From: Acidimicrobiia bacterium
GTDB lineage: Bacteria; Actinomycetota; Acidimicrobiia; Spongiisociales; ZC4RG35
Direction of reading: 5' to 3'
DNA: 64,000 bases
Assembly (NCBI GenBank): GCA_036555105.1
Contig: DATBMA010000114.1
Span: 869 to 64,868, forward strand
Shown here: positions 1 through 64,000 of the stretch, one piece after another
How the letters are laid out: each line of letters starts with the position of its first letter
Position numbering within the stretch: position 1 is the stretch's first letter
Notes under the pieces: model-generated
Seen by the model: only the letters and a program-made list of their open reading frames with translations
Database searches by the model: none
Told to the model about the DNA's origin: nothing
Made by a program: the position numbers and the translations under genes

Positions 1-180
1 GCATCTCAGGGTTGGACAGTGCGATCGGGAACCACTTGGTGGTAAGCCCGGGGGGAGGGAAGGTGAACGTCGCCGCTTCGGAGGTGAAGGCGTAGAGAAA
101 CACCAGCAAAATTGGGACGTGCAGGAACAGCAGGACGAGGGTGGATGTCGCCTTCAACCCGAAGCCTGCCCGCTCCCTCA
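1..180 (-). CDS. ABC transporter permease, PotC-like (N-terminal part; gene runs past the window start)
   Basis: Reading the minus strand from the ATG at 178-180 gives MRERAGFGLKATSTLVLLFLHVPILLVFLYAFTSEAATFTFPPPGLTTKWF..., a typical first TM helix plus periplasmic loop of polyamine-type ABC permeases. Its ATG overlaps the TGA of the upstream permease (ATGA). It is absent from the ORF track because no stop falls inside the window. Confidence 0.55.
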
Positions 181-1119
181 TCAGAGGTTCTCGAAAGCCC
201 CGGTCCGTCTGGCGAAGGCAAGGTAGATGGCCATGATCACCATCGGGACGAAAGAAAAGGCGGCAGCCTGGGGGAGGTCGCCGGCCACCCCCTGGTAGGC
301 GTAGATGGCGAGCCCGATGAAGGGACTCGAGTTGCCGATGATCTGCGGAATGATGTAATCACCCAGAGTCAGGGCGAAGGTGAAGATCGACCCTGCCACC
401 ACGCCGGGAATCGCCAGAGGCCATATCACCTTTCTGAATGTCATCGGTCCCTTCGCCCCCAGGTCGGCCGAGGCCTCCATCAGGCTGCGGGGGATCTTCT
501 CGAGTGCGGTGACTATCGGCAGGATCATGTACGGCAGCCAGATGTACACGAACACCACGAACTGACCCAGGTAAGAGGCTGAGAGGCTGGGCCCGCCAAC
601 AACAGGGGTTGCCAGTACACCTTCGAGCAGCGCGGTGAGATTGAGCTTGGTGAGGAACCAATTGATCACGCCTTCGTTCGCCAGGATCGTCTTCCAGGCA
701 TAGACCCTGACCAAGTAGCTGGACCAGAGCGGAAGGATGACCGCCAGCACCAGCCAAGCTTTGGATCGGCCTCTGGTGTAGCGAGCGATCAGGTAGGCCA
801 ACGGGAAGGCGAGGATGGCTGCGGCAATAGTGACCGCCGCCGCCATCGCCACGGTGCGAAAAGTGGTGACCCAGTTGGCCGGGTTGCTGAGGAATCGTTT
901 CCAGGTGTCGAGTGTGAACGTGCGCTCGACCACGCCGGTGAACTCGTCGAGACGAAAGAAGCTCTGGACCAGCAGAGCGAACAACGAACCGAGATAGACG
1001 ACGATCAGCCACAGTGCGGGGGGTCCCAGCAGCAGCCCGAGCCGAAGCCGAGGGCGGCGCGCCAGACTCGCCGACAAGCGGACCGATCTCGATCTGGAGG
1101 CAGTGGCAGGAGAGGCCAT
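181..1119 (-). CDS. ABC transporter permease, PotB-like (spermidine/putrescine-type)
   Basis: 312 aa with multiple TM segments. It carries the EAA-loop motif region (...KIPRSLMEASADLGAKGPMTFRKVIWPLAIPG...) typical of PotB/PotH permeases. Confidence 0.85.
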   Translation of the reverse strand: MASPATASRSRSVRLSASLARRPRLRLGLLLGPPALWLIVVYLGSLFALLVQSFFRLDEFTGVVERTFTLDTWKRFLSNPANWVTTFRTVAMAAAVTIAAAILAFPLAYLIARYTRGRSKAWLVLAVILPLWSSYLVRVYAWKTILANEGVINWFLTKLNLTALLEGVLATPVVGGPSLSASYLGQFVVFVYIWLPYMILPIVTALEKIPRSLMEASADLGAKGPMTFRKVIWPLAIPGVVAGSIFTFALTLGDYIIPQIIGNSSPFIGLAIYAYQGVAGDLPQAAAFSFVPMVIMAIYLAFARRTGAFENL

Positions 1120-1129
1120 GGGGGTGGAA

Positions 1130-1158
1130 CGGGGGGGCGGGGAAACCCGCCCCCCCGG
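1130..1158 (-). promoter_or_regulatory. Intercistronic GC-rich stem-loop between the substrate-binding-protein gene and the permease genes
   Basis: cgggggggcgggg-aaa-cccgcccccccgg: an inverted repeat of about 11 bp made only of G/C with an AAA loop. It lies in the 45 bp gap between the potD-like stop (1165) and the potB-like start (1119) on the transcribed minus strand. Confidence 0.5.
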
Positions 1159-1164
1159 TTCAAC

Positions 1165-2346
1165 TCATTGTCCGCCCAGGATGGCGGTGTACGTACTCAC
1201 CCATTGCGAGTAGGGCACGCACTCCCCGCCCATGCCGAAGCAGTCGGCCTGCGGGGTTTTCCAGAACGCGATCTTGTCGAAGCTGTCGAATCCGTTCGTG
1301 GCGCAGCCCGTGTCGGTGAGCAGTTCATTTCCGGTGCACGCAGCCGGTACCGATGGGACCGCTCCGAACCAGGCAGCGACATCACCCTGCACTTTCGGAT
1401 CCAGCGAGTGCTCCATCCACTTGTATGCACAATTGGGGTGCTGCGACTGCGAGTGCAGCATGGTGGTGTCGGCCCAGGCCGTCACGCCTTCGGAGGGAAA
1501 CACGCTCGCTATCGGCTCCCCCGCCGCTTGCAACAAGTTCACCTGGAACGGCCACGACGACGAAGCAACCACACCCTCGTTCGTAATGTCATCCATGTGG
1601 ATCGTGGTGTCATGCCAGTACCGGAAAGCGAGCTCGCGCTGGCCCTGCAGCAACGTCTTCACCGCCGCGAACTGATCGGCAGTGAGGGCGTAGGGGTCGT
1701 CAATGCCGAGGGATGGGTCCTTGGCCTTTAGGTAGAGAGCCCCGTCTGCGATTGCGATGGCGCCGTCGTACGCCTCGATCCTTCCGGCGTTCGACTGGCC
1801 GTCTCCAAGGGTCTGCTCCTCGAAGATCACGCTCCAACTGGTAGGTGCCTCGGTGAACACCTCGGTGTTGTACAGGAGCACATTGGCGCCCCATACATAC
1901 GGAGTGCCGTAGTGCTTGCCATCCACGGTGTGCCAGGGGGCGTCCTTGAGCCGGTCATCAACGGTTCCGTAACTGGGGATGAGGTCGATGTTGACTTCCT
2001 GCACCGTCCCGCCCTTGATCAGTCGGAGGGAGGCATCCCCGGAGGCGGTGACGAGATCGTACTGGCCCCCACCTTCGGTCATCAGCGACACCATTTCGTC
2101 GGATGTGCCGGCTACCTTGACTGAGACCTTGCATCCGGTTTCATCTTCGAATCCGGTCACCCAGTCGTATTCCGGATAGCCCGGCGTCTCGCCTCTCTCG
2201 ATATAGCCCGCCCAGGCGACGATGCTCAGTGCACCCTCGCCGTCACCCACCTCGGTGAGCGGGCCCTCTGTCTCGCCGCCGCCCGAAGTGCAGGCGGCCG
2301 CCAGGACGGCCATCACGCTCAATGTGGCGAATCTCCTCTTGTTCAT
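1165..2346 (-). CDS. ABC transporter substrate-binding lipoprotein, PotD/PotF family
   Basis: Start chosen at MNKRRFATLSVMAVLAAAC (signal peptide plus lipobox Cys). A GGAGGAGG Shine-Dalgarno lies 10 nt upstream on the coding strand. The body matches spermidine/putrescine-binding proteins (...GTPYVWGANVLLYNTEVF...). Its ATG overlaps the potA-like stop (ATGA). Confidence 0.85.
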   Translation of the reverse strand: MNKRRFATLSVMAVLAAACTSGGGETEGPLTEVGDGEGALSIVAWAGYIERGETPGYPEYDWVTGFEDETGCKVSVKVAGTSDEMVSLMTEGGGQYDLVTASGDASLRLIKGGTVQEVNIDLIPSYGTVDDRLKDAPWHTVDGKHYGTPYVWGANVLLYNTEVFTEAPTSWSVIFEEQTLGDGQSNAGRIEAYDGAIAIADGALYLKAKDPSLGIDDPYALTADQFAAVKTLLQGQRELAFRYWHDTTIHMDDITNEGVVASSSWPFQVNLLQAAGEPIASVFPSEGVTAWADTTMLHSQSQHPNCAYKWMEHSLDPKVQGDVAAWFGAVPSVPAACTGNELLTDTGCATNGFDSFDKIAFWKTPQADCFGMGGECVPYSQWVSTYTAILGGQ

Positions 2347-3407
2347 TCGGGGGTCTCCTCCTCCGTTGTGACCTCTTCCTGCTCCGCGTCGGCCAGCGGC
2401 CGGCACGAATCCTTGCTCCAGCTCAACCTGACCGCCCTGCCCACCATCTCGCCCAGGTCACGATGGCCGATCTCGAGGTTCTGACTTGCAACCTCGAGCA
2501 AGGTGTCTTCGACCTCGACCTGGTATCGGCTGTACATGCCCAGGTAGAGGGCCTCCTTCACCGTCCCATCGACGGTCACCTCGTCCGCGCCGGGCATGCG
2601 GTCGCGTGACGTGAGCCGTATCTTCTCGGGACGCACGGTAAACGCACGGCTCGAGCCGCGTATGGAAGCTGCCAGCTCTCCCGTGATGAGGTTGGAGGTG
2701 CCGACGAACCCGGCGACGAATGAATTGCGCGGGCTCTCATAGACCTCGGCCGGTGTCCCGATCTGCTCGACCCGCCCATGGCTGAAAACAGCCATACGGT
2801 CGCTCATTGTGAGGGCCTCTTCCTGATCGTGGGTGACGAAGACGAAGGTGATGCCAACCTCTCGATGTAGTGACTTGAGCTCGATCTGCATCGCCTGACG
2901 GAGCTTGAGGTCGAGGGCTCCCAACGGCTCGTCCAACAGGAGCACTGACGGCCGGTTGATCAGGGCACGGGCCAGGGCGACTCGTTGACGCTGGCCGCCC
3001 GAGAGCTGGCTCGGCCTGCGCTCGCCGAAACCGCCCAGTCGCACGAGATCGAGTGCCTCGGCCACGCGCTCGGCGCGTTCTCGCCCCTCCACACCCTTGA
3101 CCATCAGGCCGTAGGCGACGTTCTCCGCCACGTTCATGTGCGGAAATAGCGCATAGTCCTGGAAGACCGTGTTGACGTCTCGCTCGTACGGCGCCTGCCC
3201 GGTCACGTCTTGTCCGTGCAGGAGAATCCGCCCGACGGTCGGCTGTTCGAAGCCGGCGATCATTCGCAGGCAGGTGGTCTTGCCGGAGCCCGACGGCCCT
3301 AGCATCGAGAAGAACTCGCCGTCGAGGATCTCCATTTCCACGTTTTCGACGGCACGGACCGAACCGAAGTCCTTGCTCACCTCCTCGAAAACGACGGCTG
3401 TGGTCAT
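2343..3407 (-). CDS. ABC transporter ATP-binding protein, PotA-like
   Basis: Walker A GPSGSGKTT, signature LSGGQRQRVALARAL, Walker B LLLDEP, and a C-terminal TOBE-like domain. It is the first gene of a potA-D-B-C operon on the minus strand. Confidence 0.9.
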   Translation of the reverse strand: MTTAVVFEEVSKDFGSVRAVENVEMEILDGEFFSMLGPSGSGKTTCLRMIAGFEQPTVGRILLHGQDVTGQAPYERDVNTVFQDYALFPHMNVAENVAYGLMVKGVEGRERAERVAEALDLVRLGGFGERRPSQLSGGQRQRVALARALINRPSVLLLDEPLGALDLKLRQAMQIELKSLHREVGITFVFVTHDQEEALTMSDRMAVFSHGRVEQIGTPAEVYESPRNSFVAGFVGTSNLITGELAASIRGSSRAFTVRPEKIRLTSRDRMPGADEVTVDGTVKEALYLGMYSRYQVEVEDTLLEVASQNLEIGHRDLGEMVGRAVRLSWSKDSCRPLADAEQEEVTTEEETPE

Positions 3408-3467
3408 TAGGCCGGGGGAGTGTATGCGGGGTCTTCCCTCCCGAGCCTGGCTGGAGAAGGGGTTGTC

Positions 3468-5435
3468 TCAGTCGCCTGCCCTGGTCACCACCACCAGGGT
3501 CTGACCGGCTTCGACCTGGGATCCCTGCGAGATCTGAACCTGCGAAACCACACCGGCGTGGGGAGAGCGGAGGCTGTGCTCCATCTTCATGGCCTCGATC
3601 ACGACCAGCACCTGGCCCTCTTCGACCTCTGCCCCATCCTCGGTCAGGACCCGGGCGATCCTGCCCGGCATCGGCGAGATCAGGGAGCCTGGCGCGTCGA
3701 TCGAGGTCGGGTCGGGAAACCGTGGTTCTTCGATCAGCCGGCTGTAACCGCTCGGACCGTCGACGTGGTGCACGAGCCCTGATCGAGATACCTCGTATGA
3801 CCGTAAGAGCCCGTCGAGTTCCAAACCGACCCTGTCCGGGGTGAGGCCGCGCAGGGACGGTCCCTCCCACGGCACCCGATCTACCTCGATCTCCACCGTG
3901 CCGTTGGGCCGGAACAGGTAGCCGACTTCGGTCGGGCCGTGGGCCCCGGCAAACGACACCCGCTGGGGCTGGCTCGGGTTGTTGCGCCACCCACTTGGGA
4001 ACCTGGAGCCGAACGCCCGCCCGGCCTGCGCGCAGATGGCGGCCGCCACCGCCGCCATCTGCTCCTCCTCTCGATCAGGGAGTGGAGCCGCGAGGTCGGC
4101 GATCGGTTGCCGCTCCAGGAATCCGATGTCAACTCGTCCTGCCTTGAAATCAGGGTGGCGAAGGAGGCGCACCAGCAGATCCCGGTTGGTGGCAGGCCCG
4201 TGGATCCTCGTCCGCTCGAGGCTCGCCACCAACAGCGCAGCCGCCTCGGCCCGGCTCGGAGCCCAGGCGATCAGCTTGGCCACCATCGAGTCATAGAACG
4301 TCGATTGCTCCGATCCGTCCTCGATGGCGGAGTCAACCCGAAGCCCCGAAGCCTCCGGCACCTGGAAGCGCTCGAACCTGCCGAAAGAGGGGACAAAGCC
4401 ATGGAGAGGATCCTCTGCATATAGCCGCGCCTCGATGGCGTGCCCGAACGGCTCCGGATCGAGCGCCTCCTCCGGCAATGGCTGCCCCGCAGCCACCAGC
4501 AATTGCAGCCGCACCAGGTCGAGGCCGGTGGTCTCCTCGGTGACGCCATGCTCGACCTGCAAACGGGTGTTCACCTCCAGGAACCAGAAGTCCTTCCCCG
4601 CGAGGAGGAACTCGACGGTCCCTGCCCCGACGTAGCGGGCTGCTCTGGCCACTGCCACCGCCGCCTCCCCCATCTGCGCTCGGAGGCCGTCGTCGATGGC
4701 CGGTGACGGCGACTCCTCTATGAGCTTCTGAAAGCGGCGTTGGAGGGAGCATTCGCGCTCGCCCAGAGACACCACGTTGCCGTGGAGGTCGGCCATGACC
4801 TGGATCTCCACGTGCCGGCTCCCGGTCAGCCCCTTCTCGAGGAAGAGGCTGCCATCACCGAACGCTGCCGCGGCTTCAGATGACGCTCCCTCCACTTCCG
4901 CCGCCAACTGGGAGGGGTCGTCGATCAGCCGCATCCCCCGCCCGCCTCCCCCGGCCACTGCTTTGATCAGGATCGGATAGCCGAGGCGGTTCGCCTCCGA
5001 TTGCAGAGCCTCACCGGCGAGGTCTTTCGACGACACCGAAGGGAGGGATCGAACCCCCGCGGAGTCGGCTATCTCCTTCGCTCTCAGCTTCGATCCGAGG
5101 GTGGCGATGACTTCCGGGGGAGGTCCGACCCAGATGAGCCCGGCCTCGATGACGGCTCGGGCAAAGGCCGGGCTCTCGGCAAGGAAGCCGTATCCAGGAT
5201 GAACCGCATCTGCTCCGGTCCTCCTGGCCCCCTCGATGATCCTGTCCACCGCCAGGTAGGACTCCGATGGAAGTCCCCCACCAAGGCGATAGGCGAAATC
5301 GGCCTCTGTCACGAACCTCGAGCCGGCGTCGGCGTCCGAATACACGGCAATTGGGACGATCCCCATCTCCCGGCAGGTGCGAAAGATGCGGCGGGCGATC
5401 TCGCCTCGATTGGCGACCAGCAGGCGCTCGATCAC
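3468..5435 (-). CDS. Acyl-CoA carboxylase alpha subunit (biotin carboxylase + biotin carboxyl carrier domain)
   Basis: N-terminus MIERLLVANRGEIARRI matches the biotin carboxylase N-terminus. ATP-grasp core is present, and the C-terminal biotinyl domain has EAMKME. Confidence 0.9.
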   Translation of the reverse strand: MIERLLVANRGEIARRIFRTCREMGIVPIAVYSDADAGSRFVTEADFAYRLGGGLPSESYLAVDRIIEGARRTGADAVHPGYGFLAESPAFARAVIEAGLIWVGPPPEVIATLGSKLRAKEIADSAGVRSLPSVSSKDLAGEALQSEANRLGYPILIKAVAGGGGRGMRLIDDPSQLAAEVEGASSEAAAAFGDGSLFLEKGLTGSRHVEIQVMADLHGNVVSLGERECSLQRRFQKLIEESPSPAIDDGLRAQMGEAAVAVARAARYVGAGTVEFLLAGKDFWFLEVNTRLQVEHGVTEETTGLDLVRLQLLVAAGQPLPEEALDPEPFGHAIEARLYAEDPLHGFVPSFGRFERFQVPEASGLRVDSAIEDGSEQSTFYDSMVAKLIAWAPSRAEAAALLVASLERTRIHGPATNRDLLVRLLRHPDFKAGRVDIGFLERQPIADLAAPLPDREEEQMAAVAAAICAQAGRAFGSRFPSGWRNNPSQPQRVSFAGAHGPTEVGYLFRPNGTVEIEVDRVPWEGPSLRGLTPDRVGLELDGLLRSYEVSRSGLVHHVDGPSGYSRLIEEPRFPDPTSIDAPGSLISPMPGRIARVLTEDGAEVEEGQVLVVIEAMKMEHSLRSPHAGVVSQVQISQGSQVEAGQTLVVVTRAGD

Positions 5436-5442
5436 ACCTGCC

Positions 5443-7044
5443 TCACATCCTGAACACGCCGAACCGGTCGGTCCCCACCACCGGTGCCGAATGAACCGCG
5501 GAAAGAGCGATCCCGAGCGCCGTGCGGGTTTGGCGAGGATCGATCAGGCCGTCATCCCGGACGCGGGCGGTGGAGAAGTAGGCCTGCTCCTCGTAGCCGA
5601 TCTGCCCCTCGATCGCCTCGGTGCGACGAGCATCTTCCTCCTCGTCGAATTCGCGGCCCGACTCGGCGGCAGCAGAGCGGGCGATGATCGACATGACCCC
5701 GGCCAGCTGGCGCGGCCCCATCACCGCCACCTTGTGGCCAGGCCAGCCGAAAACGAATCGCGGGTTGTACGAGCGCCCAGACATCCCGTAATTGCCGGCC
5801 CCGTAGGACACACCGGCCATCAACGCCAGGTGTGGCACGGCCGAGTTGGCGACGGCATTGATCATCTTCGCCCCGTCTTTGATGATCCCCGCCTGCTCGT
5901 AGTCCCGGCCGACCATGTATCCGGTGGTGTTGTGGACGAAGAGGATCGGCTGGTCGTAGCGGTTGCACAATTGGATGAACTCGGTGGCTTTCTGGGCCTC
6001 GGCCGAAAAGATCACTCCTTGTTGGTTCGCCACCACCCCGATCGGGAAACCGTGGACGGAGCCCCAACCCGTGAGCATCGAAGGGCCATAGAGCGGCTTG
6101 TACTCCTCGAAGCGAGAGCCATCGAGCACCCGTCCCAAGACCTCGCGCATGTCGAAGGGCACCCGCAGGTCGGCCGGTATCAGCCCGAGCAGGTCTTCGA
6201 GGTCGTGAACCGGCTCATCGGCAGGCTGGGTCGGTCCGTAGCCGAGTTTGCGCCAGTTCAGATGTCCGATGATCTGGCGCCCGATGCGGATGGCGTCGAG
6301 CTCGTCCTCGGCGAAGTAGTCGGAAAGGCCGGAGATCCGGGAGTGCATCTCCGCCCCACCCAGCTCCTCGTCTGTCGACTCCTCCCCGGTGGCCATCTTG
6401 ACCAAAGGCGGCCCTCCCAAGAACACCTTGGCCTGGCCTTTCACCATCACCGCGTAATCGCACATCGCCGGCACATATGCCCCACCGGCCGTCGAGCTGC
6501 CGAACACCAGGGCCACCGTCGGGATCCCGAGGCGGGACAGCTGGGTCAGGTTCCTGAACCACTTACCCCCGCTGATGAAGACCTCGGCCTGGTCTGGGAG
6601 GTCGGCCCCGCCCGACTCGACCAGGTTGATCAGAGGGAGCCGGTTCTCCCTGGCGATGTCCTGGGCGCGCAGGGTCTTCGCCAGCGAGTAGCGATTCGAT
6701 GAGCCCGCCTGGCTGGTGGGGTCGTTGGCGGAGAGCACGCACTCAACTCCATTCACAACCCCGATCCCGGTGACGGCATTGGCTCCGAGGTTCTTGTCCG
6801 TCCCCCAGGCTGCGAGGGTGGACAGCTCGAGGAAGTAGCTATCGGGGTCGAGGAGGAGCTCGATTCGCTCCCGTGCGAGCAGCTTGCCGCGGCGGTGATG
6901 GCGCTCCACGTATTTCTCTCCACCTCCCATCCGAGCAGCCGCTTGGAGCTGTTCGAATTCGGCGAGCTTTTCCAACATGGCCGATCGATTGGCCTGGAAT
7001 TCGGGTGCGCTGCGATCGATGCGGGTGGGGAGGGTTGGCATCAC
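5443..7044 (-). CDS. Acyl-CoA carboxylase beta subunit (carboxyltransferase; propionyl/methylcrotonyl-CoA carboxylase type)
   Basis: 533 aa carboxyl transferase with N- and C-terminal crotonase-fold halves. It lies immediately upstream of the alpha subunit on the same strand. Confidence 0.9.
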   Translation of the reverse strand: MMPTLPTRIDRSAPEFQANRSAMLEKLAEFEQLQAAARMGGGEKYVERHHRRGKLLARERIELLLDPDSYFLELSTLAAWGTDKNLGANAVTGIGVVNGVECVLSANDPTSQAGSSNRYSLAKTLRAQDIARENRLPLINLVESGGADLPDQAEVFISGGKWFRNLTQLSRLGIPTVALVFGSSTAGGAYVPAMCDYAVMVKGQAKVFLGGPPLVKMATGEESTDEELGGAEMHSRISGLSDYFAEDELDAIRIGRQIIGHLNWRKLGYGPTQPADEPVHDLEDLLGLIPADLRVPFDMREVLGRVLDGSRFEEYKPLYGPSMLTGWGSVHGFPIGVVANQQGVIFSAEAQKATEFIQLCNRYDQPILFVHNTTGYMVGRDYEQAGIIKDGAKMINAVANSAVPHLALMAGVSYGAGNYGMSGRSYNPRFVFGWPGHKVAVMGPRQLAGVMSIIARSAAAESGREFDEEEDARRTEAIEGQIGYEEQAYFSTARVRDDGLIDPRQTRTALGIALSAVHSAPVVGTDRFGVFRM

Positions 7045-7114
7045 GAATGCACGGCGGGGCAGTCGATGACCAGCGATCGCACACCCGACCTTCGCATGGG
7101 GCGGAGGTTATACG

Positions 7115-7687
7115 GTGGCTAGGTTGGCCGACATGGGCCGGCCCGAATCGCTGCCGTGGACCGAGGACGAGCAGGCCAACCGCCTGCTGGCCGGCAGCGG
7201 CCTCGCCCTCCTCATCGGCATGCTGCTCGACCAACAGTTCCCGATGGAGCGAGCCTTCTTCGGCCCCTACCTCCTATCCACTCGCCTCGGTGCGCCGTTG
7301 GACGCCGCAGCTCTGGCCCGCCATGACCCCGAGGACCTGGCAGAGGTCTTTCGCGGCCCACCCGCGATCCATCGTTACCCGGCCTCGATGGCGGCGAGGA
7401 CGCAGGAGGTGTGCGCCGCCATCGTGACGGATTACGACGGCCGAGCCGAGAACTTGTGGGAGACGGCCGATACCGGCGACGAGCTCTACCGGAGGTTGCG
7501 GGCGCTGCCCGGATTCGGCGAGGCCAAGAGCCGGATCTTCGTCGGGGTGCTCGGCAAGAGGCTGGGGGTCACTCCTCCCGGGTGGGAGGAGCGGGCCGCC
7601 GACTGGGCTTCGATCGCAGATGTGGCTGCCTGGGAGGACATCTTCACCCTCCGTGAGAAGAAAAAGGCCGCCAAGAGAACTACCTAG
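7115..7687 (+). CDS. HhH-GPD family protein (putative base-excision-repair-like)
   Basis: 190 aa resembling the short actinobacterial HhH-GPD proteins. It is divergent from the carboxylase operon across a 70 bp gap. Confidence 0.5.
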   Translation: MARLADMGRPESLPWTEDEQANRLLAGSGLALLIGMLLDQQFPMERAFFGPYLLSTRLGAPLDAAALARHDPEDLAEVFRGPPAIHRYPASMAARTQEVCAAIVTDYDGRAENLWETADTGDELYRRLRALPGFGEAKSRIFVGVLGKRLGVTPPGWEERAADWASIADVAAWEDIFTLREKKKAAKRTT

Positions 7688-7774
7688 CCGGGTATGCCGA
7701 GCGGCCGGAGGCCCCTCGGCTCAACTTCTGGGCCCGACTGCCGATACAGAAGCACTAGTGGTGTGGAGGGCCAC

Positions 7775-8554
7775 ATGATCCTTTCCGGCAGCCTGAGCGA
7801 CTGGAGCGTCCCTGAACTGCTCCAGATCATGCGGGTAACCGACAAAACCGCGACGCTCAGGGTGGAAGGCCCCCGATCCGGCGTGGTCAGCTTCCTGTCG
7901 GGTGCGATCGCCGGCGGCCGGGTGTCCGGCCTCCAGGCCTCGAACGACTCCAGGCAGGGGGCCATCGACGCGGTCTACTTCCTCCATGACGCCCAGGAGG
8001 GCTCGTTCTTCGTCGGCAATGCCGAGGCCGAGGAAGGCGACACGGTCTTCAGCGTCGAGGAGATCCTGGCCGAGGTCGGCCACCTTCGTGATCTGGAGGC
8101 CGACGTCGGCCGGTTGGGTGCCAAGGAGGACTCGGTGCTCACACTGGTCACCTCTCCCGGCGGCGCGGTGACACTCGACCCTCGAGACTGGGATGCGCTG
8201 GCCGCACTGGTGCCGGGCTTCACGATGGACGACCTCAGTGCCAGCGGCGGTCGCAGCAAGGCCCTTCAAGTCGTCCACGCCCTCCTCCAGCGCGGGCTGG
8301 TCGAAGTCGGTGCTGCCCGGCCCGAGGGTGAGCCCTCGCCGGTCCGCGACCGCCTCGGTGAGGCGCCCCTCGAGAAGGCGGTCGATCTGAGCACGGACAT
8401 CCCGGTACAGCCCGATCCGCGTGCCCAGGGCGAAGAGACCGATGACGACACCCACCGACTGCGCCGAGGGGTCGCCTCCAACCCTTCGACGACTCTGGTC
8501 AGCGGTGTGCTTGACGAGATGAGGCGCCTCCGCACCTCCAGCGGCGGCAACTGA
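7775..8554 (+). CDS. DUF4388 domain protein (receiver-like N-terminal domain)
   Basis: N-terminus MILSGSLSDWSVPELLQIMRVTDKTATLRV is characteristic of DUF4388. Start taken at the internal ATG, 27 codons into the track ORF. Confidence 0.5.
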   Translation: MILSGSLSDWSVPELLQIMRVTDKTATLRVEGPRSGVVSFLSGAIAGGRVSGLQASNDSRQGAIDAVYFLHDAQEGSFFVGNAEAEEGDTVFSVEEILAEVGHLRDLEADVGRLGAKEDSVLTLVTSPGGAVTLDPRDWDALAALVPGFTMDDLSASGGRSKALQVVHALLQRGLVEVGAARPEGEPSPVRDRLGEAPLEKAVDLSTDIPVQPDPRAQGEETDDDTHRLRRGVASNPSTTLVSGVLDEMRRLRTSSGGN

Positions 8555-8585
8555 AGCTGAGATCGGCAGGGGTTATCGTCGGCTG

Positions 8586-9245
8586 GTGCCGGCGTCCCCC
8601 GTTGGTTGGAGCCCGGGCAACCCGCTTTTCATAGGGATCGCCGGGGGCTCAGGCTCGGGCAAGACCACCATCGCCGAGGCGGTCACCGCCGCGATCCCGG
8701 GCGTGACCATCATCCAGCACGACTCCTATTACCGCCACCTGCCCGACATGAGCCTTGAGGATCGGGCCAGGGTCAACTACGACCATCCGGCCTCACTCGA
8801 GACCGAGTTGCTGGTGGCCCACCTGCAGGCGCTGCGTGCCGGCGTCGGATTCCACCGGCCCGTCTATGACTTCACCCTGCATCTGCGATCCGAGGACACA
8901 GTTCAGGTGGAGCCGGCCCCCGTACTCATCGTCGAAGGCATCCTGGTCCTCTCCGAGCCCGGGCTGAGGTCAATGTTCGACCTCAAGATCTTCGTCGACA
9001 CCGACTCAGACATCCGGCTCGGGCGGCGCCTCGAACGTGACATCGCCGAGCGCGGGCGCAGTGTCACATCGGTGCTCGAGCAGTACTTCCAGACGGTTCG
9101 GCCGATGCACATCGAGTTCGTGGAGCCTTCCAAGCGGCATGCCGACATGATCATCCCCGAGGGCTACAACCCAGGCGCGGTGGCGATGGTCGTTGAGGTC
9201 ATCAGGTCCCGCCTTCAGCACCCTTCCATATACTCGACCCCATGA
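8586..9245 (+). CDS. udk: Uridine kinase
   Basis: P-loop GIAGGSGSGKTT, and high similarity to Udk across its full length. Its stop overlaps the proC start (ATGA). Confidence 0.85.
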   Translation: MPASPVGWSPGNPLFIGIAGGSGSGKTTIAEAVTAAIPGVTIIQHDSYYRHLPDMSLEDRARVNYDHPASLETELLVAHLQALRAGVGFHRPVYDFTLHLRSEDTVQVEPAPVLIVEGILVLSEPGLRSMFDLKIFVDTDSDIRLGRRLERDIAERGRSVTSVLEQYFQTVRPMHIEFVEPSKRHADMIIPEGYNPGAVAMVVEVIRSRLQHPSIYSTP

Positions 9246-10048
9246 GTGGTCCCACCGTGGCGATCCTCGGCGTCGGTGCAATCGGCGAGGCCATGCTGCG
9301 CAGGCTTTTGAAGGCGGGTTGGACATCCGACGAGATCTCAGGCAGTGCTCGTCGCCAGGACCGAGCCAGGCAAATCGAGGCGGCAACCGGCTGCCAGATC
9401 CACCTGGACCCGCTCGACGCGATCAAGGGCCGCCAGGTGGTGGTGATCGCCGTCAAGCCCCGCGACGTTCCCGCCCTCTTGCCCGCCTTGGCGGGATCGG
9501 TCGAGCCGGACCAGGTCATCCTCTCGGTGGCGGCAGGAGTGCCTACCACCACCTTCGAGGCGGCCCTGGGTGAGTGCCAGGTCGTGCGAGCCATGCCCAA
9601 CACCCCCGCATTGGTTGGCGAGGGCGTCACCGGCGTCGCGGCCGGGAGCAATGTGTCGAGTGAGGCCCTGGCCGCGGCGGTGTCCGTGCTGGAGGCGGTT
9701 GGTCACGTTCAGGTCATGGACGAGACCCTCCTCGACGCGGTCACCGCGGTCTCGGGCACGGGCCCGGCCTATGTGTTCCTGCTGGCCGAGGCCCTCACCG
9801 AGGCCGCGATCAGAGAGGGCCTATCCAGGGACATTGCCGAGTCATTCGTCCACCAGACCATTCGCGGCTCGGGTCACCTGCTCACCGAGACCGGCAAGGG
9901 GCCTTCAGAGCTGAGGGCGCAAGTGACCTCACCCGGAGGTACCACCGCCGCGGCGGTCCACGTGCTCGAGGAGCGCGGCTTCAGGGCACTGGTGGAGGAC
10001 GCCGTGAGGGCAGCCGCCCAGCGCTCGCGTGAGTTGGGAGGCGGGTGA
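9242..10048 (+). CDS. proC: Pyrroline-5-carboxylate reductase
   Basis: NADP Rossmann motif VAILGVGAIGEAM, and the conserved C-terminal TSPGGTT dimerisation motif of ProC. Confidence 0.9.
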   Translation: MSGPTVAILGVGAIGEAMLRRLLKAGWTSDEISGSARRQDRARQIEAATGCQIHLDPLDAIKGRQVVVIAVKPRDVPALLPALAGSVEPDQVILSVAAGVPTTTFEAALGECQVVRAMPNTPALVGEGVTGVAAGSNVSSEALAAAVSVLEAVGHVQVMDETLLDAVTAVSGTGPAYVFLLAEALTEAAIREGLSRDIAESFVHQTIRGSGHLLTETGKGPSELRAQVTSPGGTTAAAVHVLEERGFRALVEDAVRAAAQRSRELGGG

Positions 10049-10959
10049 GCGCTTTCTCCCGGCTGGTCATGGCCACCACGCAGGCCGGCCCGGTTCGCAA
10101 GCTCATCACCGACACCCGACCAGGCAAGGCACTCGCTCATCGATTCGTGGCCGGTGACGACGTCGGCGCCGCCATCGAGATAGCCCGGTCGCTTGGGGAG
10201 AGCAAGATCGCCGTCTCGCTGGACCTGCTGGGAGAGGACGTCTCCAAAGAGGAGGAGATCGAGCAGGCGGTACAAGGTTACGTCGAGTGCCTGCAGGCCA
10301 TCGAGGCCTCCGGGGTCGAAGGCAACATCTCGGTGAAGCTGACCCAGCTCGGGCTCGAGGTCGATCCGGGCCTGGCAGCCAACACGCTCGACCTGCTCGC
10401 CATAGATGCGGCGGCGCTCGGTTTGACCGTCACGATCGATATGGAGAGCTCGGAGCACACCGATGCCACCGTGTCGATCTACGAGGCCGCCCAGGGGCGG
10501 CACGGCAACCTCGGCATCTGCCTGCAGGCATACCTCCATCGGACGCCGGAGGACCTGCGCAGGCTGATGCCACTGGGCGGGCTGATCCGGCTTTGCAAGG
10601 GTGCCTACGTCGAGCCCGCCGAGGTCGCATTGCAGGGTCGGGAGGAGGTCGATCGGGCATTCGCCCGCCTGCTCGATGAGCTCATGCACAGCGAGGAATG
10701 CCATCCCGCGATCGCAACCCATGACCCTGCCCTCATCGCCCAGGCCAAGTCACTGGCCGGTGCCAGGCAGGCGTCGTTCGAGTTCCAGATGCTCTTTGGG
10801 GTCAGGCCGGAGGAGCAGCGGGCCCTGGCCGGGGAGGGATATGCGGTGAGGGTCTACGTCCCTTACGGCTCGAACTGGTACGCGTACCTGACCCGCCGGC
10901 TGGCGGAGCGCCCCGCCAATCTGGGGCTCTTCGCGCGAGCCTTGGTCGGCAAGAGGTAG
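10045..10959 (+). CDS. Proline dehydrogenase (monofunctional PRODH, no P5C dehydrogenase domain)
   Basis: 304 aa with a PRODH-like TIM-barrel sequence. Its GTG start overlaps the proC stop (GTGA). Confidence 0.8.
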   Translation: MSAFSRLVMATTQAGPVRKLITDTRPGKALAHRFVAGDDVGAAIEIARSLGESKIAVSLDLLGEDVSKEEEIEQAVQGYVECLQAIEASGVEGNISVKLTQLGLEVDPGLAANTLDLLAIDAAALGLTVTIDMESSEHTDATVSIYEAAQGRHGNLGICLQAYLHRTPEDLRRLMPLGGLIRLCKGAYVEPAEVALQGREEVDRAFARLLDELMHSEECHPAIATHDPALIAQAKSLAGARQASFEFQMLFGVRPEEQRALAGEGYAVRVYVPYGSNWYAYLTRRLAERPANLGLFARALVGKR

Positions 10960-10970
10960 TCGCGGCCTCA

Positions 10971-11029
10971 GAGTCTCAAGGTCTCACGGCTCAGGTCTCA
11001 CGTAAGACGTAAGACGTAAGACGTTCTTA
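10971..11029. repeat. GTCTCAC-family intergenic element R1
   Basis: agtctca-aggtctcacgg-ctcaggtctcacg, then (taagacg)x3 and the hairpin cgtaaga-cgtt-cttacg. It lies between convergent PRODH (+) and pspA (-), and the pspA stop TAA sits inside the terminal hairpin. Confidence 0.8.
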
Positions 11030-11776
11030 CGAGGTTTCCAGGCCAAGCTCCCTGCGGAGCTCCTCCAGCTTGGCGTCGGCCTGGCTGATGGAGATGGCCT
11101 CCCGCAACTCGGCCACCGAGCCCTCCGGTGTGGCCTCGCGCAGCTCGGCGTGAGCCTGCGCCTCCGACAGCCTGCTCTGGATCTTCTCCTCGACCCTCGC
11201 CAGTGAGGGCGCTTCGTTCTCCATCGTGGCGGAGATCGAGGCGACTGCCGAGTTCACGGCTTCCTGCATCTTCGCCTGCTCGAGCTGGCCAAGCAGCTGC
11301 ATCCGCTTCGCCGCCAGTTCCTGGAGCCGCATTGCATTCTGCCCAACGGCCTGTTTGGCCTCCTCCGCCTGCTTGATGGCGATTTCATACTGGTCCTTGA
11401 GGCTGTTGAGGTTGTTCTCAGCCCCTTGCAGCCTGAGGGCCATCGCCTGGGCGGCTTGAGTCCACTTTGCCTGGTCGGCGGTGTTGCCCGCGTTCTTGGC
11501 AGCATCGGCCTTCAGCAGTGCTTGTTTGGCCATCTCCCGTGCCTCGCCCACGGCCTTGGCGGCGTCCTCGATCTTTGCCTCGAGCTGGGTGCGATGGGCG
11601 ATGACCTTCGCCGCCTGAGTGCGCAATGCCTGGTCGCGCTGTTTGGCCTGATAGATGGCCTGCTCGATCTCCACGGCCGGATCCATCGCTTTCTCGGCCG
11701 CTCCCCGGAAGAGTTGTTTGATGTACTCCCAGATCCGTCTGAACAACTTGGGCTCCCGCCTATTTGGGAGCGGCAA
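11027..11776 (-). CDS. pspA: PspA/IM30 family protein (phage-shock protein A-like)
   Basis: Coiled-coil protein. Its N-terminus ...KLFRRIWEYIKQLFRGAAEKAMDPAVEIEQAI aligns to PspA ...[27 protein letters not shown].... The start codon at 11776 is TTG. Confidence 0.8.
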   Translation of the reverse strand: MPLPNRREPKLFRRIWEYIKQLFRGAAEKAMDPAVEIEQAIYQAKQRDQALRTQAAKVIAHRTQLEAKIEDAAKAVGEAREMAKQALLKADAAKNAGNTADQAKWTQAAQAMALRLQGAENNLNSLKDQYEIAIKQAEEAKQAVGQNAMRLQELAAKRMQLLGQLEQAKMQEAVNSAVASISATMENEAPSLARVEEKIQSRLSEAQAHAELREATPEGSVAELREAISISQADAKLEELRRELGLETS

Positions 11777-11785
11777 GCTTAGGAA

Positions 11786-11818
11786 AGTCTCGAGTCTCGA
11801 GTCGCAAGACGTAAGACT
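11786..11818. repeat. GTCTCAC-family intergenic element R2
   Basis: agtctcg-agtctcg-agtcgca-agacgta-agact, lying between the bcp stop and the pspA start. Confidence 0.7.
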
Positions 11819-11824
11819 TGGGAC

Positions 11825-12289
11825 CTAAGAAGTGGCGCCCAGCAGGTCGGCGGTCAGCCTGGCCACGTGCCCTTTTGCCTTGACGTTGCGGAAAGCGTGC
11901 TCGATCTCACCGTCCGGGCCGATCACGAAGGTCGATCTGATCAGCCCCTCATAGGACTTCCCGTAGTTGGTCTTGGTGCCCCATGCTCCCAACTCTTCGG
12001 CCAGGGCATGGTCCTGGTCGGATAGGAGGGGGAAGGGGAGGCCCTCCTGCTCCTTGAACTTGGCGTTCTTGGCGGGTCGGTCGGGGCTCACGCCCACCAC
12101 CTGGTAACCGGCCTCCAGCAGCCCCCGATAGTTGTCCCGGAAGTCGCAGGCTTCGAGCGTGCAGCCCGGGGTCATCGCCGCCGGATAGAAGAACATGATG
12201 AGCGAGCGCCCGGCGAAGTCGGCGTTGGTGACGACGTTGCCGTCTTGGTCAGGAAGCGAAAACGTGACGATGCGCCCGAGGGTAACCCC
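11825..12289 (-). CDS. bcp: Thioredoxin-dependent peroxiredoxin Bcp
   Basis: ...FSLPDQDGNVVTNADFAGRSLIMFFYPAAMTPGCTLEACDFRD... aligns closely to E. coli Bcp. Start trimmed to a GTG, since the track ORF extends upstream through the divergent promoter. Confidence 0.8.
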   Translation of the reverse strand, partial: GVTLGRIVTFSLPDQDGNVVTNADFAGRSLIMFFYPAAMTPGCTLEACDFRDNYRGLLEAGYQVVGVSPDRPAKNAKFKEQEGLPFPLLSDQDHALAEELGAWGTKTNYGKSYEGLIRSTFVIGPDGEIEHAFRNVKAKGHVARLTADLLGATS

Positions 12290-12305
12290 GTGGCCCCAAG
12301 AGGCC

Positions 12306-12340
12306 AGTCGTGAGACCGCGCGACCGTCCGACCGTGCGTC
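12306..12340. repeat. GTCTCAC/GCGACCGT-family element R3 in a divergent promoter
   Basis: agtcgtgagaccgcgcgaccgtccgaccgtgcgtc, between the bcp start and the Fe-S oxidoreductase start. Confidence 0.6.
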
Positions 12341-12356
12341 ATTACCCTCGCCGCCG

Positions 12357-14492
12357 ATGTCGGATCCGCGCCGCCCGCAGGCATCGAAGCTGCTCGTCTG
12401 GCTGGGAGTGGCCCTGGGGCTGGGGACGCTGGTCCTCGGATGGCTGGGCACCCTCCCGGCCGAGCCCGATCCCGAGGTCGGTCGCCGGGTCTTCGAAAAC
12501 GTCCCGGAAGGGCTACAGGCCGTGTTCTACGTAGCGGTCGCCACTTTCGTCGTCCTCGCATTGTTCTTCTTCGCACGGCGCGCACGCACGTGGGAACAGG
12601 GGGCGGCTGAGCCTCGCCTTGGAGACTGGGGGCGAAGGCTTCGCAGCTTTGGCCGCGGGGTCGGGATGGTGACCGTGATGCGGGACCGGCGGGCCGGCGT
12701 CATGCATGCCGCCATCTACTACGGCTTCATCGTGCTGTTCCTTGGCACGGTCACCCTCGAGTTGGACCACATCGCCCCGACCCAGCTCAAGTTCCTGCAC
12801 GGGGTCGTTTATCAGGGCTACTCGGCGATCCTGGACGCGGCCGCCTTGCTCTTCCTCGGGGGCCTCGCCCTTGCAGCGCTTCGCCGCTATGGCGAGCGGC
12901 CTCCCCGGATCAGGACCAAGACCAAGCCGGAGGATGCTTGGATCCTCGGGCTGCTGGCCCTGATCGGGGTCACCGGCCTCCTGACCGAAGCGGCCCGCAT
13001 CTCGCTCGCAGGGAGACCCGACTTCGAGATGTGGTCGTTCGTCGGCTATCCCCTGTCGGCTCTGGTACCGGCGGCCGGCGCTTCCACGATCCATCTCGGG
13101 TCGTGGATCGTGCACGCAGCAGCCTTCTTGGCGTTCCTGGTGGTGCTGCCCGTCACCAAGCTGCGCCACATGATCACCTCGCCGGCCAATCTCTTCCTCG
13201 CCCCGAGGCGGCGGCCGGTGGGAGCCATGCGGCCGGTGGTCAACCTCCTCGAGGCCGAAGACATCGACCAGATCGGGGCAGCGGTGGTCTCCGATCTCAC
13301 GTGGAAGCAGCTTCTCGACACCGATGCCTGCACGATCTGCGGCCGCTGTACCTCGGTCTGCCCGGCCAACCTCACCGGCAAGCCGCTCGACCCTCGGGAG
13401 ATGGTGCTGAAGACGGGCGAGGTGGCTTCGATGGCCGCCGGAGTGGGGCCCCCGGTCAGCCTGGCGCCGGGAATCGACGTGCTCTCTGACCGGCTGTTCG
13501 AGCGGGTCGCCGCCGAGGAGGTGTGGGCCTGCACCACCTGCCGGGCTTGCGATGAGATCTGCCCGGTGGGGATCGAGATCCTCGACCGCATCCTCGACAT
13601 GCGCCGCTACCTGACGATGATGGAGTCTGACTTCCCGCCCGAGCTTGCCAAGGCCTTCGTGGCGATGGAGAACCAAGGCAACCCGTGGGGGCTTGGCCGT
13701 CAGCAGCGGGCGGCTTGGACGGCCAAACTCGACTTTCCGGTCAGGGTGCTCGGAGAGCCGGGGAGCGAGGCGGCGGAGTACCTCTGGTTCGTCGGTTGCG
13801 CCGGCTCGTACGACGACCGCAATGCGAGCGTTTCAGTGGCACTGGCCAGGCTGCTTCACCGAGCCGGCATCGACTTCGCCATTCTCGGCCCCCGCGAGTC
13901 GTGCAACGGCGACCCGGCCAGGCGGGCGGGGAACGAGTACCTGTGGCAACAGCTGGCCACGGACAACATCCGCACCTTGGGCGAATTCGGAGTGAAGAAA
14001 GTGATCACCCAGTGCCCGCATTGCTTCAACACCCTGGCCAATGAGTACCCCCAGCTGGGCGGCGACTACGAGGTGGTCCACCACAGCCAGCTACTGGCCG
14101 AGTTGCTGCGTCAGGGAAGGCTTGAGGCCCCGGAGCCAGACAACGCCACCGTCACGTATCACGACCCGTGCTACCTGGGCAGGCACAACGACGTCTACCT
14201 CGCCCCTCGTGAAGTGGTGGCTGCCGGCGGCGGGGAGATGCGAGAAATGGAGAGGCACGGCACCAAGGCGATGTGCTGTGGGGCCGGCGGGGCCCGCTTC
14301 TGGATGGAGGAGCCAACCGGCAAGAAGATCAACCTCGAGCGCACGGAGCAGGCTCTGGCGACAGGTGCCACCGAGGTGGCCGTGGCCTGCCCCTTCTGTT
14401 ACGTGATGCTGGACGACGCCGTCCGCGAGCTGGGCAGGGATGGAGAAATCAGGGTTCGGGACGTGGCGGTGAGGTTGCTGGGAGAGGACTAG
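12357..14492 (+). CDS. Membrane-anchored Fe-S oxidoreductase (HdrD/GlpC-like; two 4Fe-4S motifs plus two CCG domains)
   Basis: An N-terminal polytopic membrane domain is followed by CTICGRCTSVCP and CTTCRACDEICP, then CCG-domain cysteines (CPHCFNTL, CCGAGG). The architecture matches mycobacterial Rv0338c-type reductases. Start set at the ATG at 12357, 54 codons into the track ORF. Confidence 0.8.
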   Translation: MSDPRRPQASKLLVWLGVALGLGTLVLGWLGTLPAEPDPEVGRRVFENVPEGLQAVFYVAVATFVVLALFFFARRARTWEQGAAEPRLGDWGRRLRSFGRGVGMVTVMRDRRAGVMHAAIYYGFIVLFLGTVTLELDHIAPTQLKFLHGVVYQGYSAILDAAALLFLGGLALAALRRYGERPPRIRTKTKPEDAWILGLLALIGVTGLLTEAARISLAGRPDFEMWSFVGYPLSALVPAAGASTIHLGSWIVHAAAFLAFLVVLPVTKLRHMITSPANLFLAPRRRPVGAMRPVVNLLEAEDIDQIGAAVVSDLTWKQLLDTDACTICGRCTSVCPANLTGKPLDPREMVLKTGEVASMAAGVGPPVSLAPGIDVLSDRLFERVAAEEVWACTTCRACDEICPVGIEILDRILDMRRYLTMMESDFPPELAKAFVAMENQGNPWGLGRQQRAAWTAKLDFPVRVLGEPGSEAAEYLWFVGCAGSYDDRNASVSVALARLLHRAGIDFAILGPRESCNGDPARRAGNEYLWQQLATDNIRTLGEFGVKKVITQCPHCFNTLANEYPQLGGDYEVVHHSQLLAELLRQGRLEAPEPDNATVTYHDPCYLGRHNDVYLAPREVVAAGGGEMREMERHGTKAMCCGAGGARFWMEEPTGKKINLERTEQALATGATEVAVACPFCYVMLDDAVRELGRDGEIRVRDVAVRLLGED

Positions 14493-14865
14493 ACCCCCGG
14501 CGTCGGCCCATCATGGCCCCGCTCAGTGGTGGCTCACCACCTAGAGTGGTGGATGGAGGCGATAGGAAAGGGCGCAGGAGTGGGGCTTTTCGAACGATGC
14601 CGTGACGACCGGCACGAATTCTCGCCGTCGTCGGCCGCAGCGGGCATGACTCGGAATGTCTGTGAGCGTTGCGGTCTGGTGCTGATCGACATGGACGGCA
14701 GGGCGCTGAGCAAGTCGGGCTTGTTCATGCCGTCCAAGCCCTCCCTGTTCTCGCTCCGCCACGAGCTGGACTTGTCCCAGCTCGAGGTGGCGGCCGCCCC
14801 GCGGAGCAGGCGGCACTGGAGAACACGAGGCTCGACCACCGCCGTGGCGTAATCTCCCTCGCCGG

Positions 14866-15384
14866 ATGGCGGCGCGGGTATGGATCGTTGCCTTGCTGGT
14901 CGGGGTTGCCGCCTGTTCGGGCGGGGAAGCGAGCCCCACAATGCCCGATCCTTCATCGCCGACCACCAGCGGACCGGTCGAAGCAGCAGCCGCCATCACG
15001 GCCTTTCGCGAGTGTCTTGCCCAGCACGGGGTGGAAGCTCCCGAGATCACCACGAGCGGCGCCGGCTCTCTGCAACTCTCCGAGCTGGCGGCGGCCGACT
15101 TGGCTCGACAGCCTTCGCTGCTGGGGCTGTGCGGAGCACCAGTCGTTGATGCCGGGCTGCTCGATCTGACCAGCCGGCCGGAGCTGGCAGCCGCTGTGCT
15201 CGCCGACCTGCAGGCCTTTGCCGAGTGCATGCGCTCGCACGGGATCGAGGGGTTCCCGGACCCGGTGCCCGGCTTCACAGGGATCGGCGATGCCTTCGAC
15301 CGCGATGAGGTTCCGTTCGGGCTGGACGGATACGCCGATGCCTTCAACGCCTGCAGTGAGGCGATGCCGGCCTCCGCCGGTTGA
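14866..15384 (+). CDS. Secreted lipoprotein, function unknown
   Basis: Signal peptide with lipobox LVGVAAC, a low-complexity Ser/Pro linker, and four Cys in two pairs. Confidence 0.45.
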   Translation: MAARVWIVALLVGVAACSGGEASPTMPDPSSPTTSGPVEAAAAITAFRECLAQHGVEAPEITTSGAGSLQLSELAAADLARQPSLLGLCGAPVVDAGLLDLTSRPELAAAVLADLQAFAECMRSHGIEGFPDPVPGFTGIGDAFDRDEVPFGLDGYADAFNACSEAMPASAG

Positions 15385-15424
15385 CCCGTAACCGTACGCG
15401 CTGGCACGGGCATAGCATCGGCCT

Positions 15425-15625
15425 ATGGAGCCGATCAATGTCCCCGGCGACAAGGAATGGCTCTCAGTGGCCGACATCTGCGACTACATGGGAGTGTCTG
15501 CCTATGTGGTCACTTCTGTGCTTCGCAGCGGCGAACTGACCGGTGTCAAGTTCGGGCGGGAGTGGAGGGTGGCTCGAGCCGATCTGGAGGACTGGATCAA
15601 CCGCCGGCGGGAGGCTTCCACCTGA
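15425..15625 (+). CDS. Helix-turn-helix DNA-binding protein (excisionase/MerR-like HTH_17 family)
   Basis: 66 aa, [37 protein letters not shown]. Its stop overlaps the clpS start (TGATG). Confidence 0.7.
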
Positions 15626-15900
15626 TGGTCGCCCCCGCCAGGATCGAGGTCCCCGACGAGGTCAGAGAGGTCGACGTCCCATGGAACGTGGTGGTATGGA
15701 ATGACCCCGTCAACCTGATGGACTACGTGGTCTGGGTGCTGCGCAAGCTCTTTGGGCACCCGCTCGAGGAGGCCACGAGGCTGATGCTGCTCGTACACAA
15801 CGAGGGGAGGGCCGTTGTGTCGTCGGGGCGGCGGGAGTCCGCCGAGATGGACTGTTACCGCCTCCATCAACACGGTCTGTGGGCGACACTAGAGCAGTGA
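15625..15900 (+). CDS. clpS: ATP-dependent Clp protease adaptor ClpS
   Basis: [65 protein letters not shown] is the canonical ClpS core. Confidence 0.85.
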
Positions 15901-16379
15901 GTCCCGAGGACCCGCCCCCGCCACCGTTCGAGCAGGTCGATGGTGGAGTTCGCATGAAGCTCGAACCGGATGAGGTGGAGTTCCTCGCTCAGGTGCCGTT
16001 GCTCCTGGCCGATGTGGCCTCGTTCGCCGAGGATCCGGCGGCGGCCCGTCTCGAAGTGCCCGTCTACCTGGATGATCCCGAGGCAAATACCGATTGGTGG
16101 CGGCTCATGAAGGGGGAGCTGGTTTCGTCGCGGAATGCCGACCGGTCGGCGTTTGCCCTCCTGGTCGAGGCGGCCGCCGAGGGGACGGTCGCCTCACGAT
16201 TGGAGGCCGAAGCGTTCTTGCGGGTCCTGGTCGAGGGACGGCTCGCCCTCGGCGCCAGGCTCGGTGTTGACACCGACGACGACTACGAAAAGCTGGACCC
16301 AGCCGATCTCGGGGCACTCGACTATCTCGCGCAAATGCAGGTGCTCCTGCTCGCCTGTCTCGACCTGCCGGACGCCTGA
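15879..16379 (+). CDS. DUF2017 domain protein (the conserved actinobacterial partner of clpS)
   Basis: An acidic helical protein directly downstream of, and overlapping, clpS, as in other actinobacteria. An alternative start is the ATG at 15954. Confidence 0.65.
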
Positions 16380-16456
16380 GCCGACCAATCCCCTTCCCGG
16401 CGACACGCAGCCCGCCATCGTGAGTAGCTTCGGCCCTCAGTGTCGGCCGAGGAGGA

Positions 16457-16963
16457 TTGATGGAGGTTTCCTTGACTGTGAACGGCCGGGCCGTCCAGTC
16501 CGATGTCGAGCCCCGGACTCTGCTCGTGCACTTTCTGCGGGAGAATCTGAACCTCACCGGCACCCATGTGGGCTGTGAGACCGGCTACTGCGGGGCATGC
16601 ACAGTCATGGTCGACGGCCGCACCGCCAAGTCGTGCACCCTTCTCGCCGTCCAGGCCGACGGCCGCGACATCACCACCATCGAGGGCCTGGCCGTGAACG
16701 GCGAGCTCCATGCCGTGCAGGAGGGATTCTGGGAGAGGCACGGGCTCCAGTGCGGCTACTGCACGCCCGGCATGATCATGTCGGCGGTTGGCCTCCTGCA
16801 GGAGAACCCCGATCCCACGGAGGACGAGATCCGGCACGGCATAGAGGGCAACCTCTGCCGCTGCACGGGGTACCACAACATCGTCAAGGCCATTGAGTAC
16901 GCCGCCGCCAGGTTGCAGGGGAAGACACCGCCACCGGCCGAATGGGAGGAGGTGTCGGCATGA
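16457..16963 (+). CDS. coxS: Mo-hydroxylase small subunit, (2Fe-2S)-binding (CoxS/CutS-like)
   Basis: Plant-type ferredoxin motif [11 protein letters not shown] and a second cluster motif CGYCTPGM...CRCTGY. Confidence 0.9.
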
Positions 16964-19344
16964 GCACCACCAGCGTTCTCGGCGGCGTCGTCAAGCGGCG
17001 CGAGGACCCGGCACTGGTCCGCGGCAAGGGGCTGTTTGTCGACGACCTCAAGGTGGCCGGCCTGGCCCACGTGGCCTTCGTCCGCAGTCCCCTGGCCCAC
17101 GCCAAGATCAAGTCGATCGACACCACGGCCGCCATCGCCATGCCCGGGGTGCTCGCTGTCTACACCGCGGCCGAGGTCAACCACCTTGGGCCGCTGGTCG
17201 CGCAGGTGGCGGTCGGAAAGCTCCGGCCGCTGCTGGCAGACGGCGTCGTGAAGCACGTTGGCGAGGCAGTGGCGATGGTGGTGGCCGACAACCGCTATCA
17301 AGCGGCCGATGCCGCCGAGGCGGTAGAGGTGGACTACGAGGCCTTGCCCGCAATAGTCGATCTCAAAGAGGCCCTGTCCGACAAGGCCAAGGTGCACGAC
17401 GACCTCGATTCGAACGTCCTGATCACCTGGGAGGCGGGACCTTGGGGCAATGCCGAGGGGATCGCCGAGACCCAGGAGAAGATCAAGGCCGCCAAGGAGC
17501 AAGAGGGGGCGGTGGTGGTCTCCCTCGAGATGGTCAACCAGCGCCTGATCCCCACGGCCATCGAGCCCAGATCGGTGGTGGCGGATTGGAACAGCGGCTA
17601 CGAGCGGTTCACAGTCCACTCCTCGACCCAGATTCCCCATGCGCTGGCAGGTGCGCTGGCCAAGACCTTCGGGCTGGCCTCGAACGCCGTGCGGGTGATC
17701 GCCCCGGAGGTGGGAGGCGGGTTCGGCTGCAAGCTCAACGTCTACAACGACGAGGTGCTGGTCTGCTTCGCCTCCCAGCAATTGGGCAGGCCGGTCAAGT
17801 TCACCGAGACCCGCCGCGAGTCGCCCAACTCGACGATTCAGGGTCGGGGTTGGATCGGCACCGCGACCATCACGGGAACGGCTGATGGGGAGATCCTCGG
17901 CTTCGAGCTCGTGGGCATCGCCGACATGGGTGCCTACACCCAGAACTTCACAGTCGCCATCCCCTTTCTCGGGACCTTCGTCGGCTCGGGCCAGTACGGC
18001 TTCCCCACCTATTGGAAGATCGACTGTGTGACCACACACACGATGACCACCGACGCCTACCGGGGGGCAGGCCGGCCCGAGGCGATGTACTACCTCGAGC
18101 GAATCGTCGACGCCTACGCCCGCAAGATCGGGATGGATGGGGCCGATGTGAGGAAGAGGAACTTCATCCCCGCCGAGGCGTTCCCCAACGCGGTGTCACC
18201 CATCGGCTTCGCGATGGACACTGGCCGTTACAACGAGAACCTCGAAGCACTGGTGGCGCTGCCCGCCTATGCCGACATGCTGGCGGAGCGGGATGCAGCT
18301 CGAGCCGAGGGGAAGCTGGCGGGGTTCGGCCTCTCCAGCTATGTGGAGGTGTGTGGGTTCGGCCCCTCGGCACTGACCGGCCTCGGGTTCTCATGGTCGG
18401 CCTACGGCCTGCCTTCGGCCTTCAACGGATCCGGTCTGGTGCGGGTGAACCCCGACGGCACTGCAACGGTGATCATCGGGACCGGGCCCTCGGGCCAGGG
18501 GCACGAGACCACGTGGGCGCAGATCGTCGCGGAGCAGCTGGGGATGTCCGTCGATCAGATCAGGGTGACTCACGGTGACTCCGCCGAGTCGCCTTTTGGG
18601 GTCGGCACCTTCGGCTCCCGCTCGGCGGCAGTCGATGGGTCGGCCACCTATGAGGCCGCCCTGAAGGTCAAAGACAAGGCCTCGAAGATCGCGGCACACA
18701 TGTTGGAGGCGAGCGAGAGCGATATTCGCTTTGAGGCAGGCGGCGCCCATGTGGCGGGCTCGCCCGAGAGCGCGGTGCCGTGGTCGGAGATCGCCCTCAG
18801 GGCCTACCAACCGCACACGCTGCCAGAAGGGATGGAGGGTGGGCTGGAGGCCCACGCCATCTTCAGCCCCGGCAACGCCACCTGGCCCTTCGGTGCCCAC
18901 GCCGCACTGGTGGAGGTTGACGCCGACACAGGTGACGTCCGGCTGCGCCGCTATCTGACGATGGACGACTGCGGCAACGTGATCAACCCGATGATCGTCG
19001 ACGGGCAGCTGCATGGAGGCCTGGCCCAAGGGGTCGGGCAGGCGATGTTCGAGGAAGCCATCTATGACGATGACGGCAATCTGCTGACCACGTCGCTGAT
19101 GGACTACCTGCTCCCCACCGCGGCCGACTTGCCGAACTGGGAGCTGCATCGGACCGTTACCCCGAGCAACGTCAACCCGCTCGGGGTCAAGGGGATCGGA
19201 GAGGCGGGAACTATCGGCTCGGCGCAGACAATCGTCAACGCCGTGGTCGATGCCCTTTCTCCCCTCGGGGTCGAGCACGTCGAGATGCCGGTGCGGCCGC
19301 GGCGGGTGTGGGAAGCGATTCAGGCAGCCAAGGGAGGTAACTGA
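16960..19344 (+). CDS. coxL: Mo-hydroxylase large subunit, form-II CoxL-like (molybdopterin-binding)
   Basis: 800 aa xanthine-DH-family large subunit. The active-site loop reads [10 protein letters not shown] (form II) rather than VAYRCSFR (form I CO dehydrogenase). Its ATG overlaps the coxS stop. Confidence 0.85.
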
Positions 19345-20186
19345 TGTACCCGCGCAAGTTCGATTACGCGGCGCCGACCACCCTGGCCGAGGCCCTGTCC
19401 GCGCTCTCGGGCGAAAACGCCAAGGTCATGGCCGGCGGGATGAGCCTGATCCCTCTGCTGAAGCTCCGCCTGCTGTCACCGGCTCTGGTCGTCGACCTCG
19501 GCCGGCTCGAGGGCCTCGACAGCATCGATGACCGCGGCGACCACCTGGCGATCGGGGCGCTGGTTCGCCATTACCAGACGGCTGGAGCCGAATCGTTGCC
19601 GGCAGCCCTGCGGACTGCGGCGGGCTGGACCGGGGACGTCCAGGTCCGCAATCGCGGCACCACCTGCGGCTCGGTTGCCCACGCCGATCTGGCCTCCGAC
19701 CAGCCCGGTGCCATCCTGGCGCTCGGAGGGACCATGGTCGCTCAGGGCCCCGGCGGCACCAGGGAGATCGCGGCCGACGACTTCTTCGTCGACGCCATGA
19801 CCACCGCACTCGGAGCTGATGAAATCCTGACCGAGATCAGAGTCCCGAAGAAGGAGGGCTCGTCGGCCTACGACAAGCTCGGCCGGAGGGGAGGGCACAC
19901 CGACTACGCGGTGGCGGGGGCGGCGGCCTGGGTGGCCAAGTCGAACGGTGCCATTTCGGACTGCCGGGTGGCGCTGACCGGCGTCAGCACCAAGCCGACG
20001 CTGGCCACCGCTGTGGCTGAGGCCGTGATCGGGACCGATGGCTCGGGCAAGGCGATCGAAGCCGCAGCGGCCAAGGCGGCTGACGGGATCCCGATTCTCG
20101 AGGACCTTTACGGCACCGTCGCATACAAGACCCATCTCGCCCAGGTCTTCACCAGGCGTGCCCTGACTGCCGCATTGGCAGGCTGA
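19344..20186 (+). CDS. coxM: Mo-hydroxylase medium subunit, FAD-binding (CoxM/CutM-like)
   Basis: FAD-binding PCMH-type domain and a CO_deh_flav_C domain; adjacent to coxL. Confidence 0.9.
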   Translation: MYPRKFDYAAPTTLAEALSALSGENAKVMAGGMSLIPLLKLRLLSPALVVDLGRLEGLDSIDDRGDHLAIGALVRHYQTAGAESLPAALRTAAGWTGDVQVRNRGTTCGSVAHADLASDQPGAILALGGTMVAQGPGGTREIAADDFFVDAMTTALGADEILTEIRVPKKEGSSAYDKLGRRGGHTDYAVAGAAAWVAKSNGAISDCRVALTGVSTKPTLATAVAEAVIGTDGSGKAIEAAAAKAADGIPILEDLYGTVAYKTHLAQVFTRRALTAALAG

Positions 20187-20190
20187 AGAG

Positions 20191-20226
20191 AGTCTCACGT
20201 CTCACGACCAAGACGTGAGTAGTGAG
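20191..20226. repeat. GTCTCAC-family intergenic element R4
   Basis: agtctcacgtctcacg-accaa-gacgtgag-ta-gtgag, an inverted array, lying between coxM and coxD. Confidence 0.75.
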
Positions 20227-20299
20227 CCTCGAGCCTCTGGACTCGCGACCCTCTCCTAGCCTGTCCCCAAATGTCCGAAGTCACCCGATCCGGCTCCAG

Positions 20300-21181
20300 A
20301 TGATCGAATCCATCGAGGACGTGGCCGAGCAGCTGGCCGGAAAGCAATACGTGGCCGATCGGGGGCTGGCGGTGGCCGTCTACCTGGCGCTGCGGCTGGG
20401 ACGTCCCCTGTTTCTCGAAGGTGAGGCGGGAGTCGGCAAGACCGAGGTCGCCAAGGTCCTCGCTGCTTGCCTGGATGCCGAGCTCATACGCCTGCAGTGC
20501 TACGAGGGCCTCGATATCGCCCACGCGGTATACGAGTGGGACTACCCGCGGCAGATGCTGGCAATACGCCTGATCGAAGCAGGCGGCACGCCGGAGAAGC
20601 TGGAAGTCGACGACATCATGAGCCGCGACTACCTGATTGCCCGTCCCCTCCTGCGAGCCGTCGAGGAGTCGGCGGCAGGGCGACGGCCAGTGCTCCTGAT
20701 CGATGAGATCGATCGTGCCGACGAGGAGTTCGAGGCCTATCTCCTCGAGCTCCTGTCGGACTTCCAGGTGACGATCCCCGAGATCGGGACCATTGCAGCT
20801 GGAGAGCCTCCGGTCGTTGTCATCACCTCAAACCGCACCAGGGAGATCCACGACGCCCTCAAGCGTCGCTGCATCTATCACTGGATCGACTATCCCGACC
20901 TCGAACGAGAGATCGAGATCGTCAAGCGCAAGGTCCCCGACCTGGAGGGGCGGCTGGCGCGCCAGCTGGCGCTGGCGATGGCCGATCTCCGGTCGTTCGA
21001 GCTCTTCAAACCACCGGGTGTGGCGGAGACCTTGGATTGGGCGTCAGCACTCAAGGTGCTGGATGCGGCCAGGCTCGATGCCGGGATTGTGAATGAGACC
21101 CTCGGCGTCGTCCTGAAGTACCGGGAGGACGTCGACTCGGTTCGCCGGCGGGGCCCCGAGCTTCTTGTGCACGAGGCGTAG
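20300..21181 (+). CDS. coxD: MoxR-type AAA+ ATPase (CoxD-like)
   Basis: Walker A GEAGVGKTE; an AAA_3/MoxR family member in the cox accessory position. Start taken at MIESIEDV; the upstream ATG at 20222 is possible. Confidence 0.8.
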   Translation: MIESIEDVAEQLAGKQYVADRGLAVAVYLALRLGRPLFLEGEAGVGKTEVAKVLAACLDAELIRLQCYEGLDIAHAVYEWDYPRQMLAIRLIEAGGTPEKLEVDDIMSRDYLIARPLLRAVEESAAGRRPVLLIDEIDRADEEFEAYLLELLSDFQVTIPEIGTIAAGEPPVVVITSNRTREIHDALKRRCIYHWIDYPDLEREIEIVKRKVPDLEGRLARQLALAMADLRSFELFKPPGVAETLDWASALKVLDAARLDAGIVNETLGVVLKYREDVDSVRRRGPELLVHEA

Positions 21182-21190
21182 CCCGGCTCG

Positions 21191-22300
21191 ATGCCCGCCT
21201 CATCGCTGTTGGTCGAGTTCACCCAAGAGTTGCGCGAGGGCGGCCTGCCGGTGCCATCTTCCACCGCGGCCGATCTCTCGACCGCGGCGGATCTGGTCGG
21301 CCTCGCCCGGCCGGCGGACGTCTACTTCGCCTTCCGCTCCCTGGTGGTTTCCCGGCACGAGGAGATCGCCGTCTTCAACCGGGTCTTCGTCGAGTTCTTC
21401 GGCACCAGAGGGCACATCGGCGACATCAGGGTCGGCGCTCCCGAGCCGGGCCGGCCCTGGGCTGTGTCTGCCAGGAAGGGGTTGATGGGAGGGGCTCCCG
21501 ACAACGTCGAGACAGAGGCGACCGCGGTGGGGGCTTCCAGCCGAGAGCGCCTGCGGCGCCGTGACTTCGCGGAGCTCAGCCCGGACGAGGTGAGAGAGCT
21601 GCGGTCCCTCGTCTCCCGGATGCTCTGGGAGCCGGGTTGGGTGCGCAGCCGTCGATACCGCCCATCCCGAGGGGGTGATCGCCCTGATCTGCGGAGGACC
21701 TTGCGCCAGGCCACGGGCCCGGAGGGGGACCTGATGCAGCTGGCCCGCTCCGAGCGGAAGCTCAAGCGCAGGCCGTTGATCTTCATCGCCGACGTGTCCG
21801 GGTCGATGGAGCGCTACTCGGAGATGTTGCTCTATTTCGCCCACGCTGCCAACGGGCGCCTCGGGAGGCTGGAGGCATTTGTCTTCGGCACGCGCCTGAC
21901 CCGCATCACCCGCCAGCTCGGTACCCGCGACCCGGCAGTGGCAGTGGCCGAGGTGGCCAGGGCCGTTCTCGACTGGTCGGGGGGCACTCGTATCGGGGAG
22001 TCGCTCGCCACGTTCAACCGCGAGTGGTCGCGGCGAGTCACCCGGGGTGGGGCTGTGGCCGTGCTCATCTCGGACGGCTGGGATCGAGGCAATCCCGAGC
22101 TCCTGGCAGATGAGCTCGCCCGCCTTCGACGCTCGGTGCACCGGCTCATATGGCTCAACCCCCTGGCCGGGAGGCCCGGCTACGAGCCGGTCACGCTGGG
22201 GATGAACGCAGCGCTCCCTTATGTCGACGACTTCCTCCCGGCTGCCACCTTCGATGACATGGTGGGGCTGGTCGACCTGCTGGAGTCGATCAAGCCGTGA
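21191..22300 (+). CDS. coxE: VWA domain protein (CoxE-like)
   Basis: MIDAS-containing VWA (...[14 protein letters not shown]...) in the usual position after the MoxR ATPase. Confidence 0.85.
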
Positions 22301-22301
22301 G

Positions 22302-22339
22302 GGAGTCGTGAGACGTGAGACGCGAGACGTGAGGACTCC
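22302..22339. repeat. GTCTCAC-family intergenic element R5
   Basis: GGAGTC-gtgagacgtgagacgcgagacgtgag-GACTCC. Three to four GTGAGAC units are closed by a 6 bp inverted repeat. The GTG start of the next ORF lies inside it. Confidence 0.75.
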
Positions 22340-22664
22340 TAGGCTTTTCCCCGTGCTCTCTGAGGCTCTCGACATCCGGCGCCGGTGGCAGTCAGAGGGA
22401 AAGGACGTTGCCGCCGCCACCGTGGTGAGGGTCTCCGGCAGCGCTCCCCGCCCGCTCGGATCCCGCTTTCTGGTGTCCTCCGCCGGCGACATGGAAGGCT
22501 CGGTCTCGGGGGGATGCGTGGAGAACGACGTGTTCGTTCATGCTCAGGAGGTGATCTCCTCGGGCCGGCCCAGGTTGGTGACCTACGGGATCGCCGACGA
22601 TGACGCCATGGCGGTGGGGCTGGCCTGCGGCGGAACCATCCAGGTGTTCATCGAGCCCTGGTGA
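22329..22664 (+). CDS. XdhC/CoxI N-terminal-domain-only protein
   Basis: About 112 aa containing only the XdhC_CoxI domain (...[39 protein letters not shown]...). The GTG start is embedded in repeat R5. Its stop overlaps the GTG of the full-length xdhC. Confidence 0.55.
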
Positions 22665-23422
22665 CGGGAGTCCTCGATGCGGCGGCCGCCCTCGTAGCCG
22701 CCGAGCGATTCGGAGCCCTGGCCACGGTCGTGGCCGGGCCCGACCTGGGAGCCAGTGCCCTCCTGGATATCGACCGTGGCTGGGAGGCCGGCAGCCTTCC
22801 GGTTGCGCTCGCGGATCCGGTTGCCGCCGACGCCGTCGCCCTCGTGTCCCGTGAGCTCAGTCGCACCCTTGCATATGACGACTACGACGTGTTCATCGAA
22901 GCGATCGTTCCCCGACCCCACCTGGTCATCTTCGGGGCAGTCCACATCGGCCAGGAATTGTGTGCGATTGGTCGCCGCATGGGATTCCATGTGACGGTGG
23001 CCGACGCCCGCCCTGCCTTCACCACCCCGGAGAGGTTCCCCGAGGCCGATGTGCTCCTGGTCGGCTGGCCCGACCAGGTCGAGGTGGAGTTCGATCGGAG
23101 AACCCATGTCGTGGTTCTCTCCCATGACGCCCGTTTCGAGGATCCCTTGTGGCCGCGGGTCCTCGACTCCCCAGCTGCCTATGTGGGGGCAATGGGTAGC
23201 AGGAAGACAGTGGCCAGACGGAGACGAAAGCTCGAGGCGGCCGGGTTCACGGAAGCGGCGATAGACCGTATCCATGGCCCGATCGGCCTCCCCATCGGGG
23301 CGGAGACACCGGCCGAGGTGGCGGTTGCGATCCTCGCCGAGATCACCGCCAATCGGTACCGGCCGGACCAGCCCCTCGAGTTGATCGGACAGGATCGGCC
23401 CGGAGCGCTGGGCGGCGGCTAG
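22661..23422 (+). CDS. XdhC/CoxF family Mo-cofactor insertion chaperone (full length: N-terminal domain plus Rossmann-like C-domain)
   Basis: N-terminal domain ...[20 protein letters not shown]... followed by the XdhC_C region ...[28 protein letters not shown].... Confidence 0.8.
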
Positions 23423-23431
23423 AAACCACAC

Positions 23432-24418
23432 ATGCGATTCGGCGCCTTCGTTCCACAGGGCTGGCAGCTCGACCTGGCCGGCATTCCCACAGACCGCCAC
23501 TGGGAGACCATCTCCGGCGTGGCCTCCCGGTTGGAGGCGAACGGATTCGAGAACGCCTTCGTCTTCGACCATTTCCACACCACTCCGATCCCCACCCAAG
23601 AGGTGACTTACGAGGCGTGGACGCTGATGGGTGCCCTCTCTGTGGTCACCAGCACGATCAGGCTCGGCCAGATGTGCACATGCAACTCCTACCGCCCACC
23701 TGCCTATCTGGCCAAGGTCGCCGCCTCGATCGATGTCCTCTCGGGAGGGCGCCTCGACATGGGGATCGGGGCCGGCTGGTACGAGCACGAGTACCTCGGC
23801 TACGGCTTCGAGTTCCCGCGCCCATCTGTCCGCATCGGCCAGCTGGAGGAGGCAGTCCAGATCATGGAGAAGATGTGGACCGAGGACGAGGTGCATTTCG
23901 ACGGCAAGCACTACCAATTGCGGGGTGCCATCTGCCAGCCCAAGCCGGTGCAGAAGCCCCACATCCCGCTGTGGATCGCGGGAGGGGGAGAGGAGAAGAC
24001 CCTGAGAGTGGCCGCCCGCCACGCGGCCTACACCAACTTCGGGATCACGGTGGAGGAGTTCGCGCGCAAGTCGGGGATCCTGGCCGGGCATTGCCAGGAG
24101 GCCGGGACGGACTTCGATCAAATCGTCCGTTCCGCCAGCTTTCGGATCGTGATCGCCGAGTCGGAGGCGGGAGTGTCCGAGAAGCTCGAGGCGATCCGCT
24201 CCCACTACGGGCAATTCGTGGACGGGGAGGAGTTGGAGAAGCGGATGCGCTTCTACGGGCACATGGCCGGCACTCCCGACCAGCTCATCGAACGACTCCA
24301 GCCATGGATCGAGGCTGGGGCTTCGTATGCGGTCTGTTACTTCCCGCTGGCTGCATACGACTCTTCCGGGATCGACCTGTTCGGAAAGACGGTCCTCCCC
24401 TCCCTGGCCGGGACGTGA
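23432..24418 (+). CDS. LLM-class (luciferase-like) F420-dependent oxidoreductase family protein
   Basis: MRFGAFVPQGW... is a TIM-barrel LLM. It has the form typical of F420-dependent actinobacterial members. Confidence 0.75.
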   Translation: MRFGAFVPQGWQLDLAGIPTDRHWETISGVASRLEANGFENAFVFDHFHTTPIPTQEVTYEAWTLMGALSVVTSTIRLGQMCTCNSYRPPAYLAKVAASIDVLSGGRLDMGIGAGWYEHEYLGYGFEFPRPSVRIGQLEEAVQIMEKMWTEDEVHFDGKHYQLRGAICQPKPVQKPHIPLWIAGGGEEKTLRVAARHAAYTNFGITVEEFARKSGILAGHCQEAGTDFDQIVRSASFRIVIAESEAGVSEKLEAIRSHYGQFVDGEELEKRMRFYGHMAGTPDQLIERLQPWIEAGASYAVCYFPLAAYDSSGIDLFGKTVLPSLAGT

Positions 24419-25002
24419 CCGCCGCCGCCCTGGTGCTGGCGGGAGGGGGTTCCCGCCGGCTGGGACGCCCGAAACAGCTTGAGAAATGGGGCGAAACCAC
24501 CCTCCTCGGACATGTGCTCTCCCAGGCCGCCGCCCTCCCGGTCGAACAGGTGTGGGTGGTGCTCGGCGCCAATACCGACCTGGTCCTTGAACAGGTCGAT
24601 TTGGGAAGTGCCATGGTCGTCGAGAACCCCGAGTGGCAGGAGGGGATCGCATCCTCGTTGCGGGTGGGTCTCGACGCCATCATGCGCCTGTCCCGGGCCG
24701 AGGTGGTTGTGATCCTGCTGGGTGACCAGCCCGACATCGACCCGACGCTGGTTGATCGCCTGCTGGATGCGCGCAAGAAAGCCGGCCGTCCGGTCGCGGT
24801 CCCCAAGTACCGCTACTCGTGGGGCAACCCGGTGGTGGTCGATCGCACTCTCTGGCCGCGGCTGATGTCACTCGAGGGTGATCAGGGTGCCAAGCAGCTC
24901 TTCCGGGCGCATCCGGAGTGGGTCACTGAGGTGTGGCTCGAAGGACGGCCGCCGCGCGACGTCGACACCGTTGCCGACGTCGAGAGCATGCGCCCACGCT
25001 GA
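24415..25002 (+). CDS. mocA: MobA-like nucleotidyltransferase (molybdenum cofactor cytidylyltransferase MocA-like)
   Basis: VTAAALVLAGGGSRRLGRPKQL... is an NTP_transf_3 family member. Its GTG start overlaps the LLM stop (GTGA). It fits with the Mo-hydroxylase cluster. Confidence 0.75.
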   Translation: MTAAALVLAGGGSRRLGRPKQLEKWGETTLLGHVLSQAAALPVEQVWVVLGANTDLVLEQVDLGSAMVVENPEWQEGIASSLRVGLDAIMRLSRAEVVVILLGDQPDIDPTLVDRLLDARKKAGRPVAVPKYRYSWGNPVVVDRTLWPRLMSLEGDQGAKQLFRAHPEWVTEVWLEGRPPRDVDTVADVESMRPR

Positions 25003-25112
25003 ATCGCACAACGTGAAAAGTGAATGCGATCGCGGTTGGCCGCGGACGAACACTGCTGAGTAGAGTCGCCCACCGGTCCGTTCCGAGCAGCCTAGGAGGA
25101 GGGAGGTTCGCG

Positions 25113-25514
25113 TTGGCCCGCATCGACGAGCTCACAAACATCGACGTGCGCGAGGCGACACGTCTTCGTAAGGCAGGGGTGCGAACGTCGGAGGCGCTTC
25201 TGCGACGATCTACGAGCCGGACGGGGCGGGATCAGCTGGCCAACGCGTGCAGTGTCGATGCTGACGCCATACTCGCCTGGGCATCGCGGGCCGACTTGCT
25301 TAGGGTCAAGGGAGTTGGGGGCGAGTACGCAGCGTTGTTGGAGGCCGCCGGGGTTGCCACGATCCGCGATCTGCGGCGACGCAACCCCAAGGCCCTGACC
25401 GCCCGGTTATCGGAGGTCAACGACCACACGCGCCTCGTGCGTCGGCTTCCCACCGAGGGAATGGTGGCCGAATGGGTCGACGGGGCGAAAGTGATCGAGC
25501 CGGTCGTCCGCTGA
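25113..25514 (+). CDS. DUF4332 domain protein
   Basis: A TTG start preceded by AGGAGGAGGGAGG. ARIDELTNIDVREATRLRKAGVRTSEALL plus a later HhH-like segment (LLRVKGVGGEYAALLEAAGV). Confidence 0.55.
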   Translation: MARIDELTNIDVREATRLRKAGVRTSEALLRRSTSRTGRDQLANACSVDADAILAWASRADLLRVKGVGGEYAALLEAAGVATIRDLRRRNPKALTARLSEVNDHTRLVRRLPTEGMVAEWVDGAKVIEPVVR

Positions 25515-25533
25515 CAAACCCCAGGTCAGATAG

Positions 25534-25563
25534 GTGGAAGGGCCCCGACAGGGGCCCTTCCAC
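25534..25563. terminator. Bidirectional intrinsic terminator hairpin
   Basis: gtggaagggcccc-gaca-ggggcccttccac: a perfect 13 bp stem with a 4 nt loop, between convergent genes. Confidence 0.8.
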
Positions 25564-25581
25564 GTTGGCGCCTGTGGGGTC

Positions 25582-26055
25582 TCAGCCCGCCTGGGTGGCC
25601 GGCTTGGGGGTGGTGGCCGGCTTTGAAACAGCGGGTTTCGCCGCCGCCGGCTTCTTGGCCGCCGGCTTCGCCTTGGAGGCTTGGGCCGTTACCGCGTCCA
25701 CCGCATCTTCGCCGTCGATCTCGACCTTCTCGATCTCGACCTTCTCAGGCCGGAACGACGACTTCCAGGTGGCCAGCATCTTCTCGAGCTGGTCGCGCAG
25801 CTTGCTCACCTGCTCCTGCACGGAGTCGAAGTCGACACGGGAAGCGATCTCGTCCACGACCTTGCCGTCGGCGATCCGCTTGTAGACCTGCTCGCCTTCT
25901 ACGGCCCAGCCGTCGACCTTCTCGTTCGCAGCCTTCCCGAGCCCATCGGCCCCGGTCTGCACCCTGGTCTTCACCTCGCCGGCCCAGGCAGAGATCGCTT
26001 TGCCGATCGAGACCGGCGCACCCAGCGCCGCGTATCCAACTTTCTTAGCTTCCAT
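25582..26055 (-). CDS. HbhA-like protein with a Lys/Ala/Pro-rich C-terminal tail
   Basis: Helical N-domain, then a C-terminus KAKPAAKKPAAAKPAVSKPATTPKPATQAG resembling the heparin-binding repeats of mycobacterial HbhA. It lies downstream of an XRE regulator, as in the Rv0474-Rv0475 arrangement. Confidence 0.5.
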   Translation of the reverse strand: MEAKKVGYAALGAPVSIGKAISAWAGEVKTRVQTGADGLGKAANEKVDGWAVEGEQVYKRIADGKVVDEIASRVDFDSVQEQVSKLRDQLEKMLATWKSSFRPEKVEIEKVEIDGEDAVDAVTAQASKAKPAAKKPAAAKPAVSKPATTPKPATQAG

Positions 26056-26449
26056 CTTCGTTTTCCTTTCTCTGGAATTGTTGCCCCACCAGATCTCCTG
26101 CCGCGATCAGGCTGCGGTAGAGGTCACGCATCACCTGCTTGTGCCTTGCCGACAATTGTGAGTCGGCATCGATCGCTTCTATGACCGTGGTCGTGGTCAT
26201 CCCGTCCTCCATCCATCCTGCGCGGGAGTAGAGAGTCTCGGCCGAGATCTGCAATGCCCGTGACAGCTGCTTGAGGATCTGGGCCGAGGGGCGCTTGACG
26301 CCACGCTCGATCTGGCTGAGGTACGGGTTGGAGATGCCTGCTCTCTCCGCCAGACGGCGCAGGGATAGGTCGGCCCGCTCCCTTTGCTGGCGGATGAACT
26401 CGCCAACCCCACTGGTCGTGTCGGCACTTGCCGTCAACACCTCGGTCAC
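26045..26449 (-). CDS. XRE-family helix-turn-helix transcriptional regulator
   Basis: LSLRRLAERAGISNPYLSQIERGVKRPSAQILKQLSRAL is a classic HTH_XRE. Confidence 0.75.
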   Translation of the reverse strand: MTEVLTASADTTSGVGEFIRQQRERADLSLRRLAERAGISNPYLSQIERGVKRPSAQILKQLSRALQISAETLYSRAGWMEDGMTTTTVIEAIDADSQLSARHKQVMRDLYRSLIAAGDLVGQQFQRKENEDGS

Positions 26450-26510
26450 AGCCGAATTCTATCTCGCTGTGCTTGCTATAGCAAGCAGGGTGCCAGCCAG
26501 TGGCTAGCGC

Positions 26511-27233
26511 TCAGGCGAGGCTGGACCCGACCAGCCGCCCGATCAACCAGGCGGCAACTCCGCCAAGTGCCGCAATCAGGAGGTTCTCGAAGCCGGAGGC
26601 AAGCGGGTTGGTCCTGGTCACCCTGGTCTTCATCACCCCTACCGCGAACAACGCGCTGGTGCTGAGGATCGCCGACCAGATCAACGCCTGACCCGGACTG
26701 ACGTCGGCGAAGAAGGGGACGATGGGGGGGATGGCGCCGATGAAGAAGAGGATCCCCGACATGAGCATGGCCCGCACAGGGGAACGGCGCTCATCGTCCA
26801 CCACCCCAAACTCCAGGACCTTCATGGCCTTCAGGAGGGTCTGGTCGTTGCGGCTGCAGGCGGCGACCACGGTCTCGAGGTCGTCTTCGGCAACTCCCAT
26901 TTCCCTGAAATAGTCGTACAACTGGTCGACCTCGCTCTGGCGGAAATGGGCGATGTGCTTCCTCTCCAAGGCAAGCTCGGAGTCGAGCACCTGTTCCTGT
27001 GACTTGGTGGCGAGATATTCGCCTGCGGCCATGGAGAGGGCACCGGCCAGAGCCCCGGCGATGCCTGTGATCAACACGTCGCTGCGGTCGAGCCCGCCTC
27101 CGACCACTCCGGCCACGAGCAAGAAGACCGAAACCAGGCCGTCGTTGAGGCCGAGGATGATGTCCCGCCAATACGGACGGCTGCTGCCTACATGCTCCTC
27201 GTAGACCACCGTCTCGGCACGTTTGTCATCCAT
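26511..27233 (-). CDS. VIT1/CCC1-family iron/manganese transporter
   Basis: LGLNDGLVSVFLLVAGV... plus C-terminal TM helices, as in the VIT family. Confidence 0.8.
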   Translation of the reverse strand: MDDKRAETVVYEEHVGSSRPYWRDIILGLNDGLVSVFLLVAGVVGGGLDRSDVLITGIAGALAGALSMAAGEYLATKSQEQVLDSELALERKHIAHFRQSEVDQLYDYFREMGVAEDDLETVVAACSRNDQTLLKAMKVLEFGVVDDERRSPVRAMLMSGILFFIGAIPPIVPFFADVSPGQALIWSAILSTSALFAVGVMKTRVTRTNPLASGFENLLIAALGGVAAWLIGRLVGSSLA

Positions 27234-27323
27234 TTCCGGGAACCGTAGTGGCGTGTCTTTGGCACGGATGTGGTCGGGACCGGCTTGGGTCGTGACTGGC
27301 GGCCCCTCTACTGTCGCGTCGCC

Positions 27324-28340
27324 ATGGCCAACGTGATCGTCGAGATGGAGCCGGGTGCGACCGCCGAGCAGACAGGGGCTGTTCTGACTGCCCTCGACGA
27401 GCTCGGATTCGAGGCGCGGCTCTCCTCGGGCCGGGTCCCGGACGTGGTGGGAGCGGTCGGCAGCGCAGGCCAGATCGACCAGGAAGACCTGGCGGGCCTG
27501 GCCGGAGTCGCACGAGTCGTCATTCCGGAGTCGCCATTCACCTTCGTGAGCCGCGAGTTCCAGCCGGTGGACACCCGGATCGAGGTCGGGCCGGTCGTCA
27601 TCGGCGGCGGGATGCTGGTCGTCGCCGCCGGTCCTTGCGCGGTGGAGAGCCGGGAACAGTTATGGGAGACCGCGGCTGCGGTGAAGGCGGCCGGCGCCCA
27701 GCTATTGAGGGGCGATGCGTACAAGCCTCGCACCTCGCCTTACTCGTTCCAGGGTCTCGGTGAGGAGGCGCTCAAGCTGCTGGCCGACGCCAGGGCGGAG
27801 TTCGGCCTGCCGGTCATCGCCGAGGTGCTCGACCCCCGCCACGTCGAGTTGGTGGCTGGATACGTCGACATGCTGCGGGTGGGGACTCGCAACATGTCCA
27901 ACTACCCGTTGCTGGCCGAGGTGGGAAGGCAGGCCAAGCCGGTGCAGCTGAAACGCGGCTTCAATGCGACGGTTGACGAGTGGCTGACTGCCGCCGAGTA
28001 CATCTACAAGGAGGGCAATCCCCGCATCGTCCTGGTCGAGCGAGGGATCCGCACCTTCGAGACCGCTGCCAGGAACACCCTCGACCTCACCGCGGTGGCG
28101 GTGGCCAAGCGGCTGTCGCACTTGCCGGTGATGGTCGATCCCTCCCATGCCTCCGGCCGGAGGGAGTTGGTCGGGCCCCTGGCCCTGGCGGCGGTGGCTG
28201 CCGGGGCGGATGGGGTGATGATCGACGTCCATCCCCATCCCGAGGAGGCCAAGGTGGACGGGCCTCAGGCGCTGCTGCCTGCCGAATTCGCCGACCTGGC
28301 GGCAAGGATGTTCAGGGTCAAGGAAGCCCTCGGCGCCTGA
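27324..28340 (+). CDS. aroG: 3-deoxy-7-phosphoheptulonate (DAHP) synthase, type I-beta, with an N-terminal regulatory domain
   Basis: GPCAVES...KPRTSPYSFQG...DPSHA are the motifs of the KDSA-like DAHP synthase. An extra N-terminal domain of about 95 aa is present. Start at MANVIV, 18 codons into the track ORF. Confidence 0.85.
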   Translation: MANVIVEMEPGATAEQTGAVLTALDELGFEARLSSGRVPDVVGAVGSAGQIDQEDLAGLAGVARVVIPESPFTFVSREFQPVDTRIEVGPVVIGGGMLVVAAGPCAVESREQLWETAAAVKAAGAQLLRGDAYKPRTSPYSFQGLGEEALKLLADARAEFGLPVIAEVLDPRHVELVAGYVDMLRVGTRNMSNYPLLAEVGRQAKPVQLKRGFNATVDEWLTAAEYIYKEGNPRIVLVERGIRTFETAARNTLDLTAVAVAKRLSHLPVMVDPSHASGRRELVGPLALAAVAAGADGVMIDVHPHPEEAKVDGPQALLPAEFADLAARMFRVKEALGA

Positions 28341-28344
28341 CCCT

Positions 28345-29502
28345 TCACTGGTGGCCGTGCTGGAGCAGGCCGACCAGTCCGGCTAGCCCCCCTTTGATGC
28401 CGGTTTCGATGGCTCTCTCATCCACCCGGAAGGAAGCCGAGTGGAGATCCGCGGCCAGCCCGGATGGCTGCCCTCCCAGGCGCAGGAGGGCCCCGGGCAC
28501 CTTCTCTGTGAAGTTGGCGAAGTCCTCTCCGCCCATGCTGGTCGGAGTGGGGGCCACGGCCTCGACCCCGAGGGCGACACCGACTGCCTCGCGCAGGACC
28601 GCCACCACGTGCTCGTCGTTGACGACCGGGGGGATCCCCCGCTGGTAGTCGAGGAAAGCCTTCGCCCCGGTGGGTGCGACGATCTCTTGCAGCAGACGGT
28701 CGATCAATACCGGCGCCTCCGCCCACAACCCGTGGTCGAGGGTTCGGAAGGTGCCGGCAATTTCCGCAGAGGTCGGGATCACGTTGAACGCCGAGCCCGA
28801 GGTCACCCTCCCGAACACCAAGGCGGCCGGGAGCCTGGCATCGATGGTCCGATCGAGGATGGCGGGCAGATCGGTGATGACTTTGCCGGTGGCGTAGACC
28901 AGGTCGACGCTGCGATGAGGCCGAGCGGTGTGGCCGCCGGGCCCCTCGAGCTTGATCACAAGGCGGTCAGCGGAGGCCGTGATCGGCCCGGAACGGAATC
29001 CGATCCGCCCCGGCTCCAGAGTGGGGTCGACGTGGAACGCAACGATTGCTTCGAGACCTTCGGCCATCCCCTCGGCCACCAGGTCCTCGGCCCCACCGGG
29101 GAAGGTTTCCTCGGCCGGCTGGAAAATGAAACGGATCCTCCCCGGCAGCTCGGTCCGGGAGGCGGCGACCGCCATTCCGGCGGCCACGGAGGCATGGATG
29201 TCGTGTCCGCACGCGTGCATCACCCCCGGGACCTGCGAGCGGAACTCGAGCCCATCTGGCTCCTGGATCGGCAAGGCGTCCAGATCAGCCCTGAAGCCGA
29301 CCAAGCGCTCTCCTGATCCCACCATCACCGTCAGCCCGGTCGCCTTCCTCAGTTCAGGGGACAGCCCTTGTTGGGTCAAAAAGGTGCTGATCAGCGCGGT
29401 GGTGTTCGACTCCGCATGGGCGAGCTCGGGGTGGCTGTGAATGGCGCGCCGGAGATCGATCACCGAGGGGAGGATCGCGGCGACCACCTCTGAGGTGGAC
29501 AT
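28345..29502 (-). CDS. M20D-family amidohydrolase (N-acyl-amino-acid amidohydrolase/hippurate hydrolase-like)
   Basis: ...HACGHDIHASVAAG... metal-binding motif. Start at MSTSEV. A TACAAT lies 8 nt upstream of the ATG. Confidence 0.8.
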   Translation of the reverse strand: MSTSEVVAAILPSVIDLRRAIHSHPELAHAESNTTALISTFLTQQGLSPELRKATGLTVMVGSGERLVGFRADLDALPIQEPDGLEFRSQVPGVMHACGHDIHASVAAGMAVAASRTELPGRIRFIFQPAEETFPGGAEDLVAEGMAEGLEAIVAFHVDPTLEPGRIGFRSGPITASADRLVIKLEGPGGHTARPHRSVDLVYATGKVITDLPAILDRTIDARLPAALVFGRVTSGSAFNVIPTSAEIAGTFRTLDHGLWAEAPVLIDRLLQEIVAPTGAKAFLDYQRGIPPVVNDEHVVAVLREAVGVALGVEAVAPTPTSMGGEDFANFTEKVPGALLRLGGQPSGLAADLHSASFRVDERAIETGIKGGLAGLVGLLQHGHQ

Positions 29503-29555
29503 TGAGGAGAATTGTACTGGCCGGGTCACAAGCTTCAGCCACCAGCGTGGCAAGG

Positions 29556-29658
29556 AGTCTCACGCCTCACGTCTCACGTCTCGACAAGCAACTGTGCGAC
29601 CGTAGGACCGTGCGACCGTAGGACCGTGCGACCGCGAGGCGGTGCGACCGTGGGACTG
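29556..29658. repeat. GTCTCAC-family compound intergenic element R6
   Basis: gagtctcacgcctcacgtctcacgtctcg, then about four tandem copies of a related 16 nt unit (ccgtgcgaccgtagga / ccgtgcgaccgcgagg / cggtgcgaccgtggga). It lies between the glnE stop and the M20 gene start. Confidence 0.8.
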
Positions 29659-32364
29659 TCAGACATCTTCGAAGAAGCGCTTTTCGAACACCTGGCGGGC
29701 TCGGCGGGTCAGGCGACGGTGTTCTTCCCGTAGATCTGCCCGGCTCTGGTAGCCGAGCGAGCGGGCGAGCCTGGCTCCCTCCTTCAGGTCGACCGGCAGG
29801 GAGTCCCCGGCCCTTCCCGACTGCAGGAAGAGCCGGTTGCGGACCCGGGAGCAGAATGTCCAGGCCTCCTCCAGTAGATCGCACTCACTCGCCGGGAGGA
29901 TCGCTGCCTGACGCAGGGCGTCGAGCGCCCCCAGCGTGGAAGGCGTCCTCAGGCTCTCGACCTCGTGGCCGTGTCGGAGCTGCATCAGCTGGACGAGGAA
30001 CTCCACGTCGTTGAGCCCGCCGCGTCCCAGCTTGAGGTGGAAGTCCGGGTCCTCTCCCGTCGGAATCCGCTCCTTCTCGATTCGGGCCTTGATCTGGCGG
30101 ATCTCCCGCGCGTCATCTGCCGGCAGCGGTCGATAGATGATCCCGGCGATCAGCTGCTCGAAGGCGGCGCACACGGCCGGATCACCCGTCGCCGGCCGCG
30201 CTCGCAGCAACGCGAGCCGCTCCCATCCTTCGCCCCATTTCTCGTGGTAGTTGGCAAAGGCATCCAGAGAGCGTGCGATCGGCCCCCGCCTGCCTTCCGG
30301 CATGAGCTCGGTGTCGATGCGGTAAGCGACGCCATCAGCGGTTGGCGCGCTGAGAGTGGAGATGGCCTCGGTCGCGAGCCGCAAGGCGTCGGCTTGCTGC
30401 TCGCCTTCGGCGAAGACGAACAGGAGGTCGAGGTCCGAGCCATAGCCGAGCTCGCCACCGCCCCAACGGCCCACGGCGATCACCGCCAGCGGCGTCGGCC
30501 CCGCCTGTTGGGCTGCCACCCAGAGCGCCGCCTCCACGGCCGCATCGGCGGTAGCAGTGAGAGAGGCCTGCACACCCAACAGGTCGACCTGATCGAGCAG
30601 GTCGGCGGCGGCGATGCGCAGACGCCGCCTGCGAACGAACCGCCGCAGGGAGCCGAGCCGCTCGTCGTTGGTCTGACGGACCTTGACCCGTTCGAGGGCG
30701 GTCGTGGCGAGCTCCGGGCCAGGGAGGTCGGCCAAAGTGGCCTCATCGGCCAGGCGCGGCATGAACTCCGGTATCCGGTCGAGGTACTCGCCCACCATTC
30801 GGCTCGAGCCGAGCAGCAGGCACAGCCGTTGGCCTGCGGCGGGCCGGTCGCGCAGATGGGAGACGAGTTGGGCGCTGTCGGCATTGGCCACCAACAGGCG
30901 CAGCTGCTCCAAGCCCAGGTCCGGGTTCGGGCTGGCGGCCATCCAGTCGAGCATCAACGGGAGGAGTTGGGTCATCAACCTCGACCGCCGCGACAGCCCG
31001 TGGGTGAGCTCGTCGAATGCTCGGGCCGCCCCGTCGACGTCGTCATATCCGAGGGCACGCAGCCGCCTGGCGGCCATTTCGGGAGTCATCGCTCCCGGTG
31101 ATGAGGCGAATGCCTCGAGCAACGGGCGAAAGAAGATCGCCTCGTGCAGGCCCCTCACCGAGGCCCGGTGGCGACCCAGGTCCTGATCCAGTCGATCTGT
31201 GGGTGAGATACCGCCGGCCGGCCGATATCCCAGCGCTCGGGCGAGGCGCTCCCTGGCAGGCCCGGTCCCGGGCAGCAGGTGGGTCTGGGTGAGGTTGGCG
31301 AGTTGGAGCCGGTGCTCGACGGTTCGCCAGAAGACATACGAGTCCCGCAGCGAGTCGGCGTCCTCATCGCGGATGTAGCCGCCTTCGGTCAGGGCAGCGA
31401 TGGCGGCTTCGGTTCCGCCACGTCGCAGGCCGGGGTCGTGACGCCCGTGAATCAGCTGCAAGAGCTGGACGGAGAACTCGATGTCTCGGATGCCGCCCGG
31501 GCTCCGCTTGATGTCGGCCGGATCGGCCTCCTGCTCGGCCCGGCTTTTCAACTCCCGCAACGTCCTGATCTCGTCGGCCCCGAGATTCTCACCCCACACG
31601 ATCGGGCCCACCATGTCCATGAACCCGGCCCCAACGGAAGGATCGCCGGCAGCCGGCCTGGCTTTGAGCAGCGCCTGGTACTCCCAGGTCGCCGCCCATC
31701 TGCGGTAGTACGACCCATAGGAGTCGAGTGATCTGGTGAGAGGTCCGGTCGACCCTTCCGGTCGGAGGTCGGCATCGACCCTGAAGGCAAAGCCATCCGG
31801 CCCAACCGCAGACACCGAGGTCATGAAGGCAGCCGCGAGACGTCCCGCCGCCTCGGCTCCTTCCTCCGAACCGTCCGAGCCGTGAACGAAGAGAAGGTCG
31901 ATGTCGGAGGCGTAGTTCAGCTCCGCGCCGCCCCACTTGCCGAGGGCGATGACCGCGAAAGGGAGGTCGGTTGCGGCTGGAAACCGCCCTGAGACCGAGG
32001 TGCGGGCCTGGCTGAGGGCGGCCTCGGCGACCTCGTCGGCGAGGTCGCTCAACCGCTTGGTTGTGATCGTCAGGGGATCGCGCCCTGCGACGTCGTCAAG
32101 GGCGATGCGAGCCATCCTGGCGCGGGTCGCCCCGGCCAGCCCGGCATGGAACTCGGGAGGGTTGGACCACCATTCGGGATGTCGAGCGAGGCCATCGAAG
32201 AGCGGAGGGCTTATCCCAGCCAGGAGGGCCAAGGCTTCAGGTTGGGCTCCGACCGTGGCGAGGGCGCCGCTGTCGGCCAGAGCCTGGAACCTGCCCAGAG
32301 TCTCGTCGGGTTCGGGCCCGGAGCGGATCAGGCTGCGAAGGTGGTCGGGAATCAACGGTCTCAC
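29659..32364 (-). CDS. glnE: Bifunctional glutamine synthetase adenylyltransferase/adenylyl-removing enzyme
   Basis: 901 aa with two nucleotidyltransferase/GlnE domains. The annotated GTG start is the first unit of repeat R7, so the true start may be slightly downstream. Confidence 0.85.
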   Translation of the reverse strand: MRPLIPDHLRSLIRSGPEPDETLGRFQALADSGALATVGAQPEALALLAGISPPLFDGLARHPEWWSNPPEFHAGLAGATRARMARIALDDVAGRDPLTITTKRLSDLADEVAEAALSQARTSVSGRFPAATDLPFAVIALGKWGGAELNYASDIDLLFVHGSDGSEEGAEAAGRLAAAFMTSVSAVGPDGFAFRVDADLRPEGSTGPLTRSLDSYGSYYRRWAATWEYQALLKARPAAGDPSVGAGFMDMVGPIVWGENLGADEIRTLRELKSRAEQEADPADIKRSPGGIRDIEFSVQLLQLIHGRHDPGLRRGGTEAAIAALTEGGYIRDEDADSLRDSYVFWRTVEHRLQLANLTQTHLLPGTGPARERLARALGYRPAGGISPTDRLDQDLGRHRASVRGLHEAIFFRPLLEAFASSPGAMTPEMAARRLRALGYDDVDGAARAFDELTHGLSRRSRLMTQLLPLMLDWMAASPNPDLGLEQLRLLVANADSAQLVSHLRDRPAAGQRLCLLLGSSRMVGEYLDRIPEFMPRLADEATLADLPGPELATTALERVKVRQTNDERLGSLRRFVRRRRLRIAAADLLDQVDLLGVQASLTATADAAVEAALWVAAQQAGPTPLAVIAVGRWGGGELGYGSDLDLLFVFAEGEQQADALRLATEAISTLSAPTADGVAYRIDTELMPEGRRGPIARSLDAFANYHEKWGEGWERLALLRARPATGDPAVCAAFEQLIAGIIYRPLPADDAREIRQIKARIEKERIPTGEDPDFHLKLGRGGLNDVEFLVQLMQLRHGHEVESLRTPSTLGALDALRQAAILPASECDLLEEAWTFCSRVRNRLFLQSGRAGDSLPVDLKEGARLARSLGYQSRADLREEHRRLTRRARQVFEKRFFEDV

Positions 32365-32407
32365 CGTCTCACAGTCTCACGGTCGCACCTTGCACGTTGC
32401 ACGGTCG
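32357..32407. repeat. GTCTCAC-family intergenic element R7
   Basis: ggtctcac-cgtctcac-agtctcac-ggtcgcac-cttgcacg-ttgcacgg-tcgg, lying over the glnE start region. Confidence 0.75.
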
Positions 32408-32415
32408 GCCGAGGA

Positions 32416-32700
32416 CTAGTTGTGTGGTGTCGGATCGGTGTCCGGGGTGTCGTCTTCGGCCGGCTCCACCGGTTGATCCGTGGTCTGAGACGGCAGACCG
32501 ATCTCTTTCTGGAACTCGATGACATGCTCGGCCGGCGGGTTGTAGATGGACTCGAACTCGAGCATGGCGCCGGCGGCGGCGCCCATCGGGGGCCGGTGCG
32601 TTCGGTAATAGATCCACCCGCGGCCCTCCAACCATGTCAGCAACAGGTGGATGAGGAAGATGGCCACGGCCAGGATGACGATGATCCGAATCCAACCCAT
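32416..32700 (-). CDS. Small membrane protein, function unknown
   Basis: 94 aa with one N-terminal TM helix (WIRIIVILAVAIFLIHLLLTWL) and an acidic Pro/Thr-rich tail. It is divergent from nadE. Confidence 0.4.
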   Translation of the reverse strand: MGWIRIIVILAVAIFLIHLLLTWLEGRGWIYYRTHRPPMGAAAGAMLEFESIYNPPAEHVIEFQKEIGLPSQTTDQPVEPAEDDTPDTDPTPHN

Positions 32701-32778
32701 TCGTTCAGCCTAGGACCAGGGCTTCCAGTTCTTCATCAGGCTCCCGAGGTGGATTGGCCGTCTGACTACCTTGATGGT

Positions 32779-34416
32779 GTGCGCGTCGCAGGGGCCCAAC
32801 TCAACCTGACGGTGGGCGATCTCGAAGGCAACGAGAGCCGGATCGCCGAGGCGATGGCCTGGGCCGAGGCCGAGCAGGCGGATGTACTGCTACTCCCGGA
32901 GCTGGCCGTGACCGGATATCCGCCCGAGGACCTGCTTCTGCGCGATGACTTCGTCGATGCCAACGTCGAGGTGGTAAGGCGCCTAGCGGCAGGGTCGGGC
33001 CATACCACGGTGGTGGTGGGGTTCGCGGCGCCGGCGCTAGGCCCCCCCCGTGGTGCGCCCGACGCCATGAGTCGCAACGTCGCCAATGCCGCCGCCATCA
33101 TCGGCAACGGCCAGTGGCTGGGGACCTACAACAAGGTGCTCCTGCCCAACTATGGAGTCTTCGACGAGGACCGCTACTTCGTGGCCGGTGACCGGCCCGA
33201 TGCGCTTTGGGACATGGCGGATTCGAAGGTCGGTGTCTCGATATGTGAGGACATCTGGCTCCCGGACGGCCCCCCTGCCAAGCAGGCGGCGGCTGGAGCG
33301 CAGTTACTGCTCAACATCAACGCCTCGCCGTTTCATCGGGGCAAGGCCGTCGAGCGGGAGGCGATGCTGACCGAGCGAGCCAAGTCGGCAGATAGCCCGC
33401 TGGTCTACCTGAACACGGTGGGAGGGCAGGACGAGCTGGTCTTCGACGGCGCCTCGGTGACCATCGATCGCGACGGCACGCTGCTGCACCGCTCCCCCCA
33501 GTTTGCCGAGGACCTCTTCGTGGTCGACGTAGGTGAAGGATCGGGCAGGGCGAGGGGCACGGCCGAGCTGCTGGCAGGTGAGGCCGAGATCTACCCGGCG
33601 CTGGTCACGGGTCTGCGCGACTACGTCCGCAAGAACGGGTTCAACGGGGTGGTGATCGGGCTATCGGGAGGCATCGACTCTGCCCTGACCGCCGTCATCG
33701 CGGTTGATGCCCTCGGGGCCGATGCGGTGTGGGGGGTGGGCATGCCGACCCGTTACAGCTCCGAGCACTCCGTGACCGATGCCCGTGACCTGGCTGCCCG
33801 GCTTGGGATCCGCTTCGACCTTGTGCCGATCGACCCGGTCTTCGCCTCTCATCTGGAAAGCCTCGACCCGCTGTTTGCCGGTACCGAGTTCGGGGTGGCC
33901 GAGGAGAACTTGCAGGCCCGGATCCGGGGGGCACTTCTGATGGCGGTATCGAACAAGTTCGGTCCGATGGTCGTCGCCACCGGCAACAAGTCGGAGATGG
34001 CGGTCGGCTACTCCACCATCTATGGCGACATGGTCGGCGGCTTCGCGGTCCTCAAGGACGTCTTCAAGACAGAGGTGTATCGGCTGGCCGAGTGGCGGAA
34101 CCGCGAGACGGAGATGATCCCCCGGTCGACGATCGCCAAGCCGCCCTCTGCCGAGCTACGGCCGGACCAGAAAGACTCCGACTCTCTGCCTCCATACCCA
34201 GAGCTCGATGCGATCCTGGAGCGATACGTCGAGGACGACCTGTCTCCACTCGCCATCATCGAGGCCGGCTTCGACGAAGCCACCGTCAGGAGGGTCGTTC
34301 GGATGGTCGATCGCAACGAGTACAAGCGCAGGCAGGCTGCCCCGGGTGTGAAGATCACCACCAAGGCGTTCGGGCGTGATCGCCGACTCCCCATCACCAA
34401 CGGGTACGGACGATGA
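32779..34416 (+). CDS. nadE: Glutamine-dependent NAD+ synthetase
   Basis: N-terminal CN-hydrolase domain (...LLLPELAVTGYPPEDLL...) and a C-terminal NAD synthetase with PP-loop GLSGGIDSAL. Start taken at a GTG 211 codons into the track ORF. Confidence 0.85.
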   Translation: MRVAGAQLNLTVGDLEGNESRIAEAMAWAEAEQADVLLLPELAVTGYPPEDLLLRDDFVDANVEVVRRLAAGSGHTTVVVGFAAPALGPPRGAPDAMSRNVANAAAIIGNGQWLGTYNKVLLPNYGVFDEDRYFVAGDRPDALWDMADSKVGVSICEDIWLPDGPPAKQAAAGAQLLLNINASPFHRGKAVEREAMLTERAKSADSPLVYLNTVGGQDELVFDGASVTIDRDGTLLHRSPQFAEDLFVVDVGEGSGRARGTAELLAGEAEIYPALVTGLRDYVRKNGFNGVVIGLSGGIDSALTAVIAVDALGADAVWGVGMPTRYSSEHSVTDARDLAARLGIRFDLVPIDPVFASHLESLDPLFAGTEFGVAEENLQARIRGALLMAVSNKFGPMVVATGNKSEMAVGYSTIYGDMVGGFAVLKDVFKTEVYRLAEWRNRETEMIPRSTIAKPPSAELRPDQKDSDSLPPYPELDAILERYVEDDLSPLAIIEAGFDEATVRRVVRMVDRNEYKRRQAAPGVKITTKAFGRDRRLPITNGYGR

Positions 34417-35246
34417 CGGTGCTGGTCGACGGCATTCCCGGCGAGGGGAGCATCCCCGCCGGTGACGGGGCGGTCCTGCGGGGAGACGGCTGCTTCGAGG
34501 TGCTTCACGCCTACGGAGGGCGAGCCTTCGAGCTGGACGCCCATCTGCAACGGCTGGAGTCCAGTGCCGAGATGCTCCGGATCGAACTGCCCCCGCGGGC
34601 CACAATCGGGCAGTGGGTTGAGAGAGCGGCGAGGGAAGCCGGTGACGGAGCGGTGCGGATCGTGGTGACTCGGGGAGGGTCAATCCCGGGATGGGACGTT
34701 CCGTCGCAAGTCCTGGTGTTCCCGCATGAGCTGCCACCGGCGCCGGACAGGCTGAAGCTGCGCCCGGTGCGGGCTCCTTGGCACGCGGCTGGTGAGGCCT
34801 GGGAGCTGGCGGGCGCCAAGACCCTGTCGTACGCGCCGAACCAGGCGGCCACTCGATTGGCGGTGTCGGAAGGGTTCGACGATGCCTTGTTGATCTCTCG
34901 TCGGGGGGAGTTGCTGGAAGGGCCGACGTTCTCGGTGGCCTGGGTTGTGGATGGGCGGCTCGAGACGCCGGCGCTGGATCTCGGCATCCTCGACTCCATC
35001 ACCCGCCGGCTGGTCCTCTCCGATGCCAGGTCCGAGGGCATAGAAGTGGTCGAAGACTCCTTCGAAGAAGCGCGCCTGTCCCAGGCCGCTGAAGTCATCG
35101 CCATGTCGACGGTCAAGGAGGTGAGCCCGGTAAGGGCAGTCGGCGAGATCTCGTTTGACGTCGGTCCGGTGACGAAGACTTTGGCGGAGGCCTTCGGCCG
35201 CCGAACTCAGCTGACGGCGTCGCAGGCGGCGGCTGGAGACGGGTAA
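34413..35246 (+). CDS. Class IV aminotransferase family protein (aminodeoxychorismate lyase/BCAT-like)
   Basis: 277 aa with fold-type IV PLP enzyme features. Its ATG overlaps the nadE stop. Confidence 0.7.
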   Translation: MTVLVDGIPGEGSIPAGDGAVLRGDGCFEVLHAYGGRAFELDAHLQRLESSAEMLRIELPPRATIGQWVERAAREAGDGAVRIVVTRGGSIPGWDVPSQVLVFPHELPPAPDRLKLRPVRAPWHAAGEAWELAGAKTLSYAPNQAATRLAVSEGFDDALLISRRGELLEGPTFSVAWVVDGRLETPALDLGILDSITRRLVLSDARSEGIEVVEDSFEEARLSQAAEVIAMSTVKEVSPVRAVGEISFDVGPVTKTLAEAFGRRTQLTASQAAAGDG

Positions 35247-36529
35247 CCGACCATCCGAGCCAGGATCGTCAGAACGCTCGCCCTGGTGACCTCCGGATCG
35301 CCTGCCGGAACCGGGCAGTTCTCCAAGATGCCGGCTTCGATCAGGTGCTTGCGCGCCTCGTCGCCTGGAATGCTCCAAGGCTCCAAGGCCAGCTCGGTAG
35401 GGAGTGCCGCATCGTCTTCCTCGACCTCTGTTTGGTGGGTCATGGCCCAGTCGATGATCTGCCAAACCTTCGACTCGGTGAGGGCCTCTGAAGGACACCC
35501 TCCCTCCAGGCACTTCAAGGCGGAGGCGAGGGAAACGTCTTCAGGCGGAACCGTGACCTTGGGCTCGCGGCGCGGCAGCGGGGTCTCCAGGGGCTCGGCT
35601 TCCTCCGGCTCGAATGAGGGGACCTCGACGCCGATCGAGAGCTCGAGCCAAAGCGCCAGATCGGCCTGGGTGATCGGCTGGTCCGGGCAGATACCAGCTC
35701 CCAGCTCGCAGGGCACGATATAGCCCTTGGTCAGGAGCCATCCATACATCTTCTCGTCTGCCAGGCCATCGTCGTCGAAGAAAGGCCCTTGGAAGTCCCC
35801 CTCCCAATCGGCAGGGAGGGCCAGAGGGGCTTCTTTGGCTGCAGCCTTCAATGAAGGCTGAGGGTCCACTGGTCGATCTGAGCGGTTGCGCAACTCGAAG
35901 TGGAGATGGTCGACGGTGTCCTCGGCGTTGCTGCTGTCCCCGACCCAGCCGATGACCTCGCCGGCTCGCACCCTGTCACCCAGTTCGAGGTCGGCCCGGA
36001 CTCCTTTGGAGCGGCCGTCATCTGTGCCGTAGGTGTCGTTGTTGAGGTGGATGTAGACCGAATACCAGCCGTCGTCGTGGCGGATCTTGACGAAACAGCA
36101 GCGATCGTTCTTGGGGTTGTTCTCCATCTTGACGACTTCGCCGGCTGCCACTGCCACCACCGGGGTGAGACGAGGCATGGGGATGTCGTTGCCGGCATGC
36201 AGCCTCCGTCCCCCATCCCGGAACTCGCCGAACAGCGAAGTCACTCTCCCTACCTCCAGCAGCGGGTACTCCATGGGGTACACGAAGCAGGTGGCGACGT
36301 GCCGATAGATGCGCGACCGGTCGACCGTGGGGGGCGGAGGGGGAGCGAGGTCCTCTCCTGCCACGGGAGCGGCCGTGGTCGTGGTGGTCACCGGTTTGGG
36401 AGGGCCGGGAGGCGGTGGATAGGAGGAGAGGGTCACCGGACGGCAGCGGGCGGCGTCGGCTGGGGCCACCACGAATACGGAGGCCAGGACGAAGGCCAGC
36501 GCCAGGCCGGCGAATAGCTTTCCCCGCAT
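35207..36529 (-). CDS. M23-family metallopeptidase with a Pro-rich linker and C-terminal SLH-like repeats
   Basis: Signal peptide, a PPPPGPPKPVTTTTT linker, M23 catalytic motifs (HAGNDI...DHLHFE), and two C-terminal segments resembling SLH motifs (ITQADLALWLELSIG and VTRASVLTILARMVG). Confidence 0.75.
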   Translation of the reverse strand: MRGKLFAGLALAFVLASVFVVAPADAARCRPVTLSSYPPPPGPPKPVTTTTTAAPVAGEDLAPPPPPTVDRSRIYRHVATCFVYPMEYPLLEVGRVTSLFGEFRDGGRRLHAGNDIPMPRLTPVVAVAAGEVVKMENNPKNDRCCFVKIRHDDGWYSVYIHLNNDTYGTDDGRSKGVRADLELGDRVRAGEVIGWVGDSSNAEDTVDHLHFELRNRSDRPVDPQPSLKAAAKEAPLALPADWEGDFQGPFFDDDGLADEKMYGWLLTKGYIVPCELGAGICPDQPITQADLALWLELSIGVEVPSFEPEEAEPLETPLPRREPKVTVPPEDVSLASALKCLEGGCPSEALTESKVWQIIDWAMTHQTEVEEDDAALPTELALEPWSIPGDEARKHLIEAGILENCPVPAGDPEVTRASVLTILARMVGYPSPAAACDAVS

Positions 36530-36577
36530 CGTGGTTTGATCGGCCGGCCAGGCCCCGCCCTAGAGCGCGAAAAGCAG

Positions 36578-36666
36578 GAAGTCTCACGGTCTCAGGGTCT
36601 CGAGGTCTCACGTTGGGCCGTAAAACCGCGCGACCGTGAGACGTGAGACGTGAGACGTGAGACTTC
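36578..36666. repeat. GTCTCAC-family intergenic element R8 (largest; palindromic array)
   Basis: gaa-(gtctcacg gtctcagg gtctcgag gtctcacg)-ttgggccgtaaaaccgcgcgac-c(gtgagac)x4-ttc. It lies between the mgtE stop and the M23-peptidase start. Confidence 0.85.
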
Positions 36667-38067
36667 CTATGTCAGCAGTGCCGTGGCGACCGCCAGGAAG
36701 CCGGCGAAGCCGAGCAAATCGGTGATCGTGGTTAGGAAGAGGTTGGAGCCGAGGGCGGGGTCGACCCCCATTCGGCGCAGCAGGAGGGGGATGCCGGAGC
36801 CCGCCAGTCCAGCGATCACCAGGTTGGCCCAGGCGGCCAGCGCCATGGCGAGCCCGACCCGGGCGGGATCCGGGCCACCGTTGACCGATTGCATGACGAA
36901 TCCCAGGGCTCCCGAGAGGAAGCCGATGAACAACCCGTTGATGGCGCCGATGGCGGTCTCCCTGACCAGGATCCGGCCGGTGCTGCCCTGGATGGGGATG
37001 TCGTCGAGGGCGAGGCCCCTGATCACCACGGCCAGGCTCTGTGCTCCCGAGTCTCCTCCGATCCTCGCCACCAGTGGCATGAGCGCGGCCAGCACCACAA
37101 ACGCATCGAGGATCGGCGAGAACTGACTGACCGCGATCACGACCGCGGACGAGATGACCACGTCGAATGCGATCCAGGGCAGGCGGCTTCGGATCGAGCG
37201 CCGGATGGGGCTGCGCACGCTCTCTCCGGTCCCGGCCCCCACTGCGACCGCGAAGTCCTCGCTGGCTTCCTCCTGCACCGCCTCGATGACGGCATCGGTC
37301 GTGACCATTCCCAGCAAGCGGCCATGGTCATCGACCACCGGCAGCCCGAACAGGTGATAGCGCTGGATCAGCTCTGCCACCTCTTCACGGTCGGTGTTGG
37401 CTTCGACCGTCAGCACATCCGGCACCATGACCTCGTCGAGCCCGACTCCGGGCCGGTTGAAGACCAGATCCCGGAAGGAGACCACTCCTTTGAGCGCCCG
37501 GTTGTCATCGACGACGTAGACGTATGAGAGGTCCTCGAGCTCCTCATGCAGTGAGCGAATGCGCTCGATCGCCTCGCCTGCGCTGAGTCCCAAGGGCAGG
37601 GCGGCGATGTCGGTCGTCATCAGGCCCCCGGCCGAGTCGGGTGGATAGAGGAGGAGCCGGCGGACTTCGTCGGCAGCCTCTTGATCCATGAGGTCGAGGA
37701 GGGACACAGCGGTGTCGTCCTCGAACTCGCCGAGGAGGTCGGCGGCATCCTCCGGGTCCATCTCGGCCAGGAGGCCGGCTGCAGCCTCCACCGTGTAGTC
37801 CTCGAGCATCCCGACCGCCAGCTCGGGCTGCATCTCAACCAGCACGTCGGCCGCCTCCGCCGGTTCCAGGTCCGAGAGCAACTCGGTCATCGCCTCGTCG
37901 GACAGCTCCTCGAGGATGTCGGCGGCTGCCCCGGGGGCGGCTTCGGCCAGCGCCTCCCATGCCTCGCCATGGGTGTCCAGGAACTCCTCGACCTCCTCTG
38001 GGCGACGGCGCGCTTGAGCAAGCAGGAGACGCGCCAGATGGCGCGGGCTACGAAGTCGGAGTTTCAC
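36667..38067 (-). CDS. mgtE: Magnesium transporter MgtE
   Basis: N-terminal MgtE_N domain, tandem CBS domains, and a C-terminal TM domain. Confidence 0.9.
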   Translation of the reverse strand: MKLRLRSPRHLARLLLAQARRRPEEVEEFLDTHGEAWEALAEAAPGAAADILEELSDEAMTELLSDLEPAEAADVLVEMQPELAVGMLEDYTVEAAAGLLAEMDPEDAADLLGEFEDDTAVSLLDLMDQEAADEVRRLLLYPPDSAGGLMTTDIAALPLGLSAGEAIERIRSLHEELEDLSYVYVVDDNRALKGVVSFRDLVFNRPGVGLDEVMVPDVLTVEANTDREEVAELIQRYHLFGLPVVDDHGRLLGMVTTDAVIEAVQEEASEDFAVAVGAGTGESVRSPIRRSIRSRLPWIAFDVVISSAVVIAVSQFSPILDAFVVLAALMPLVARIGGDSGAQSLAVVIRGLALDDIPIQGSTGRILVRETAIGAINGLFIGFLSGALGFVMQSVNGGPDPARVGLAMALAAWANLVIAGLAGSGIPLLLRRMGVDPALGSNLFLTTITDLLGFAGFLAVATALLT

Positions 38068-38154
38068 CGGGGCACCTCCCGACCGGGCAGGCCGGGCACA
38101 GGGTACCGCGCCCGTTACCTGGGCTCGACCATCGATTCAGTCGGGGGAGCCAGA

Positions 38155-38631
38155 TCAGCCCCGGTACGGGCGGACCGACACCACCTTCACGCCAAAGTTG
38201 CCGCCGGGCGCCCGATAGGTCACCTCGTCGCCAACTCGAGCACCGAGCAGCGCCTTGCCGAGGGGACCGGAGGGTGAGGCCAGCAGATGCCCCGGCACTT
38301 TGTTCTCGGGCGTCGCCACGAGGTACTCGGCCTCCTCGCCCTCGCCATCGATCAAGGTGACGATGGAGCCGATCTCCACCCGACCAGTGTCCTTGGCCTC
38401 CCGCACCTGTGCCCCAGCCAGGATGTGCTCGATCTGGCGGATGCGAGCTTCCATGAGCCCCTGGTCGTTCTTGGCGGCGTCGTAGTCGGCGTTCTCCCTG
38501 ATGTCGCCATGGGAGCGGGCTTCGGCCAGACGTGCTTCGAGCTCCTGCCTCCCCGCGGTCTGCAGGTTGTCGAGCTCGTCCTTCAACTTGGCGTAGGCCT
38601 CGGCAGTGAGCCAGGTCGGCTGATCGGTCAT
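38155..38631 (-). CDS. greA: Transcription elongation factor GreA
   Basis: N-terminal coiled coil carrying the acidic tip (…DIRENADYDAAKN…), plus the C-terminal FKBP-like domain. Confidence 0.9.
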   Translation of the reverse strand: MTDQPTWLTAEAYAKLKDELDNLQTAGRQELEARLAEARSHGDIRENADYDAAKNDQGLMEARIRQIEHILAGAQVREAKDTGRVEIGSIVTLIDGEGEEAEYLVATPENKVPGHLLASPSGPLGKALLGARVGDEVTYRAPGGNFGVKVVSVRPYRG

Positions 38632-38686
38632 GGCGCCGGAGCTTAGGTAGGGGTGAGAGCCTTTCCGGAAAGCTGGCTGAGGGCCC

Positions 38687-39259
38687 TCAGAGTTGCAGGC
38701 GCATCAGCCAGCGCCGCCGGCCGGCGCTTCTGGCCGGAGTCTCCAGCACCCGTGCGAAGCCGGCCCGCTCGAACATCGAAGTGAAGCCGACGTACCCGAA
38801 CGCAACATCGACCCGCTGTCCCTCCGGGTCGATGGGGTACGCCTCCAAAGCGGGAACCCCGACCGATCTTGCGTGCTCAACAGCCCCATGCAGCAGTCCT
38901 TCGGCCACACCCTTACGACGGAACCCAACCCGGATCTGGAAACACACGATCGACCACACCGGGACCTCGTCGACCTTCGGGATCGTGCGCGAGCGGACCA
39001 GACGCTCCAACCTCTCACGTGGCCAGAAGCCCAGCCAGCCGGCCGGCTCCCCGTCCAGGTATCCGATCAGGCCAGGAGGGGGGCCCTTCTCCACCTCCGA
39101 CTCGAGGCTGGCTTCGCCAGAGCCGGGGCCACCCTTCCGATAGTCGGATGAGGATCGCCGCCAGTACTGACACCAGCATCCGAGCGGTCCGTGGCCTTCG
39201 AACAACTGAATGATGTCGGGCCAGCGATCGCTGGTGGCGGGGACCACCTCGAGGGCCAT
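38687..39259 (-). CDS. GNAT-family N-acetyltransferase
   Basis: About 190 aa from MALEVVP, with the acetyl-CoA binding segment (...IRVGFRRKGVAEGLL...). It is divergent from selD. Confidence 0.65.
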   Translation of the reverse strand: MALEVVPATSDRWPDIIQLFEGHGPLGCWCQYWRRSSSDYRKGGPGSGEASLESEVEKGPPPGLIGYLDGEPAGWLGFWPRERLERLVRSRTIPKVDEVPVWSIVCFQIRVGFRRKGVAEGLLHGAVEHARSVGVPALEAYPIDPEGQRVDVAFGYVGFTSMFERAGFARVLETPARSAGRRRWLMRLQL

Positions 39260-39310
39260 CCGATGGTTGTACCAGGATTGGCTCGATCCCCGACTCGTAA
39301 CATCGCCGCC

Positions 39311-40348
39311 ATGGCGAACGACTCGGAGAGGCTTCGCCTGACCCGCTTCAGCCACGGGGCCGGCTGTGCCTGCAAGCTGGGCCAAGCCGAGCTCGCCCGG
39401 ATACTGGAGCCCATCCGCGAACACCCGGCGGTGAGCCACCCGGACCTGCTGGTGGGCTTTGGGCTGGCGGACGACGCCGGGGTGTTCGATCTGGGCAACG
39501 GCACCGCCCTGGTACAGACCGTCGACTTCTTCACGCCGGTGGTGGACGAGCCGTATGAATGGGGCAGGATTGCCGCGGCCAACGCCCTCAGCGACGTTTA
39601 TGCGATGGGAGGACAGCCGCTGACTGCGCTCCAGCTGCTTGGCTGGCCGCGGGACGTGCTCTCATGGGAGACGGCCGGCGAGGTCCAGCGGGGGGGAGCT
39701 GACGTGGCCGCCAAAGCGGGCTGCACCCTGGTAGGTGGACATTCAGTCGATCTACCTGAGCCCGTCTACGGACTGGCGGTCACCGGGCTGGTGGATCCGG
39801 CCCGCATGCTGACCAATGCCGGGGCCCGGCCCGGGGACGCGCTTGTCCTCACCAAGCCGCTCGGAATCGGGATCATCACGACCGCGATCAAGCGGGAGAT
39901 CTGCCCTCCCGGCCTGGCTAGGCAGGCTATCGATCAGATGGCCACTCTCAACGAACAGGCCGCCGGCGCCGCGTTGGAGTGCGGCGCCCACGCCGCCACC
40001 GATGTGACCGGTTTCGGTCTGCTCGGGCACTTACGGGAGATGCTCCTTGCTTCAGGGGCCGCCGCCAGCATCGACGCTGGCGCGGTTCCGGTGCTGGATG
40101 GGACCTGGGACCTGCTCGCGGCCGGTGCATTCTCGGGAGGCAGCGGTCGCAATCTCGCCGCCGTCCGTCCCCATGTGGCCGGCGCCGTCGACGAACCGAC
40201 ATTGCGCGTGCTGGCGGACGCACAGACGAGTGGCGGCCTGCTGGTGGCTCTTCCGCTCGATCGGCTGGCGGAAATGCACGCACGGCTGCCGCAGGCGATC
40301 GAAGTCGGGCGGATCACTCAGGGCGATGGGACCATCGAAATCACTTGA
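39311..40348 (+). CDS. selD: Selenide, water dikinase (selenophosphate synthetase), Cys-type
   Basis: ...RLTRFSHGAGCACKLG... aligns to E. coli SelD ...RLTQYSHGAGCGCKIS..., with Cys (not Sec/TGA) at the catalytic position. The AIRS and AIRS_C domains align over the full length. Confidence 0.85.
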   Translation: MANDSERLRLTRFSHGAGCACKLGQAELARILEPIREHPAVSHPDLLVGFGLADDAGVFDLGNGTALVQTVDFFTPVVDEPYEWGRIAAANALSDVYAMGGQPLTALQLLGWPRDVLSWETAGEVQRGGADVAAKAGCTLVGGHSVDLPEPVYGLAVTGLVDPARMLTNAGARPGDALVLTKPLGIGIITTAIKREICPPGLARQAIDQMATLNEQAAGAALECGAHAATDVTGFGLLGHLREMLLASGAAASIDAGAVPVLDGTWDLLAAGAFSGGSGRNLAAVRPHVAGAVDEPTLRVLADAQTSGGLLVALPLDRLAEMHARLPQAIEVGRITQGDGTIEIT

Positions 40349-40372
40349 CCGCCAGGAGTAGCCTTCCCCTCG

Positions 40373-41260
40373 ATGAGCATATGGGAAGAACTCCTCGCCA
40401 AGCCCGGCCCCATCATCGCCGATGGGGCGATGGGGACAATGCTGATGTCGGAGGGCCTCCAGTTCGGCGACCCGCCTGAGCTTTGGAACGTGCTCTATCC
40501 GGATCGAGTGCGGGCCATACACCGCGGTTACATAGATGCCGGGTCAGACATCGTCCTCACCAACACTTTCGGGGGGACCCGCTTCCGGCTGGCCATGCAC
40601 AACCTCGAGAGCCGGGTCGACGAGCTCAACCGCACCGCCGCCATCATGTTGCGGGCCGAAGTCGATCTCTCCGGGCGGAGCGTGGTGGTGGCCGGCGACA
40701 TCGGTCCCTCCGGTCAGATCCTGGCTCCTTTGGGCACGCTCGACTACTACGAGGCCGTGGACGGATTCGCCGAACAGGCCGCTGCACTTGTGGCAGGCAG
40801 GGTCGATGTCATCTGGATCGAGACCATGTCGGCCCTGGAGGAGATGAGGGCCGCATTCGAAGGAGTGAGACGAGCTTCCCCCGACATCCCGATCATCGCC
40901 ACTATGACCTTCGATACCCGAGGTAGGACGATGATGGGGATCACACCCGAGCAGGCGGCCGTCGAGTTGCTGGCGCTCGGCGCCGCCGCCATCGGCGGCA
41001 ACTGTGGCAATGGACCCGATGAGCTACTCGGCGTGGTCGAGAAGATGCGTGAGGTGGCTCCGGACGCGCTGATCGTGGCCAAGTCGAATGTGGGGATGCC
41101 GCAGCTGATCGACGGCCGCGCCGCGTACCTCACCACTCCCGAGGACATGACCAAGTACGCATCGGAGGCCCACCACCTCGGGGCCGGGATCATCGGGGCT
41201 TGCTGCGGGTCGACCCCGACGCTGCTGGCCGACATGGCCGAGGCGCTCCGAGCAGATTGA
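40373..41260 (+). CDS. Homocysteine S-methyltransferase-domain protein (Pfam S-methyl_trans; MmuM/BHMT/MetH-Hcy-domain-like)
   Basis: 295 aa with the Zn-binding Cys motifs GGNCGNGP and GACCGSTP. It is convergent with metF across a 7 bp gap. Confidence 0.8.
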   Translation: MSIWEELLAKPGPIIADGAMGTMLMSEGLQFGDPPELWNVLYPDRVRAIHRGYIDAGSDIVLTNTFGGTRFRLAMHNLESRVDELNRTAAIMLRAEVDLSGRSVVVAGDIGPSGQILAPLGTLDYYEAVDGFAEQAAALVAGRVDVIWIETMSALEEMRAAFEGVRRASPDIPIIATMTFDTRGRTMMGITPEQAAVELLALGAAAIGGNCGNGPDELLGVVEKMREVAPDALIVAKSNVGMPQLIDGRAAYLTTPEDMTKYASEAHHLGAGIIGACCGSTPTLLADMAEALRAD

Positions 41261-41267
41261 GGGGGCT

Positions 41268-42104
41268 CTAGCCGGCCAGGCCGGTCCGCCACCTCTCTAC
41301 CGCGTCCACTTCATTGAAGGTGAACACGTGGAAGCCGGCGATGCCTAGTTCGGGGTCCACTGCCTGTGCCTCGGCCAGGCCGGATAGGATGGGATCGGGG
41401 TTGAAGCCCCCACCCTTGGCTAGCCCGCCTATCAGCCCCTGCTGCTTGGAGAGGTAGCGCATCGAGTCGCCGATCCCGATGCGGGTGGCGATCCGGGTCA
41501 GCTTTACCACTCCAACCGGGGCAGGAAGGCCAACCCGCACCGGCAGGGTGATGCCGCGGGAACGGGCTGCCCTGATCCAGCCCACGATCGCGTCGGGGTC
41601 GAAACAGAGCTGGGTGGCGACATAGGCGGCATATCGCTGCTTGGCCGCCAACGCCTCCCACAGCTTGTCCTCGGGGATATAGGCGTGACCCTCCGGGTAA
41701 CCGGGGACTCCAAGTGTGGAAGGGGCCCCTTCCAGACCGGTGAGGTCCTGGAGGAGCGAGAGCCCGTCTGGATATTCCCCTGGCTCCTGCGCATCCCCTC
41801 CCACCACGAACGCCCGGGTGATGCCGGCGGCCTGAACCCGCTCGACCACTTCGACCAGGTGGGCGTGATCGCGGGTCTGGCGGGCGGAGATGTGGGGGAC
41901 AGCATCCAATCCACGCCCTGCCAACCCCACCGCCAGGTCGATCGTGTGGTCGAGGCCCTTGCTCGGCGAGCAGGTGACCGTGACCTTCGCCGCTTGCGGT
42001 AGGTGTCCGACCTGCTCGTCGAGGTTGGAGAGGGGGATGACCTCATACAGGGGGTCCGCCAGCATCTGGCGGGCAGCAGCAGCCGCGGGCCCGGTGAGCT
42101 TCAT
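41268..42104 (-). CDS. metF: 5,10-methylenetetrahydrofolate reductase
   Basis: 278 aa of the MTHFR family (...VTCSPSKGLDHTIDL...GGDAQEPG...). Its ATG overlaps the stop of the upstream MttB-family gene (ATGA). Confidence 0.8.
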   Translation of the reverse strand: MKLTGPAAAAARQMLADPLYEVIPLSNLDEQVGHLPQAAKVTVTCSPSKGLDHTIDLAVGLAGRGLDAVPHISARQTRDHAHLVEVVERVQAAGITRAFVVGGDAQEPGEYPDGLSLLQDLTGLEGAPSTLGVPGYPEGHAYIPEDKLWEALAAKQRYAAYVATQLCFDPDAIVGWIRAARSRGITLPVRVGLPAPVGVVKLTRIATRIGIGDSMRYLSKQQGLIGGLAKGGGFNPDPILSGLAEAQAVDPELGIAGFHVFTFNEVDAVERWRTGLAG

Positions 42105-43627
42105 ACGTTGGAGTCCGGGAACGAGGCCTTGCGCTGCTCGACGAACTCGGTCAGCTCCAGCTCGGTGGCCGGATCCATCGGGGGCGCTTCGTAGTCCTCG
42201 AGGGTCTTCTTCCAAATCCGGTTGGCGCGGGCGGCGGCGTCGAGGGCTCCCTCCTCGCTCCATTGCTCGAAGCTGGAGTTGTCGGCCACCTGCGACCTCC
42301 AGAAGGCAGTCTCGAAGTTGGCGAGGGTGTGCTCGCTGCCCAGGTAGTGCTGGCCCGGCTCGTTGGCGAGGATGGCGGCTAGGGCCTGGCCGTTGTCGGA
42401 GAGGTCCACACCAGAGGCGAACGCCTCCCACCCTGCGCATTGATCGGCGTCCAGCACGAACTTCTCGTACCCGACGCAGAGCCCCCCTTCCAGCCAGCCG
42501 GCTGCATGGAGGACGAAGTTGACCCCGCCCAGCATCGTGGGCCCCATCGTGTTGGCGCTCTCGTAGGCGGCCTGAGCGTCCGGGATCTTCGATGCGCACA
42601 GTGCTCCACCCGACCTGAAGGGAACCCCGAGCCTCCTGGCCAGCTGGCCCATCACAAACAGCACCAGTGCCGGCTCGGGCGTCCCGAAGCTGGGGGCGCC
42701 GGTCTGCATCGACATCGAGGAGGCGAAGGAACCCAGCACGACCGGTGCCCCGGGCCGTACCAGCTGGGTGAAGGCCATGCCGGACAGCGCTTCGGCCAGG
42801 GTCTGGGTGGCGGTCCCGGCCACGGTCACCGGACTCATCGCCCCGGCGATGATGAACGGCGTGATGAGCGTCGCCTGATTGTTCTCGGCGTAGACCTTGG
42901 CCGCTCCGAGCATCGTGGAGTCCCAGACCAGCGGCGAGTTGGCGTTGATCAACGAGAGAATGACGGTGTTGGACTCGAGGAAGTCGGGGCCGAACAGGAT
43001 CTTGGCCATGTCGACCGTGTCTTGGGCGCGCAGCGGGTGGGTGACCGAGCCCATGAAGGGCTTGTCCGAGTACAGCATGTGGGCGAGGACCATGTCGTAG
43101 TGGCGCTTGTTGACCGGCAGGTCGACCGGCTCGCAAACGGTCCCACCCGAGTGGTGGATGTGGGGATTGGCGTAGGCGAGCTTCACGAAGTTGCGGAAGT
43201 CCTCGATGGTGCCGTAGCGACGCCCGCCGTCGAGATCGCGCACGAATGGGGAGCCGTAAGCAGGTGCGAACACGGTGTTGCGCCCCCCGATCTCGACCGA
43301 GCGAGCCGGGTTGCGAGCGCGCTGGATGAATGCAGCAGGAGCCGTGGCCTTGACCAGCTGGCGGCACAATCCACGGGGGAATCGAACCCGCTCACCGTCG
43401 ACATCCGCTCCGGCCTCCCGCCAGAGGTCGAGGGCCTCGGGTATGCCCCTGAACTCGATACCCACCTGCTCGAGGATGGTGTCGGCGTTCTCCTCGATCA
43501 GAGACAGCCCCTCCTCCGACAGCACTTCAAGGGGGGCAAGAGCGCGGGTGATGAATGGAACCGACTCGGCTATCTGGGCCGCCCGGGCTGCCATTCTTGC
43601 CTCCCGTCCCCTCCTGCGGTCGCTCAT
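42101..43627 (-). CDS. MttB-superfamily (COG5598) substrate:corrinoid methyltransferase, non-pyrrolysine type (quaternary-amine/glycine-betaine methyltransferase MtgB-like)
   Basis: 508 aa continuous ORF with no in-frame TAG. It resembles the trimethylamine methyltransferase MttB family over its full length. Its ATG overlaps the stop of the RamA-like gene (ATGA). Confidence 0.8.
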   Translation of the reverse strand: MSDRRRGREARMAARAAQIAESVPFITRALAPLEVLSEEGLSLIEENADTILEQVGIEFRGIPEALDLWREAGADVDGERVRFPRGLCRQLVKATAPAAFIQRARNPARSVEIGGRNTVFAPAYGSPFVRDLDGGRRYGTIEDFRNFVKLAYANPHIHHSGGTVCEPVDLPVNKRHYDMVLAHMLYSDKPFMGSVTHPLRAQDTVDMAKILFGPDFLESNTVILSLINANSPLVWDSTMLGAAKVYAENNQATLITPFIIAGAMSPVTVAGTATQTLAEALSGMAFTQLVRPGAPVVLGSFASSMSMQTGAPSFGTPEPALVLFVMGQLARRLGVPFRSGGALCASKIPDAQAAYESANTMGPTMLGGVNFVLHAAGWLEGGLCVGYEKFVLDADQCAGWEAFASGVDLSDNGQALAAILANEPGQHYLGSEHTLANFETAFWRSQVADNSSFEQWSEEGALDAAARANRIWKKTLEDYEAPPMDPATELELTEFVEQRKASFPDSNV

Positions 43628-45627
43628 CCGGTCCTCCCTCTGCGGCCCCTTCGGGCTCCCGTCATCTCCGCCCTGGCCGGCAGCTCGACTTCCGCCGCCA
43701 GATGGCGGTAATCGTCGATCCGGTGTGGGAATGCCATGGCGTTGACAAAGTGCTCCTGGAAGCGCGGTTCCACCGCCGTCTCGACCTTCTCAATCGTCCG
43801 CACCACCTGCTCGATCTCGGCCCGCTTGTCCCGGTTGAGCAGCGTCATCAACGCCCCGGTCCCGGCCGCATTGCCGGCGGCGCCCACCGCTTCGAGGTCG
43901 CAGTCGGGCACCAGCCCCAGCACCAGGGCGTAGAGAGGGTCGATGTGTGATCCAAAGGCGCCGGCCAGGCGGATCCGATCCACCGTGGTCGTCCCCATGT
44001 GGTCCATCAGGAGCTTGCAGCCGGCGTGGAGGGCAGCTTTGGCCAGCTGGATCGCGCGTACGTCGTTTTGGGTGATCCATATGTCGGGCTCCCCCTCCCA
44101 CAACAGGTAGGAGAAGGTTCGATCGTCACGACGGACTCGCGCTGTCCGGTCTGATTCAATGATCACACCGTCGGGGGAGATGATCCCGGCGAGGAAAAGC
44201 TCGGCGATGGCCTCGATGATCCCCGAGCCACAGATCCCGGTCGGCACCATGCTGAAGCCCGGCTCGTCCGACCAGTGGCGGTCGCCAATGGCTCTGATCC
44301 GCGGCTCCAGAGTCGTCCGATCGATGCGGACGCGCTCGATTGCACCCGGGGCTGCTCGCTGTCCCGATGAGATCTGGGCGCCCTCGAAGGCCGGCCCGGT
44401 AGGAGAGGAGGCGGCGAGGAGCCGGTGACGGTTCCCGAGCACGATCTCGGCATTGGTGCCGACATCCACGGCCAGAGTCAGCTCGTCCCGTCGATATGGC
44501 CCTTCTGCCAGCACCATCCCGGCCGCGTCCGCACCGACGTGGCCGGCGATGCACGGCAAGACGTAGATGCGGGCGGAAGGCAGCAGGTCTAGCGCGAGGT
44601 CGGCTGCCCGACGCTCCACCGCGAGGTCTGTCACCAGCGCGAAAGGGGCCCCGCCCAGCTCGATCGGATCGAATCCGAGGAAAAGGTGGTGCATGATCGG
44701 GTTGCCGACGGCAGTCATTGCCAGCACGTCATCCCGCTCCACTCCGGCCGCCTCGACCAACTCACCGATCAGGCCGTTGATGCAGTCCCGCACCGCCGCG
44801 GTCAGGTCGGCGGCTCCGCCCGGGTTCATCATCACGTAGGAGACCCGGCTCATGAGGTCCTCACCGAAGCGGATCTGCGGGTTCATGGCTCCGGCCGACG
44901 CCAGTACCTCGCCGGTGTGGAGGTCGGCCAGGTGCCCGGCCACCGTGGTGGACCCGATGTCGAAGGCGACCCCGTAGGCGTAGTCCTGGAAGCCGGGCCG
45001 GACCGAGACGATGACGCCGCCAGATCGCGCCAGAACAGGGGGATGCGGGTTGGAGACGGCGGCGGTCACCTTCCAGTCGCCGGCCCTGAGAGCAGCCTGC
45101 AGGCCGGGCAGGACGGCCGGGTCGACGTCGAGGCCGGTGAGGTCCCACTGCTGCTCGAGGGCGGCAAGCAGCCGCCTGAGGTCGGACGAAGGGTCTGCCA
45201 GGTCGGGCGCCGCCACCTCGACGTAGTGCTGGGTGATGACCGGGTCGATCTCGAGCTCGAGCGGCAGGGCTTCCTTCCTCACCACCTGGCGATGCACTTG
45301 GCTCTCGGCAGGCACATCCACCAGCAGGTCGCCTCGCAACCGGGCGGTGCAACCAAGGCGATGCCCATCTGCCAGCCCCCTGCGCTGGGCGAAGTCGAGC
45401 TCAACCGGGCCTATCGGCGACAGGTGGGCGGCTTCCGAGTGGATGCCGTGTTTCGGAAAGTCCCCTTCCATGACCTCCACCCGACAGCGGCCACATATGC
45501 CGCGGCCCCCGCACACCGAGTCCAGATCCACTCCCAGTTGGCGGGCGGCGTCGAGCAGGGTCGTTTCGTCGGGAAAGCGACCCCGCCGGCCGGAAGGGGT
45601 GAATACGAGCAAGCTCTCTCGGGTCAC
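43624..45627 (-). CDS. Corrinoid reductive activase (RamA/RACE type: N-terminal plant-type 2Fe-2S ferredoxin + ASKHA/DUF4445 ATPase)
   Basis: From the GTG (VTRESLLVFTPSG...): a ferredoxin motif CGGRGICGRCRV, then an ASKHA-fold region (FDIGSTTVAGHL...). Its GTG overlaps the stop of the MtgA-like gene (GTGA). Confidence 0.8.
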   Translation of the reverse strand: MTRESLLVFTPSGRRGRFPDETTLLDAARQLGVDLDSVCGGRGICGRCRVEVMEGDFPKHGIHSEAAHLSPIGPVELDFAQRRGLADGHRLGCTARLRGDLLVDVPAESQVHRQVVRKEALPLELEIDPVITQHYVEVAAPDLADPSSDLRRLLAALEQQWDLTGLDVDPAVLPGLQAALRAGDWKVTAAVSNPHPPVLARSGGVIVSVRPGFQDYAYGVAFDIGSTTVAGHLADLHTGEVLASAGAMNPQIRFGEDLMSRVSYVMMNPGGAADLTAAVRDCINGLIGELVEAAGVERDDVLAMTAVGNPIMHHLFLGFDPIELGGAPFALVTDLAVERRAADLALDLLPSARIYVLPCIAGHVGADAAGMVLAEGPYRRDELTLAVDVGTNAEIVLGNRHRLLAASSPTGPAFEGAQISSGQRAAPGAIERVRIDRTTLEPRIRAIGDRHWSDEPGFSMVPTGICGSGIIEAIAELFLAGIISPDGVIIESDRTARVRRDDRTFSYLLWEGEPDIWITQNDVRAIQLAKAALHAGCKLLMDHMGTTTVDRIRLAGAFGSHIDPLYALVLGLVPDCDLEAVGAAGNAAGTGALMTLLNRDKRAEIEQVVRTIEKVETAVEPRFQEHFVNAMAFPHRIDDYRHLAAEVELPARAEMTGARRGRRGRTG

Positions 45628-46526
45628 TGTCCGGCCACGGCCCGGCGGCGGGGGCGGTCCCGTCGCCCGCCTTCCGCCGGGCTTTCGACCCGGTACGCCC
45701 TGATCCAGCGGCCGCACTCGGGGTCATGACCGCTGAGGACATCCGCAGCCAGGACCGCTTGGCGGATCTCCGGCTCGATCGGGTTGGTGATGGCCGAGGT
45801 CATCCCGGCGGCGATTGCCATCGCCAGGAAGGTGGCGTTGATGCCGGCTCGATTGGGAAGGCCGAAGCTGACGTTCGAGGCCCCGCAGGTGGTGTTGACC
45901 CCGAGCTCCTCGCGGAGGCGGCGGACCAGGTGGAAGACCTGGCGACCAGCCGTTGCCATTGCCCCCACCGGCATGAGGAGGGGATCCACCACGACGTCCT
46001 CCTTGGGGATGCCGTGATCGGCGGCTGCCGAAATGATCTTGCGCGCCACCTCGAAGCGGACATCGGGATCCTCCGATATACCCGTCTCGTCGTTGGTGAT
46101 CGCAACCACCGCCGCCCCATGCCGTGCCACCAGCGGCAGCACCGCTTCGATCCTCTCGTCCTCGCCGGTGACGGAGTTGACGAGGGCCTTGCCTTGGTAG
46201 ACGGAGAGCCCGGCCTCCAGGGCTTCCACGATGGAGGAGTCGATTGACAGCGGCACGTCGGTGAGGCTTTGCACCAGCTTGACCGTCTCGGCCAGGATCG
46301 CCGGCTCGTCGGCCAGCGGGATCCCGGCGTTGACGTCGAGCATCTGGGCGCCGGCCTCGACCTGGCGAGCAACATCGGCGATGACCGTCGAGAAGTCACC
46401 CTCGGCCATCTCGGCGGCCAGCTTCTTGCGGCCGGTGGGGTTTATGCGCTCCCCGATGATCACGAAGGGCCGCTCGAACCCGATCACCACCTCTCTGGTC
46501 CCGGAGGAAACGACGGTGTTAACCAT
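45624..46526 (-). CDS. Pterin-binding methyltransferase (methylcorrinoid:tetrahydrofolate methyltransferase, MtgA/MtrH/MeTr-like)
   Basis: 300 aa from MVNTVVSSG. The signature FVIIGERINPTG is that of the pterin-binding (DHPS-like) domain found in methionine synthase, MtrH and AcsE. The 70 upstream codons in the track ORF (MRPRDFETSRPQ...) are a translation of repeat R9 and are excluded. Confidence 0.8.
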   Translation of the reverse strand: MVNTVVSSGTREVVIGFERPFVIIGERINPTGRKKLAAEMAEGDFSTVIADVARQVEAGAQMLDVNAGIPLADEPAILAETVKLVQSLTDVPLSIDSSIVEALEAGLSVYQGKALVNSVTGEDERIEAVLPLVARHGAAVVAITNDETGISEDPDVRFEVARKIISAAADHGIPKEDVVVDPLLMPVGAMATAGRQVFHLVRRLREELGVNTTCGASNVSFGLPNRAGINATFLAMAIAAGMTSAITNPIEPEIRQAVLAADVLSGHDPECGRWIRAYRVESPAEGGRRDRPRRRAVAGQ

Positions 46527-46529
46527 CTG

Positions 46530-46608
46530 CGGTCTCGAGGTCTCGAAGTCTCGAGGTCGCATGGTGAGACCCCGCGACTGTGAGACCGTGCGATCGTGGG
46601 ACCTCACA
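46530..46608. repeat. GTCTCAC-family intergenic element R9 (5' leader of the MtgA-like/RamA/MttB/MetF transcript)
   Basis: ggtctcga-ggtctcga-agtctcga-ggtcgca-tggtgagac-cccgcgac-tgtgagac-cgtgcgat-cgtgggac-ctcacac. Confidence 0.8.
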
Positions 46609-46900
46609 CATATGCGCCTCCGGTTCGCACCAGGCCGGCCAGGGCGTCGTCGGTGAACTCGGCCTCCAGCCGGGCGGCTTCGGCCGAGGCCACTGTCTCC
46701 AGATCGGCATCGCAGGGACGGGTCACTCGCCTCCACTGAGCCAGGTAATCGTCGGTCCCGATGAGCCCCACCCTGGTGGCGGCGGCATCTATCGCCTCCT
46801 GGAACCGCTCCGAGAGGACCGCCTTGCTGGTCTGACGGCCCTCTCTGGCCGTCACCTGGGCGGGGATGTCCCGCCAGTAGATGACGGTGAGCTCAGCCAT
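46604..46900 (-). CDS. Small hypothetical protein co-transcribed with the corrinoid module
   Basis: 98 aa from MAELTVIYWRDIPAQV.... Its start overlaps the DUF1638-like stop by 8 nt. I cannot assign a family with confidence. Confidence 0.4.
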   Translation of the reverse strand: MAELTVIYWRDIPAQVTAREGRQTSKAVLSERFQEAIDAAATRVGLIGTDDYLAQWRRVTRPCDADLETVASAEAARLEAEFTDDALAGLVRTGGAYV

Positions 46901-47540
46901 CGTTTGCTCCCGCGAAGCGGGCCAGGGAGGTTTCCAGGTCTCCCATCCCGGTGGCGACCCGCTCGTAGCCGAGGCCCAGGTAGGCAGCCGCCTCCTGCCC
47001 TCGGCGATCGAGCTCCGGATCGTCGGTCTGGGCAAGGAATACCAGGCGCAGGTAGTTGCCGAAGTATTGGGGGAGGAGCTCAGGATGGCGGTCGAGGCCG
47101 AGGCCCCTGACCACGAACAGGTCGAAGTGCCGGCAGAGGAAGTCGGTCAGATAGAACGTGGCGGGCTCGGCATCGTGCATCGCCAGGAATTCGGCCCCTC
47201 CGGCGAAGAACTGATAGCAGTGGGCGCCGGGGATCCTTTCGATTCCACGCTCGGCCAGCAGCCGGTCGAGGTCCCCCCCGGTGCCGCAGTCGGCGTAACC
47301 GACGAAGACCCGCTGGTAGCGGCCTTCCGCCCGATCGAGGCGCTGCCTGACGGCGTCGGTGATGAGTCCCGGTGTGTTGTGAAGCTTGGCCGGGAGGCAC
47401 TCGATGATCAGATGATCCCAGCCATTGAGGCGACGCAACTCGATCAGTTCCCGGGCGATGGCGCCACAGGCGATCACCAGTATCTCGGCTTCCAGCTCCG
47501 GTGCGAAGGTCGCTTCCTGATCGAAGAGAGCGACGGCCAT
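46893..47540 (-). CDS. DUF1638-like protein (conserved accessory gene of MttB/corrinoid gene clusters)
   Basis: 215 aa from MAVALFDQE.... Conserved blocks ILVIACGAIARE, VGYADCGTGG and GAHCYQF. It lies 1 nt downstream of the corrinoid protein stop. Confidence 0.55.
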   Translation of the reverse strand: MAVALFDQEATFAPELEAEILVIACGAIARELIELRRLNGWDHLIIECLPAKLHNTPGLITDAVRQRLDRAEGRYQRVFVGYADCGTGGDLDRLLAERGIERIPGAHCYQFFAGGAEFLAMHDAEPATFYLTDFLCRHFDLFVVRGLGLDRHPELLPQYFGNYLRLVFLAQTDDPELDRRGQEAAAYLGLGYERVATGMGDLETSLARFAGANDG

Positions 47541-47541
47541 G

Positions 47542-48243
47542 TCAGTCCTCGCCGGAGACGAGGCGTCTGGCCTTGACCAGTGCTTGTGCGGTCTCGGCGG
47601 CGATGGCGGCATCGCGGCAATAGGCATCTGCCCCCACCGCTTGGGCGAACTCCTCGTTCAGGGGCGCGCCGCCTACGAGGACGATGTAGTCATCTCTGAT
47701 GCCCTTCTCCTTGAGGGTGTCGATGACCACTTTCATGTACGGCATCGTCGTGGTCAGCAAAGCCGACATGCCGAGGATGTCGGGCTTGTGCTCCTCGAGG
47801 GCTGCCAGGTACTTCTCGACCGGGTTGTTGATGCCGAGGTCGATCACTTCGAACCCGGCTCCTTCCAGCATCATCGCCACGAGGTTCTTGCCGATGTCGT
47901 GGATGTCGCCCTTGACGGTCCCGATCACGACTTTCCCGACCGGCTCGGCCCCGGTTTCGGCCAGGAGCGGGCGCAGGATCTCCATGGCGGCCTTCATGGC
48001 GTTGGCTGCCATCAGCACCTCCGGCACGAAGAGGATGCCGTCTCGGAAGTCGATGCCCACGATACGCATCCCTTCCACCAGAGCGTCATTGAGCACACGG
48101 TCCGGCGGCCAGCCCCGCTGCAACAGGATGTTGGTGCCCTGGACCAGCTCTTCCTTCAGCCCGTCGTAGAGGTCGTCATGCATCTGCTCGACCAACTCGG
48201 GGTCGGCGAGGGATGAGAGATCAAGTTCTTGATCGTCTGGCAT
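47542..48243 (-). CDS. Corrinoid (cobalamin-binding) protein, MtgC/MttC-like
   Basis: B12-binding_2 helical cap followed by a Rossmann B12 domain with the DxHxxG motif (GDIHDIGKNLV). Confidence 0.85.
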   Translation of the reverse strand: MPDDQELDLSSLADPELVEQMHDDLYDGLKEELVQGTNILLQRGWPPDRVLNDALVEGMRIVGIDFRDGILFVPEVLMAANAMKAAMEILRPLLAETGAEPVGKVVIGTVKGDIHDIGKNLVAMMLEGAGFEVIDLGINNPVEKYLAALEEHKPDILGMSALLTTTMPYMKVVIDTLKEKGIRDDYIVLVGGAPLNEEFAQAVGADAYCRDAAIAAETAQALVKARRLVSGED

Positions 48244-48244
48244 C

Positions 48245-49060
48245 TTGTTCGATCCTCATGGGTTCCGTATGATGGAACTGTATCGGATAGTGGAACAGGA
48301 TACTCCAGTGGTGCAAACGGTGTCGAGCGTGCATTCCATCGAACGGGCCTTCGCCATCCTGGATGCCCTGCGATCCGGCCCGGCCCGCGTGACCGATCTG
48401 GCGAGAAGAGTCGACCTGCCCAAGAGCACCGTCGCCAGGCTGCTGGCAACCCTGCAGTCGGTCGGGGCGGTCGAGCGTGACCCCGATGGTGTCCGCTACC
48501 GCGCGTGCCGCGAGTGGGCGCAATCGGCCGGTCCTGGCGGGGGCATCGAGACCATCGTGGCGATGGCCCGCCCGAGCTTGGTGGGATTGGTGGAACGGCT
48601 GGGCGAGTCGGCCGGGCTCTCGGTGCCGGACGGCTACCTGGCCCACTACGTCGCCCAGGTCGACTCGGGCAACCCTGTGCAGGTGCGGGACTGGACGGGG
48701 GAGAGGATCCCCATGCACGCGGTCTCGTCGGGCCTGGTGTTCTTGGCCGATCTCCCGCGGGAGGCGCTGTCCGACTTCCTGCGGCATCCGCTGAGCGAGT
48801 TCACGTCCCACACGGTGACCTCTCCTGCCCAGCTGAGAAGGCGTCTGCAGCAGGTGCGGGCCGACGGCTACGCCTGGGTGGAAGAAGAGTTCGCCGAGGG
48901 GATCAACTCGGTGGCGGCCCCGGTGAGGAGGGTTGACGGGAGAACCCTCGCCGCCTTGCACGTGCATGGCCCTTCTTACCGTTTCCCCGGCAGGCGAGCC
49001 CGAGCCGCATCCAACCAGGTTGTGGCGGCCGCCGATGCACTGTCTGCCCAGCTGACCTGA
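48245..49060 (+). CDS. IclR-family transcriptional regulator
   Basis: N-terminal wHTH (SIERAFAILDALRSGPARVTDLARRVDLPKSTVARLL) and a C-terminal IclR effector domain. It is divergent from the corrinoid operon. An alternative start is MMELY at 48269. Confidence 0.8.
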   Translation: MFDPHGFRMMELYRIVEQDTPVVQTVSSVHSIERAFAILDALRSGPARVTDLARRVDLPKSTVARLLATLQSVGAVERDPDGVRYRACREWAQSAGPGGGIETIVAMARPSLVGLVERLGESAGLSVPDGYLAHYVAQVDSGNPVQVRDWTGERIPMHAVSSGLVFLADLPREALSDFLRHPLSEFTSHTVTSPAQLRRRLQQVRADGYAWVEEEFAEGINSVAAPVRRVDGRTLAALHVHGPSYRFPGRRARAASNQVVAAADALSAQLT

Positions 49061-49062
49061 CC

Positions 49063-49407
49063 TCAGGCGGGGGCCAACTCCGCTCGCTGACCGAAGAAGA
49101 TGCCGGGGACCGCCATCGCCACCACTGCGAGCTGGATCATCCAGACCGTGGTGGGAAGGAGCAGGGCGGTACCGAACAGCACGAATCCCCCCACTCTTGC
49201 CCTGAATCCCTTGGTCCCGCGCCATCGCATCAGGCCGAGCAGGTAGAGGATCCCGCCGGCCACCGCCGCCACCGATAGCAAGAAGATCGGGTGTATGCCG
49301 GAGATCGGAGTGACGTTGAAGTAGGCGATCACGGCGCCGACCATCACCCACATTCCGAACAGGATCGCCAGCCCGGCACCGGCCATGCCGAGGACGCCGG
49401 CAACCAT
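49063..49407 (-). CDS. Small polytopic membrane protein, function unknown
   Basis: Three predicted TM helices from [12 protein letters not shown].... It is divergent from betB. The longer track ORF is probably an over-extension. Confidence 0.4.
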
Positions 49408-49477
49408 GCGCAAGCCTTGTTTGGGCACGGCGGGCGAGCGTACCTGGGCAGCCGGACCTCTACACTCCTCCGGCCCC

Positions 49478-50932
49478 ATGGACACCATTCGCCTCTTCAT
49501 TGACGGTGCCCTGACCGATGCCACCTCCGCCGAGGTTTTCGACAACGTCAACCCGGCCACCGGCATGGTCATCTCGCAGGTTCAGCAGGCAAGCGACGCC
49601 GACGTCGACCGAGCAGTGGTTTCCGCTGCGGCGGCCTTCGAAGAGTGGAGCCAGTGGTCGGGGACCCAAAGGGGACGGGTGCTCAATCAGGCGGGCCGCC
49701 TCCTCCGGGAGCGGAATCAGGAACTGGCCGAGCTCGAGGTCATCGACACCGGCAAGCCGATCGGCGAGGCGATGTCAGTGGACATCCTCTCCGGGGCGGA
49801 CTGCATCGAGTACTACGCCGGCCTGGCTCCGGCGGTGCATGGTGAGCATTTCGACCTTGGTGGGTCTTGGGCCTACACGAGGCGGGAGCCGCTCGGGGTC
49901 TGTGTTGGGATCGGAGCGTGGAACTACCCGATCCAGATCGCATGCTGGAAGTCGGCGCCCGCCCTTGCATGCGGCAACACGATGGTGTTCAAGCCCGCAG
50001 AGCTGACCCCGACCACAGCTCTCAAGCTGGCCGAGATCTACTACGAGGCGGGTGTGCCGGCCGGTGCCTTCAACGTCGTCCAGGGAGATGAGCGGACCGG
50101 CCGAGCCCTCACCCTCCATCCGCGGGTCGCCAAGGTGTCGCTGACGGGCGAGGTAGGCACCGGGGTGAAGGTGATGGAGCAAGCGGCTGCCACCCTCAAG
50201 CACATCACCCTCGAGCTTGGCGGCAAGTCCCCTCTCATCGTCTTCGAGGACGCCGACCTCGACAATGCCGTGTCTGCCGCTCTGATGGGCAACTTCTACA
50301 CCCAGGGCGAGATCTGCTCGAACGGGACCCGCGTGTTCGTGCACTCCTCGATCCACGATCAGTTCGTCGAGCGGCTGGCGGCGAGGACCGAGAAGATCAG
50401 GGTCGGGGACCCGATGGACCCTGAGACCCATGCCGGGGCGTTGATCTCGGCTAGCCACCTCGAGAAGGTGATGGGTTACATCGAGCAAGGGAAAGAGGAG
50501 GGAGCCCGGCTGGTGACCGGCGGTTCCCGCCCGTCCGATCCGGAGCTGGCGGACGGCTTCTTCGTGCTGCCGACGATCTTCGACGAGTGCCGCGATGACA
50601 TGACGATCGTCCAGGAGGAGATATTCGGCCCGGTCATGGCGGTTCTCACGTTCGAGAGCGAGGACGAGGTAGTGGATCGGGCCAACGCCACCGAATATGG
50701 GCTGGCGGCTGGGGTGTTCACCAACGATCTGCAGCGCGCCCATCGAGTTGTGGCCCGCCTCGAAGCGGGGACGATCTGGATCAACAACTACAACCTCACT
50801 CCTGTCGAGATCCCGTTCGGTGGCTACAAAAGGTCAGGGATGGGGCGGGAGAACAGCCTGACCACCATCAACCACTACACGCAATTGAAGACAGTCTTCG
50901 TCGAAATGGGGGATGTGGAGGCTCCGTACTGA
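49478..50932 (+). CDS. betB: Betaine-aldehyde dehydrogenase
   Basis: Aligns block-for-block with E. coli BetB ([34 protein letters not shown]..., [11 protein letters not shown]..., EEIFGPVM..., [11 protein letters not shown]). Start at [10 protein letters not shown]. Confidence 0.9.
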
Positions 50933-51762
50933 TGGAGCAGTTCCTGGCGGGCCGGGTGGCGGTGGTAACCGGGGGAGCGTCGGGCATGGGCAGGGCGATG
51001 GCTCTCGCCTTCGCCTCCGCCGGGGCCGATGTCGCCATCGGGTCCTTGCTGGCCGAGGCTGCCGCGGCCCGGCCCGATGGCGAGCTCGGCTTCCTGCCGG
51101 GACAGGACCAGCTCAGTCAGACCGGGGCCGAGATCGAAGCCCATGGGGTCCGAAGCCTGGCAATGGGCCTCGACGTCACCTCGGATCAGTCGATGGACGA
51201 GTTCTTCGCTGCTGTCGAGTCCAAGCTGGGGCCGGTCGACATTCTTGCCAATGCCGCCGGCATCACCGCCGAGCAAACCATCACCGGCCACCCGGACCCT
51301 CTATGGCACAAGGTCATCGACGTCAACCTCAACGGGACCTACAGGGCGATCCGCCGTGCCCTGCCGGGCATGCTCGAGCGCAATTGGGGGCGTGTCATCA
51401 ACATCGCCTCTACTGCTGCCACCGTCGGCGCGGCTACTTCCGGCGCTTACTGCGCTTCCAAGGCCGGGGTGGTCGGCCTGACCAGGGCGGTGGCGCTGGA
51501 AGGCGCCCCGCACGGAGTCACCTGCAATGCCATCTCGCCCACCTGGGTCGACACCGCCTTCGCCCGCGACTGGATGAGCGAGATCGCCGAGCACGAGCAC
51601 CGCACCGGCGACGAGTACGTGGCAGACGTCAAGAAGTCGAACCCCCAGGGCCGGTTGATCGCCCCCTCCGAGATCGGGGCACTGGCCCTGTTCCTGTGCC
51701 GGGAGGAGGCTCTCGGGATCACGATGGAGGACCTCCGGGTCTCGGCCGGCAGCCTCTGGTGA
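50932..51762 (+). CDS. SDR-family NAD(P)-dependent oxidoreductase
   Basis: TGGASGMG Rossmann motif and a YxxxK catalytic motif (YCASK). Its ATG overlaps the betB stop (TGATG). Confidence 0.85.
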   Translation: MEQFLAGRVAVVTGGASGMGRAMALAFASAGADVAIGSLLAEAAAARPDGELGFLPGQDQLSQTGAEIEAHGVRSLAMGLDVTSDQSMDEFFAAVESKLGPVDILANAAGITAEQTITGHPDPLWHKVIDVNLNGTYRAIRRALPGMLERNWGRVINIASTAATVGAATSGAYCASKAGVVGLTRAVALEGAPHGVTCNAISPTWVDTAFARDWMSEIAEHEHRTGDEYVADVKKSNPQGRLIAPSEIGALALFLCREEALGITMEDLRVSAGSLW

Positions 51763-51765
51763 ACA

Positions 51766-51804
51766 GTCTCGAAGTCGCACAGTCGCACAGTCGCACGGTG
51801 AGAC
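51766..51804. repeat. GTCTCAC-family intergenic element R10
   Basis: agtctcga-agtcgcac-agtcgcac-agtcgcac-ggtgagac, immediately after the SDR stop. Confidence 0.75.
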
Positions 51805-51810
51805 TGAAAG

Positions 51811-51836
51811 GAAGGCCCCCGTTGCCGGGGGCCTTC
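51811..51836. terminator. Bidirectional intrinsic terminator hairpin
   Basis: gaaggcccccg-ttgc-cgggggccttc, between the convergent SDR gene and the betaine-binding-protein gene. Confidence 0.8.
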
Positions 51837-51862
51837 GGGTTGTCAATCGGCTGGAGTTCAGA

Positions 51863-52798
51863 TCAGGGCAGCCATGAGTCGACGACGGACTGGTTTGCCG
51901 CCACCCAGTCGGACGCCGCCTGCTCGAGGGTCTTTCCATCGAAGGCCACCGCGCCGAGCATCTCGATCTGATCATCGTTGGTCAGTTTCATGTTCGACAG
52001 GATCGTGTACGCGTCCGGCGCTTCTTCCTGCAGGCCCGACCACGCAGCCTTGAACAGCACATCCTCCGGGTAGTCACAGTCGATCGCCGCCGGGTCGGCA
52101 TAGCAATCGGCCGTGTAATCCGGCAGGGTCACGTTGACGAGGTCGTACTTGGCGAAGGCTGAATGCGGCGTCCAGAAGTAAAATACCGTCGGCTCCTGGT
52201 TCTCGTACTTGGTGTCGAGATCGGCGAGGATCGCTTCCTCGGATCCGGCGAACACCACTTGCATCGGCATTGCGAGGTTGGTGATTATCTGCTCGTCGTA
52301 CTGGGACCAGGACGAGTCGCCACCCAGGAATCGGCCGTTGTCGCCGGTGTCCGGAGTCGCGAACAGGCTAGCGAGTGCAGGATCCTGGAACCCTTCGTAC
52401 GTCGCCAGCTCCGGGTGCTCGTCGACCATGTACTTCGGCATGAACCAGCCGATCTTGCCGATTACGCCTAGCTCGCCGATATTGACGACGCTGCCGTCGT
52501 CGATGTATGCCTGCTCCGCGGCCACCACTCCGGAAGGCCAGATCTCAAGAACGGCATCGAGGGTTCCGTCCGAGAGCCCCGTGAACATCGTGTTCTCGTC
52601 GATCTCGGTTATCTCCACGGTGGTATCCGTGTTGGCTTCGATCACTTCTTTGGCGATCAGTGAGTTGAGGGCAGAGGCATCCCAGGGGTTGGTCACGAGC
52701 GAAATCGTGCCGCTGCCGCCTCCTCCCTGCGCACAGGCAGAAGCGAGCAGGCCCAACAGCCCTCCCACCGCCGCCATGGTCAGCACCTTGCGATTCAT
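51863..52798 (-). CDS. Glycine betaine/proline betaine ABC transporter substrate-binding lipoprotein (OpuAC/ProX family)
   Basis: Lipobox LLASAC. OpuAC-fold signature residues are present, including the Trp-rich ligand cage (WDAS..., IWPSG, WFMPKY). Confidence 0.85.
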   Translation of the reverse strand: MNRKVLTMAAVGGLLGLLASACAQGGGGSGTISLVTNPWDASALNSLIAKEVIEANTDTTVEITEIDENTMFTGLSDGTLDAVLEIWPSGVVAAEQAYIDDGSVVNIGELGVIGKIGWFMPKYMVDEHPELATYEGFQDPALASLFATPDTGDNGRFLGGDSSWSQYDEQIITNLAMPMQVVFAGSEEAILADLDTKYENQEPTVFYFWTPHSAFAKYDLVNVTLPDYTADCYADPAAIDCDYPEDVLFKAAWSGLQEEAPDAYTILSNMKLTNDDQIEMLGAVAFDGKTLEQAASDWVAANQSVVDSWLP

Positions 52799-52865
52799 CC
52801 GTTAGCTCCTCCTCGAAAACAGCCAGTCCAGGCACTGGAATTGGCCTGCGGTCTACATTACCGAC

Positions 52866-53906
52866 ATGGTGACCGCCCTTGGGGAGGCCAGCCCGTCCAG
52901 CCTCTTGGTGGACCACCTTTGGAAAGTGTTCGGCGACAGCCCTGGCAAGGCAATCGAGATGGCGGACAAAGGCCTCTCCCGGTCGGAGATCCTGGCCGCC
53001 ACCGGCTGCACGGTGGGAGTTCGGGACATCTCCTTCGACGTCTCCCCGGGAGAAACGTTCGTCGTCATGGGCCTCTCCGGAAGCGGCAAGTCCACACTGA
53101 TCAGATGCGCCGCCAGGCTGATAGAGCCCACCAAAGGGAGGGTCATCATCGACGGCGCCGATCTTCTCACCATGAGTGATGACGACCTCCGTCAGGTCCG
53201 ACGAAACAAGCTGTCGATGGTGTTCCAACATTTCGGGCTGTTTCCCCACCGTCGGGTCATCGACAACGTCGCGTTTGGCCTCGAAGTTCAGGGCATGTCG
53301 AAGTCCGAGAGGCACGAACGTGCCGAAGCTGTCATCAAGGTCGTGGGGCTCGAAGGCTGGGAAACCCACTATCCCCAGCAGCTCTCAGGTGGGATGCAGC
53401 AGCGCGTCGGCCTCGCCAGGGCGCTGGCCCTCGATCCACAGGTGCTGTTCTTCGATGAGCCGTTCTCGGCCTTGGATCCGCTGATCAGACGGGACATGCA
53501 GGACGAGCTGATTCGACTTCAGGCGGAGCTGCACTGCACGATCGTCTTCATCACCCATGACTTCGCCGAGGCGCTGAAGCTGGGCGACCGGATCGCCATC
53601 ATGAAGGATGGTGCATTCGATCAGATTGGCACTCCCGTCGAGATCGTCACCAAGCCCGCCACCGACTACGTTCGCGAGTTCACCAAAGATGTTCCGAAGG
53701 CCAAGGTGATCACAGCCTCTGCTGTGATCGATGCGGGAGTGGTGGCCGCACCGAATGCTCCCCGCCTGCACATGAACACACCGGTGGAGCAGTTGGTTCC
53801 GCACCTCCTTCACAGTGGCGACGCGGTGGCGATCTTCGACGACGCCGGCCGCATCCTCGGCGCGGTCGACCGGGAGAGCGTGGCCCGGGTCCTGACGGAG
53901 GGTTGA
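52866..53906 (+). CDS. Glycine betaine/proline ABC transporter ATP-binding protein (ProV/OpuAA) with a C-terminal CBS-like region
   Basis: Walker A GLSGSGKST, signature LSGGMQQRVGLARAL, and a Walker B region. The N-terminal extension is typical of ProV. Confidence 0.9.
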   Translation: MVTALGEASPSSLLVDHLWKVFGDSPGKAIEMADKGLSRSEILAATGCTVGVRDISFDVSPGETFVVMGLSGSGKSTLIRCAARLIEPTKGRVIIDGADLLTMSDDDLRQVRRNKLSMVFQHFGLFPHRRVIDNVAFGLEVQGMSKSERHERAEAVIKVVGLEGWETHYPQQLSGGMQQRVGLARALALDPQVLFFDEPFSALDPLIRRDMQDELIRLQAELHCTIVFITHDFAEALKLGDRIAIMKDGAFDQIGTPVEIVTKPATDYVREFTKDVPKAKVITASAVIDAGVVAAPNAPRLHMNTPVEQLVPHLLHSGDAVAIFDDAGRILGAVDRESVARVLTEG

Positions 53907-55852
53907 TGGCGACAGCCACTGCCACCCCAGCCGCCCTGCCACTCAGGCGAAGCCGGACCTGGCTGTGGGTCGTGGTCGTCATTCTGTTGTTGGTGGGTGT
54001 CCAGCTCGCCTTCTCGCGAACCTCCGGATTCCCCACCGGATGGAGGCTCGGGATCGAGAACACCATCGACCAGATTCCGGGTTGGCTGCGGTCCAACCGA
54101 CGCACCCACCCGATGTTCGTCTACTTTCTCCAGCCCCTCAGTGCTGGAATCAACGGGGGGCTCGAGCTGGTCGAGTCTGTTCTCAAGGCCATTCCATGGT
54201 TCGTCTTCTGCGCCATCGCCGCCTTCATCCTTCTTCGGGCCGGCCGGGTTTGGGCGGCGCTCCTGGCGATAGTTGGTGTCCTCTACTTCGGTGTGGTGGG
54301 CCTGTGGGAGGAGGGCTTGGAGACGCTGGCGTTGATGGGTGTCGCGGTCGCCATCGCGCTCCTGATCGGGATTCCCTTAGGGATATGGGCGGCTTTCAAC
54401 CGGAGGGTCGAGCGGGCGCTACGACCGATCCTCGACAGCATGCAGGTGCTGCCGGCTTTCGTCTATTTGATACCGGTCGTCCTGCTCTTTGGCATTGCCC
54501 GGGTGCCGGCGACCATCGCCACCGTGATCTTTGCGCTCGCACCGGCTGTACGGCTCACGACCCTCGGGATCAAGCAAGTGCCGCAAGCGGTGCTGGAAGC
54601 CGCCGAGATGATGGGGACCACACGCCGCCAGAAGCTCTTCAAGGTCCAGATCCCGATCGCGATGCCAACCATCCTGGCCGCTGTCAACCAGACGATCATG
54701 CTGGCACTCGGCATTGTGATCATCGCTTCGTTGATCGGTGCGGGGGGCCTCGGCACGCAGGTCTTGAACTCCCTCCAGAGGTTCCAGGTGGGCCAGGCAT
54801 TCGAGGCGGGCATAGCTGTGGTCGTGATGGCGATCTTGCTGGACCGGCTGAGCCGTACCTTCGTGGAGCGGCCCGAGCCCGGGCAAATCCCTTGGTATCG
54901 AAGCCGGAGGGTTCTGTGGATCGGGCTGGGGATCATCGTCCTGCTGGCCTTGGCGGGGCTCGTCGCCGGAGTCCGCGAGTTCCCTGACCAGTGGCGGGTC
55001 TCGTTCGCGCGCCCGATCGACTCCGCGGTCGACTGGGCGCAGAACAACCTTTACCTGATCGGGAATACCGGCCTCGGGACCAAGGCACTCAACGAGTTCT
55101 TGAACGTGTCGATCCTCAACCCGTTGCGTGACCTGCTTACCTTTCTGGCCTGGCCCGTTCTGATCCTCTTCACGGGATTCATCTGCTGGAAGGCGGGGGG
55201 CGGGTTGCTAGCCGTCTTCGCCATGATCTCCCTATTCGTAATCGGGGTCCTCGGAATGTGGGAGCTTGCTTTGGACACTCTCACCCAAGTGCTCGTGGCA
55301 GTGGTCCTTGCCCTGGCCATCGCCATCCCAGTCGGCGTCTGGTCAGCTCGGAGCAACAGGGTGAGAACGCTGCTTACGCCACTCCTTGACACGCTTCAGA
55401 CGATTCCGAGCTTCGTCTTTCTCGTTCCGGTGATCATGCTCTTCAGCGCCGGACGGGTGCCGGGGATCATTGCCAGCGTGTTGTATGCAATCCCTCCCGG
55501 TATCCGGCTGACGGACCTCGGCCTGAGAAGCGTTCCTGCCGAGACCCTCGAGGCTGCCGAATGCTTTGGGTCAACGCCTAGGCAGATGCTGTGGAAGGTC
55601 CAAGTCCCACTGGCGATGCCGACCATCATGGCGGGGGTCAACCAGGTCGTCATGCTGGCCTTGTCGATGGTCGTGGTCGGTGGCTTGGTCGGAGGGGGTG
55701 GCCTGGGATTCGAAAGCGTGCGTGCCCTCACTCGGGGTGAGACGGCTCTCGGCGTCAAGGCCGGCTTGGCGATCGTCCTCATGGCGATGATCCTCGATCG
55801 GTTGACCCAGGCGTGGGCAGCCAGGATGCAGCCGACGCCGGCGGCGGCCTGA
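53903..55852 (+). CDS. Glycine betaine ABC transporter permease (fused tandem ProW/OpuAB domains)
   Basis: 649 aa with two homologous permease halves, each carrying an EAA-like loop (EAAEMMGTTRRQ and EAAECFGSTPRQ). Confidence 0.85.
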   Translation: MMATATATPAALPLRRSRTWLWVVVVILLLVGVQLAFSRTSGFPTGWRLGIENTIDQIPGWLRSNRRTHPMFVYFLQPLSAGINGGLELVESVLKAIPWFVFCAIAAFILLRAGRVWAALLAIVGVLYFGVVGLWEEGLETLALMGVAVAIALLIGIPLGIWAAFNRRVERALRPILDSMQVLPAFVYLIPVVLLFGIARVPATIATVIFALAPAVRLTTLGIKQVPQAVLEAAEMMGTTRRQKLFKVQIPIAMPTILAAVNQTIMLALGIVIIASLIGAGGLGTQVLNSLQRFQVGQAFEAGIAVVVMAILLDRLSRTFVERPEPGQIPWYRSRRVLWIGLGIIVLLALAGLVAGVREFPDQWRVSFARPIDSAVDWAQNNLYLIGNTGLGTKALNEFLNVSILNPLRDLLTFLAWPVLILFTGFICWKAGGGLLAVFAMISLFVIGVLGMWELALDTLTQVLVAVVLALAIAIPVGVWSARSNRVRTLLTPLLDTLQTIPSFVFLVPVIMLFSAGRVPGIIASVLYAIPPGIRLTDLGLRSVPAETLEAAECFGSTPRQMLWKVQVPLAMPTIMAGVNQVVMLALSMVVVGGLVGGGGLGFESVRALTRGETALGVKAGLAIVLMAMILDRLTQAWAARMQPTPAAA

Positions 55853-55916
55853 CTGCCGAAGCACGGGAAGTCGCCGGTGAGGGCTTGTTAGCCTCGCCGC
55901 CCGTGAGAGGACTCAG

Positions 55917-58421
55917 GTGAGCGATCTTCCCCAGAGCGTGCGGGTCGTCGTCATCGGGGCCGGCATCAACGGCAACTCGCTGGTCGGCCACCTGGCCGAG
56001 CTCGGCTGGAAGGACATCCTCCAGATCGACAAGGGGCCGTTGCCCAACCCGGGCGGGTCCACAGGCCATGCCTCCAACTTCATCTTCCCGGTCGACCACT
56101 CCAAGGAGATGGCGATGCTGACGCTCGACAGCCAGCGTCAGTACGCCGACATGGGGGTCAACACGGTTTCGGGCGGGATCGAGGTCGCCCGCACTGCGGA
56201 GCGCATGGAAGAGCTGCGCCGCCGTATGACCAGCGCCACCTCTTGGGGGATCGAGGCCGAGCTGATCTCGCCCAGCCAGGTCAAGGAGCTGGTGCCGTTC
56301 ATCAACCAGGACATCGTGCTCGGCGGCTTCTACACACCAAGCGTCTCCGTGGTCGACTCATTGCGGGCCGGGACCCTGTTCAGGGAACGGGCCCAGGCCC
56401 TGGAGGCCCTCACGGTCTCGCCGAACACCGAGGTGCTCGGCATCGAGGTCGAGCGGGGCCGGGTCAGAGCGGTGGTCACCGATCGTGGCCGTGTGGAGGC
56501 CGAGTACGTGATCATCGCCTGCGGGGTTTGGAGCCCGCGGCTGGCTGAAATGGCCGGCGCCACCATCCCGCTGACCCCGGCGGTCCATCAGATGATCGAC
56601 GTCGGGCCGATCCCGATCCTGCAGGAGACCGGGGGCGAGATCGCATTCCCGATCGTTCGTGACATGGACACCTTCATGTACGAACGGCAGACGGCGGGAT
56701 CGATGGAGGTGGGGTCGTACGCCCACCGCCCGATCTTCCACGATCCCGACGACATCCCCTCCCTCAAGGAGGCCCGCCTCTCGCCGACCGAGCTCCCTTT
56801 CACTGCCGATGACTTCGACCCGCAGATGGAGGACGCGCTCGAGCTGATGGGCGACATATTGGGCGGGGCCGAGATCCGATACGCCATCAACGGCCTGCTC
56901 TCGCTCACCCCGGACGGGATGCCCCTCCTGGGGGAGACGGTGGAGGTCCGCAACCTGTGGTCGGCGTCGGCCGTGTGGATCAAAGAGGGCCCGGGAGTCG
57001 GTCGGATGTTGGCCGAGTGGATGACCGACGGATACCCCGAGCTTGATCCGCACTCCTCCGACATCGCCCGCTTCTACGACTACGGCCGGACCATGCATCA
57101 CATCCGGGCGCGATGCTCGGAGCACTTCAACAAGACCTACGGGATCATCCACCCCCGAGAGCAGTGGGCCACTGACCGCAACTTCCGGCTGGCCCCTTTC
57201 CATGCCCGAACCCAGGCATTGGGCGCCGTCTACTTCCAAGCAGGTGGCTGGGAGCGTCCTCACTGGTACGAGTCGAACGCCGGCCTCGTCTCCGACTACG
57301 GCGTCGAGGATCGGCCCCACGAGTGGGACGCCCGCTGGTGGTCGCCGATCATCAACGCCGAGCATCTGGCCATGCGGGAGCGGGTGGGGATGATCGACCT
57401 CTCTCCTTTCGTCATCTTCGATCTGACCGGGCCCGGGGTCTTCGACTACGTGCAACGGATGGCGGTCAACTCACTCGACGTGGCGGTCGGGCGGTCGGTC
57501 TACACGCCGCTGCTGACGCCTCAGGGAGGGTTCAAGGCCGACCTCACGATCATGCGGCTGGGAGAGGAGCACTTCCGGGTGGTGACCGGGGCCTTCGACG
57601 GCCCCCGTGACAAGCACTGGTTCCGCAAGCACCTCCCGGAAGACGGGTCCGTGCAGTTCGTCGACAACACCGGCGCCATCTGCACCATCGGCGTTTGGGG
57701 GCCGAAGGCACGCAACTTCCTGCAATCACTCACCGGCGACGACCTCTCCGATGATGGCTTCCCATACGGGTCGGTGCGCACGGTCGGCTTCGGGCCCCTC
57801 ATCACCCGCATGTTCCGCATCTCATATGTCGGTGAGCTCGGGTGGGAGATCTACTGCCCGATGGAAGGGGGGCTCGCCCTCTGGGACATGCTGTGGGAGG
57901 CCGGAGTGGGCCATGACCTGGTGGCGGTCGGAGCGGGCGTCTACGGCACCACCGGTCGGATGGAGAAGGGCTACCGCCTATTCGGGTCCGAGCTCGACAG
58001 TGAGTACACCCCGGTCGAGGCCGGCCTGGCCCGACCAAGGGTGAAGTCGGCCGACTTCGTCGGCAAGGAGGCGTACCTGGCGGCGCGGAAGGAGGAGCCG
58101 GCTGCGGTTCTCTGCACGCTGACAGTCGAGGACCACACCTCGGCGGCGGGAATCCCTCGTTACATGACCGGGCGGGAGCCGGTCCTCACGCTCGACGGCA
58201 AGCGGATCGTCGACCGCAAGGACAGGCCCTCTTACGTGACCAGCGCCGGCTCGGGCCCCTCGGTCGGCAAGTACCTGTTGATGGCCTACCTGCCGCCCGA
58301 GCAGGCGGTGGTTGGCACCGAGCTGCGGGTCATGTACATGAACGAGCAGTTCCCGGTCCAGGTGGCGGTGGCAGGCAGCACCCCGTTGTTCGACCCCGAC
58401 GACCGGCGGATGAAGGCTTAG
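55917..58421 (+). CDS. FAD-dependent oxidoreductase with a C-terminal GcvT (aminomethyltransferase) domain: dimethylglycine/sarcosine dehydrogenase family
   Basis: 834 aa. An N-terminal DAO domain (VVVIGAGINGNSLVGHLAELG) is followed by a GCV_T folate-binding domain and a GCV_T_C domain. The architecture is that of DMGDH/SarDH/DMG oxidase. Confidence 0.85.
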   Translation: MSDLPQSVRVVVIGAGINGNSLVGHLAELGWKDILQIDKGPLPNPGGSTGHASNFIFPVDHSKEMAMLTLDSQRQYADMGVNTVSGGIEVARTAERMEELRRRMTSATSWGIEAELISPSQVKELVPFINQDIVLGGFYTPSVSVVDSLRAGTLFRERAQALEALTVSPNTEVLGIEVERGRVRAVVTDRGRVEAEYVIIACGVWSPRLAEMAGATIPLTPAVHQMIDVGPIPILQETGGEIAFPIVRDMDTFMYERQTAGSMEVGSYAHRPIFHDPDDIPSLKEARLSPTELPFTADDFDPQMEDALELMGDILGGAEIRYAINGLLSLTPDGMPLLGETVEVRNLWSASAVWIKEGPGVGRMLAEWMTDGYPELDPHSSDIARFYDYGRTMHHIRARCSEHFNKTYGIIHPREQWATDRNFRLAPFHARTQALGAVYFQAGGWERPHWYESNAGLVSDYGVEDRPHEWDARWWSPIINAEHLAMRERVGMIDLSPFVIFDLTGPGVFDYVQRMAVNSLDVAVGRSVYTPLLTPQGGFKADLTIMRLGEEHFRVVTGAFDGPRDKHWFRKHLPEDGSVQFVDNTGAICTIGVWGPKARNFLQSLTGDDLSDDGFPYGSVRTVGFGPLITRMFRISYVGELGWEIYCPMEGGLALWDMLWEAGVGHDLVAVGAGVYGTTGRMEKGYRLFGSELDSEYTPVEAGLARPRVKSADFVGKEAYLAARKEEPAAVLCTLTVEDHTSAAGIPRYMTGREPVLTLDGKRIVDRKDRPSYVTSAGSGPSVGKYLLMAYLPPEQAVVGTELRVMYMNEQFPVQVAVAGSTPLFDPDDRRMKA

Positions 58422-58423
58422 GA

Positions 58424-58474
58424 CGGTCTCGCGGTCTCACGGTCTCACTGTGAGGCCTCGAAACCATGAGACCG
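58424..58474. repeat. GTCTCAC-family intergenic element R11
   Basis: cggtctcg-cggtctcac-ggtctcac-tgtgaggcc-tcgaaacc-atgagaccgg. The termini are inverted (cggtctc...gagaccg). Confidence 0.75.
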
Positions 58475-58523
58475 GCCGGGCCGCTCGGGGATCGGCCATG
58501 GGTCGTAAGCTCTGGCCGCCCCT

Positions 58524-59294
58524 ATGAGCCTGCGTGTACTCGTCTGCGTCAAGCGCGTCCCCGCGCCCGGAGCTGAAATCGTCCTCACCGATGACCGGAA
58601 GCGGCTGGACACCGAGTTCCTCGGCTTCACCACCAGCCCCCACGAGGAGTGTGCGGTGGAGGAGGCGGTAAGAATCAAAGAGAGTTCCGGCGGCACGGTC
58701 ACTGTTCTGACCCTTGGTCCCGAGGAGGCCGAAGAGCAGCTGCGTTACGCGGTGTCGGTGGGGGCCGACCAAGCCGTGCTGATCGTCAACCAGGGCGACG
58801 ACCTCGATCCGCAGGCGACGTCGAGTGCAGTCGCGGCGGCGATCCGGTCGCTCGAGGAAGCCGAGGGCCCTTTCAACCTGATCCTCTTCGGCAACGAGTC
58901 CGCGGACTCCGGCGGGTACCAGGTAGGTGTGAGAGTCGCATTCGCCCTCGGTCGGCCGATGGTCAACGGCATCAAGGGGATCGAGGTGGAGCAGGGATCG
59001 ATCACCGCCCGCCGCGCCACCGACGCGGGCTTCGAGGTGTACCGGCTGCCTATGCCGGCGGTGCTCGGAGTGAAGGAGGGCATCAACCTTCCTCGTTATC
59101 CGACGCTGACCGGTCGCCTTGCTTCCAAGAAGGTGGTGATCGAGAGACGTGAGCTCACCCCCGAGCGGGGCGGATTGGAGCTGGTCGAGCTCTCGAGGCC
59201 GGTTCAGCAGAAGGTCGACACCGTCATGCTTGGCCGGGGGGCGGATGCCGCCCCCCGGGTGGTCGACACGCTGGTCGAATTGGGAGTCTTGTGA
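58524..59294 (+). CDS. etfB: Electron transfer flavoprotein beta subunit
   Basis: MSLRVLVCVKRVP... is the canonical EtfB N-terminus. Confidence 0.9.
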   Translation: MSLRVLVCVKRVPAPGAEIVLTDDRKRLDTEFLGFTTSPHEECAVEEAVRIKESSGGTVTVLTLGPEEAEEQLRYAVSVGADQAVLIVNQGDDLDPQATSSAVAAAIRSLEEAEGPFNLILFGNESADSGGYQVGVRVAFALGRPMVNGIKGIEVEQGSITARRATDAGFEVYRLPMPAVLGVKEGINLPRYPTLTGRLASKKVVIERRELTPERGGLELVELSRPVQQKVDTVMLGRGADAAPRVVDTLVELGVL

Positions 59295-60253
59295 GCGTCC
59301 TGGTATTGGTCGATCACGACCGCGGGACCGTCACCGTCGAGACCTATGAGGCACTCAACCTCGCCCGGTCGGTCATCGCCGAAGGGGAGCCGCTCGAGGC
59401 GGCCCTGATCGGCACCGGCCTGCGAGGTCTGGCCGCCGACCTGGGCGGCAGGGGGGTGAGCAAGGTGCACCTGGTCGATGACCCGATCCTGGACGACTAC
59501 GGACCGGAGGCCTGGGGGGAGGCCCTGGCCCAGCTGGTGGTGAGCAGCGGCCCGGCTGTGGTCATCGCTCCCGGCACCGACCGCGGCAATGAGGTCATGG
59601 CTCAGATGGCAGCCCGTGCCGAGCTCCCTCTGGCCGTCAATGTTGTGGCCTACGACCGAGCGGCGGGGAACCTCACCCGTCTCCGCTGGGGAGGCAGTCT
59701 GCTGGAGAACGCGGTGCTCAACTCACCCCTCCCCTTCCTGACCGTGGCCCCACACGCATTGGACCCGGTCGAGCCAGGGTCAGGCGAGTCCGAGGCCATC
59801 GAGTTCTCGCCGCTGCTCGATGCGGGTCTGGCCCGCACCAAGGTGGTGGATCGGGTCACCCTTTCTGCCGGGGCCACCCTGGCGACCGCGCCGGTGGTGG
59901 TGAGCGGCGGCCGCGGGGTGGGTGGATCAGAGGGATTCGCGGTGCTCGAGGAGCTGGCCTCGCTGCTGGGAGGGGTGGTCGGTTGCTCGCGGGTGGTCAC
60001 CAACAACGGATGGCGGCCCCACGCCGACCAGGTCGGTCAAACCGGGACCAGGGTCGCCCCCACCCTCTACATGGCCTGCGGCATCTCCGGGGCAATCCAG
60101 CACTGGGTCGGGTGCATGGCCGCGAAGAACATCATGGCGATCAATATCGACCCCGAGGCCCCGATGGTCTCCAAGGCCGACTACGCGGTGATCGGCGACC
60201 TCCACGAGGTGCTGCCTGCCGTCGTCGCCGAGATCAAGCGCCGACAGGGCTGA
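59291..60253 (+). CDS. etfA: Electron transfer flavoprotein alpha subunit
   Basis: EtfA N-domain plus the FAD-binding C-domain (...GISGAIQHWVG...). Its start overlaps the etfB stop. Confidence 0.9.
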   Translation: MSVLVLVDHDRGTVTVETYEALNLARSVIAEGEPLEAALIGTGLRGLAADLGGRGVSKVHLVDDPILDDYGPEAWGEALAQLVVSSGPAVVIAPGTDRGNEVMAQMAARAELPLAVNVVAYDRAAGNLTRLRWGGSLLENAVLNSPLPFLTVAPHALDPVEPGSGESEAIEFSPLLDAGLARTKVVDRVTLSAGATLATAPVVVSGGRGVGGSEGFAVLEELASLLGGVVGCSRVVTNNGWRPHADQVGQTGTRVAPTLYMACGISGAIQHWVGCMAAKNIMAINIDPEAPMVSKADYAVIGDLHEVLPAVVAEIKRRQG

Positions 60254-60273
60254 AGCAGAGGAGAATCACCGAC

Positions 60274-61971
60274 ATGGCCTTTCCCACCGATCTCGAGATC
60301 GCACGCCGCGCGGAGTTGAAGCCGATCGCCGAGATCGCGATGGGGATGGGGATACCAGGCGAGCACCTGGTCCCCTACGGGTCCGGCGTCGCCAAGGTCA
60401 GGTTGGAGGCAGTGGAGGCGATGTCCGACCGCCCGGCCGCCAAGTACGTGGTGGTCACCGCCATCACTCCCACCCCGCTGGGTGAGGGCAAGACCACCAC
60501 CACCGTCGGGCTGGGCCAGGCCTTTCGCCACGTCGGCATGGAGGCCACCGTCGCCATCCGCCAGCCGTCGATGGGCCCCACCTTCGGGATCAAGGGAGGG
60601 GCCGCCGGGGGCGGCTTCAGCCAGGTGGTCCCGATGGAGCTGCTCAACCTCCACCTCACAGGTGACATGCATGCAGTGACCGCTGCCCACAACCTGCTGG
60701 CCGCGGTCATCGACAACCATCTCTTCCAGGGCAACCAGCTCTCGATCGTGCGCGACGATGTGACCTGGCGGCGGGTGTTGGATGTGAACGACCGCTCCCT
60801 TCGCAACGTCGTCATCGGGCTGGGCGCCAAGGCGGACGGGGTACCCCGTCAGACCGGCTTCGACATCACCGCTGCCTCCGAGGTGATGGCCATCCTGGCC
60901 CTCTCGACCTCCCTGCAGGACATGCGGGCGCGACTGGGCCGCATCGTCATCGGGGTCGACCGGCGGGGCGAGACCATCACCGCCGAAGACCTCAGGGGGG
61001 CCGGGGCCATGGCGGTGATCATGCGGGAGGCGATAAAGCCCAACCTGATGCAGACCCTCGAGAACACCCCGGTCCTGGTGCACGCCGGGCCTTTTGGCAA
61101 CATCGCCCACGGGAACTCATCCGTGGTGGCCGACCTGATAGGCATCAGGTCTGGCGACTTCCTCGTCACCGAGGCCGGGTTCGGGGCCGACATGGGGGCG
61201 GAGCGCTTCTTCAACATCAAGTGCCGCAACTCGGGCCTGGCCCCCGATGCCGCAGTGGTGGTGGCGACGGTGCGAGGGCTCAAGGCCCACTCTGGCAACC
61301 ACCGGATCATCGCAGGCAGGCCGCTGCCCGAGGCATTGCTGGTGGAGAACCCGGACGAGGTGCACATGGGAGGGGAGAACCTCGCCAAGCAGATCGACAA
61401 CGTCCGGCTGCACGGTGTGACTCCGGTGGTGGCGATCAACGCTTTCCCGGATGACCACCCCTCCGAGCACGAGGCGATCAAGCAGATCGCGGCTGAGGCC
61501 GGGGCGAGGGTGGCGGTCTCGACCCACTTCGCCGAGGGCGGGAAGGGGGCGGCCGAGCTGGCCGAGGCGGTGGCGGAGGCAGCGGCCGAGCCCTCCGAGT
61601 TCAAGATGCTCTACCCGGACACGGCCACGCTGCGGGAGAAGGTCGAGGCCGTTGCCACCAAGGTCTACGGGGCGGCCAAGGTCCGTTACGACTTGGAGGC
61701 GGCGCGGCGGATCGACTACTACCAACAGAAAGGGTTCGGGCACCTACCGGTCTGTATCGCCAAGACCCATCTTTCGATCTCGTCGGATGCAACTTTGAAG
61801 GGCGCACCGACGGGTTGGACGTTGCCGGTGCGGGAGGTGAGGGCCTCGGTAGGGGCGGGGTTCATCTATCCCATCTGCGGGGACATGCGCACCATGCCAG
61901 GGCTGTCCGCAACGCCGGCGGCCTTCTCGATCGACGTCGACGAGTTCGGGGAGATCGTCGGGCTCAGCTAG
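60274..61971 (+). CDS. fhs: Formate--tetrahydrofolate ligase
   Basis: PTPLGEGKTTTTVGL P-loop and full-length FTHFS similarity. An AGAGGAG Shine-Dalgarno lies 10 nt upstream of the ATG at 60274. Confidence 0.9.
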   Translation: MAFPTDLEIARRAELKPIAEIAMGMGIPGEHLVPYGSGVAKVRLEAVEAMSDRPAAKYVVVTAITPTPLGEGKTTTTVGLGQAFRHVGMEATVAIRQPSMGPTFGIKGGAAGGGFSQVVPMELLNLHLTGDMHAVTAAHNLLAAVIDNHLFQGNQLSIVRDDVTWRRVLDVNDRSLRNVVIGLGAKADGVPRQTGFDITAASEVMAILALSTSLQDMRARLGRIVIGVDRRGETITAEDLRGAGAMAVIMREAIKPNLMQTLENTPVLVHAGPFGNIAHGNSSVVADLIGIRSGDFLVTEAGFGADMGAERFFNIKCRNSGLAPDAAVVVATVRGLKAHSGNHRIIAGRPLPEALLVENPDEVHMGGENLAKQIDNVRLHGVTPVVAINAFPDDHPSEHEAIKQIAAEAGARVAVSTHFAEGGKGAAELAEAVAEAAAEPSEFKMLYPDTATLREKVEAVATKVYGAAKVRYDLEAARRIDYYQQKGFGHLPVCIAKTHLSISSDATLKGAPTGWTLPVREVRASVGAGFIYPICGDMRTMPGLSATPAAFSIDVDEFGEIVGLS

Positions 61972-63178
61972 CCGCCAGCCGCAGGGGGCCCGGCGCGGCG
62001 TCGTCGTCGAGCAGGATGAAGGCACCCAGACCGAGCAGGAGTCGGGGAACCAGGGCAATCCAGGCGTCGGCGGCGACGCCCCCTGCGGCGAGCTGGATCC
62101 AAGGCGCGGAGACCCAGATGGCGAGCACCATCCACCCGATGAGCAGCCGCCGCCGCGCACCCGCGGCCGCCAGGGTGAGGGCCAGCGGGACCAGCACCAC
62201 GTCGTAGCTCGGCCAGGAGATCGGGATCGCCAGCAGGCCGGCGATGATCCACAGCCACGGCTGGTCGAGCGTGCGGCGCCGGAATCGGAGCCAGCACAGT
62301 GCCAATGACAGGCCCAGGAGCAGTGAGGAGGCCGCGATCGCCCAGGGTACCGGGGCGCCAAGGTCGTAGATGAGTGATGGCAGCGAAGCGTTCGAAGGCC
62401 ATCCGATCCAACCCTCGGCCACCTGTCCGAACGCCCCGGCGGCAATCGAGAGCGAAACACCCGGAAGCACCATGCCCGCCGCGTTCAGGAGAAGCGCCAC
62501 CCCGATGGCAGCAAGGGCGGGGCGATATCGCCTCGAGGCAAGAAGTGGGACGAGTAGGGCGGCCGGCCAGAGCTTGAGGCAAATCGCTGCCGCCAGCAGA
62601 GCACCGGAGGCGAGCTCGCGGCGTTCGAGGAGGGCCCAGCTCCCGAGGACCAGGAGCGCCACGAGCGCGCTCTGGCTCCCGATGTAGGCGGTCTGGAGGA
62701 CCGGCATCGACAGCCCGGCCAGGGTCCACCAGCGCCACCTGGGGCCATCCACCAAGGACGCGCTCCAGCCGATCAGGACGGTGAGGAGTGCGACGTTGAC
62801 GCCGAACCAGACGAAATAGACGGCATCGAAAGGCACCAGGGCCAGCGGCAGAGCGAGCAACAGGGCGCCCGGGGTGCGGGGGTGGGGGGTGTCGGTGGCA
62901 CCGACCATGAGGATGAGGTCCACCGGGGGGTCGAGCTGGCGAGCGAGCTCAGTCGGTGACAGGTAGGCGTTGCTGGTCAGAGCACCATGGACGGCCAGCC
63001 AGTCGTGTTCGATGTCGGTGACGTCGGGCGGCCGCGAGTTGGTCAGCCAGGCCGCCACTCCGACCAGCACCCCGACGCCAAGGGCGAAACCGATCCAGGC
63101 GGCATTCGACCGCGGGACTGAGGTGCCACTCCGGCTTGTGTCTGGATCCCGATCGAGGGCGGGCTGTCTGGTGCGCAC
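61964..63178 (-). CDS. GT87/DUF2029-family integral membrane glycosyltransferase-like protein
   Basis: 404 aa, polytopic, with the conserved LKLWPA-type motif region of the DUF2029/GT87 mannosyltransferase family. Confidence 0.65.
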   Translation of the reverse strand: MRTRQPALDRDPDTSRSGTSVPRSNAAWIGFALGVGVLVGVAAWLTNSRPPDVTDIEHDWLAVHGALTSNAYLSPTELARQLDPPVDLILMVGATDTPHPRTPGALLLALPLALVPFDAVYFVWFGVNVALLTVLIGWSASLVDGPRWRWWTLAGLSMPVLQTAYIGSQSALVALLVLGSWALLERRELASGALLAAAICLKLWPAALLVPLLASRRYRPALAAIGVALLLNAAGMVLPGVSLSIAAGAFGQVAEGWIGWPSNASLPSLIYDLGAPVPWAIAASSLLLGLSLALCWLRFRRRTLDQPWLWIIAGLLAIPISWPSYDVVLVPLALTLAAAGARRRLLIGWMVLAIWVSAPWIQLAAGGVAADAWIALVPRLLLGLGAFILLDDDAAPGPLRLAAS

Positions 63179-63190
63179 CCTTCGAGCAAG

Positions 63191-64000
63191 CTACCCGACC
63201 GAGCTTCGTGCCTCCATGCTCCGCGAGGGCATCGGGCTGCTGTCACCTCTCAACACCGCCATGCGCAACGCCCCCGACATCAGCACGACCCGCACAGCCA
63301 GTTCCAGCCAACCCGTGTGCATCTCGACTCCGTAGATGAGGTGCAGCCCGGGCAGGAGGATCCAGGCGAGGAGGGCGCCCAGGCCCGCCAAGTGCAGACG
63401 GGCGTCGGCCGAAATAGCCAGGGCGATGGCCAGCGGGAGCAGGATCACGTCGTAGCTCGCCCACGAGAGAGGCACGATCAACAGACCGCCGATCAGCCAC
63501 GGCCATGGCGAGGCAAGCGAGCGGGGGTAGGTCCGATGCAGCCACCAGAACCCGAGCCCGATGGCGGCTGCCGCCGCTGCCGTCGCCATGAGAGCCGGCA
63601 CTCCTGCCATCGACAGCAGCGCGGGCAGGGAGGCATTGGCGCCGAGCCCGATCCAGGTACCGGCCCCGTTGCCGAGAGCCTCGAGCGCGCTCACAAGGTC
63701 CACTCCGGGGAGGGCCAGGCCCGCCAGGGTCAGCCCGGCGATCCCGGCCAGGCCATACATGACCGCTCGCCGGCGTCGGTGGACCAGCCACGCCACCAGG
63801 AAGACAGCCGGCCATACCTTCAGGCAGACGGCGGCAGCCAGCATCAGCCCGGCCAGCAGATCCTGGTCACCCTCGGCCGCGAGCCATGCTCCAAGGACGA
63901 GCAGGGCAACGAACGTCGCCTGGCCGCCGAAGTAGAGGGTCGAGATCATCGGCATGGAGACTGCGGCTGTCATGCCCCATATCCAGCTCCGCCGCACGCC
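63191..64000 (-). CDS. GT87/DUF2029-family paralog (C-terminal part; N-terminus lies beyond the window end)
   Basis: Aligns to residues of about 150 to the end of the preceding paralog (…CLKVWPAVFLVAWL… against …CLKLWPAALLVPLL…). The frame is open to the window edge. Confidence 0.6.
   Translation of the reverse strand, partial: GVRRSWIWGMTAAVSMPMISTLYFGGQATFVALLVLGAWLAAEGDQDLLAGLMLAAAVCLKVWPAVFLVAWLVHRRRRAVMYGLAGIAGLTLAGLALPGVDLVSALEALGNGAGTWIGLGANASLPALLSMAGVPALMATAAAAAAIGLGFWWLHRTYPRSLASPWPWLIGGLLIVPLSWASYDVILLPLAIALAISADARLHLAGLGALLAWILLPGLHLIYGVEMHTGWLELAVRVVLMSGALRMAVLRGDSSPMPSRSMEARSSVG

Follow-up and report, generated by a model that had tools for sequence, protein, structure and literature searches.

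The window, a stretch of 64,000 nt, is chromosomal DNA with housekeeping and metabolic genes, and it belongs to an uncultured NCBI "Acidimicrobiia bacterium" MAG. A gene map built on codon usage leaves 6.3% of it non-coding. All eleven sites described below fall within this fraction (chance about 6e-14), and the dispersed family of tandem heptamers and octamers noted earlier is genuine and strictly non-coding. Each site is a tandem array whose 7- or 8-nt units are of the GTCTCAC(N) type, with the variants GTCTCGA, GTCGCAC and GCCTCAC, and/or of the reverse-complement type (GTGAGAC, GTAAGAC, GTGCGACC, GTAGGACC, GTGGGAC). The elements are as follows.

10971..11029: two-armed, forward GTCTCAA-G, GTCTCAC-G, (GCTCAG), GTCTCAC, then GTAAGAC three times and GTTCTTAC; between the convergent stops of proline dehydrogenase (10959) and PspA (11027); fold -22.1 kcal/mol, z -2.2.
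11786..11818: two-armed, GTCTCGA twice and GTCGCAA, then (GAC)GTAAGAC-T; 6 nt past the stop of the minus-strand peroxiredoxin gene and upstream of the start of PspA; fold -13.2 kcal/mol, z -2.3.
12306..12340: one-armed octamers, GTGAGACC GCGCGACC GTCCGACC GTGCGTC; the sole element in a divergent spacer (peroxiredoxin <> Fe-S/CCG oxidoreductase); no structure above shuffles, z +0.28.
20191..20226: two-armed, GTCTCAC twice, loop GACCAAGAC, then GTGAGTA GTGAG; 4 nt past the stop of a CO/xanthine-dehydrogenase-type FAD subunit, 73 nt before an AAA (CoxD-like) start; fold -19.6 kcal/mol, z -3.2.
22302..22339: one polarity, GTGAGAC GTGAGAC GCGAGAC GTGAG, with a clamp GGAGTC...GACTCC; 1 nt past a CoxE-like VWA stop, 13 nt before the XdhC/CoxI start; fold -14.6 kcal/mol, z -2.1.
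29556..29658: the largest, heptamers GTCTCAC GCCTCAC GTCTCAC GTCTCGA, a spacer, then eight octamers (GTGCGACC/GTAGGACC); adjoins the glnE stop (29659, minus strand), 53 nt before an M20 peptidase start; arms non-complementary, fold no better than shuffles (z +1.9).
32357..32407: one polarity, GTCTCACC GTCTCACA GTCTCACG GTCGCACC, then TTGCACG twice; flanked by the stop of a 94-aa ORF (32416) and by the start of glnE, everything on the minus strand, with the annotated glnE GTG start (32364) inside a repeat unit; fold z -0.5.
36578..36666: the best palindrome, octamers GTCTCACG GTCTCAGG GTCTCGAG GTCTCACG, a loop, GCGCGACC, then GTGAGAC four times, with ends GGAAGTC...GACTTCC; adjoins the MgtE stop (36667, minus strand), 48 nt before an M23 peptidase start; fold -55.1 kcal/mol, z -7.2.
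46530..46608: two-armed octamers, GTCTCGAG GTCTCGAA GTCTCGAG GTCGCATG, then GTGAGACC CCGCGACT GTGAGACC GTGCGATC GTGGGACC; overlaps the stop of a 98-aa PF13769 ORF (46604), 3 nt before a pterin-binding gene start (minus strand); fold -36.4 kcal/mol, z -2.65.
51766..51804: truncated two-armed, GTCTCGAA GTCGCACA GTCGCACA GTCGCACG, then a single GTGAGAC; 3 nt past an SDR stop, convergent genes, with a separate GC hairpin next to it (51811-51836); fold z -1.3.
58424..58474: two-armed octamers, GTCTCGCG GTCTCACG GTCTCACT, then GTGAGGCC TCGAAACC ATGAGACC; 2 nt past a dimethylglycine-dehydrogenase-like stop, 49 nt before the ETF-beta start; fold -32.2 kcal/mol, z -3.3.

Statistics and gene setting of the repeats

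The arrays are far more frequent than chance allows, as shuffles, TRF and a chain scan all indicate. Exact GTCTCAC occurs 27 times in the window against 12.1 +/- 3.4 in shuffles, and GTCTCAC-N0-1-GTCTCAC 8 times against none. Chains of at least 2 units with at most 1 mismatch number 11 (1.6 expected), and those of at least 4 units with at most 2 mismatches number 12 (0.67 expected); every one of the latter starts in non-coding DNA, three of them extending a few bases into the end of the adjoining ORF. TRF recovers period-7/8 arrays at ten of the sites and misses 12306-12340. The window holds no other convincing member, 55903-55923 being a possible degenerate remnant at background level.

The anatomy is less uniform than had been proposed. 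Arrays were said to contain 2 to 5 units, which fails for the arm at 29594-29656 with its 8 octamers and 16-nt super-period. Two arms are present at 8/11 sites, where a GTCTCAC-type array is followed by a GTGAGAC-type one, and seven elements fold beyond shuffles (z <= -2.1), but the other four fold no better than shuffles. The two arms of one element can also differ in period (7 versus 8) and carry non-complementary units, as expected if each arm was homogenised separately.

Eight elements lie between co-directional genes, where they begin 0-8 nt past the upstream stop, two between convergent genes and one between divergent genes; overall, the arrays begin 0-11 nt past a stop codon. At the co-directional sites the median gap is 1.5 nt to the upstream stop versus 43.5 nt to the downstream start, and the stop is the nearer of the two at 7/8 (p=0.035). 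The original placement at operon borders, in 5' leaders and in divergent promoters was thus mostly wrong, and the element at 32357-32407 is intercistronic on one strand rather than part of a divergent promoter. Domain scans of the ORFs show flanking genes that are functionally unrelated, and none of the roughly 60 ORFs scanned in the window has a transposase, RAYT or integrase domain, in line with what had been noted. Rfam matches none of the eleven elements. The view that they are not canonical terminators stands as well: T-runs or U-tracts are absent from all of them, and separate GC hairpins were confirmed at 25534-25563 and 51811-51836.

Variation between strains, relatives and metagenomes

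The elements recur in independent assemblies from JGI and Logan that match the window at 99.5-100% identity (L001, L121, L129-L141, L148, L149), and are therefore not assembly artefacts. Near-identical strains differ in them by whole-unit indels (-7 and -16 nt), a 49-nt difference in form and the replacement of one array, which bears out the anticipated unit-number polymorphism. Strain L121 has just two indels over 7.15 kb, and both fall inside 29556..29658, one of -7 nt in the heptamer arm (29566-29572) and one of -16 nt in the octamer arm (29594-29609). Three haplotypes follow an identical SDR protein at 51766..51804: the short form of the window, a form in L130 and L132 that has a loop and full reverse arm and is longer by 49 nt, and, in L134, an array of the unrelated heptamer AGTACCA. 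Two ACGGT microhomologies bound the 49-nt difference.

Per kb, we counted 10.8 substitutions and 8.1 indels in the elements, 7.4 and 1.6 in other intergenic DNA, and 2.9 and 0.07 in coding DNA. Three other elements keep a constant unit count across 2-7 assemblies, so that not every copy is hypervariable on the time scale of near-identical strains. The elements at 32357..32407 and 58424..58474 are the same in four assemblies and in six other assemblies, respectively, and 20191..20226 retains its unit count in strain L001, with two minor changes, at the element and within it. In strains L148 and L149 the element 36578..36666 has two uncompensated substitutions.

More distant relatives (about 55% GlnE identity) have heptamer arrays in the syntenic glnE>M20, uvrB>greA and nadE<>glnE spacers, built from other units (GCCACGA/TCGTCGC, AGACGCY/TGGCGTC, AGTGGGA/TCCCACC). 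The units GTCTCAC, GTCGCAC and GTCCCAC are found in other Acidimicrobiia MAGs, and GTCTCAC recurs in several phyla at several loci per genome. On metagenome contigs, arrays of the GTCTCAC class outnumber same-frame control units by a factor of 4-12 (83/120 loci). Arm order runs from GTGAGAC to GTCTCAC at 33/35 loci elsewhere, opposite to the order of all 8 two-armed elements in the window. In other genomes (GTCTCAC)n arrays often lie directly 3' of GC-rich hairpins (21 versus 7 with dG <= -15, p=0.001).

Origin of the family and competing explanations

We think it probable that the sites are lineage-specific intergenic simple-sequence repeats driven by slippage, with a 7- or 8-nt unit GTCTCAC[N] and derivatives that carry one or two substitutions. 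The best explanation of the family is that it is the Acidimicrobiia counterpart of the Xanthomonas GGGAATC, Nostoc/Calothrix GGGGAYT (STRR) and Beggiatoaceae TAACTGA repeats. Slipped-strand mispairing at replication would lengthen, shorten and homogenise the arrays one arm at a time, and template switching may create or renew the opposite arm. Arrays would survive where a change in length does no harm, just outside reading frames, since a 7/8-nt period would cause a frameshift and the GTGAGAC strand has TGA in all three frames. Random slippage alone fails to account for one unit family common to 11 unlinked spacers, for the excess of GTCTCAC-class arrays over control units in metagenomes, and for the fixed arm order both here and elsewhere. 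Identity and mutational mechanism taken jointly appear likely to us, while a selected RNA-level function of any kind is doubtful.

Most elements lie within co-directional gene strings and are therefore probably transcribed. Two-armed copies could then form imperfect stem-loops right 3' of the upstream cistron, whose possible effect would be that of a weak, copy-number-dependent RNA structure that hinders 3'->5' decay or insulates adjacent cistrons to a degree. Our best guess is an effect on RNA stability that is weak at most, and we do not think that the elements are dedicated terminators or operators.

A stronger version of this idea, which we consider unlikely, takes the two-armed copies as selected RNA stem-loops that would stabilise 3' ends or serve as factor-independent 'I-shaped' terminators or attenuators, much as REP/BIME function in enterobacteria, with the repeats secondary. 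The onset of the elements just past stop codons, the seven folds beyond shuffles (the best at -55 kcal/mol, z -7.2) and the arrays 3' of hairpins in other genomes speak for it. U-tract terminators are also not above the shuffled level in this genome, so other 3' structures may be needed. Yet four copies, including the largest with its non-complementary arms, are unstructured relative to shuffles, and the best hairpin has acquired uncompensated substitutions, which together argue against a strongly selected structure. Covariation is absent, whole arms are gained or lost between strains, termination would be harmful in the tight co-directional strings that hold 8/11 elements, and at 51766..51804 a separate canonical GC hairpin directly follows the element.

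The shared unit would be accounted for if the arrays were multimeric sites for a sequence-specific protein, acting on DNA (nucleoid or regulatory, iteron-like) or on RNA, where a ring or repeat protein would bind one unit per subunit as in HutP or TRAP. HutP and TRAP recognise NAG triplets, and (GUGAGAC)n would present GAG every 7 nt. The presence of one unit family in 11 spacers, the recurrence of the unit in several phyla, its over-representation against control units and the fixed arm polarity agree with such sites, and a binding partner has likewise been proposed for the TAACTGA and Nostoc heptamers (PMC4679880; bioRxiv 10.1101/2022.06.06.494920). We nevertheless regard this as improbable: the flanking genes have unrelated functions, units are heterogeneous inside arrays, relatives use other units in the same spacers, copy number and even the entire array vary between strains with identical flanking proteins, and no candidate binding protein linked to the elements was found in the window.

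There is very little to be said for non-autonomous mobile palindromes (REP/BIME- or MITE-like) moved in trans by a transposase encoded elsewhere. The family is dispersed and palindromic with AGTC...GACT-type ends, like REPs it occurs 3' of ORFs in unidirectional or convergent gene pairs (PMC3733652), and the sequence after the identical SDR gene differs between strains; microhomology deletion, however, accounts for the long and short alleles there. The elements have neither a fixed unit length nor a consensus past the 7/8-mer, their arms vary by whole units, and the combination of 8-9-bp stem, 4-5-nt loop and unpaired GTAG or CGTC tag is absent. No target-site duplications were seen at the elements, and the roughly 60 ORFs are free of transposase, RAYT and integrase domains. 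An origin of the sites in faulty or chimeric short-read assembly of the MAG can be dismissed almost entirely: several Logan contigs do terminate in elements (L122 and L123 in 29556..29658, L129 in 36578..36666), a sign that repeats disturb assembly, but the same elements recur, base for base or with unit-scale differences, in independent JGI/Logan assemblies from different samples.

Comparison with known repeat systems

The anatomy of the repeats fits published heptamer families, and we dropped the CRISPR, REP/BIME and MIRU identities, the first of which had been rejected from the outset. Mycobacterial MIRU/VNTR are, like the window family, intergenic, within operons, copy-number polymorphic between strains and hosted by actinobacteria. 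MIRU units measure about 40-100 bp and often overlap ORFs by a short stretch; the window units, of 7-8 nt, add up to arrays of 30-100 nt, so the suggested resemblance does not hold. REP/BIME share the character of high-copy extragenic palindromes downstream of ORFs, among unidirectional or convergent genes, with plausible transcription into RNA hairpins. Each REP is one unit of 20-40 bp in which a stem of 8-9 bp closes a loop of 4-5 nt, with GTAG or CGTC as an unpaired tag; the GTAG class is associated with RAYT transposases (Di Nocera et al., 2013, PMC3733652). The proposed likeness fails on this point, the window elements being variable-number 7/8-mer arrays without the tag and the window having no RAYT.

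Calothrix heptamer repeats have been published as STRR, and Mazel reportedly described the cyanobacterial STRR in 1990 as short tandemly repeated repetitive heptamers. STRR and long prokaryotic SSRs are, like our family, tandem heptanucleotides amplified at many chromosomal sites, with other units and in other lineages, and an inverted two-arm layout or stop-codon adjacency is not known to have been described for them. Among the long SSRs of prokaryotes heptamers are the most frequent class, which is ascribed to polymerase slippage, according to Mrazek (2007) as cited in PMC4679880.

TAACTGA repeats (MacGregor, 2015, PMC4679880) likewise form 2-6 tandem heptamers at many intergenic sites, strongly favour one unit over related heptamers, are scattered across distant phyla with no evident transfer mechanism, and show indels in 7-nt steps between strains. 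Their sets are mostly direct (one inverted set only) and sit a few nt upstream of start codons, suggesting translational control (PMC4679880), whereas the window elements are mostly inverted pairs after stop codons.

Closest are the Xanthomonas GGGAATC and Nostoc PCC 7120 GGGGA(C/T)T repeats. These are dispersed families, each specific to its genome and based on one heptamer, whose units are heterogeneous and typically number about 4. They are about 90% intergenic, hug the upstream ORF end, lie mostly between co-directional genes of unrelated function and rarely in divergent spacers, form many convergent inverted pairs capable of stem-loops, and differ in length and sequence among close relatives, all as in the window (PMC4692102). 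The Xanthomonas family is 89-93% intergenic, lies about 28 nt from the upstream ORF versus about 160 nt from the next, has 70-75 convergent inverted pairs among about 185 sites, and has mostly co-directional neighbours and lengths that vary between species (Rehm et al., 2015, PMC4692102). The window family differs in its uncultured Acidimicrobiia host, in mixing heptamer and octamer periods, sometimes in one element, in abutting the stop codon (median 1.5 nt versus an average of 28 nt), in an arm order opposite to that usual for its unit elsewhere, and in a unit without G-tracts, which makes a G-quadruplex impossible. Dispersed intergenic heptamer families are also known from Beggiatoaceae, cyanobacteria and Bacteroidetes (PMC4679880). 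The class is thus neither unnamed, as had been thought, nor new, and the family in the window is a new example of it.

Tandem arrays and their genomic setting

On direct reading, tandem units of 7 or 8 nt are present at each of the 11 sites named by the original prediction. Forward arms are built from units of the GTCTCAC(N) type, with the variants GTCTCGA, GTCGCAC and GCCTCAC, and reverse-complement arms from GTGAGAC(N), with GTAAGAC, GTGCGACC, GTAGGACC and GTGGGAC; no unit at the 11 loci in 64 kb lies more than one or two substitutions from GTCTCAC/GTGAGAC. Tandem Repeats Finder returned period-7/8 arrays at 10 of these sites and almost no other multi-copy arrays of that period across the 64 kb. 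The window holds 27 copies of GTCTCAC against 12.1 ± 3.4 in shuffles, and eight adjacent pairs against none. Scanning it for chains of at least four units with at most two mismatches gave 12 against 0.67 expected, all starting in non-coding DNA (three run a few bases into the end of a neighbouring ORF), and yielded no additional convincing member. The spacer that precedes the dimethylglycine-dehydrogenase-like gene contains a three-unit chain at 55903-55923 (GTGAGAG GACTCAG GTGAGCG); it may be what is left of a former family member, although chains of this size occur at the background rate.

The codon-usage map of the window, whose GC content is 62-69%, contains 63 genes, is 93.7% coding and matches the genes called independently on strain contigs. 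Pfam assigns ordinary chromosomal genes. It detected no integrase, Cas protein or transposase (including Y1_Tnp) among the approximately 60 window ORFs, consistent with the predicted lack of a RAYT or other transposase nearby. Scans of the whole window gave no tRNA or tmRNA gene and no Rfam 15 match at gathering score. The features referred to in the text are as follows.

Features of the window (coordinates are window positions; gene assignments by Pfam)
12306-12340: repeat element between divergent genes
16478-23422: CO-dehydrogenase/xanthine-dehydrogenase-type cluster (2Fe-2S, molybdopterin and FAD subunits, AAA CoxD-like, VWA CoxE-like, XdhC/CoxI)
25534-25563: separate GC hairpin
29556-29658: repeat element after glnE, the largest
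32357-32407: repeat element before glnE
36578-36666: repeat element after the MgtE gene
41268-48195 and 51863-61971: MttB-family methyltransferase, RACo activase, pterin-binding protein, DUF1638, B12-binding protein, MTHFR-like protein, OpuAC-type ABC transporter, dimethylglycine-dehydrogenase-like enzyme, ETF alpha/beta, formate-THF ligase
51766-51804: repeat element after an SDR gene
51811-51836: separate GC hairpin, directly after the preceding element
Other assigned genes: acyl-CoA carboxylase, proline metabolism, PspA, peroxiredoxin; GlnE, NadE, MgtE, GreA; corrinoid methyltransferase, betaine and one-carbon cluster

The gene content of 41268-48195 and 51863-61971 suggests a glycine-betaine/methylamine demethylation and one-carbon module. 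Two repeat elements lie inside the CO-dehydrogenase/xanthine-dehydrogenase-type cluster. We also observed a stretch of 538 nt (14493-15030) in which neither codon usage nor Pfam supports an ORF and which has no repeat element, no tRNA and no Rfam match; a small HTH_17 (excisionase-type) gene and clpS lie downstream of it.

The claim that the elements are strictly intergenic holds, as all 11 fall in the non-coding 6.3% of the window (p ~6e-14). Their proposed location in divergent promoters applies only to 12306-12340, whereas eight others lie in co-directional spacers and two in convergent ones; 32357-32407 is one of these eight, separating a 94-aa ORF from glnE, which has the same orientation. 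In co-directional spacers the elements are a median of 1.5 nt from the upstream stop and 43.5 nt from the next start, the upstream end being the nearer in seven (p=0.035); two abut the upstream stop and one overlaps it. The family therefore combines tandem 7/8-mers and inverted arms with exclusively non-coding placement next to stop codons.

A forward arm is followed by a reverse-complement-type arm in 8 of the 11 elements. Lengths range from 33 to 103 nt and loops from 3 to 24 nt, the number of 7/8-nt units per arm is variable, and the period can differ between the arms of one element (7 vs 8). When folded as RNA from the transcribed strand, seven elements are more stable than their shuffles (z -2.1 to -7.2), with the most stable fold at 36572-36670 (-55 kcal/mol). 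The remaining four gain nothing over shuffles, including 29556-29658, whose heptamer arm is not complementary to its octamer arm. Because of these four elements, the non-complementary arms and the existence of separate GC hairpins, as predicted, at 25534-25563 and 51811-51836, the hairpin is a common trait and not a defining one; the defining feature is the tandem array.

Variation between strains and relatives

The strain contigs, 99.5-100% identical to the window, come from several JGI and Logan samples and were reached via cluster members; a related-locus search of metagenomes with GlnE as query returned no relatives. Samples containing this population are SRR11615638, SRR11613413 and SRR11615276, together with JGI 3300036836, 3300036842, 3300036847, 3300036848, 3300036858 and 3300041949. 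The elements recur in independent assemblies, which disposes of the concern that they might be assembly artefacts, and they change by unit-scale events. Variation in unit number between strains had been predicted and was found at two sites. Over 7.15 kb, strain contig L121 differs from the window by 13 substitutions and two indels, and both indels fall within 29556-29658: a loss of 7 nt from the heptamer arm and of 16 nt, one 16-nt super-unit, from the octamer arm. At 51766-51804, three haplotypes lie behind an identical SDR protein.

Haplotypes of the element after the SDR gene
Haplotype 1: short form (window)
Haplotype 2: 49 nt longer, having a loop and a full-length reverse arm; ACGGT microhomology bounds the difference (strain contigs L130 and L132)
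Haplotype 3: divergent as of the stop codon, with a heptamer array of an unrelated unit, AGTACCA (strain contig L134)

Strains thus differ by unit-scale indels and by a microhomology deletion. In L130 and L132 the sequence of the downstream gene also differs, strain divergence beginning exactly at the element/terminator (51760-51870), and the element at the SDR site marks a recombination or rearrangement boundary. The suggestion that the elements are hypervariable loci holds for the glnE and SDR sites, but three elements have a constant unit count in two to seven assemblies, and the one after the MgtE gene carries only two substitutions, both uncompensated, in strain contigs L148 and L149. Variants are densest in the elements, although the numbers are small, with 10.8 substitutions and 8.1 indel events per kb in elements, 7.4 and 1.6 in other intergenic DNA, and 2.9 and 0.07 in coding DNA.

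Non-complementary arms, uncompensated substitutions, loss of a whole arm and unrelated flanking genes all speak against strong selection for a structure or operator. Slippage plus template switching is the likely generator of the arrays, which are probably transcribed within polycistronic or 3'-untranslated RNA; any effect of the stem-loops on RNA decay or cistron insulation would be weak and variable at most.

These properties have practical consequences. Three Logan contigs stop inside elements (L122:3257-3293, L123:3288-3324 and L129:1813-1846), so the arrays fragment short-read assemblies of the population. The repeats also bear on annotation, one start codon having been called inside a repeat unit: the deposited glnE start is a GTG within such a unit (GTGAGACC, 32355-32364) in the element before the gene, and the codon-usage map favours a start 9 nt downstream, making a start-codon miscall due to the repeat possible. 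The elements could serve as candidate strain-typing markers for soil metagenomes.

Beyond the strain contigs, the nearest GlnE homologues are only ~55% identical, on contigs that are syntenic (uvrB-greA-mgtE-M23 ... nadE, glnE-M20). Two of these three relatives carry heptamer arrays with other units at the same spacers, often as inverted pairs.

Heptamer arrays in syntenic relatives L124 and L127 (L124:12827-12945, L124:3537-3642, L124:17037-17115, L127:8940-9265)
Directly after glnE: GCCACGA.../...TCGTCGC
uvrB-greA spacer: CCAGTCT and ACCGGTG
Elsewhere in L124: AGTGGGA/TCCCACC
nadE-glnE spacer of L127: AGACGCY/TGGCGTC

The third, L128, has compact spacers free of heptamer arrays. Units have turned over between relatives at conserved spacers, and the finding of different units in the same place suggests that such spacers may be long-lived and repeat-prone. 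The unit family of the window itself also occurs in other Acidimicrobiia MAGs, where a pattern scan found GTCGCAC, GTCCCAC and GTGCGAC among its forms.

Unit bias and arm order elsewhere

At least 119 stretches of (GTCTCAC[N])3 are present in GTDB representative genomes. Among the matches listed, hosts include Gemmatimonadota, Bacteroidota (Chitinophagaceae, Saprospiraceae), Chloroflexota, Acidimicrobiia, Phycisphaerales and others, about a dozen MAGs have several loci each, and one-step variants usually accompany the unit. A phage origin or vector was dropped, since 2.9 million viral contigs held only six stretches with (GTCTCAC)3.

As a control for unit specificity, we searched metagenome contigs for heptamer arrays that have four units and fit GT[S][W][S]AC. 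The dominant unit in the first 120 stretches listed, a scan-ordered sample with no correction for phylogeny, was GTCTCAC/GTGAGAC in 83, GTCACAC in 22, GTCAGAC in 8 and GTGACAC in 7. GTCTCAC/GTGAGAC is clearly not a random unit among heptamer arrays.

The order of the arms is also biased. Among the matches listed, GTGAGAC precedes GTCTCAC at 19 of 20 two-armed loci in genomes and 14 of 15 in metagenomes, so that outside the window the purine-rich arm is 5' and the pyrimidine-rich arm 3' in 33/35, often around a GC-rich terminator-like hairpin. The window shows the opposite order in 8/8 elements (Fisher p = 3e-7 against the 33/35 in the matches listed). The two exceptions among those matches, the Acidimicrobiia MAG L042 and the metagenome contig L229, both have window-like units. 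In genomes elsewhere, the 45 nt preceding (GTCTCAC)n form more stable folds than the 45 nt that follow it (p=0.001), which places these arrays often directly 3' of GC hairpins.

A shared unit, its over-representation and a fixed polarity are beyond what simple slippage explains. The unit share (83 against 7-22 for the control units), the polarity elsewhere and its uniform mirror image in the window would all favour a sequence-specific process, yet we consider it improbable that GTCTCAC/GTGAGAC arrays form a cross-phylum class shaped by such a process and not by random slippage. Were this so, the arrays would have a conserved reader or generator, and polarity would have switched in a lineage-specific way; candidates would be a protein that binds RNA or DNA, a mechanism linked to termination, or a strand-specific bias in replication or repair. 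Should the cross-phylum unit bias and polarity be confirmed on whole genomes, the question of why heptamers, and why this unit, becomes testable.

Rival families and known heptamer repeats

The elements are not canonical terminators, as had been argued: an intrinsic terminator has a GC stem and a U-tract, and no T-run follows any element. Terminator-like sites with a U-tract show no excess in the window and include no element. A Rho-loading (rut) role for the C-rich arm is unpersuasive, the arm being only 21-32 nt long.

The proposed resemblance to REP/BIME fails. REPs are single imperfect palindromes of 20-40 bp in which the stem measures 8-9 bp and the loop 4-5 nt, and one end carries an unpaired GTAG or CGTC tag (PMC3733652). 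The elements have no fixed 20-40-bp consensus palindrome and no terminal unpaired GTAG/CGTC tag; CGTC occurs in them only as an internal heptamer junction (..CACGTCTC..), and the octamer arrays lack it. As for MITEs, no direct duplication flanks the elements, and the 49-nt difference between long and short forms at the SDR site is internal to the element, between the ACGGT microhomologies; with L134 diverged from the stop codon, there is no clean empty site to compare. The MIRU-like reading was rejected on the defining features of MIRUs. The elements are not CRISPR, as the original prediction stated, their units being contiguous and of 7-8 nt against 23-47-nt repeats with unique spacers, and the window having no Cas domains. 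GTCTC, GGTCTC and CGTCTC are recognised by type IIS restriction enzymes, but a link to these sites and an origin by in-vitro-type 'nickase plus polymerase' repeat synthesis both appear unlikely, since the window encodes neither an R-M system nor a nickase and the sites are absent from many units.

The original prediction was confirmed in its observation and only in part in its interpretation; the elements are a dispersed intergenic family of heptamer simple-sequence repeats (SSRs). Such families have two or more head-to-tail units of 5-11 nt, typically 7 and possibly heterogeneous, with one unit family at many unlinked loci, inverted pairs, a bias towards non-coding DNA, proximity to the upstream end, co-directional neighbours, and variation in unit number and sequence among close relatives; the 11 loci of the 64-kb window display all of these. 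According to the summary of Mrazek et al. (2007) in PMC4679880, heptanucleotides are the commonest long SSRs in prokaryotes, and polymerase slippage was proposed. Intergenic heptamer families, described in 1990, 2007 and 2015, are still without an accepted function or origin. In Nostoc, heptamer arrays are reported to affect reporter expression, with no mechanism given (bioRxiv 10.1101/2022.06.06.494920). The TAACTGA repeats (MacGregor, 2015; PMC4679880) are similar in their cross-phylum scatter and 7-nt-step indels, but differ in lying just upstream of start codons.

The GGGAATC family of Xanthomonas, with ~185 arrays in each of two genomes (Rehm et al., 2015; PMC4692102), matches the anatomy of the window elements almost exactly. 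Its units are heterogeneous, with a modal length of four units, and 89-93% of arrays are intergenic, the upstream ORF being on average 28 nt away and the next one 160 nt; neighbours are mostly co-directional and few divergent, 70-75 convergent inverted pairs occur, and the arrays vary between species and are mostly transcribed, with no function found (PMC4692102). The unit of the window family cannot form G-quadruplexes, which suggests that stop-codon proximity, inverted arms and unit-scale polymorphism are independent of G4 chemistry. The elements belong to a known type, to which our analysis adds a high-GC actinobacterial lineage, the Acidimicrobiia, and strain-resolved alleles that show the arrays changing.

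Follow-up and report, generated by a model that had tools for sequence, protein, structure and literature searches.

The stretch of DNA considered here (the window, 64,000 nucleotides) comes from an uncultured Acidimicrobiia, that is, actinobacterial, genome and carries 19 pathway genes within 21.6 kb (40373-61971). They form a seven-gene mtg operon, mtgE, iclR, a betB-SDR pair, an ABC importer and a dmgdh-etfBA-fhs unit (Table 1). Pfam scans covered the 64 window ORFs judged likely genes by coding-type GC3 or length. On the core side, they detect S-methyl_trans, MTHFR (weak), MTTB, RACo, Pterin_bind, DUF1638, B12-binding and IclR domains, and in the rest Aldedh, adh_short, OpuAC, ABC_tran, two BPD_transp_1, DAO+FAO_M+GCV_T, ETF beta/alpha and FTHFS domains.

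Table 1. Genes and operator of the cluster, with positions counted along the window.
Feature	Position	Strand	Description
mtgE	40373..41260	+	homocysteine-binding methyltransferase module of split cobalamin-dependent methionine synthase, 295 aa
metF2	41268..42104	-	divergent MTHFR-like protein, 278 aa; PF02219 weak, 30.7 bits
mtgB	42101..43627	-	non-pyrrolysine MttB-superfamily quaternary amine:corrinoid methyltransferase, 508 aa
ramA	43624..45627	-	RACo/RamA-type ATP-dependent reductive activase of corrinoid protein, N-terminal 2Fe-2S domain
mtgD	45624..46526	-	pterin-binding methyl-THF:corrinoid methyltransferase, 300 aa
PF13769 ('Virulence_fact') gene	46604..46900	-	conserved accessory protein, 98 aa; PF13769 76.5 bits
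DUF1638 gene	46893..47540	-	215 aa; PF07796 98 bits
mtgC	47542..48243	-	corrinoid (cobalamin-binding) protein, 233 aa; B12-binding_2 + B12-binding
double operator	48262..48296		17-bp palindrome GTTCC-N7-GGAAC plus imperfect copy, between mtgC and iclR
iclR	48269..49060	+	IclR-family regulator, 263 aa, divergent from mtgC; HTH_IclR + IclR_C
betB	49478..50932	+	betaine-aldehyde dehydrogenase, 484 aa
SDR gene	50932..51762	+	SDR-family dehydrogenase, 276 aa; candidate NAD(P)-dependent choline dehydrogenase
binding protein gene	51863..52798	-	substrate-binding lipoprotein, OpuAC fold, TmoX/DmpX branch; PF04069 152 bits
ATPase gene	52866..53906	+	ProV-type ABC ATPase; TIGR01186 (betaine/proline/choline family) 359 bits, cut-off 327
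permease gene	53903..55852	+	fused double ProW-type permease, 649 aa; two BPD_transp_1
dmgdh	55917..58421	+	dimethylglycine dehydrogenase/oxidase family, 834 aa; DAO + FAO_M + GCV_T + GCV_T_C
etfB (58524-59294), etfA (59291-60253)	58524..60253	+	electron transfer flavoprotein; ETF + ETF_alpha
fhs	60274..61971	+	formate-tetrahydrofolate ligase; FTHFS 819 bits; NF010030 791 bits, cut-off 652

A first-pass annotation had read this DNA as a quaternary-amine catabolic island, and every gene family that it named, including the embedded IclR regulator, BetB, the ETF pair and Fhs, is recovered in place with Pfam and NCBIfam. Its span of about 22 kb (39311-61971) is to be shortened, because the first gene (39311-40348) is selD (NCBIfam, 393 bits, cut-off 125), which is no betaine gene. 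The word island fits a contiguous functional cluster but not acquired DNA, since GC content here (0.62-0.68) resembles that of the remainder of the window, a comparison in which base composition gives no hint of horizontal transfer.

The core operon is ordered mtgC, DUF1638, PF13769, mtgD, ramA, mtgB and metF2 and is translationally coupled, with ATGA and GTGA start/stop overlaps running through it, whereas mtgE is convergent to it and iclR divergent from mtgC. This core has its orthologues in the aerobic MtgBCD(E) glycine-betaine methyltransferase/split methionine synthase known from Ruegeria pomeroyi and Sinorhizobium meliloti (Mausz et al. 2025), with identities of 51-80% to the S. meliloti cluster proteins (MtgC 80%, MtgB 66%, MtgD 64%, RamA 58% to an ASKHA protein, DUF1638 52%, PF13769 51%). 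MtgBCD(E) is required for glycine betaine catabolism in R. pomeroyi, where the knockouts were those of mtgC and mtgD, not mtgB, and where genetics and proteomics back a model joining MtgBCD(E), RamA, DUF1638 and MetF2 (PMC12478193). Through this orthology, the earlier proposal that an MttB system replaces GbcAB is supported.

The first-pass annotation had not separated the RACo/RamA activase, the DUF1638 and PF13769 proteins and the pterin-binding MtgD, which are distinct parts. MtgD matches PF00809 (107 bits) and NF005719 (360 bits, cut-off 259), and its length agrees with an independent gene call on locus L173. The best NCBIfam match of MtgC is the glycine-betaine-specific corrinoid protein MtgC, at 212 bits and thus below the cut-off of 370; its DxHxxG motif lies at residue 113. 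RamA combines Fer2 with RACo_linker, middle and C-terminal domains (AcsV-like, 389 bits), and its long start is preferred because GTGA joins it to the mtgD stop and because homology begins at ORF residue 34. DUF1638, linked genetically to B12 reactivation in Phaeobacter with a role in methionine synthesis (PMC5764234), is represented here by a protein 100% identical to P0241 ('Acidimicrobiia bacterium'), and its residues C25, C48, C85, C108, H54 and H107 are invariant across 43 sequences. The PF13769 gene, present in 51 of 56 core loci and in the S. meliloti cluster, and fused to DUF1638 in locus L168, is unmentioned in PMC12478193.

MtgB is encoded by an uninterrupted ORF (PF06253, 754 bits) and matches PDB entry 4YYC, the MttB homologue of the S. 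meliloti cluster, at 717 bits. Its score is 380 bits against D. hafniense MtgB, compared with 94 bits against true MttB. The four glycine-betaine ligands of D. hafniense MtgB were defined by experiment (PMC13080624), and three of them (Y97, R312, H348) align with Y124, R338 and H374 of the window protein, whereas the fourth, F356, aligns with G382, where only a nearby Trp could substitute. MtgB is thus probably specific for glycine betaine. The same corrinoid machine could instead serve an MttB-family enzyme acting on another quaternary amine (proline betaine, carnitine, gamma-butyrobetaine, choline itself or a TMA-type compound), with betB and DMGDH as a parallel branch. This is suggested by the lost aromatic ligand and by the differing specificities of the MttB-superfamily members MtpB, MtcB, MtyB and MthB; up to seven MttB paralogues occur in related genomes of aerobic bacteria (PMC12478193). 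The three conserved ligands, the bit scores and the orthology to the S. meliloti enzyme nevertheless make it rather unlikely, and the context fits glycine betaine, because BetB makes this substrate and DMGDH uses the expected product, both flanking the operon, with dmgdh directly after mtgB in several loci.

The Hcy-methyltransferase-domain protein reported earlier is MtgE (PF02574, 217 bits), a homocysteine module that would share MtgC and MtgD. Although NF005718, 'betaine--homocysteine S-methyltransferase', comes just short of its cut-off (332.7 bits versus 338), the best PDB match is the Hcy domain of T. maritima MetH (185 bits) rather than human BHMT (72 bits). The Zn-ligand triad (C211, C277, C278) is intact, and mtgE occupies the same convergent position in locus L001 (80% identity). 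A split MetH with reactivation genes is also described in P. inhibens (PMC5764234).

As for the annotated MetF, an MTHFR-like gene does lie there, but it is atypical and divergent, with a faint Pfam score. The start of metF2 and the stop of mtgB share the sequence ATGA, and metF2 is present in 39 of the 56 core loci. Its best PDB match is S6MTHFR 7XG9 (107 bits; other listed MTHFR entries reach 19-32 bits), a methyl-THF-oxidising enzyme (PMC11868366). MetF2 is nearest to this type 4 MTHFR family without being a member; five of seven signature residues checked are missing. The proposed oxidation of methyl-THF to methylene-THF therefore rests on context; metF2 homologues adjoin folD, purU and LigM-like (demethylase) genes in Halostagnicola and Rhodococcus.

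The MetH-like nature of MtgE opens another reading, in which mtgC, mtgD, mtgE, ramA and DUF1638 are a housekeeping split methionine synthase, and betB, SDR and transporter serve osmoprotection, without catabolism. Indeed, betB and a choline transporter are a familiar pairing in osmoprotection, and the IclR operator described below stands on the mtg operon only. Such a division of labour is highly improbable, as mtgB and metF2, coupled within the operon, and a methyl-THF oxidising branch would be superfluous to methionine synthase, while dmgdh-etfBA-fhs, without osmoprotective role, recurs beside the operon in many genomes. Moreover, R. pomeroyi cannot dispense with this core in breaking down betaine, even with methionine provided (PMC12478193).

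BetB is assigned at family level as the enzyme converting betaine aldehyde to betaine (NF009725 equivalog, 801 bits, cut-off 593; TIGR01804, 698 bits, cut-off 669), its start being set by homology and an independent gene call. As stated earlier, betA and gbcAB are absent from the window: Pfam finds no GMC (BetA), Rieske (GbcA) or sarcosine oxidase gene among the 64 likely-gene ORFs, and tblastn of the window with a BetA-like GMC protein gives no match. The SDR, whose start codon shares 1 nt with the betB stop, reaches no NCBIfam cut-off and lacks the hydroxybutyrate carboxylate-binding residues. Its orthologues (67-83% identity) extend across Acidimicrobiia, Kiloniellales and Acidiferrobacterales, adjoin betB in nine loci including the window, and elsewhere adjoin choline sulfatase, BCCT, TmoX-like ABC and Tdm/Tmm genes; a S. 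meliloti homologue (52% identity) adjoins acetone-carboxylase-like genes. In 12 other loci the mtg operon has BetA-like GMC genes as neighbours, and none of these loci carries the SDR. This cross-phylum conservation, the betB, choline sulfatase and transporter neighbours and the complementarity with GMC genes strengthen the first-pass guess that the SDR replaces BetA, and it is plausibly a BetA-independent choline dehydrogenase. The Tdm/Tmm and Rieske oxygenase genes that also adjoin its orthologues count towards a different amine.

The importer had been described as OpuA/ProVWX, which holds for the ProV ATPase and the ProW-type permease but not for the binding protein, nearer TmoX (4XZ6, 129 bits) and DmpX (7YLE, 79 bits) than OpuAC, ProX or ChoX (41 bits or less). 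TmoX binds TMAO and choline, so this kinship also speaks for a different amine. The TmoX-like four-Trp box is kept, whereas the TMAO-binding E131 is replaced by Ile and F106 by Val (TmoX ligand residues in PMC8918994). The substrate would be a trimethylammonium compound, most likely choline. The permease matches a choline permease model over two stretches (502 bits), and in L168 and L169 it is fused likewise (642 and 638 aa, respectively).

The DMGDH-family FAD/GcvT enzyme matches A. globiformis dimethylglycine oxidase at 526 bits and mammalian DMGDH at 290 bits, and its counterparts encoded immediately downstream of mtgB in L057, L063, L065 and L073 share 69-72% identity with it. An enzyme of the family foreseen earlier is thus present, but with Pfam, no gene for a sarcosine-specific enzyme, FolD, PurU, GlyA or glycine cleavage appears among the likely-gene ORFs of the window. 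The genes etfB and etfA overlap by 4 nt and adjoin dmgdh in the window and in L084, L085, L168 and L169. The fhs ATG at 60274 has GGAG upstream, and its product is 74% identical to that of the fhs adjoining the mtg operon in L063 and L065. Farther away (12189-14492), the window carries a membrane Fe-S/CCG oxidoreductase gene, whose protein is 43-46% identical to that of the gene following etfBA in several Gaiellales loci (L003, L010, L024, L026, L033, L046).

The iclR length agrees with an independent gene call, and a divergent IclR orthologue (at least 45% identity) adjoins mtgC in 24 loci, the window counted. With at most one mismatch allowed, the operator lies upstream of mtgC in 23 of these 24 loci, window included, and in one of 33 loci without the orthologue. 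The conserved double palindrome would thus mediate control of the seven-gene mtg operon by IclR. The mtgC/iclR site is the sole perfect copy in the window, and the cluster's intergenic regions hold no further copies, so that any shared control reaching the betB-SDR, transporter and dmgdh units would be conjectural.

Among 83 MtgB-homologue loci, 56 have mtgC and mtgD, and in 25 all seven genes are colinear, as in the window; genomes of Actinomycetota, Chloroflexota and Proteobacteria provide examples of the core layout. The modules could be independent operons side by side by chance, as the region comprises at least five transcription units, spread over both strands, no common operator was found and the border genes, selD and GT87, are unrelated. 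This is barely credible, since the combination of S-methyl_trans, OpuAC-ABC, Aldedh-SDR, ETF, DMGDH and corrinoid core recurs in differing orders in L168 (the entire set), L169, L085, L084 and Acidimicrobiales loci, several of which have dmgdh-etfBA directly after mtgB. Such recurrence in different orders is a signature of selection for co-location. The grouping thus appears to be more than chance, and the earlier view that the contiguous genes fit one pathway is strengthened.

Taken together, the genes present, their orthology and synteny, the conserved motifs and the co-occurrence of operator and regulator make the region, very probably, a cluster for choline and glycine betaine catabolism in an aerobic Acidimicrobiia, organized around the cobalamin-dependent MtgBCD(E). 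The TmoX-like lipoprotein, ProV ATPase and fused permease would import choline, which the SDR may oxidize to betaine aldehyde and BetB to glycine betaine. MtgB would then move one methyl group onto the Co(I) of MtgC, leaving dimethylglycine, and MtgD would hand it to tetrahydrofolate; alternatively, MtgE would pass it to homocysteine, giving methionine, so that the mtg core would double as a split methionine synthase. RamA, aided by DUF1638 and perhaps the PF13769 protein, would reactivate oxidized Co(II). MetF2 would convert methyl-THF to methylene-THF, which the DMGDH-family flavoenzyme would also release in demethylating dimethylglycine and possibly sarcosine, with electrons passing to EtfAB and then probably to the membrane Fe-S/CCG oxidoreductase. 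After FolD, encoded elsewhere, Fhs would release formate with a gain of ATP. This logic, already outlined in the first-pass annotation from import through BetB, corrinoid demethylation and DMGDH with ETF to MetF/Fhs, draws support from the protein families assigned, matches in structure databases, conserved synteny and published work.

The B12 methyl-stripping system was first reported in 2025 from marine bacteria (Mausz et al. 2025). As the cluster appears to hold nearly all of the genes for choline-like import, conversion to glycine betaine and B12-dependent methyl removal, it would be a tidy, fresh example of this known pathway rather than a new system.

Genes were picked by third-position GC and ORF length and then checked with Pfam and NCBIfam. 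All gene families named in the first-pass annotation, which had proposed a quaternary-amine (glycine betaine/choline) catabolic island, were found within the cluster, and its overall pathway reading is correct in outline, as assessed from the families, the synteny and the published mtg system. Its span stands from mtgE onwards, but the first gene that it included, selD, encodes a selenide, water dikinase and lies outside the pathway. Two GT87 glycosyltransferase genes stand at the right border and fit an actinobacterium. The gene boundaries agree with independent calls on two JGI contigs having the same sequence for 10 of 12 genes; ramA and mtgB differ, and their longer starts are preferred because homology and the Fer2 domain reach further upstream. 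As had been proposed, no betA or gbcAB was found in the region: Pfam detected no GMC oxidoreductase or Rieske oxygenase among the 64 likely-gene ORFs of the window. The same search revealed no sarcosine oxidase, FolD, PurU, GlyA or glycine-cleavage genes, and a BetA-like GMC protein used as tblastn query had no match in the window. Taken as horizontally acquired DNA, the island is not supported: in a window of about 66% G+C, composition is uniform save for a slight dip over the transporter genes. Megablast against plasmids returned nothing beyond partial matches at 71-81%. Rfam at gathering thresholds gave no riboswitch or other RNA in the window, which holds no tRNA either, tRNA-Sec included.

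The seven minus-strand genes mtgC, DUF1638, PF13769, mtgD, ramA, mtgB and metF2, in this order, are one operon with translational coupling. Of its six junctions, five are overlaps (ATGA or GTGA, with 8 nt in one case) or leave 1 nt between the genes; the sixth, between the PF13769 gene and mtgD, is a 77-nt gap. mtgE, located 24 nt after selD, is convergent with metF2 across a 7-nt gap, and iclR is divergent from mtgC. The stop of betB overlaps the start of the short-chain dehydrogenase (SDR) gene by 1 nt. The gene of the binding protein forms a minus-strand unit of its own, and proV (ABC ATPase), the permease gene, dmgdh, etfB, etfA and fhs (formate-THF ligase) all run in the same direction with short gaps or overlaps. 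A small hydrophobic ORF between iclR and betB shows a strong coding signal and is called on the independent contigs too; it has no Pfam match.

Positions of features in the window and in comparison loci (L-numbers, from other genomes)
Feature	Sequence	Positions	Strand	Remarks
Membrane Fe-S/CCG protein	window	12189-14492	+	nitrate-reductase-gamma-like N-terminus, 4Fe-4S dicluster, two CCG domains
CoxSLM-like molybdenum hydroxylase cluster	window	16424-23422	+	2Fe-2S, MoCo and FAD subunits, AAA ATPase, CoxE-like VWA protein, XdhC
selD	window	39311-40348	+	393 bits, cut-off 125
Cluster under study	window	40373-61971
mtgE	window	40373-41260
mtg operon, mtgC to metF2	window	48243 to 41268	-	seven genes
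PF13769 ('Virulence_fact') gene	window	46604-46900	-	98 aa
DUF1638 gene	window	46893-47540	-
Operator, perfect copy	window	48262-48278		GTTCC-N7-GGAAC, upstream of mtgC
Operator, second copy	window	48280-48296		imperfect
Small hydrophobic ORF	window	49063-49407	-	about 114 aa, GC3 0.83
Permease gene	window	53903-55852	+	649 aa
Two GT87 glycosyltransferase genes	window			right border of cluster
selA, selB	L085	15045-16831		beside DMGDH gene
selA, selB	L169	16387-18831		beside DMGDH gene
SDR in TMA/TMAO setting	L089	7433-12374		marine-type contigs, 55% GC
MetF2-like gene and neighbours	L171	2273-12002		Halostagnicola larsenii megaplasmid
MetF2-like gene and neighbours	L172	9956-13641		Rhodococcus opacus pR1CP1
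SDR homologue and neighbours	L175	3160-9841		S. meliloti pSymB

By homology, the cluster is the aerobic MtgBCD(E) system. In the aerobe R. pomeroyi, MtgC and MtgD are needed both to grow on glycine betaine and to make methionine. Betaine, choline and carnitine induce MtgB proteins of the MttB family, a RamA-like protein, DUF1638 and MetF2, and the homocysteine-binding MtgE, the former Bhmt of S. meliloti, is the last piece of a split methionine synthase (PMC12478193). The split synthase with its RamA-like and DUF1638 reactivation genes had been found earlier in Phaeobacter by Price et al. (PMC5764234). The MttB module of the first-pass annotation is thus present, but four further genes had been left unnamed, namely those for a RACo/RamA activase (2Fe-2S), a pterin-binding methyltransferase, DUF1638 and the PF13769 protein. 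Identities to the co-localised S. meliloti cluster reach 80% for MtgC, 66% for MtgB, 64% for MtgD, 58% for RamA, 52% for DUF1638 and 51% for PF13769. MtgB is encoded by an uninterrupted 508-aa ORF (PF06253, 754 bits) of the non-pyrrolysine MttB superfamily, and its best structural-database match is S. meliloti MtgB (4YYC, 717 bits). The other subunits are likewise stand-alone proteins: MtgC is a corrinoid protein (PF02607 and PF02310) with DxHxxG at residue 113, MtgD is a PF00809 protein (NF005719, 360 bits against a cut-off of 259), and MtgE, a PF02574 protein, scores 185 bits with the MetH Hcy domain versus 72 with BHMT and has the Zn-ligand cysteines C211, C277 and C278. The RamA-like activase, with Fer2 and RACo domains, and DUF1638 (PF07796) are both encoded inside the operon.

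The aerobic systems of R. pomeroyi, P. inhibens and S. meliloti include the same separate subunits, MtgB, MtgC, MtgD, MtgE, RamA-like, DUF1638 and a MetF paralogue, and the dual role in demethylation and methionine synthesis is predicted alike for the window. Their published hosts are proteobacteria, whereas the window comes from a member of the Acidimicrobiia (Actinomycetota), and the genes scattered in R. pomeroyi are gathered here in a single tight operon. The partner methylenetetrahydrofolate reductase (MTHFR) also differs, being one S6MTHFR-like protein in the window and an unrelated MetF plus MetV-like pair, without BLAST match, in S. meliloti. The IclR regulator with its conserved operator, the PF13769 protein, the adjacent betB-SDR pair, the ABC importer and dmgdh-etfBA-fhs are all absent from the description that defined the system (PMC12478193). 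The anaerobic MtgABC system of D. hafniense (2QNE, 9YCE) shares the three-component logic and the MttB-family TIM barrel (380 bits) but is more distant from the window than the aerobic clade, and its F356 is replaced in the window. Mausz et al. (PMC12478193) place its corrinoid protein in a separate lineage, and the window system is set in an aerobe beside DMGDH and ETF.

Glycine-betaine ligands of the D. hafniense MtgB are Y97, R312, H348 and F356, as established by mutagenesis and a ligand-bound structure (PMC13080624). With the numbering offset fixed by how far apart R, H and F stand in the aligned sequences, the window MtgB conserves the first three as Y124, R338 and H374, whereas F356 becomes G382, with W378 four residues earlier; S. 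meliloti 4YYC displays the same pattern. The site would therefore be compatible with glycine betaine without proving it. Gene context is the stronger argument for this substrate, because BetB is encoded next door, and so is a predicted dimethylglycine-using enzyme whose gene directly follows mtgB in several relatives. BetB passes both curated equivalog cut-offs (NF009725, 801 versus 593 bits; TIGR01804, 698 versus 669). The DMGDH-family protein (834 aa) has DAO, FAO_M, GCV_T and GCV_T_C domains and is closest to the dimethylglycine oxidase of Arthrobacter (A. globiformis), with 526 bits against 290 for mammalian DMGDH. The overall chemistry, from choline through betaine, dimethylglycine and sarcosine to glycine, is that of the canonical route of Pseudomonas and Chromohalobacter (BetA/BetB, GbcAB, DgcAB or DMGDH, SoxBDAG), with the BetB and DMGDH-type steps shared, but BetA, GbcAB and Sox genes are missing from the window. 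In the first demethylation, the methyl group would be kept on THF in the window system whereas formaldehyde is released in the canonical route, and the choline oxidation performed there by BetA would fall to the SDR.

MetF2 matches the Pfam MTHFR family weakly. Its nearest solved relative is S6MTHFR (7XG9; 107 bits), other MTHFR entries listed scoring 19-32 bits. S6MTHFR, from Sphingobium lignivorans SYK-6, founds the type 4 MTHFRs, which oxidise the methyl-THF coming from THF-dependent demethylases without using NADH (PMC11868366). MetF2 shares with S6MTHFR the genomic logic that an MTHFR paired with such a demethylase would oxidise methyl-THF. Of the seven signature residues that align, however, MetF2 differs at five (L48S, R78Q, F215I, C219I, P268T; P49 and F269 are kept), and it was therefore not classed as type 4. 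The gene context nevertheless suggests that MetF2 works in the same direction as the type 4 enzymes, towards methyl-THF oxidation. Homologues, 38-45% identical overall, occur on plasmids of Halostagnicola and Rhodococcus opacus. In Halostagnicola larsenii, the MetF2-like gene lies by folD, purU, folate-synthesis genes and an IclR gene and, in Rhodococcus opacus, by purU and a gene for a LigM-like aminomethyltransferase. These neighbourhoods support a role in C1 oxidation and point to a wider clade of putative demethylase-coupled MTHFRs devoid of the published type 4 motifs.

The SDR, 276 aa encoded at 50932-51762, falls below every curated NCBIfam family cut-off, its best score being 205.6 versus the 258 required for 3-hydroxybutyrate dehydrogenase (HBDH). 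The carboxylate-binding residues Q94, H144 and K152 of P. fragi HBDH correspond to T112, A162 and S170. The protein was thus rejected as a 3-hydroxybutyrate or carnitine dehydrogenase, since the carboxylate-binding residues are missing and the scores stay under the cut-offs. Its orthologues are unusually conserved (67-83% identical across Acidimicrobiia, Kiloniellales and Acidiferrobacterales) and always found amid quaternary- or methylated-amine genes. The SDR gene is directly 3' of a betB-like gene in the window and in L084, L085, L086, L093, L095, L097, L168 and L169, follows a BCCT transporter gene in L096, L102 and L104, and adjoins choline sulfatase, GbdR-like regulators and an MttB gene in L170. 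In L089, it stands between a TMAO demethylase (DUF1989 and GCV_T) and an FMO-like TMA monooxygenase. GMC genes resembling betA stand beside the mtg operon in 12 MtgB loci, but neither the SDR loci nor the window have one. Because of these neighbours and the absence of GMC genes from SDR loci, the replacement of BetA by the SDR, suggested by the first-pass annotation, is a reasonable hypothesis.

The literature searched gave no description of an SDR-type choline dehydrogenase. We put forward tentatively, at somewhat less than even chances, that the SDR founds a new family of NAD(P)-dependent choline dehydrogenases and, together with the IclR operator, PF13769 and DUF1638, defines a self-contained choline-to-sarcosine regulon free of BetA and GbcAB. 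Such a candidate family could act more widely on hydroxylated quaternary amines. The TMA/TMAO setting of the SDR in L089 is left unexplained by an enzyme that is a choline dehydrogenase only. On S. meliloti pSymB, a 52% homologue has acetone-carboxylase-like (hydantoinase-family) genes on one side and the gene of a choline-type ABC binding protein on the other; this locus may encode a pathway, so far undescribed, that acts on a quaternary-amine ketone or alcohol.

The binding protein of the importer, encoded at 51863-52798, has the OpuAC fold and carries a lipoprotein-type signal sequence, and its PDB matches are, in order, TmoX (129 bits), DmpX (79), then OpuAC, ProX and ChoX (at most 41). 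DmpX binds DMSP, and TmoX binds TMAO and choline, with Glu131 hydrogen-bonding the TMAO oxygen (PMC8918994 for the TmoX site). The four-Trp aromatic box of TmoX is kept, and the F220 position is Tyr, whereas Glu131 becomes Ile116 and F106 becomes Val. With Glu131 lost, the reading as a TMAO-specific TmoX was rejected. The importer probably binds some other trimethylammonium compound, choline being the simplest guess given the neighbouring genes. The importer also differs from TmoXWV of R. pomeroyi (4XZ6) by its permease, in which two ProW-type domains are fused, as in L168 and L169. For the electrons that would pass to ETF, a candidate ETF:quinone oxidoreductase is encoded 44 kb from the cluster. 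This membrane Fe-S/CCG protein, which we liken to mycobacterial EtfD, is 43-46% identical to the product of the gene after etfBA beside the mtg operon in Gaiellales loci (L003, L010, L024, L026, L033, L046).

After the perfect palindrome upstream of mtgC comes an imperfect second one. With up to one mismatch allowed, the motif precedes mtgC in 23 of the 24 loci with a divergent IclR orthologue (window included) and in only 1 of the 33 without; a second box is present in 17 of the 24 loci having a copy. This double palindrome is conserved across Actinomycetota and Chloroflexota loci with a divergent IclR orthologue. The perfect copy is the sole one in the window, and the remaining intergenic stretches of the cluster, among them those before betB, the transporter genes and dmgdh, gave no further operator. 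As the palindrome tracks the divergent IclR and is unique in the window, IclR very probably controls the mtg operon and itself, and the predicted control covers these two units. The first ATG of iclR lies inside the palindrome.

Two accessory proteins accompany the core. The PF13769 protein is fused to DUF1638 in L168 and is encoded in the S. meliloti cluster too, although it is not mentioned in PMC12478193. DUF1638 has C25, C48, C85, C108, H54 and H107 invariant in 43 sequences, which suggests a metal or Fe-S site; it may thus be a metal or Fe-S protein taking part in corrinoid reactivation. Its AlphaFold model is confident (pLDDT 84) and has no significant PDB neighbour.

Selenium genes recur by the cluster, with selD just upstream of mtgE in the window and selA and selB beside the DMGDH gene in L085 and L169. 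A selenoprotein link was rejected: a scan of the window for ORFs coding across an in-frame TGA yielded only two adjacent same-frame genes and no candidate. The CoxSLM-like cluster appears not to be related to the mtg finding; a similar set is also located near the mtg operon of Gaiella occulta (L003).

MtgB has its closest homologues, at 67-80% identity, in MAGs of Acidimicrobiia, Gaiellales, Thermoleophilia, Chloroflexota (Limnocylindrales) and several proteobacterial groups. mtgC and mtgD lie near mtgB in 56 of 83 loci, and these core loci include ramA in 55 cases, the PF13769 gene in 51, DUF1638 in 47 and metF2 in 39, all seven genes being in the window's order in 25 loci. Directly after mtgB, the Acidimicrobiales loci L057, L063, L065 and L073 have a DMGDH gene (69-72% identity) and etfBA; fhs (74%) is present as well in L063 and L065. 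L168, which ends at ramA, holds within the stretch read all the window modules except fhs in another order (S-methyl_trans, OpuAC, ABC ATPase, fused permease, Aldedh, SDR, ETF, DMGDH, corrinoid protein, DUF1638-PF13769 fusion, Pterin_bind and RACo). The placement of DMGDH-etfBA after mtgB in relatives and the rearranged set of L168 therefore indicate a grouping that is selected, not accidental.

Aerobes were not recognised to demethylate glycine betaine by a cobalamin-dependent route until 2025, and then for marine proteobacteria alone; the window holds the same machinery in Acidimicrobiia, where genes apparently serving uptake, oxidation of choline and of dimethylglycine, electron transfer and C1 disposal accompany it. 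The compact actinobacterial layout, the conserved IclR operator, the near-universal PF13769, the non-type-4 S6MTHFR-like MetF2 and the SDR-betB module are added to the literature consulted. MAGs assigned by their labels to Gaiellales, Thermoleophilia, Chloroflexota (Limnocylindrales) and Gammaproteobacteria have the same core operon, and some of these sequences are labelled as coming from soil or sediment, which suggests that B12-dependent osmolyte catabolism reaches beyond the ocean. As handles for experiments, the compact cluster offers the SDR as a candidate choline dehydrogenase independent of BetA, a putative regulator together with its defined operator, and the two conserved accessory proteins DUF1638 and PF13769. 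If the proposal on the SDR is true, many uncultured members of the Actinomycetota, Alphaproteobacteria and Gammaproteobacteria would use this family in place of the flavoprotein BetA.

Follow-up and report, generated by a model that had tools for sequence, protein, structure and literature searches.

In the window, which is the whole 64,000-nucleotide stretch of Acidimicrobiia DNA analysed here, a gene for a homocysteine-binding protein lies at 40373-41260 on the plus strand, near separate genes for a corrinoid protein and a pterin-binding methyltransferase. From which donor would this protein take a methyl group for homocysteine? A preliminary description of the locus left two answers side by side: the protein could be one part of a "split methionine synthase", fed by the corrinoid protein, or it could be a direct methyltransferase of the BHMT or MmuM type.

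Domain content and zinc site of the homocysteine-binding protein

The reading frame at 40373-41260 is open and its product, here called MtgE after its proposed identity, has 295 residues. The product matches the whole profile of the homocysteine-binding family PF02574 (positions 1-283 of 283; 217 bits, E 5e-64), in line with the homocysteine-binding domain named in the preliminary description, and this is its sole Pfam domain, at residues 14-292. No pterin, B12 or activation domain is fused to it, and the flanking genes are separate ORFs. The protein is therefore a stand-alone homocysteine-binding zinc methyltransferase module, and belongs to a short subtype that has no C-terminal tail. Homologues with 79-84% identity are found on independent metagenome contigs, so the gene is real.

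The motifs GGNCGNGP and GACCGSTP occupy residues 208-215 and 275-282. Within them, C211, C277 and C278 align with the zinc ligands C207, C272 and C273 of T. maritima MetH (1q7m), while E150 aligns with E146, the glutamate by which the T. maritima enzyme binds homocysteine. All four positions are invariant across an alignment of 30 homologues. The zinc-cysteine motifs, earlier described as intact from the letters of the sequence, are thus borne out both by alignment to a MetH of solved structure and by conservation in 30 of 30 homologues.

MtgE and the homocysteine domain of MetH (T. maritima 1q7m; T. thermophilus 8ssc) belong to the same family of (beta/alpha)8 homocysteine barrels with a Cys3 zinc site, and share conserved ET and TNTFG motifs. 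The T. maritima domain is also the best match of MtgE among solved structures (185 bits, E 2.5e-53), and further MetH structures score 86-129 bits. The two differ in architecture: MtgE is unfused, whereas MetH carries pterin, B12-cap, B12 and activation domains. The tree separates the stand-alone homocysteine modules from MetH N-termini that come from this class.

Gene neighbourhood and published split systems

A tightly packed minus-strand operon (mtg) converges on mtgE, with 7 nt between the two stop codons; mtgE, on the opposite strand, lies outside the operon here. The gene of the operon farthest from mtgE is mtgC (47542-48243), which encodes a corrinoid (cobalamin-binding) protein with the domains PF02607 (B12-binding_2) and PF02310 (B12-binding) and a DxHxxG motif, of which D113, H115 and G118 are invariant. 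It is followed by a gene for a DUF1638 protein (46893-47540; PF07796, 98 bits), whose start is inferred to be Met30 of the listed ORF, and by mtgD (45624-46526), which encodes a pterin-binding methyl-THF:corrinoid methyltransferase (PF00809, 107 bits; NF005719, 360 bits at a cut-off of 259). The next gene, ramA (43624-45627), encodes a reductive activase of corrinoid proteins of the RamA/RACo type with Fer2, RACo_linker, Raco_middle and RACo_C_ter domains. A non-pyrrolysine methyltransferase of the MttB family and of glycine betaine type is encoded by mtgB (42101-43627; PF06253, 754 bits). The last gene of the operon is a divergent, metF2-like member of the MTHFR family (41268-42104; PF02219, 30.7 bits; TIGR00676, 36 bits), and its ATG at 42104 overlaps the stop codon of mtgB. 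Two of the listed ORFs run past their likely starts. That of mtgD is over-extended to 46736, homologue alignments beginning at its residues 57-71, and an ATG is present at 46526; that of ramA runs to 45717, and the starts of homologue alignments point to GTG 45627. The homocysteine, pterin and B12 modules had been described as separate genes within 8 kb, with a RamA-type activase nearby. Both statements hold, as the interval 40373-48243 measures 7.9 kb with all domains confirmed, and domains of the RACo/RamA type are found in the ORF at 43624-45717.

Farther downstream, the window contains the rest of an island for choline and glycine-betaine catabolism, at the edge of which mtgE stands. The island includes a plus-strand IclR regulator, a betaine-aldehyde dehydrogenase (800 bits), an SDR, an OpuAC-type binding protein with ABC components, a dimethylglycine-dehydrogenase-type enzyme (DAO, FAO_M and GCV_T domains), ETF beta and alpha, and a formate-THF ligase. 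A 376-residue minus-strand ORF at 48221-49351 was rejected as a gene: it has no family match, and the real gene there is that of the IclR regulator.

A homologue search gave 6453 matches among 8000 candidates scored. The closest genome locus (L014, from a MAG labelled Acidimicrobiia) encodes an MtgE with 80% identity and repeats the layout of the window, with mtgE convergent to metF2-mtgB-ramA-mtgD-DUF1638-mtgC; selD, which precedes mtgE in the window, is absent. Most other close relatives of MtgE are from Chloroflexota, with 63-70% identity. In loci of the Anaerolineales type, mtgE has the corrinoid-protein gene immediately on one side and DUF1638 on the other, all on the same strand, in clusters that also hold RamA, MttB, MTHFR and a pterin methyltransferase. 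In Limnocylindria, mtgE is unlinked, and at one locus it is flanked by an Lrp regulator and a Cys/Met PLP enzyme; mtgC-DUF1638-mtgD occurs elsewhere in 3 of the 4 Limnocylindria genomes checked, with an MtgC 79-80% identical to that of the window.

A system of this kind is already known. A three-part MetH with RamA-like and DUF1638 proteins was described in Phaeobacter, where DUF1638 is implicated in B12 reactivation for the split enzyme (Price 2018, PMC5764234). The MtgBCDE system was described in Ruegeria pomeroyi, where mutation of mtgC or mtgD makes the cells dependent on added methionine and unable to use betaine (Mausz 2025, PMC12478193). The genetics of the split MetH and of MtgBCDE (PMC5764234, PMC12478193) place P. 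inhibens PGA1_c13370, R. pomeroyi SPO1884 and S. meliloti Bmt among the members. Common to the Phaeobacter/Ruegeria system and the window are a stand-alone PF02574 protein, a corrinoid protein of a highly conserved type, a pterin methyltransferase, a RamA-like protein, DUF1638, MtgB and a metF2 paralogue, and the genome shows no canonical MetH in either case. The differences lie in the host, which is an Acidimicrobiia-like actinobacterium and not a proteobacterium; in linkage, since mtgE abuts the mtgBCD operon in the window and is usually unlinked in marine proteobacteria; and in MtgE itself, which in the window is short, has no C-terminal tail and is about 44% identical to the alphaproteobacterial form, as compared through S. 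meliloti.

The S. meliloti protein offers the most direct comparison. Bmt has 337 residues with a C-terminal extension, against 295 in the window, and is 44% identical to MtgE over 285 residues with the same zinc motifs. Its gene lies about 8 kb from a cobalamin-binding-protein gene and about 6 kb from an MttB-family gene, with DUF1638 nearby. MtgC of the window is 78% identical to this cobalamin-binding protein, whose gene sits beside those of MttB and DUF1638, and MtgB is 66% identical to the MttB-family protein near the S. meliloti MtgC. Mausz et al. assign the S. meliloti homologues to MtgBCDE and argue that its "Bhmt" is MtgE, as a bmt mutant fed methionine still catabolises betaine and the betaine-binding residues are absent (PMC12478193).

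Distribution, genome inventory and direct methyltransferases

Among 151 sampled genomes of the class, MtgE-like proteins (E <= 1e-60) were found in 25 and MtgC (E <= 1e-50) in 26. Both are present in 24 of the 151, MtgE only in 1, MtgC only in 2 and neither in 124. With the activation domain PF02965 taken to stand for MetH, a match is present in 80 of all 151 genomes and in only 5 of the 25 MtgE carriers, which span six families, so that 20 carriers are without it; as the genomes are related, these counts are descriptive and do not amount to a statistical test. Within the family of the window, MetH is missing from all six MtgE-bearing genera and present in 9 of 10 MtgE-free genomes. In several genomes of the class, a longer homologue of MtgE follows mtgC-DUF1638-mtgD-ramA-mtgB-metF2 on the same strand.

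The nearness to the MetH homocysteine domain, the set of partner genes, the co-occurrence with MtgC and the match to published systems together support the "split methionine synthase" of the preliminary description. Judged from its sequence and relatives, the 295-residue protein is probably MtgE, the homocysteine module of a multi-subunit cobalamin-dependent methionine synthase. This reading would explain methionine synthesis in Acidimicrobiia that have no MetH.

The assembly to which the window belongs is a 2.27-Mb MAG of 123 contigs. At 93% completeness, it contains no match to PF02965 anywhere and no fused MetH, its two PF02574 genes both being stand-alone, and no full-length MetE was found. 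The presence of a canonical metH or metE elsewhere in the genome, a point left to be checked by the preliminary description, can be answered for this assembly: neither is found at full length, and only a short MetE-like protein of the PRK06520 subfamily (427 residues, 447 bits) is encoded, on contig C74. With 93% of the genome assembled, a MetH could lie in the unassembled part. MtgE itself was rejected as a canonical MetH, since the MetH model TIGR02082 gives only 147 bits (cut-off 1011), the match is confined to model positions 7-312, and PF02965 is nowhere in the genome.

The mtg cluster holds the one methyltransferase-type corrinoid protein of the genome (MtgC), the one methyl-THF:corrinoid methyltransferase, the other pterin-binding proteins being FolP-like, and the single copy of RamA; the sole MTHFR-family match is the divergent metF2-like gene of the operon. 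A second split set was rejected: the pterin protein on contig C120 is DHPS-like, the B12-binding protein on C116 is without a cap domain and stands beside succinyl-CoA synthetase, and the B12-binding match on C88 is a fragment cut by the contig end. The second PF02574 gene, on contig C19, encodes a protein of 330 residues that is 30% identical to MtgE and scores 238 bits against mammalian BHMT, and it adjoins a monomeric sarcosine-oxidase-like gene. The genome thus already has a BHMT-type candidate elsewhere. Given this paralogue and the short MetE-like gene, the mtgE route need not be the sole source of methionine.

The C19 paralogue bears on the possibility that MtgE is itself a betaine--homocysteine methyltransferase (BHMT or Bmt, EC 2.1.1.5), which would bind glycine betaine and yield dimethylglycine and methionine in a corrinoid-free reaction. 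MtgE shares its Pfam family and zinc-thiolate chemistry with mammalian BHMT (1lt7, 1umy) and SAR11-type Bhmt. The edge of a glycine-betaine island would be a fitting place for such an enzyme, and the similarity to S. meliloti bmt points the same way. The best NCBIfam model, NF005718, is moreover named "betaine--homocysteine S-methyltransferase", a name also carried by the MAG homologues. However, MtgE scores 332.7 bits with this model, below the cut-off of 338, and the name stems from S. meliloti Bmt; its reinterpretation as MtgE by Mausz et al. (PMC12478193) undercuts the name of the whole family, and the database label is probably wrong for this family in these organisms. Solved BHMT structures give only 72 bits with MtgE, against 185 for the MetH homocysteine domain, and it is the C19 paralogue that is BHMT-like. 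The betaine pocket is not conserved either. Trp44, Tyr77 and Tyr160 of human BHMT, which we take to be the aromatic residues of this pocket, correspond to a 2-residue gap, Gly67 and Thr151 in MtgE by a transitive alignment through the C19 paralogue. The roles of Phe76 and Tyr77 in BHMT have been described (PMC3871600), and Gly67, at the position of Tyr77, sits within the MetH-like motif TNTFGG. A direct use of betaine by MtgE therefore seems improbable.

An enzyme of the MmuM/YagD or YitJ-N type would instead take the methyl group from S-methylmethionine or SAM for salvage or repair, and would be unrelated to the corrinoid system. MtgE shares its Pfam domain with such enzymes and is about as long as MmuM (some 300 residues). 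The model for bifunctional homocysteine methyltransferase/MTHFR proteins of the YitJ type (NF006396) is partially matched, and an MTHFR-like gene is adjacent to mtgE. The scores speak against this assignment, with 246 bits against a cut-off of 453 for NF006396, 89 bits against 215 for the MmuM model NF007020, and 39 bits for the E. coli MmuM structure 5dml. It would also leave unexplained both the position of mtgE between mtgC and DUF1638 in Chloroflexota and the near-perfect co-occurrence with MtgC, and is likewise improbable. Direct methyl transfer of either kind, the second answer of the preliminary description, is consequently disfavoured.

The same-strand upstream neighbour of mtgE is selD (TIGR00476, 393 bits), with 24 nt between its end and the start codon of mtgE, and the two genes appear to be co-transcribed. 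Some PF02574 enzymes methylate seleno-analogues, and MtgE could on this ground be placed in selenium metabolism, perhaps methylating selenohomocysteine or selenocysteine. But the adjacency is missing from L014 and from 99 of 99 other loci examined and was taken as incidental; the family has no other link to selenium, and such a role is very unlikely.

For the mtgE gene alone, the assignment as MtgE is an annotation-level result and not a discovery. The screen of marine bacterial genomes by Mausz et al. gave hits in Alpha-, Gamma- and Deltaproteobacteria, and Actinomycetota accounted for about 5% of the mtgC reads from Tara; the supplements of that study make no mention of Acidimicrobiia, Actinomycetota or Chloroflexota (PMC12478193). 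The additions made here are modest. The MtgBCDE set is resolved at genome level in Acidimicrobiia and Chloroflexota, with mtgE linked to its cluster, and a short subtype of MtgE is distinguished. Within the class, MtgE is tightly associated with MtgC and complementary to MetH. One small genome, finally, encodes MtgE together with a paralogue of BHMT type and a short MetE-like protein. These additions would extend the B12-dependent link between betaine demethylation and methionine synthesis from marine Proteobacteria to Acidimicrobiia and to many soil and freshwater Chloroflexota.

Proposed methyl transfer and the two MtgE subtypes

From homology to MetH and the published systems, we infer a catalytic scheme that includes physical contact between MtgC and MtgE and a direct flux of methyl groups from betaine to methionine. 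The zinc site formed by C211, C277 and C278 would activate the thiol of homocysteine, which Glu150 would hold in place. Methyl-Co(III) on the separate MtgC would then donate its methyl group to the homocysteine thiolate, so that methionine forms and MtgC is left as Co(I)-MtgC. Two routes may re-methylate MtgC: a biosynthetic, MetH-like one, in which MtgD would use 5-methyl-THF, and a catabolic one, in which MtgB would use glycine betaine. In place of the reactivation domain of MetH, the RamA-type activase and DUF1638 would jointly restore Co(I) when MtgC has been oxidised to Co(II)-MtgC. This is the part that the preliminary description had given to the activase, and it fits both the three-part MetH of Phaeobacter and the MtgBCDE system of Ruegeria.

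Contact between MtgC and MtgE was modelled by complex prediction, in which the pair, run with its own alignments, scored 0.36 against 0.00 for the best control. Of 80 solved complexes, 58 reached 0.36, as did 2 of 110 mismatched pairs; among those that reached it, only 7 of the 80 solved complexes, and both mismatches, scored 0.60 or under. The runs share at least 86% of contacts, with a partner pLDDT of at least 88. Because full-length MetH structures exist, the pass may reflect likeness to MetH, and the predicted complex lends weak support to contact. If MtgC is loaded by MtgB and unloaded by the adjacent MtgE, the three proteins could act as one methyltransferase. Tentatively, MtgB, MtgC and MtgE may form a B12-dependent, three-protein "betaine:homocysteine methyltransferase" that bypasses tetrahydrofolate, with the homocysteine module possibly serving as an exchangeable plug-in.

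Two subtypes of MtgE can be told apart. Homologues in the class sample are 43-50% identical to MtgE of the window; all eight of those examined are of a long type, with about 330 residues or more and a basic C-terminal tail, and the three long-type members scored against NF005718 pass its cut-off clearly (391-491 bits). The short type, found in the window, L014 and Chloroflexota, has about 295-305 residues and is without this tail of roughly 35-40 residues. In a maximum-likelihood tree, MtgE of the window groups with that of L014 (SH-aLRT 99), and both belong to a short-type clade shared with the Chloroflexota rows (SH-aLRT 100). The long-type Acidimicrobiia rows stand separately, and neither group includes the MetH N-termini or the BHMT-type paralogue. 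This placement suggests horizontal transfer of mtgE from Chloroflexota, or its replacement. The reading goes no further than a suggestion, as MtgE of the window and that of L014 are weakly placed inside the short clade and a tree uniting all Acidimicrobiia rows is not rejected by the AU test (p 0.24).

Compared with MtgC of the window, identity amounts to 77-85% for other members of the class, 79-80% for Limnocylindria, 66-69% for Anaerolineales-type loci and 78% for S. meliloti, and these values cannot decide the question of mtgE transfer. The two MtgE subtypes are 44-48% identical, while MtgC stays about 66-85% identical across three phyla. The lineage of the window has the Chloroflexota-like short type, and its family relatives have the long type.

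Conservation of the corrinoid protein and divergence of the homocysteine module

The corrinoid protein MtgC (window 47542-48243, minus strand), compared with L124:20720-21418 and with loci L127, L129 and L130, is conserved to an unusual degree between phyla. Identity reaches 78% with Sinorhizobium meliloti and 79-80% with Limnocylindria, next to 77-85% inside its own class, and is 66-69% in Anaerolineales-type Chloroflexota loci. MtgE, the homocysteine module that should dock on MtgC, is by contrast far less conserved, its short and long subtypes sharing only 44-48% identity. Long-type homologues from Acidimicrobiia and S. meliloti (L099, L102, L103 and other class loci were examined) carry a C-terminal extension of approximately 35-40 residues, terminated by an arginine-rich tail in the Acidimicrobiia copies. 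This extension is absent from the window MtgE and the Chloroflexota proteins.

Co-occurrence of the two proteins has exceptions in the class sample. One genome (G131) bears the homocysteine module while MtgC is absent at E <= 1e-50, and two (G098 and G043) bear MtgC without the module; MetH was found in G043. In addition, a complete Limnocylindria-type chromosome harbors an unlinked short-type gene (L044:9842-12854), after which come an Lrp/AsnC regulator gene and one for a PLP enzyme of Cys/Met metabolism. Its context is that of a methionine pathway, with no mtg cluster nearby, and the closest corrinoid protein detected in that genome is merely 45% identical to MtgC.

Genes surrounding mtgE

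Upstream of mtgE and on the same strand lies selD (39191-40348, plus strand; TIGR00476, 393 bits), which ends 24 nt before it in what looks like an operon. This adjacency was found neither in L014, the closest orthologous locus, nor in 99 other loci examined.

The remaining part of an island for the breakdown of choline and glycine betaine spans 48245-61971, where an IclR regulator gene stands back-to-back with mtgC. The other island genes encode a betaine-aldehyde dehydrogenase, an SDR, OpuAC, an ABC ATPase and permease, a dimethylglycine-dehydrogenase-type enzyme (DAO-FAO_M-GCV_T), ETF beta and alpha, and formate-THF ligase. A divergent MTHFR-like gene (41268-42104, minus strand) scores 30-36 bits against MTHFR models and no other gene of the whole assembly matches the MTHFR family. 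This single gene may therefore be needed for two tasks, oxidizing betaine-derived methyl-THF and supplying methyl-THF for methionine synthesis.

In this high-GC DNA, several mechanical ORFs are over-extended or spurious. The start of mtgD most likely lies at 46526, inside ORF 45624-46736, and that of the activase gene ramA at 45627, most likely as well, inside ORF 43624-45717. The 376-residue minus-strand ORF 48221-49351 was rejected as a gene, being the antisense of the IclR gene.

Further methionine-related proteins of the same genome

A second stand-alone PF02574 gene, encoding 330 residues, is found on contig C19 (80450-81304, minus strand; L005:8355-9347) and adjoins a monomeric sarcosine-oxidase/N-methyltryptophan-oxidase-like gene. 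Its product scores 238 bits to mammalian BHMT; relative to the human enzyme it retains Tyr77 and Glu159, with Trp44 replaced by Phe and Tyr160 by Thr. This protein is a candidate for a true BHMT of an actinobacterium.

Contig C74 encodes a short MetE-like protein of 427 residues (L003:1306-2589, plus strand), which belongs to the NF005085/PRK06520 subfamily (447 bits) and matches PF01717 at merely 46 bits. It may be a methionine synthase of the core-MetE type that works without B12.
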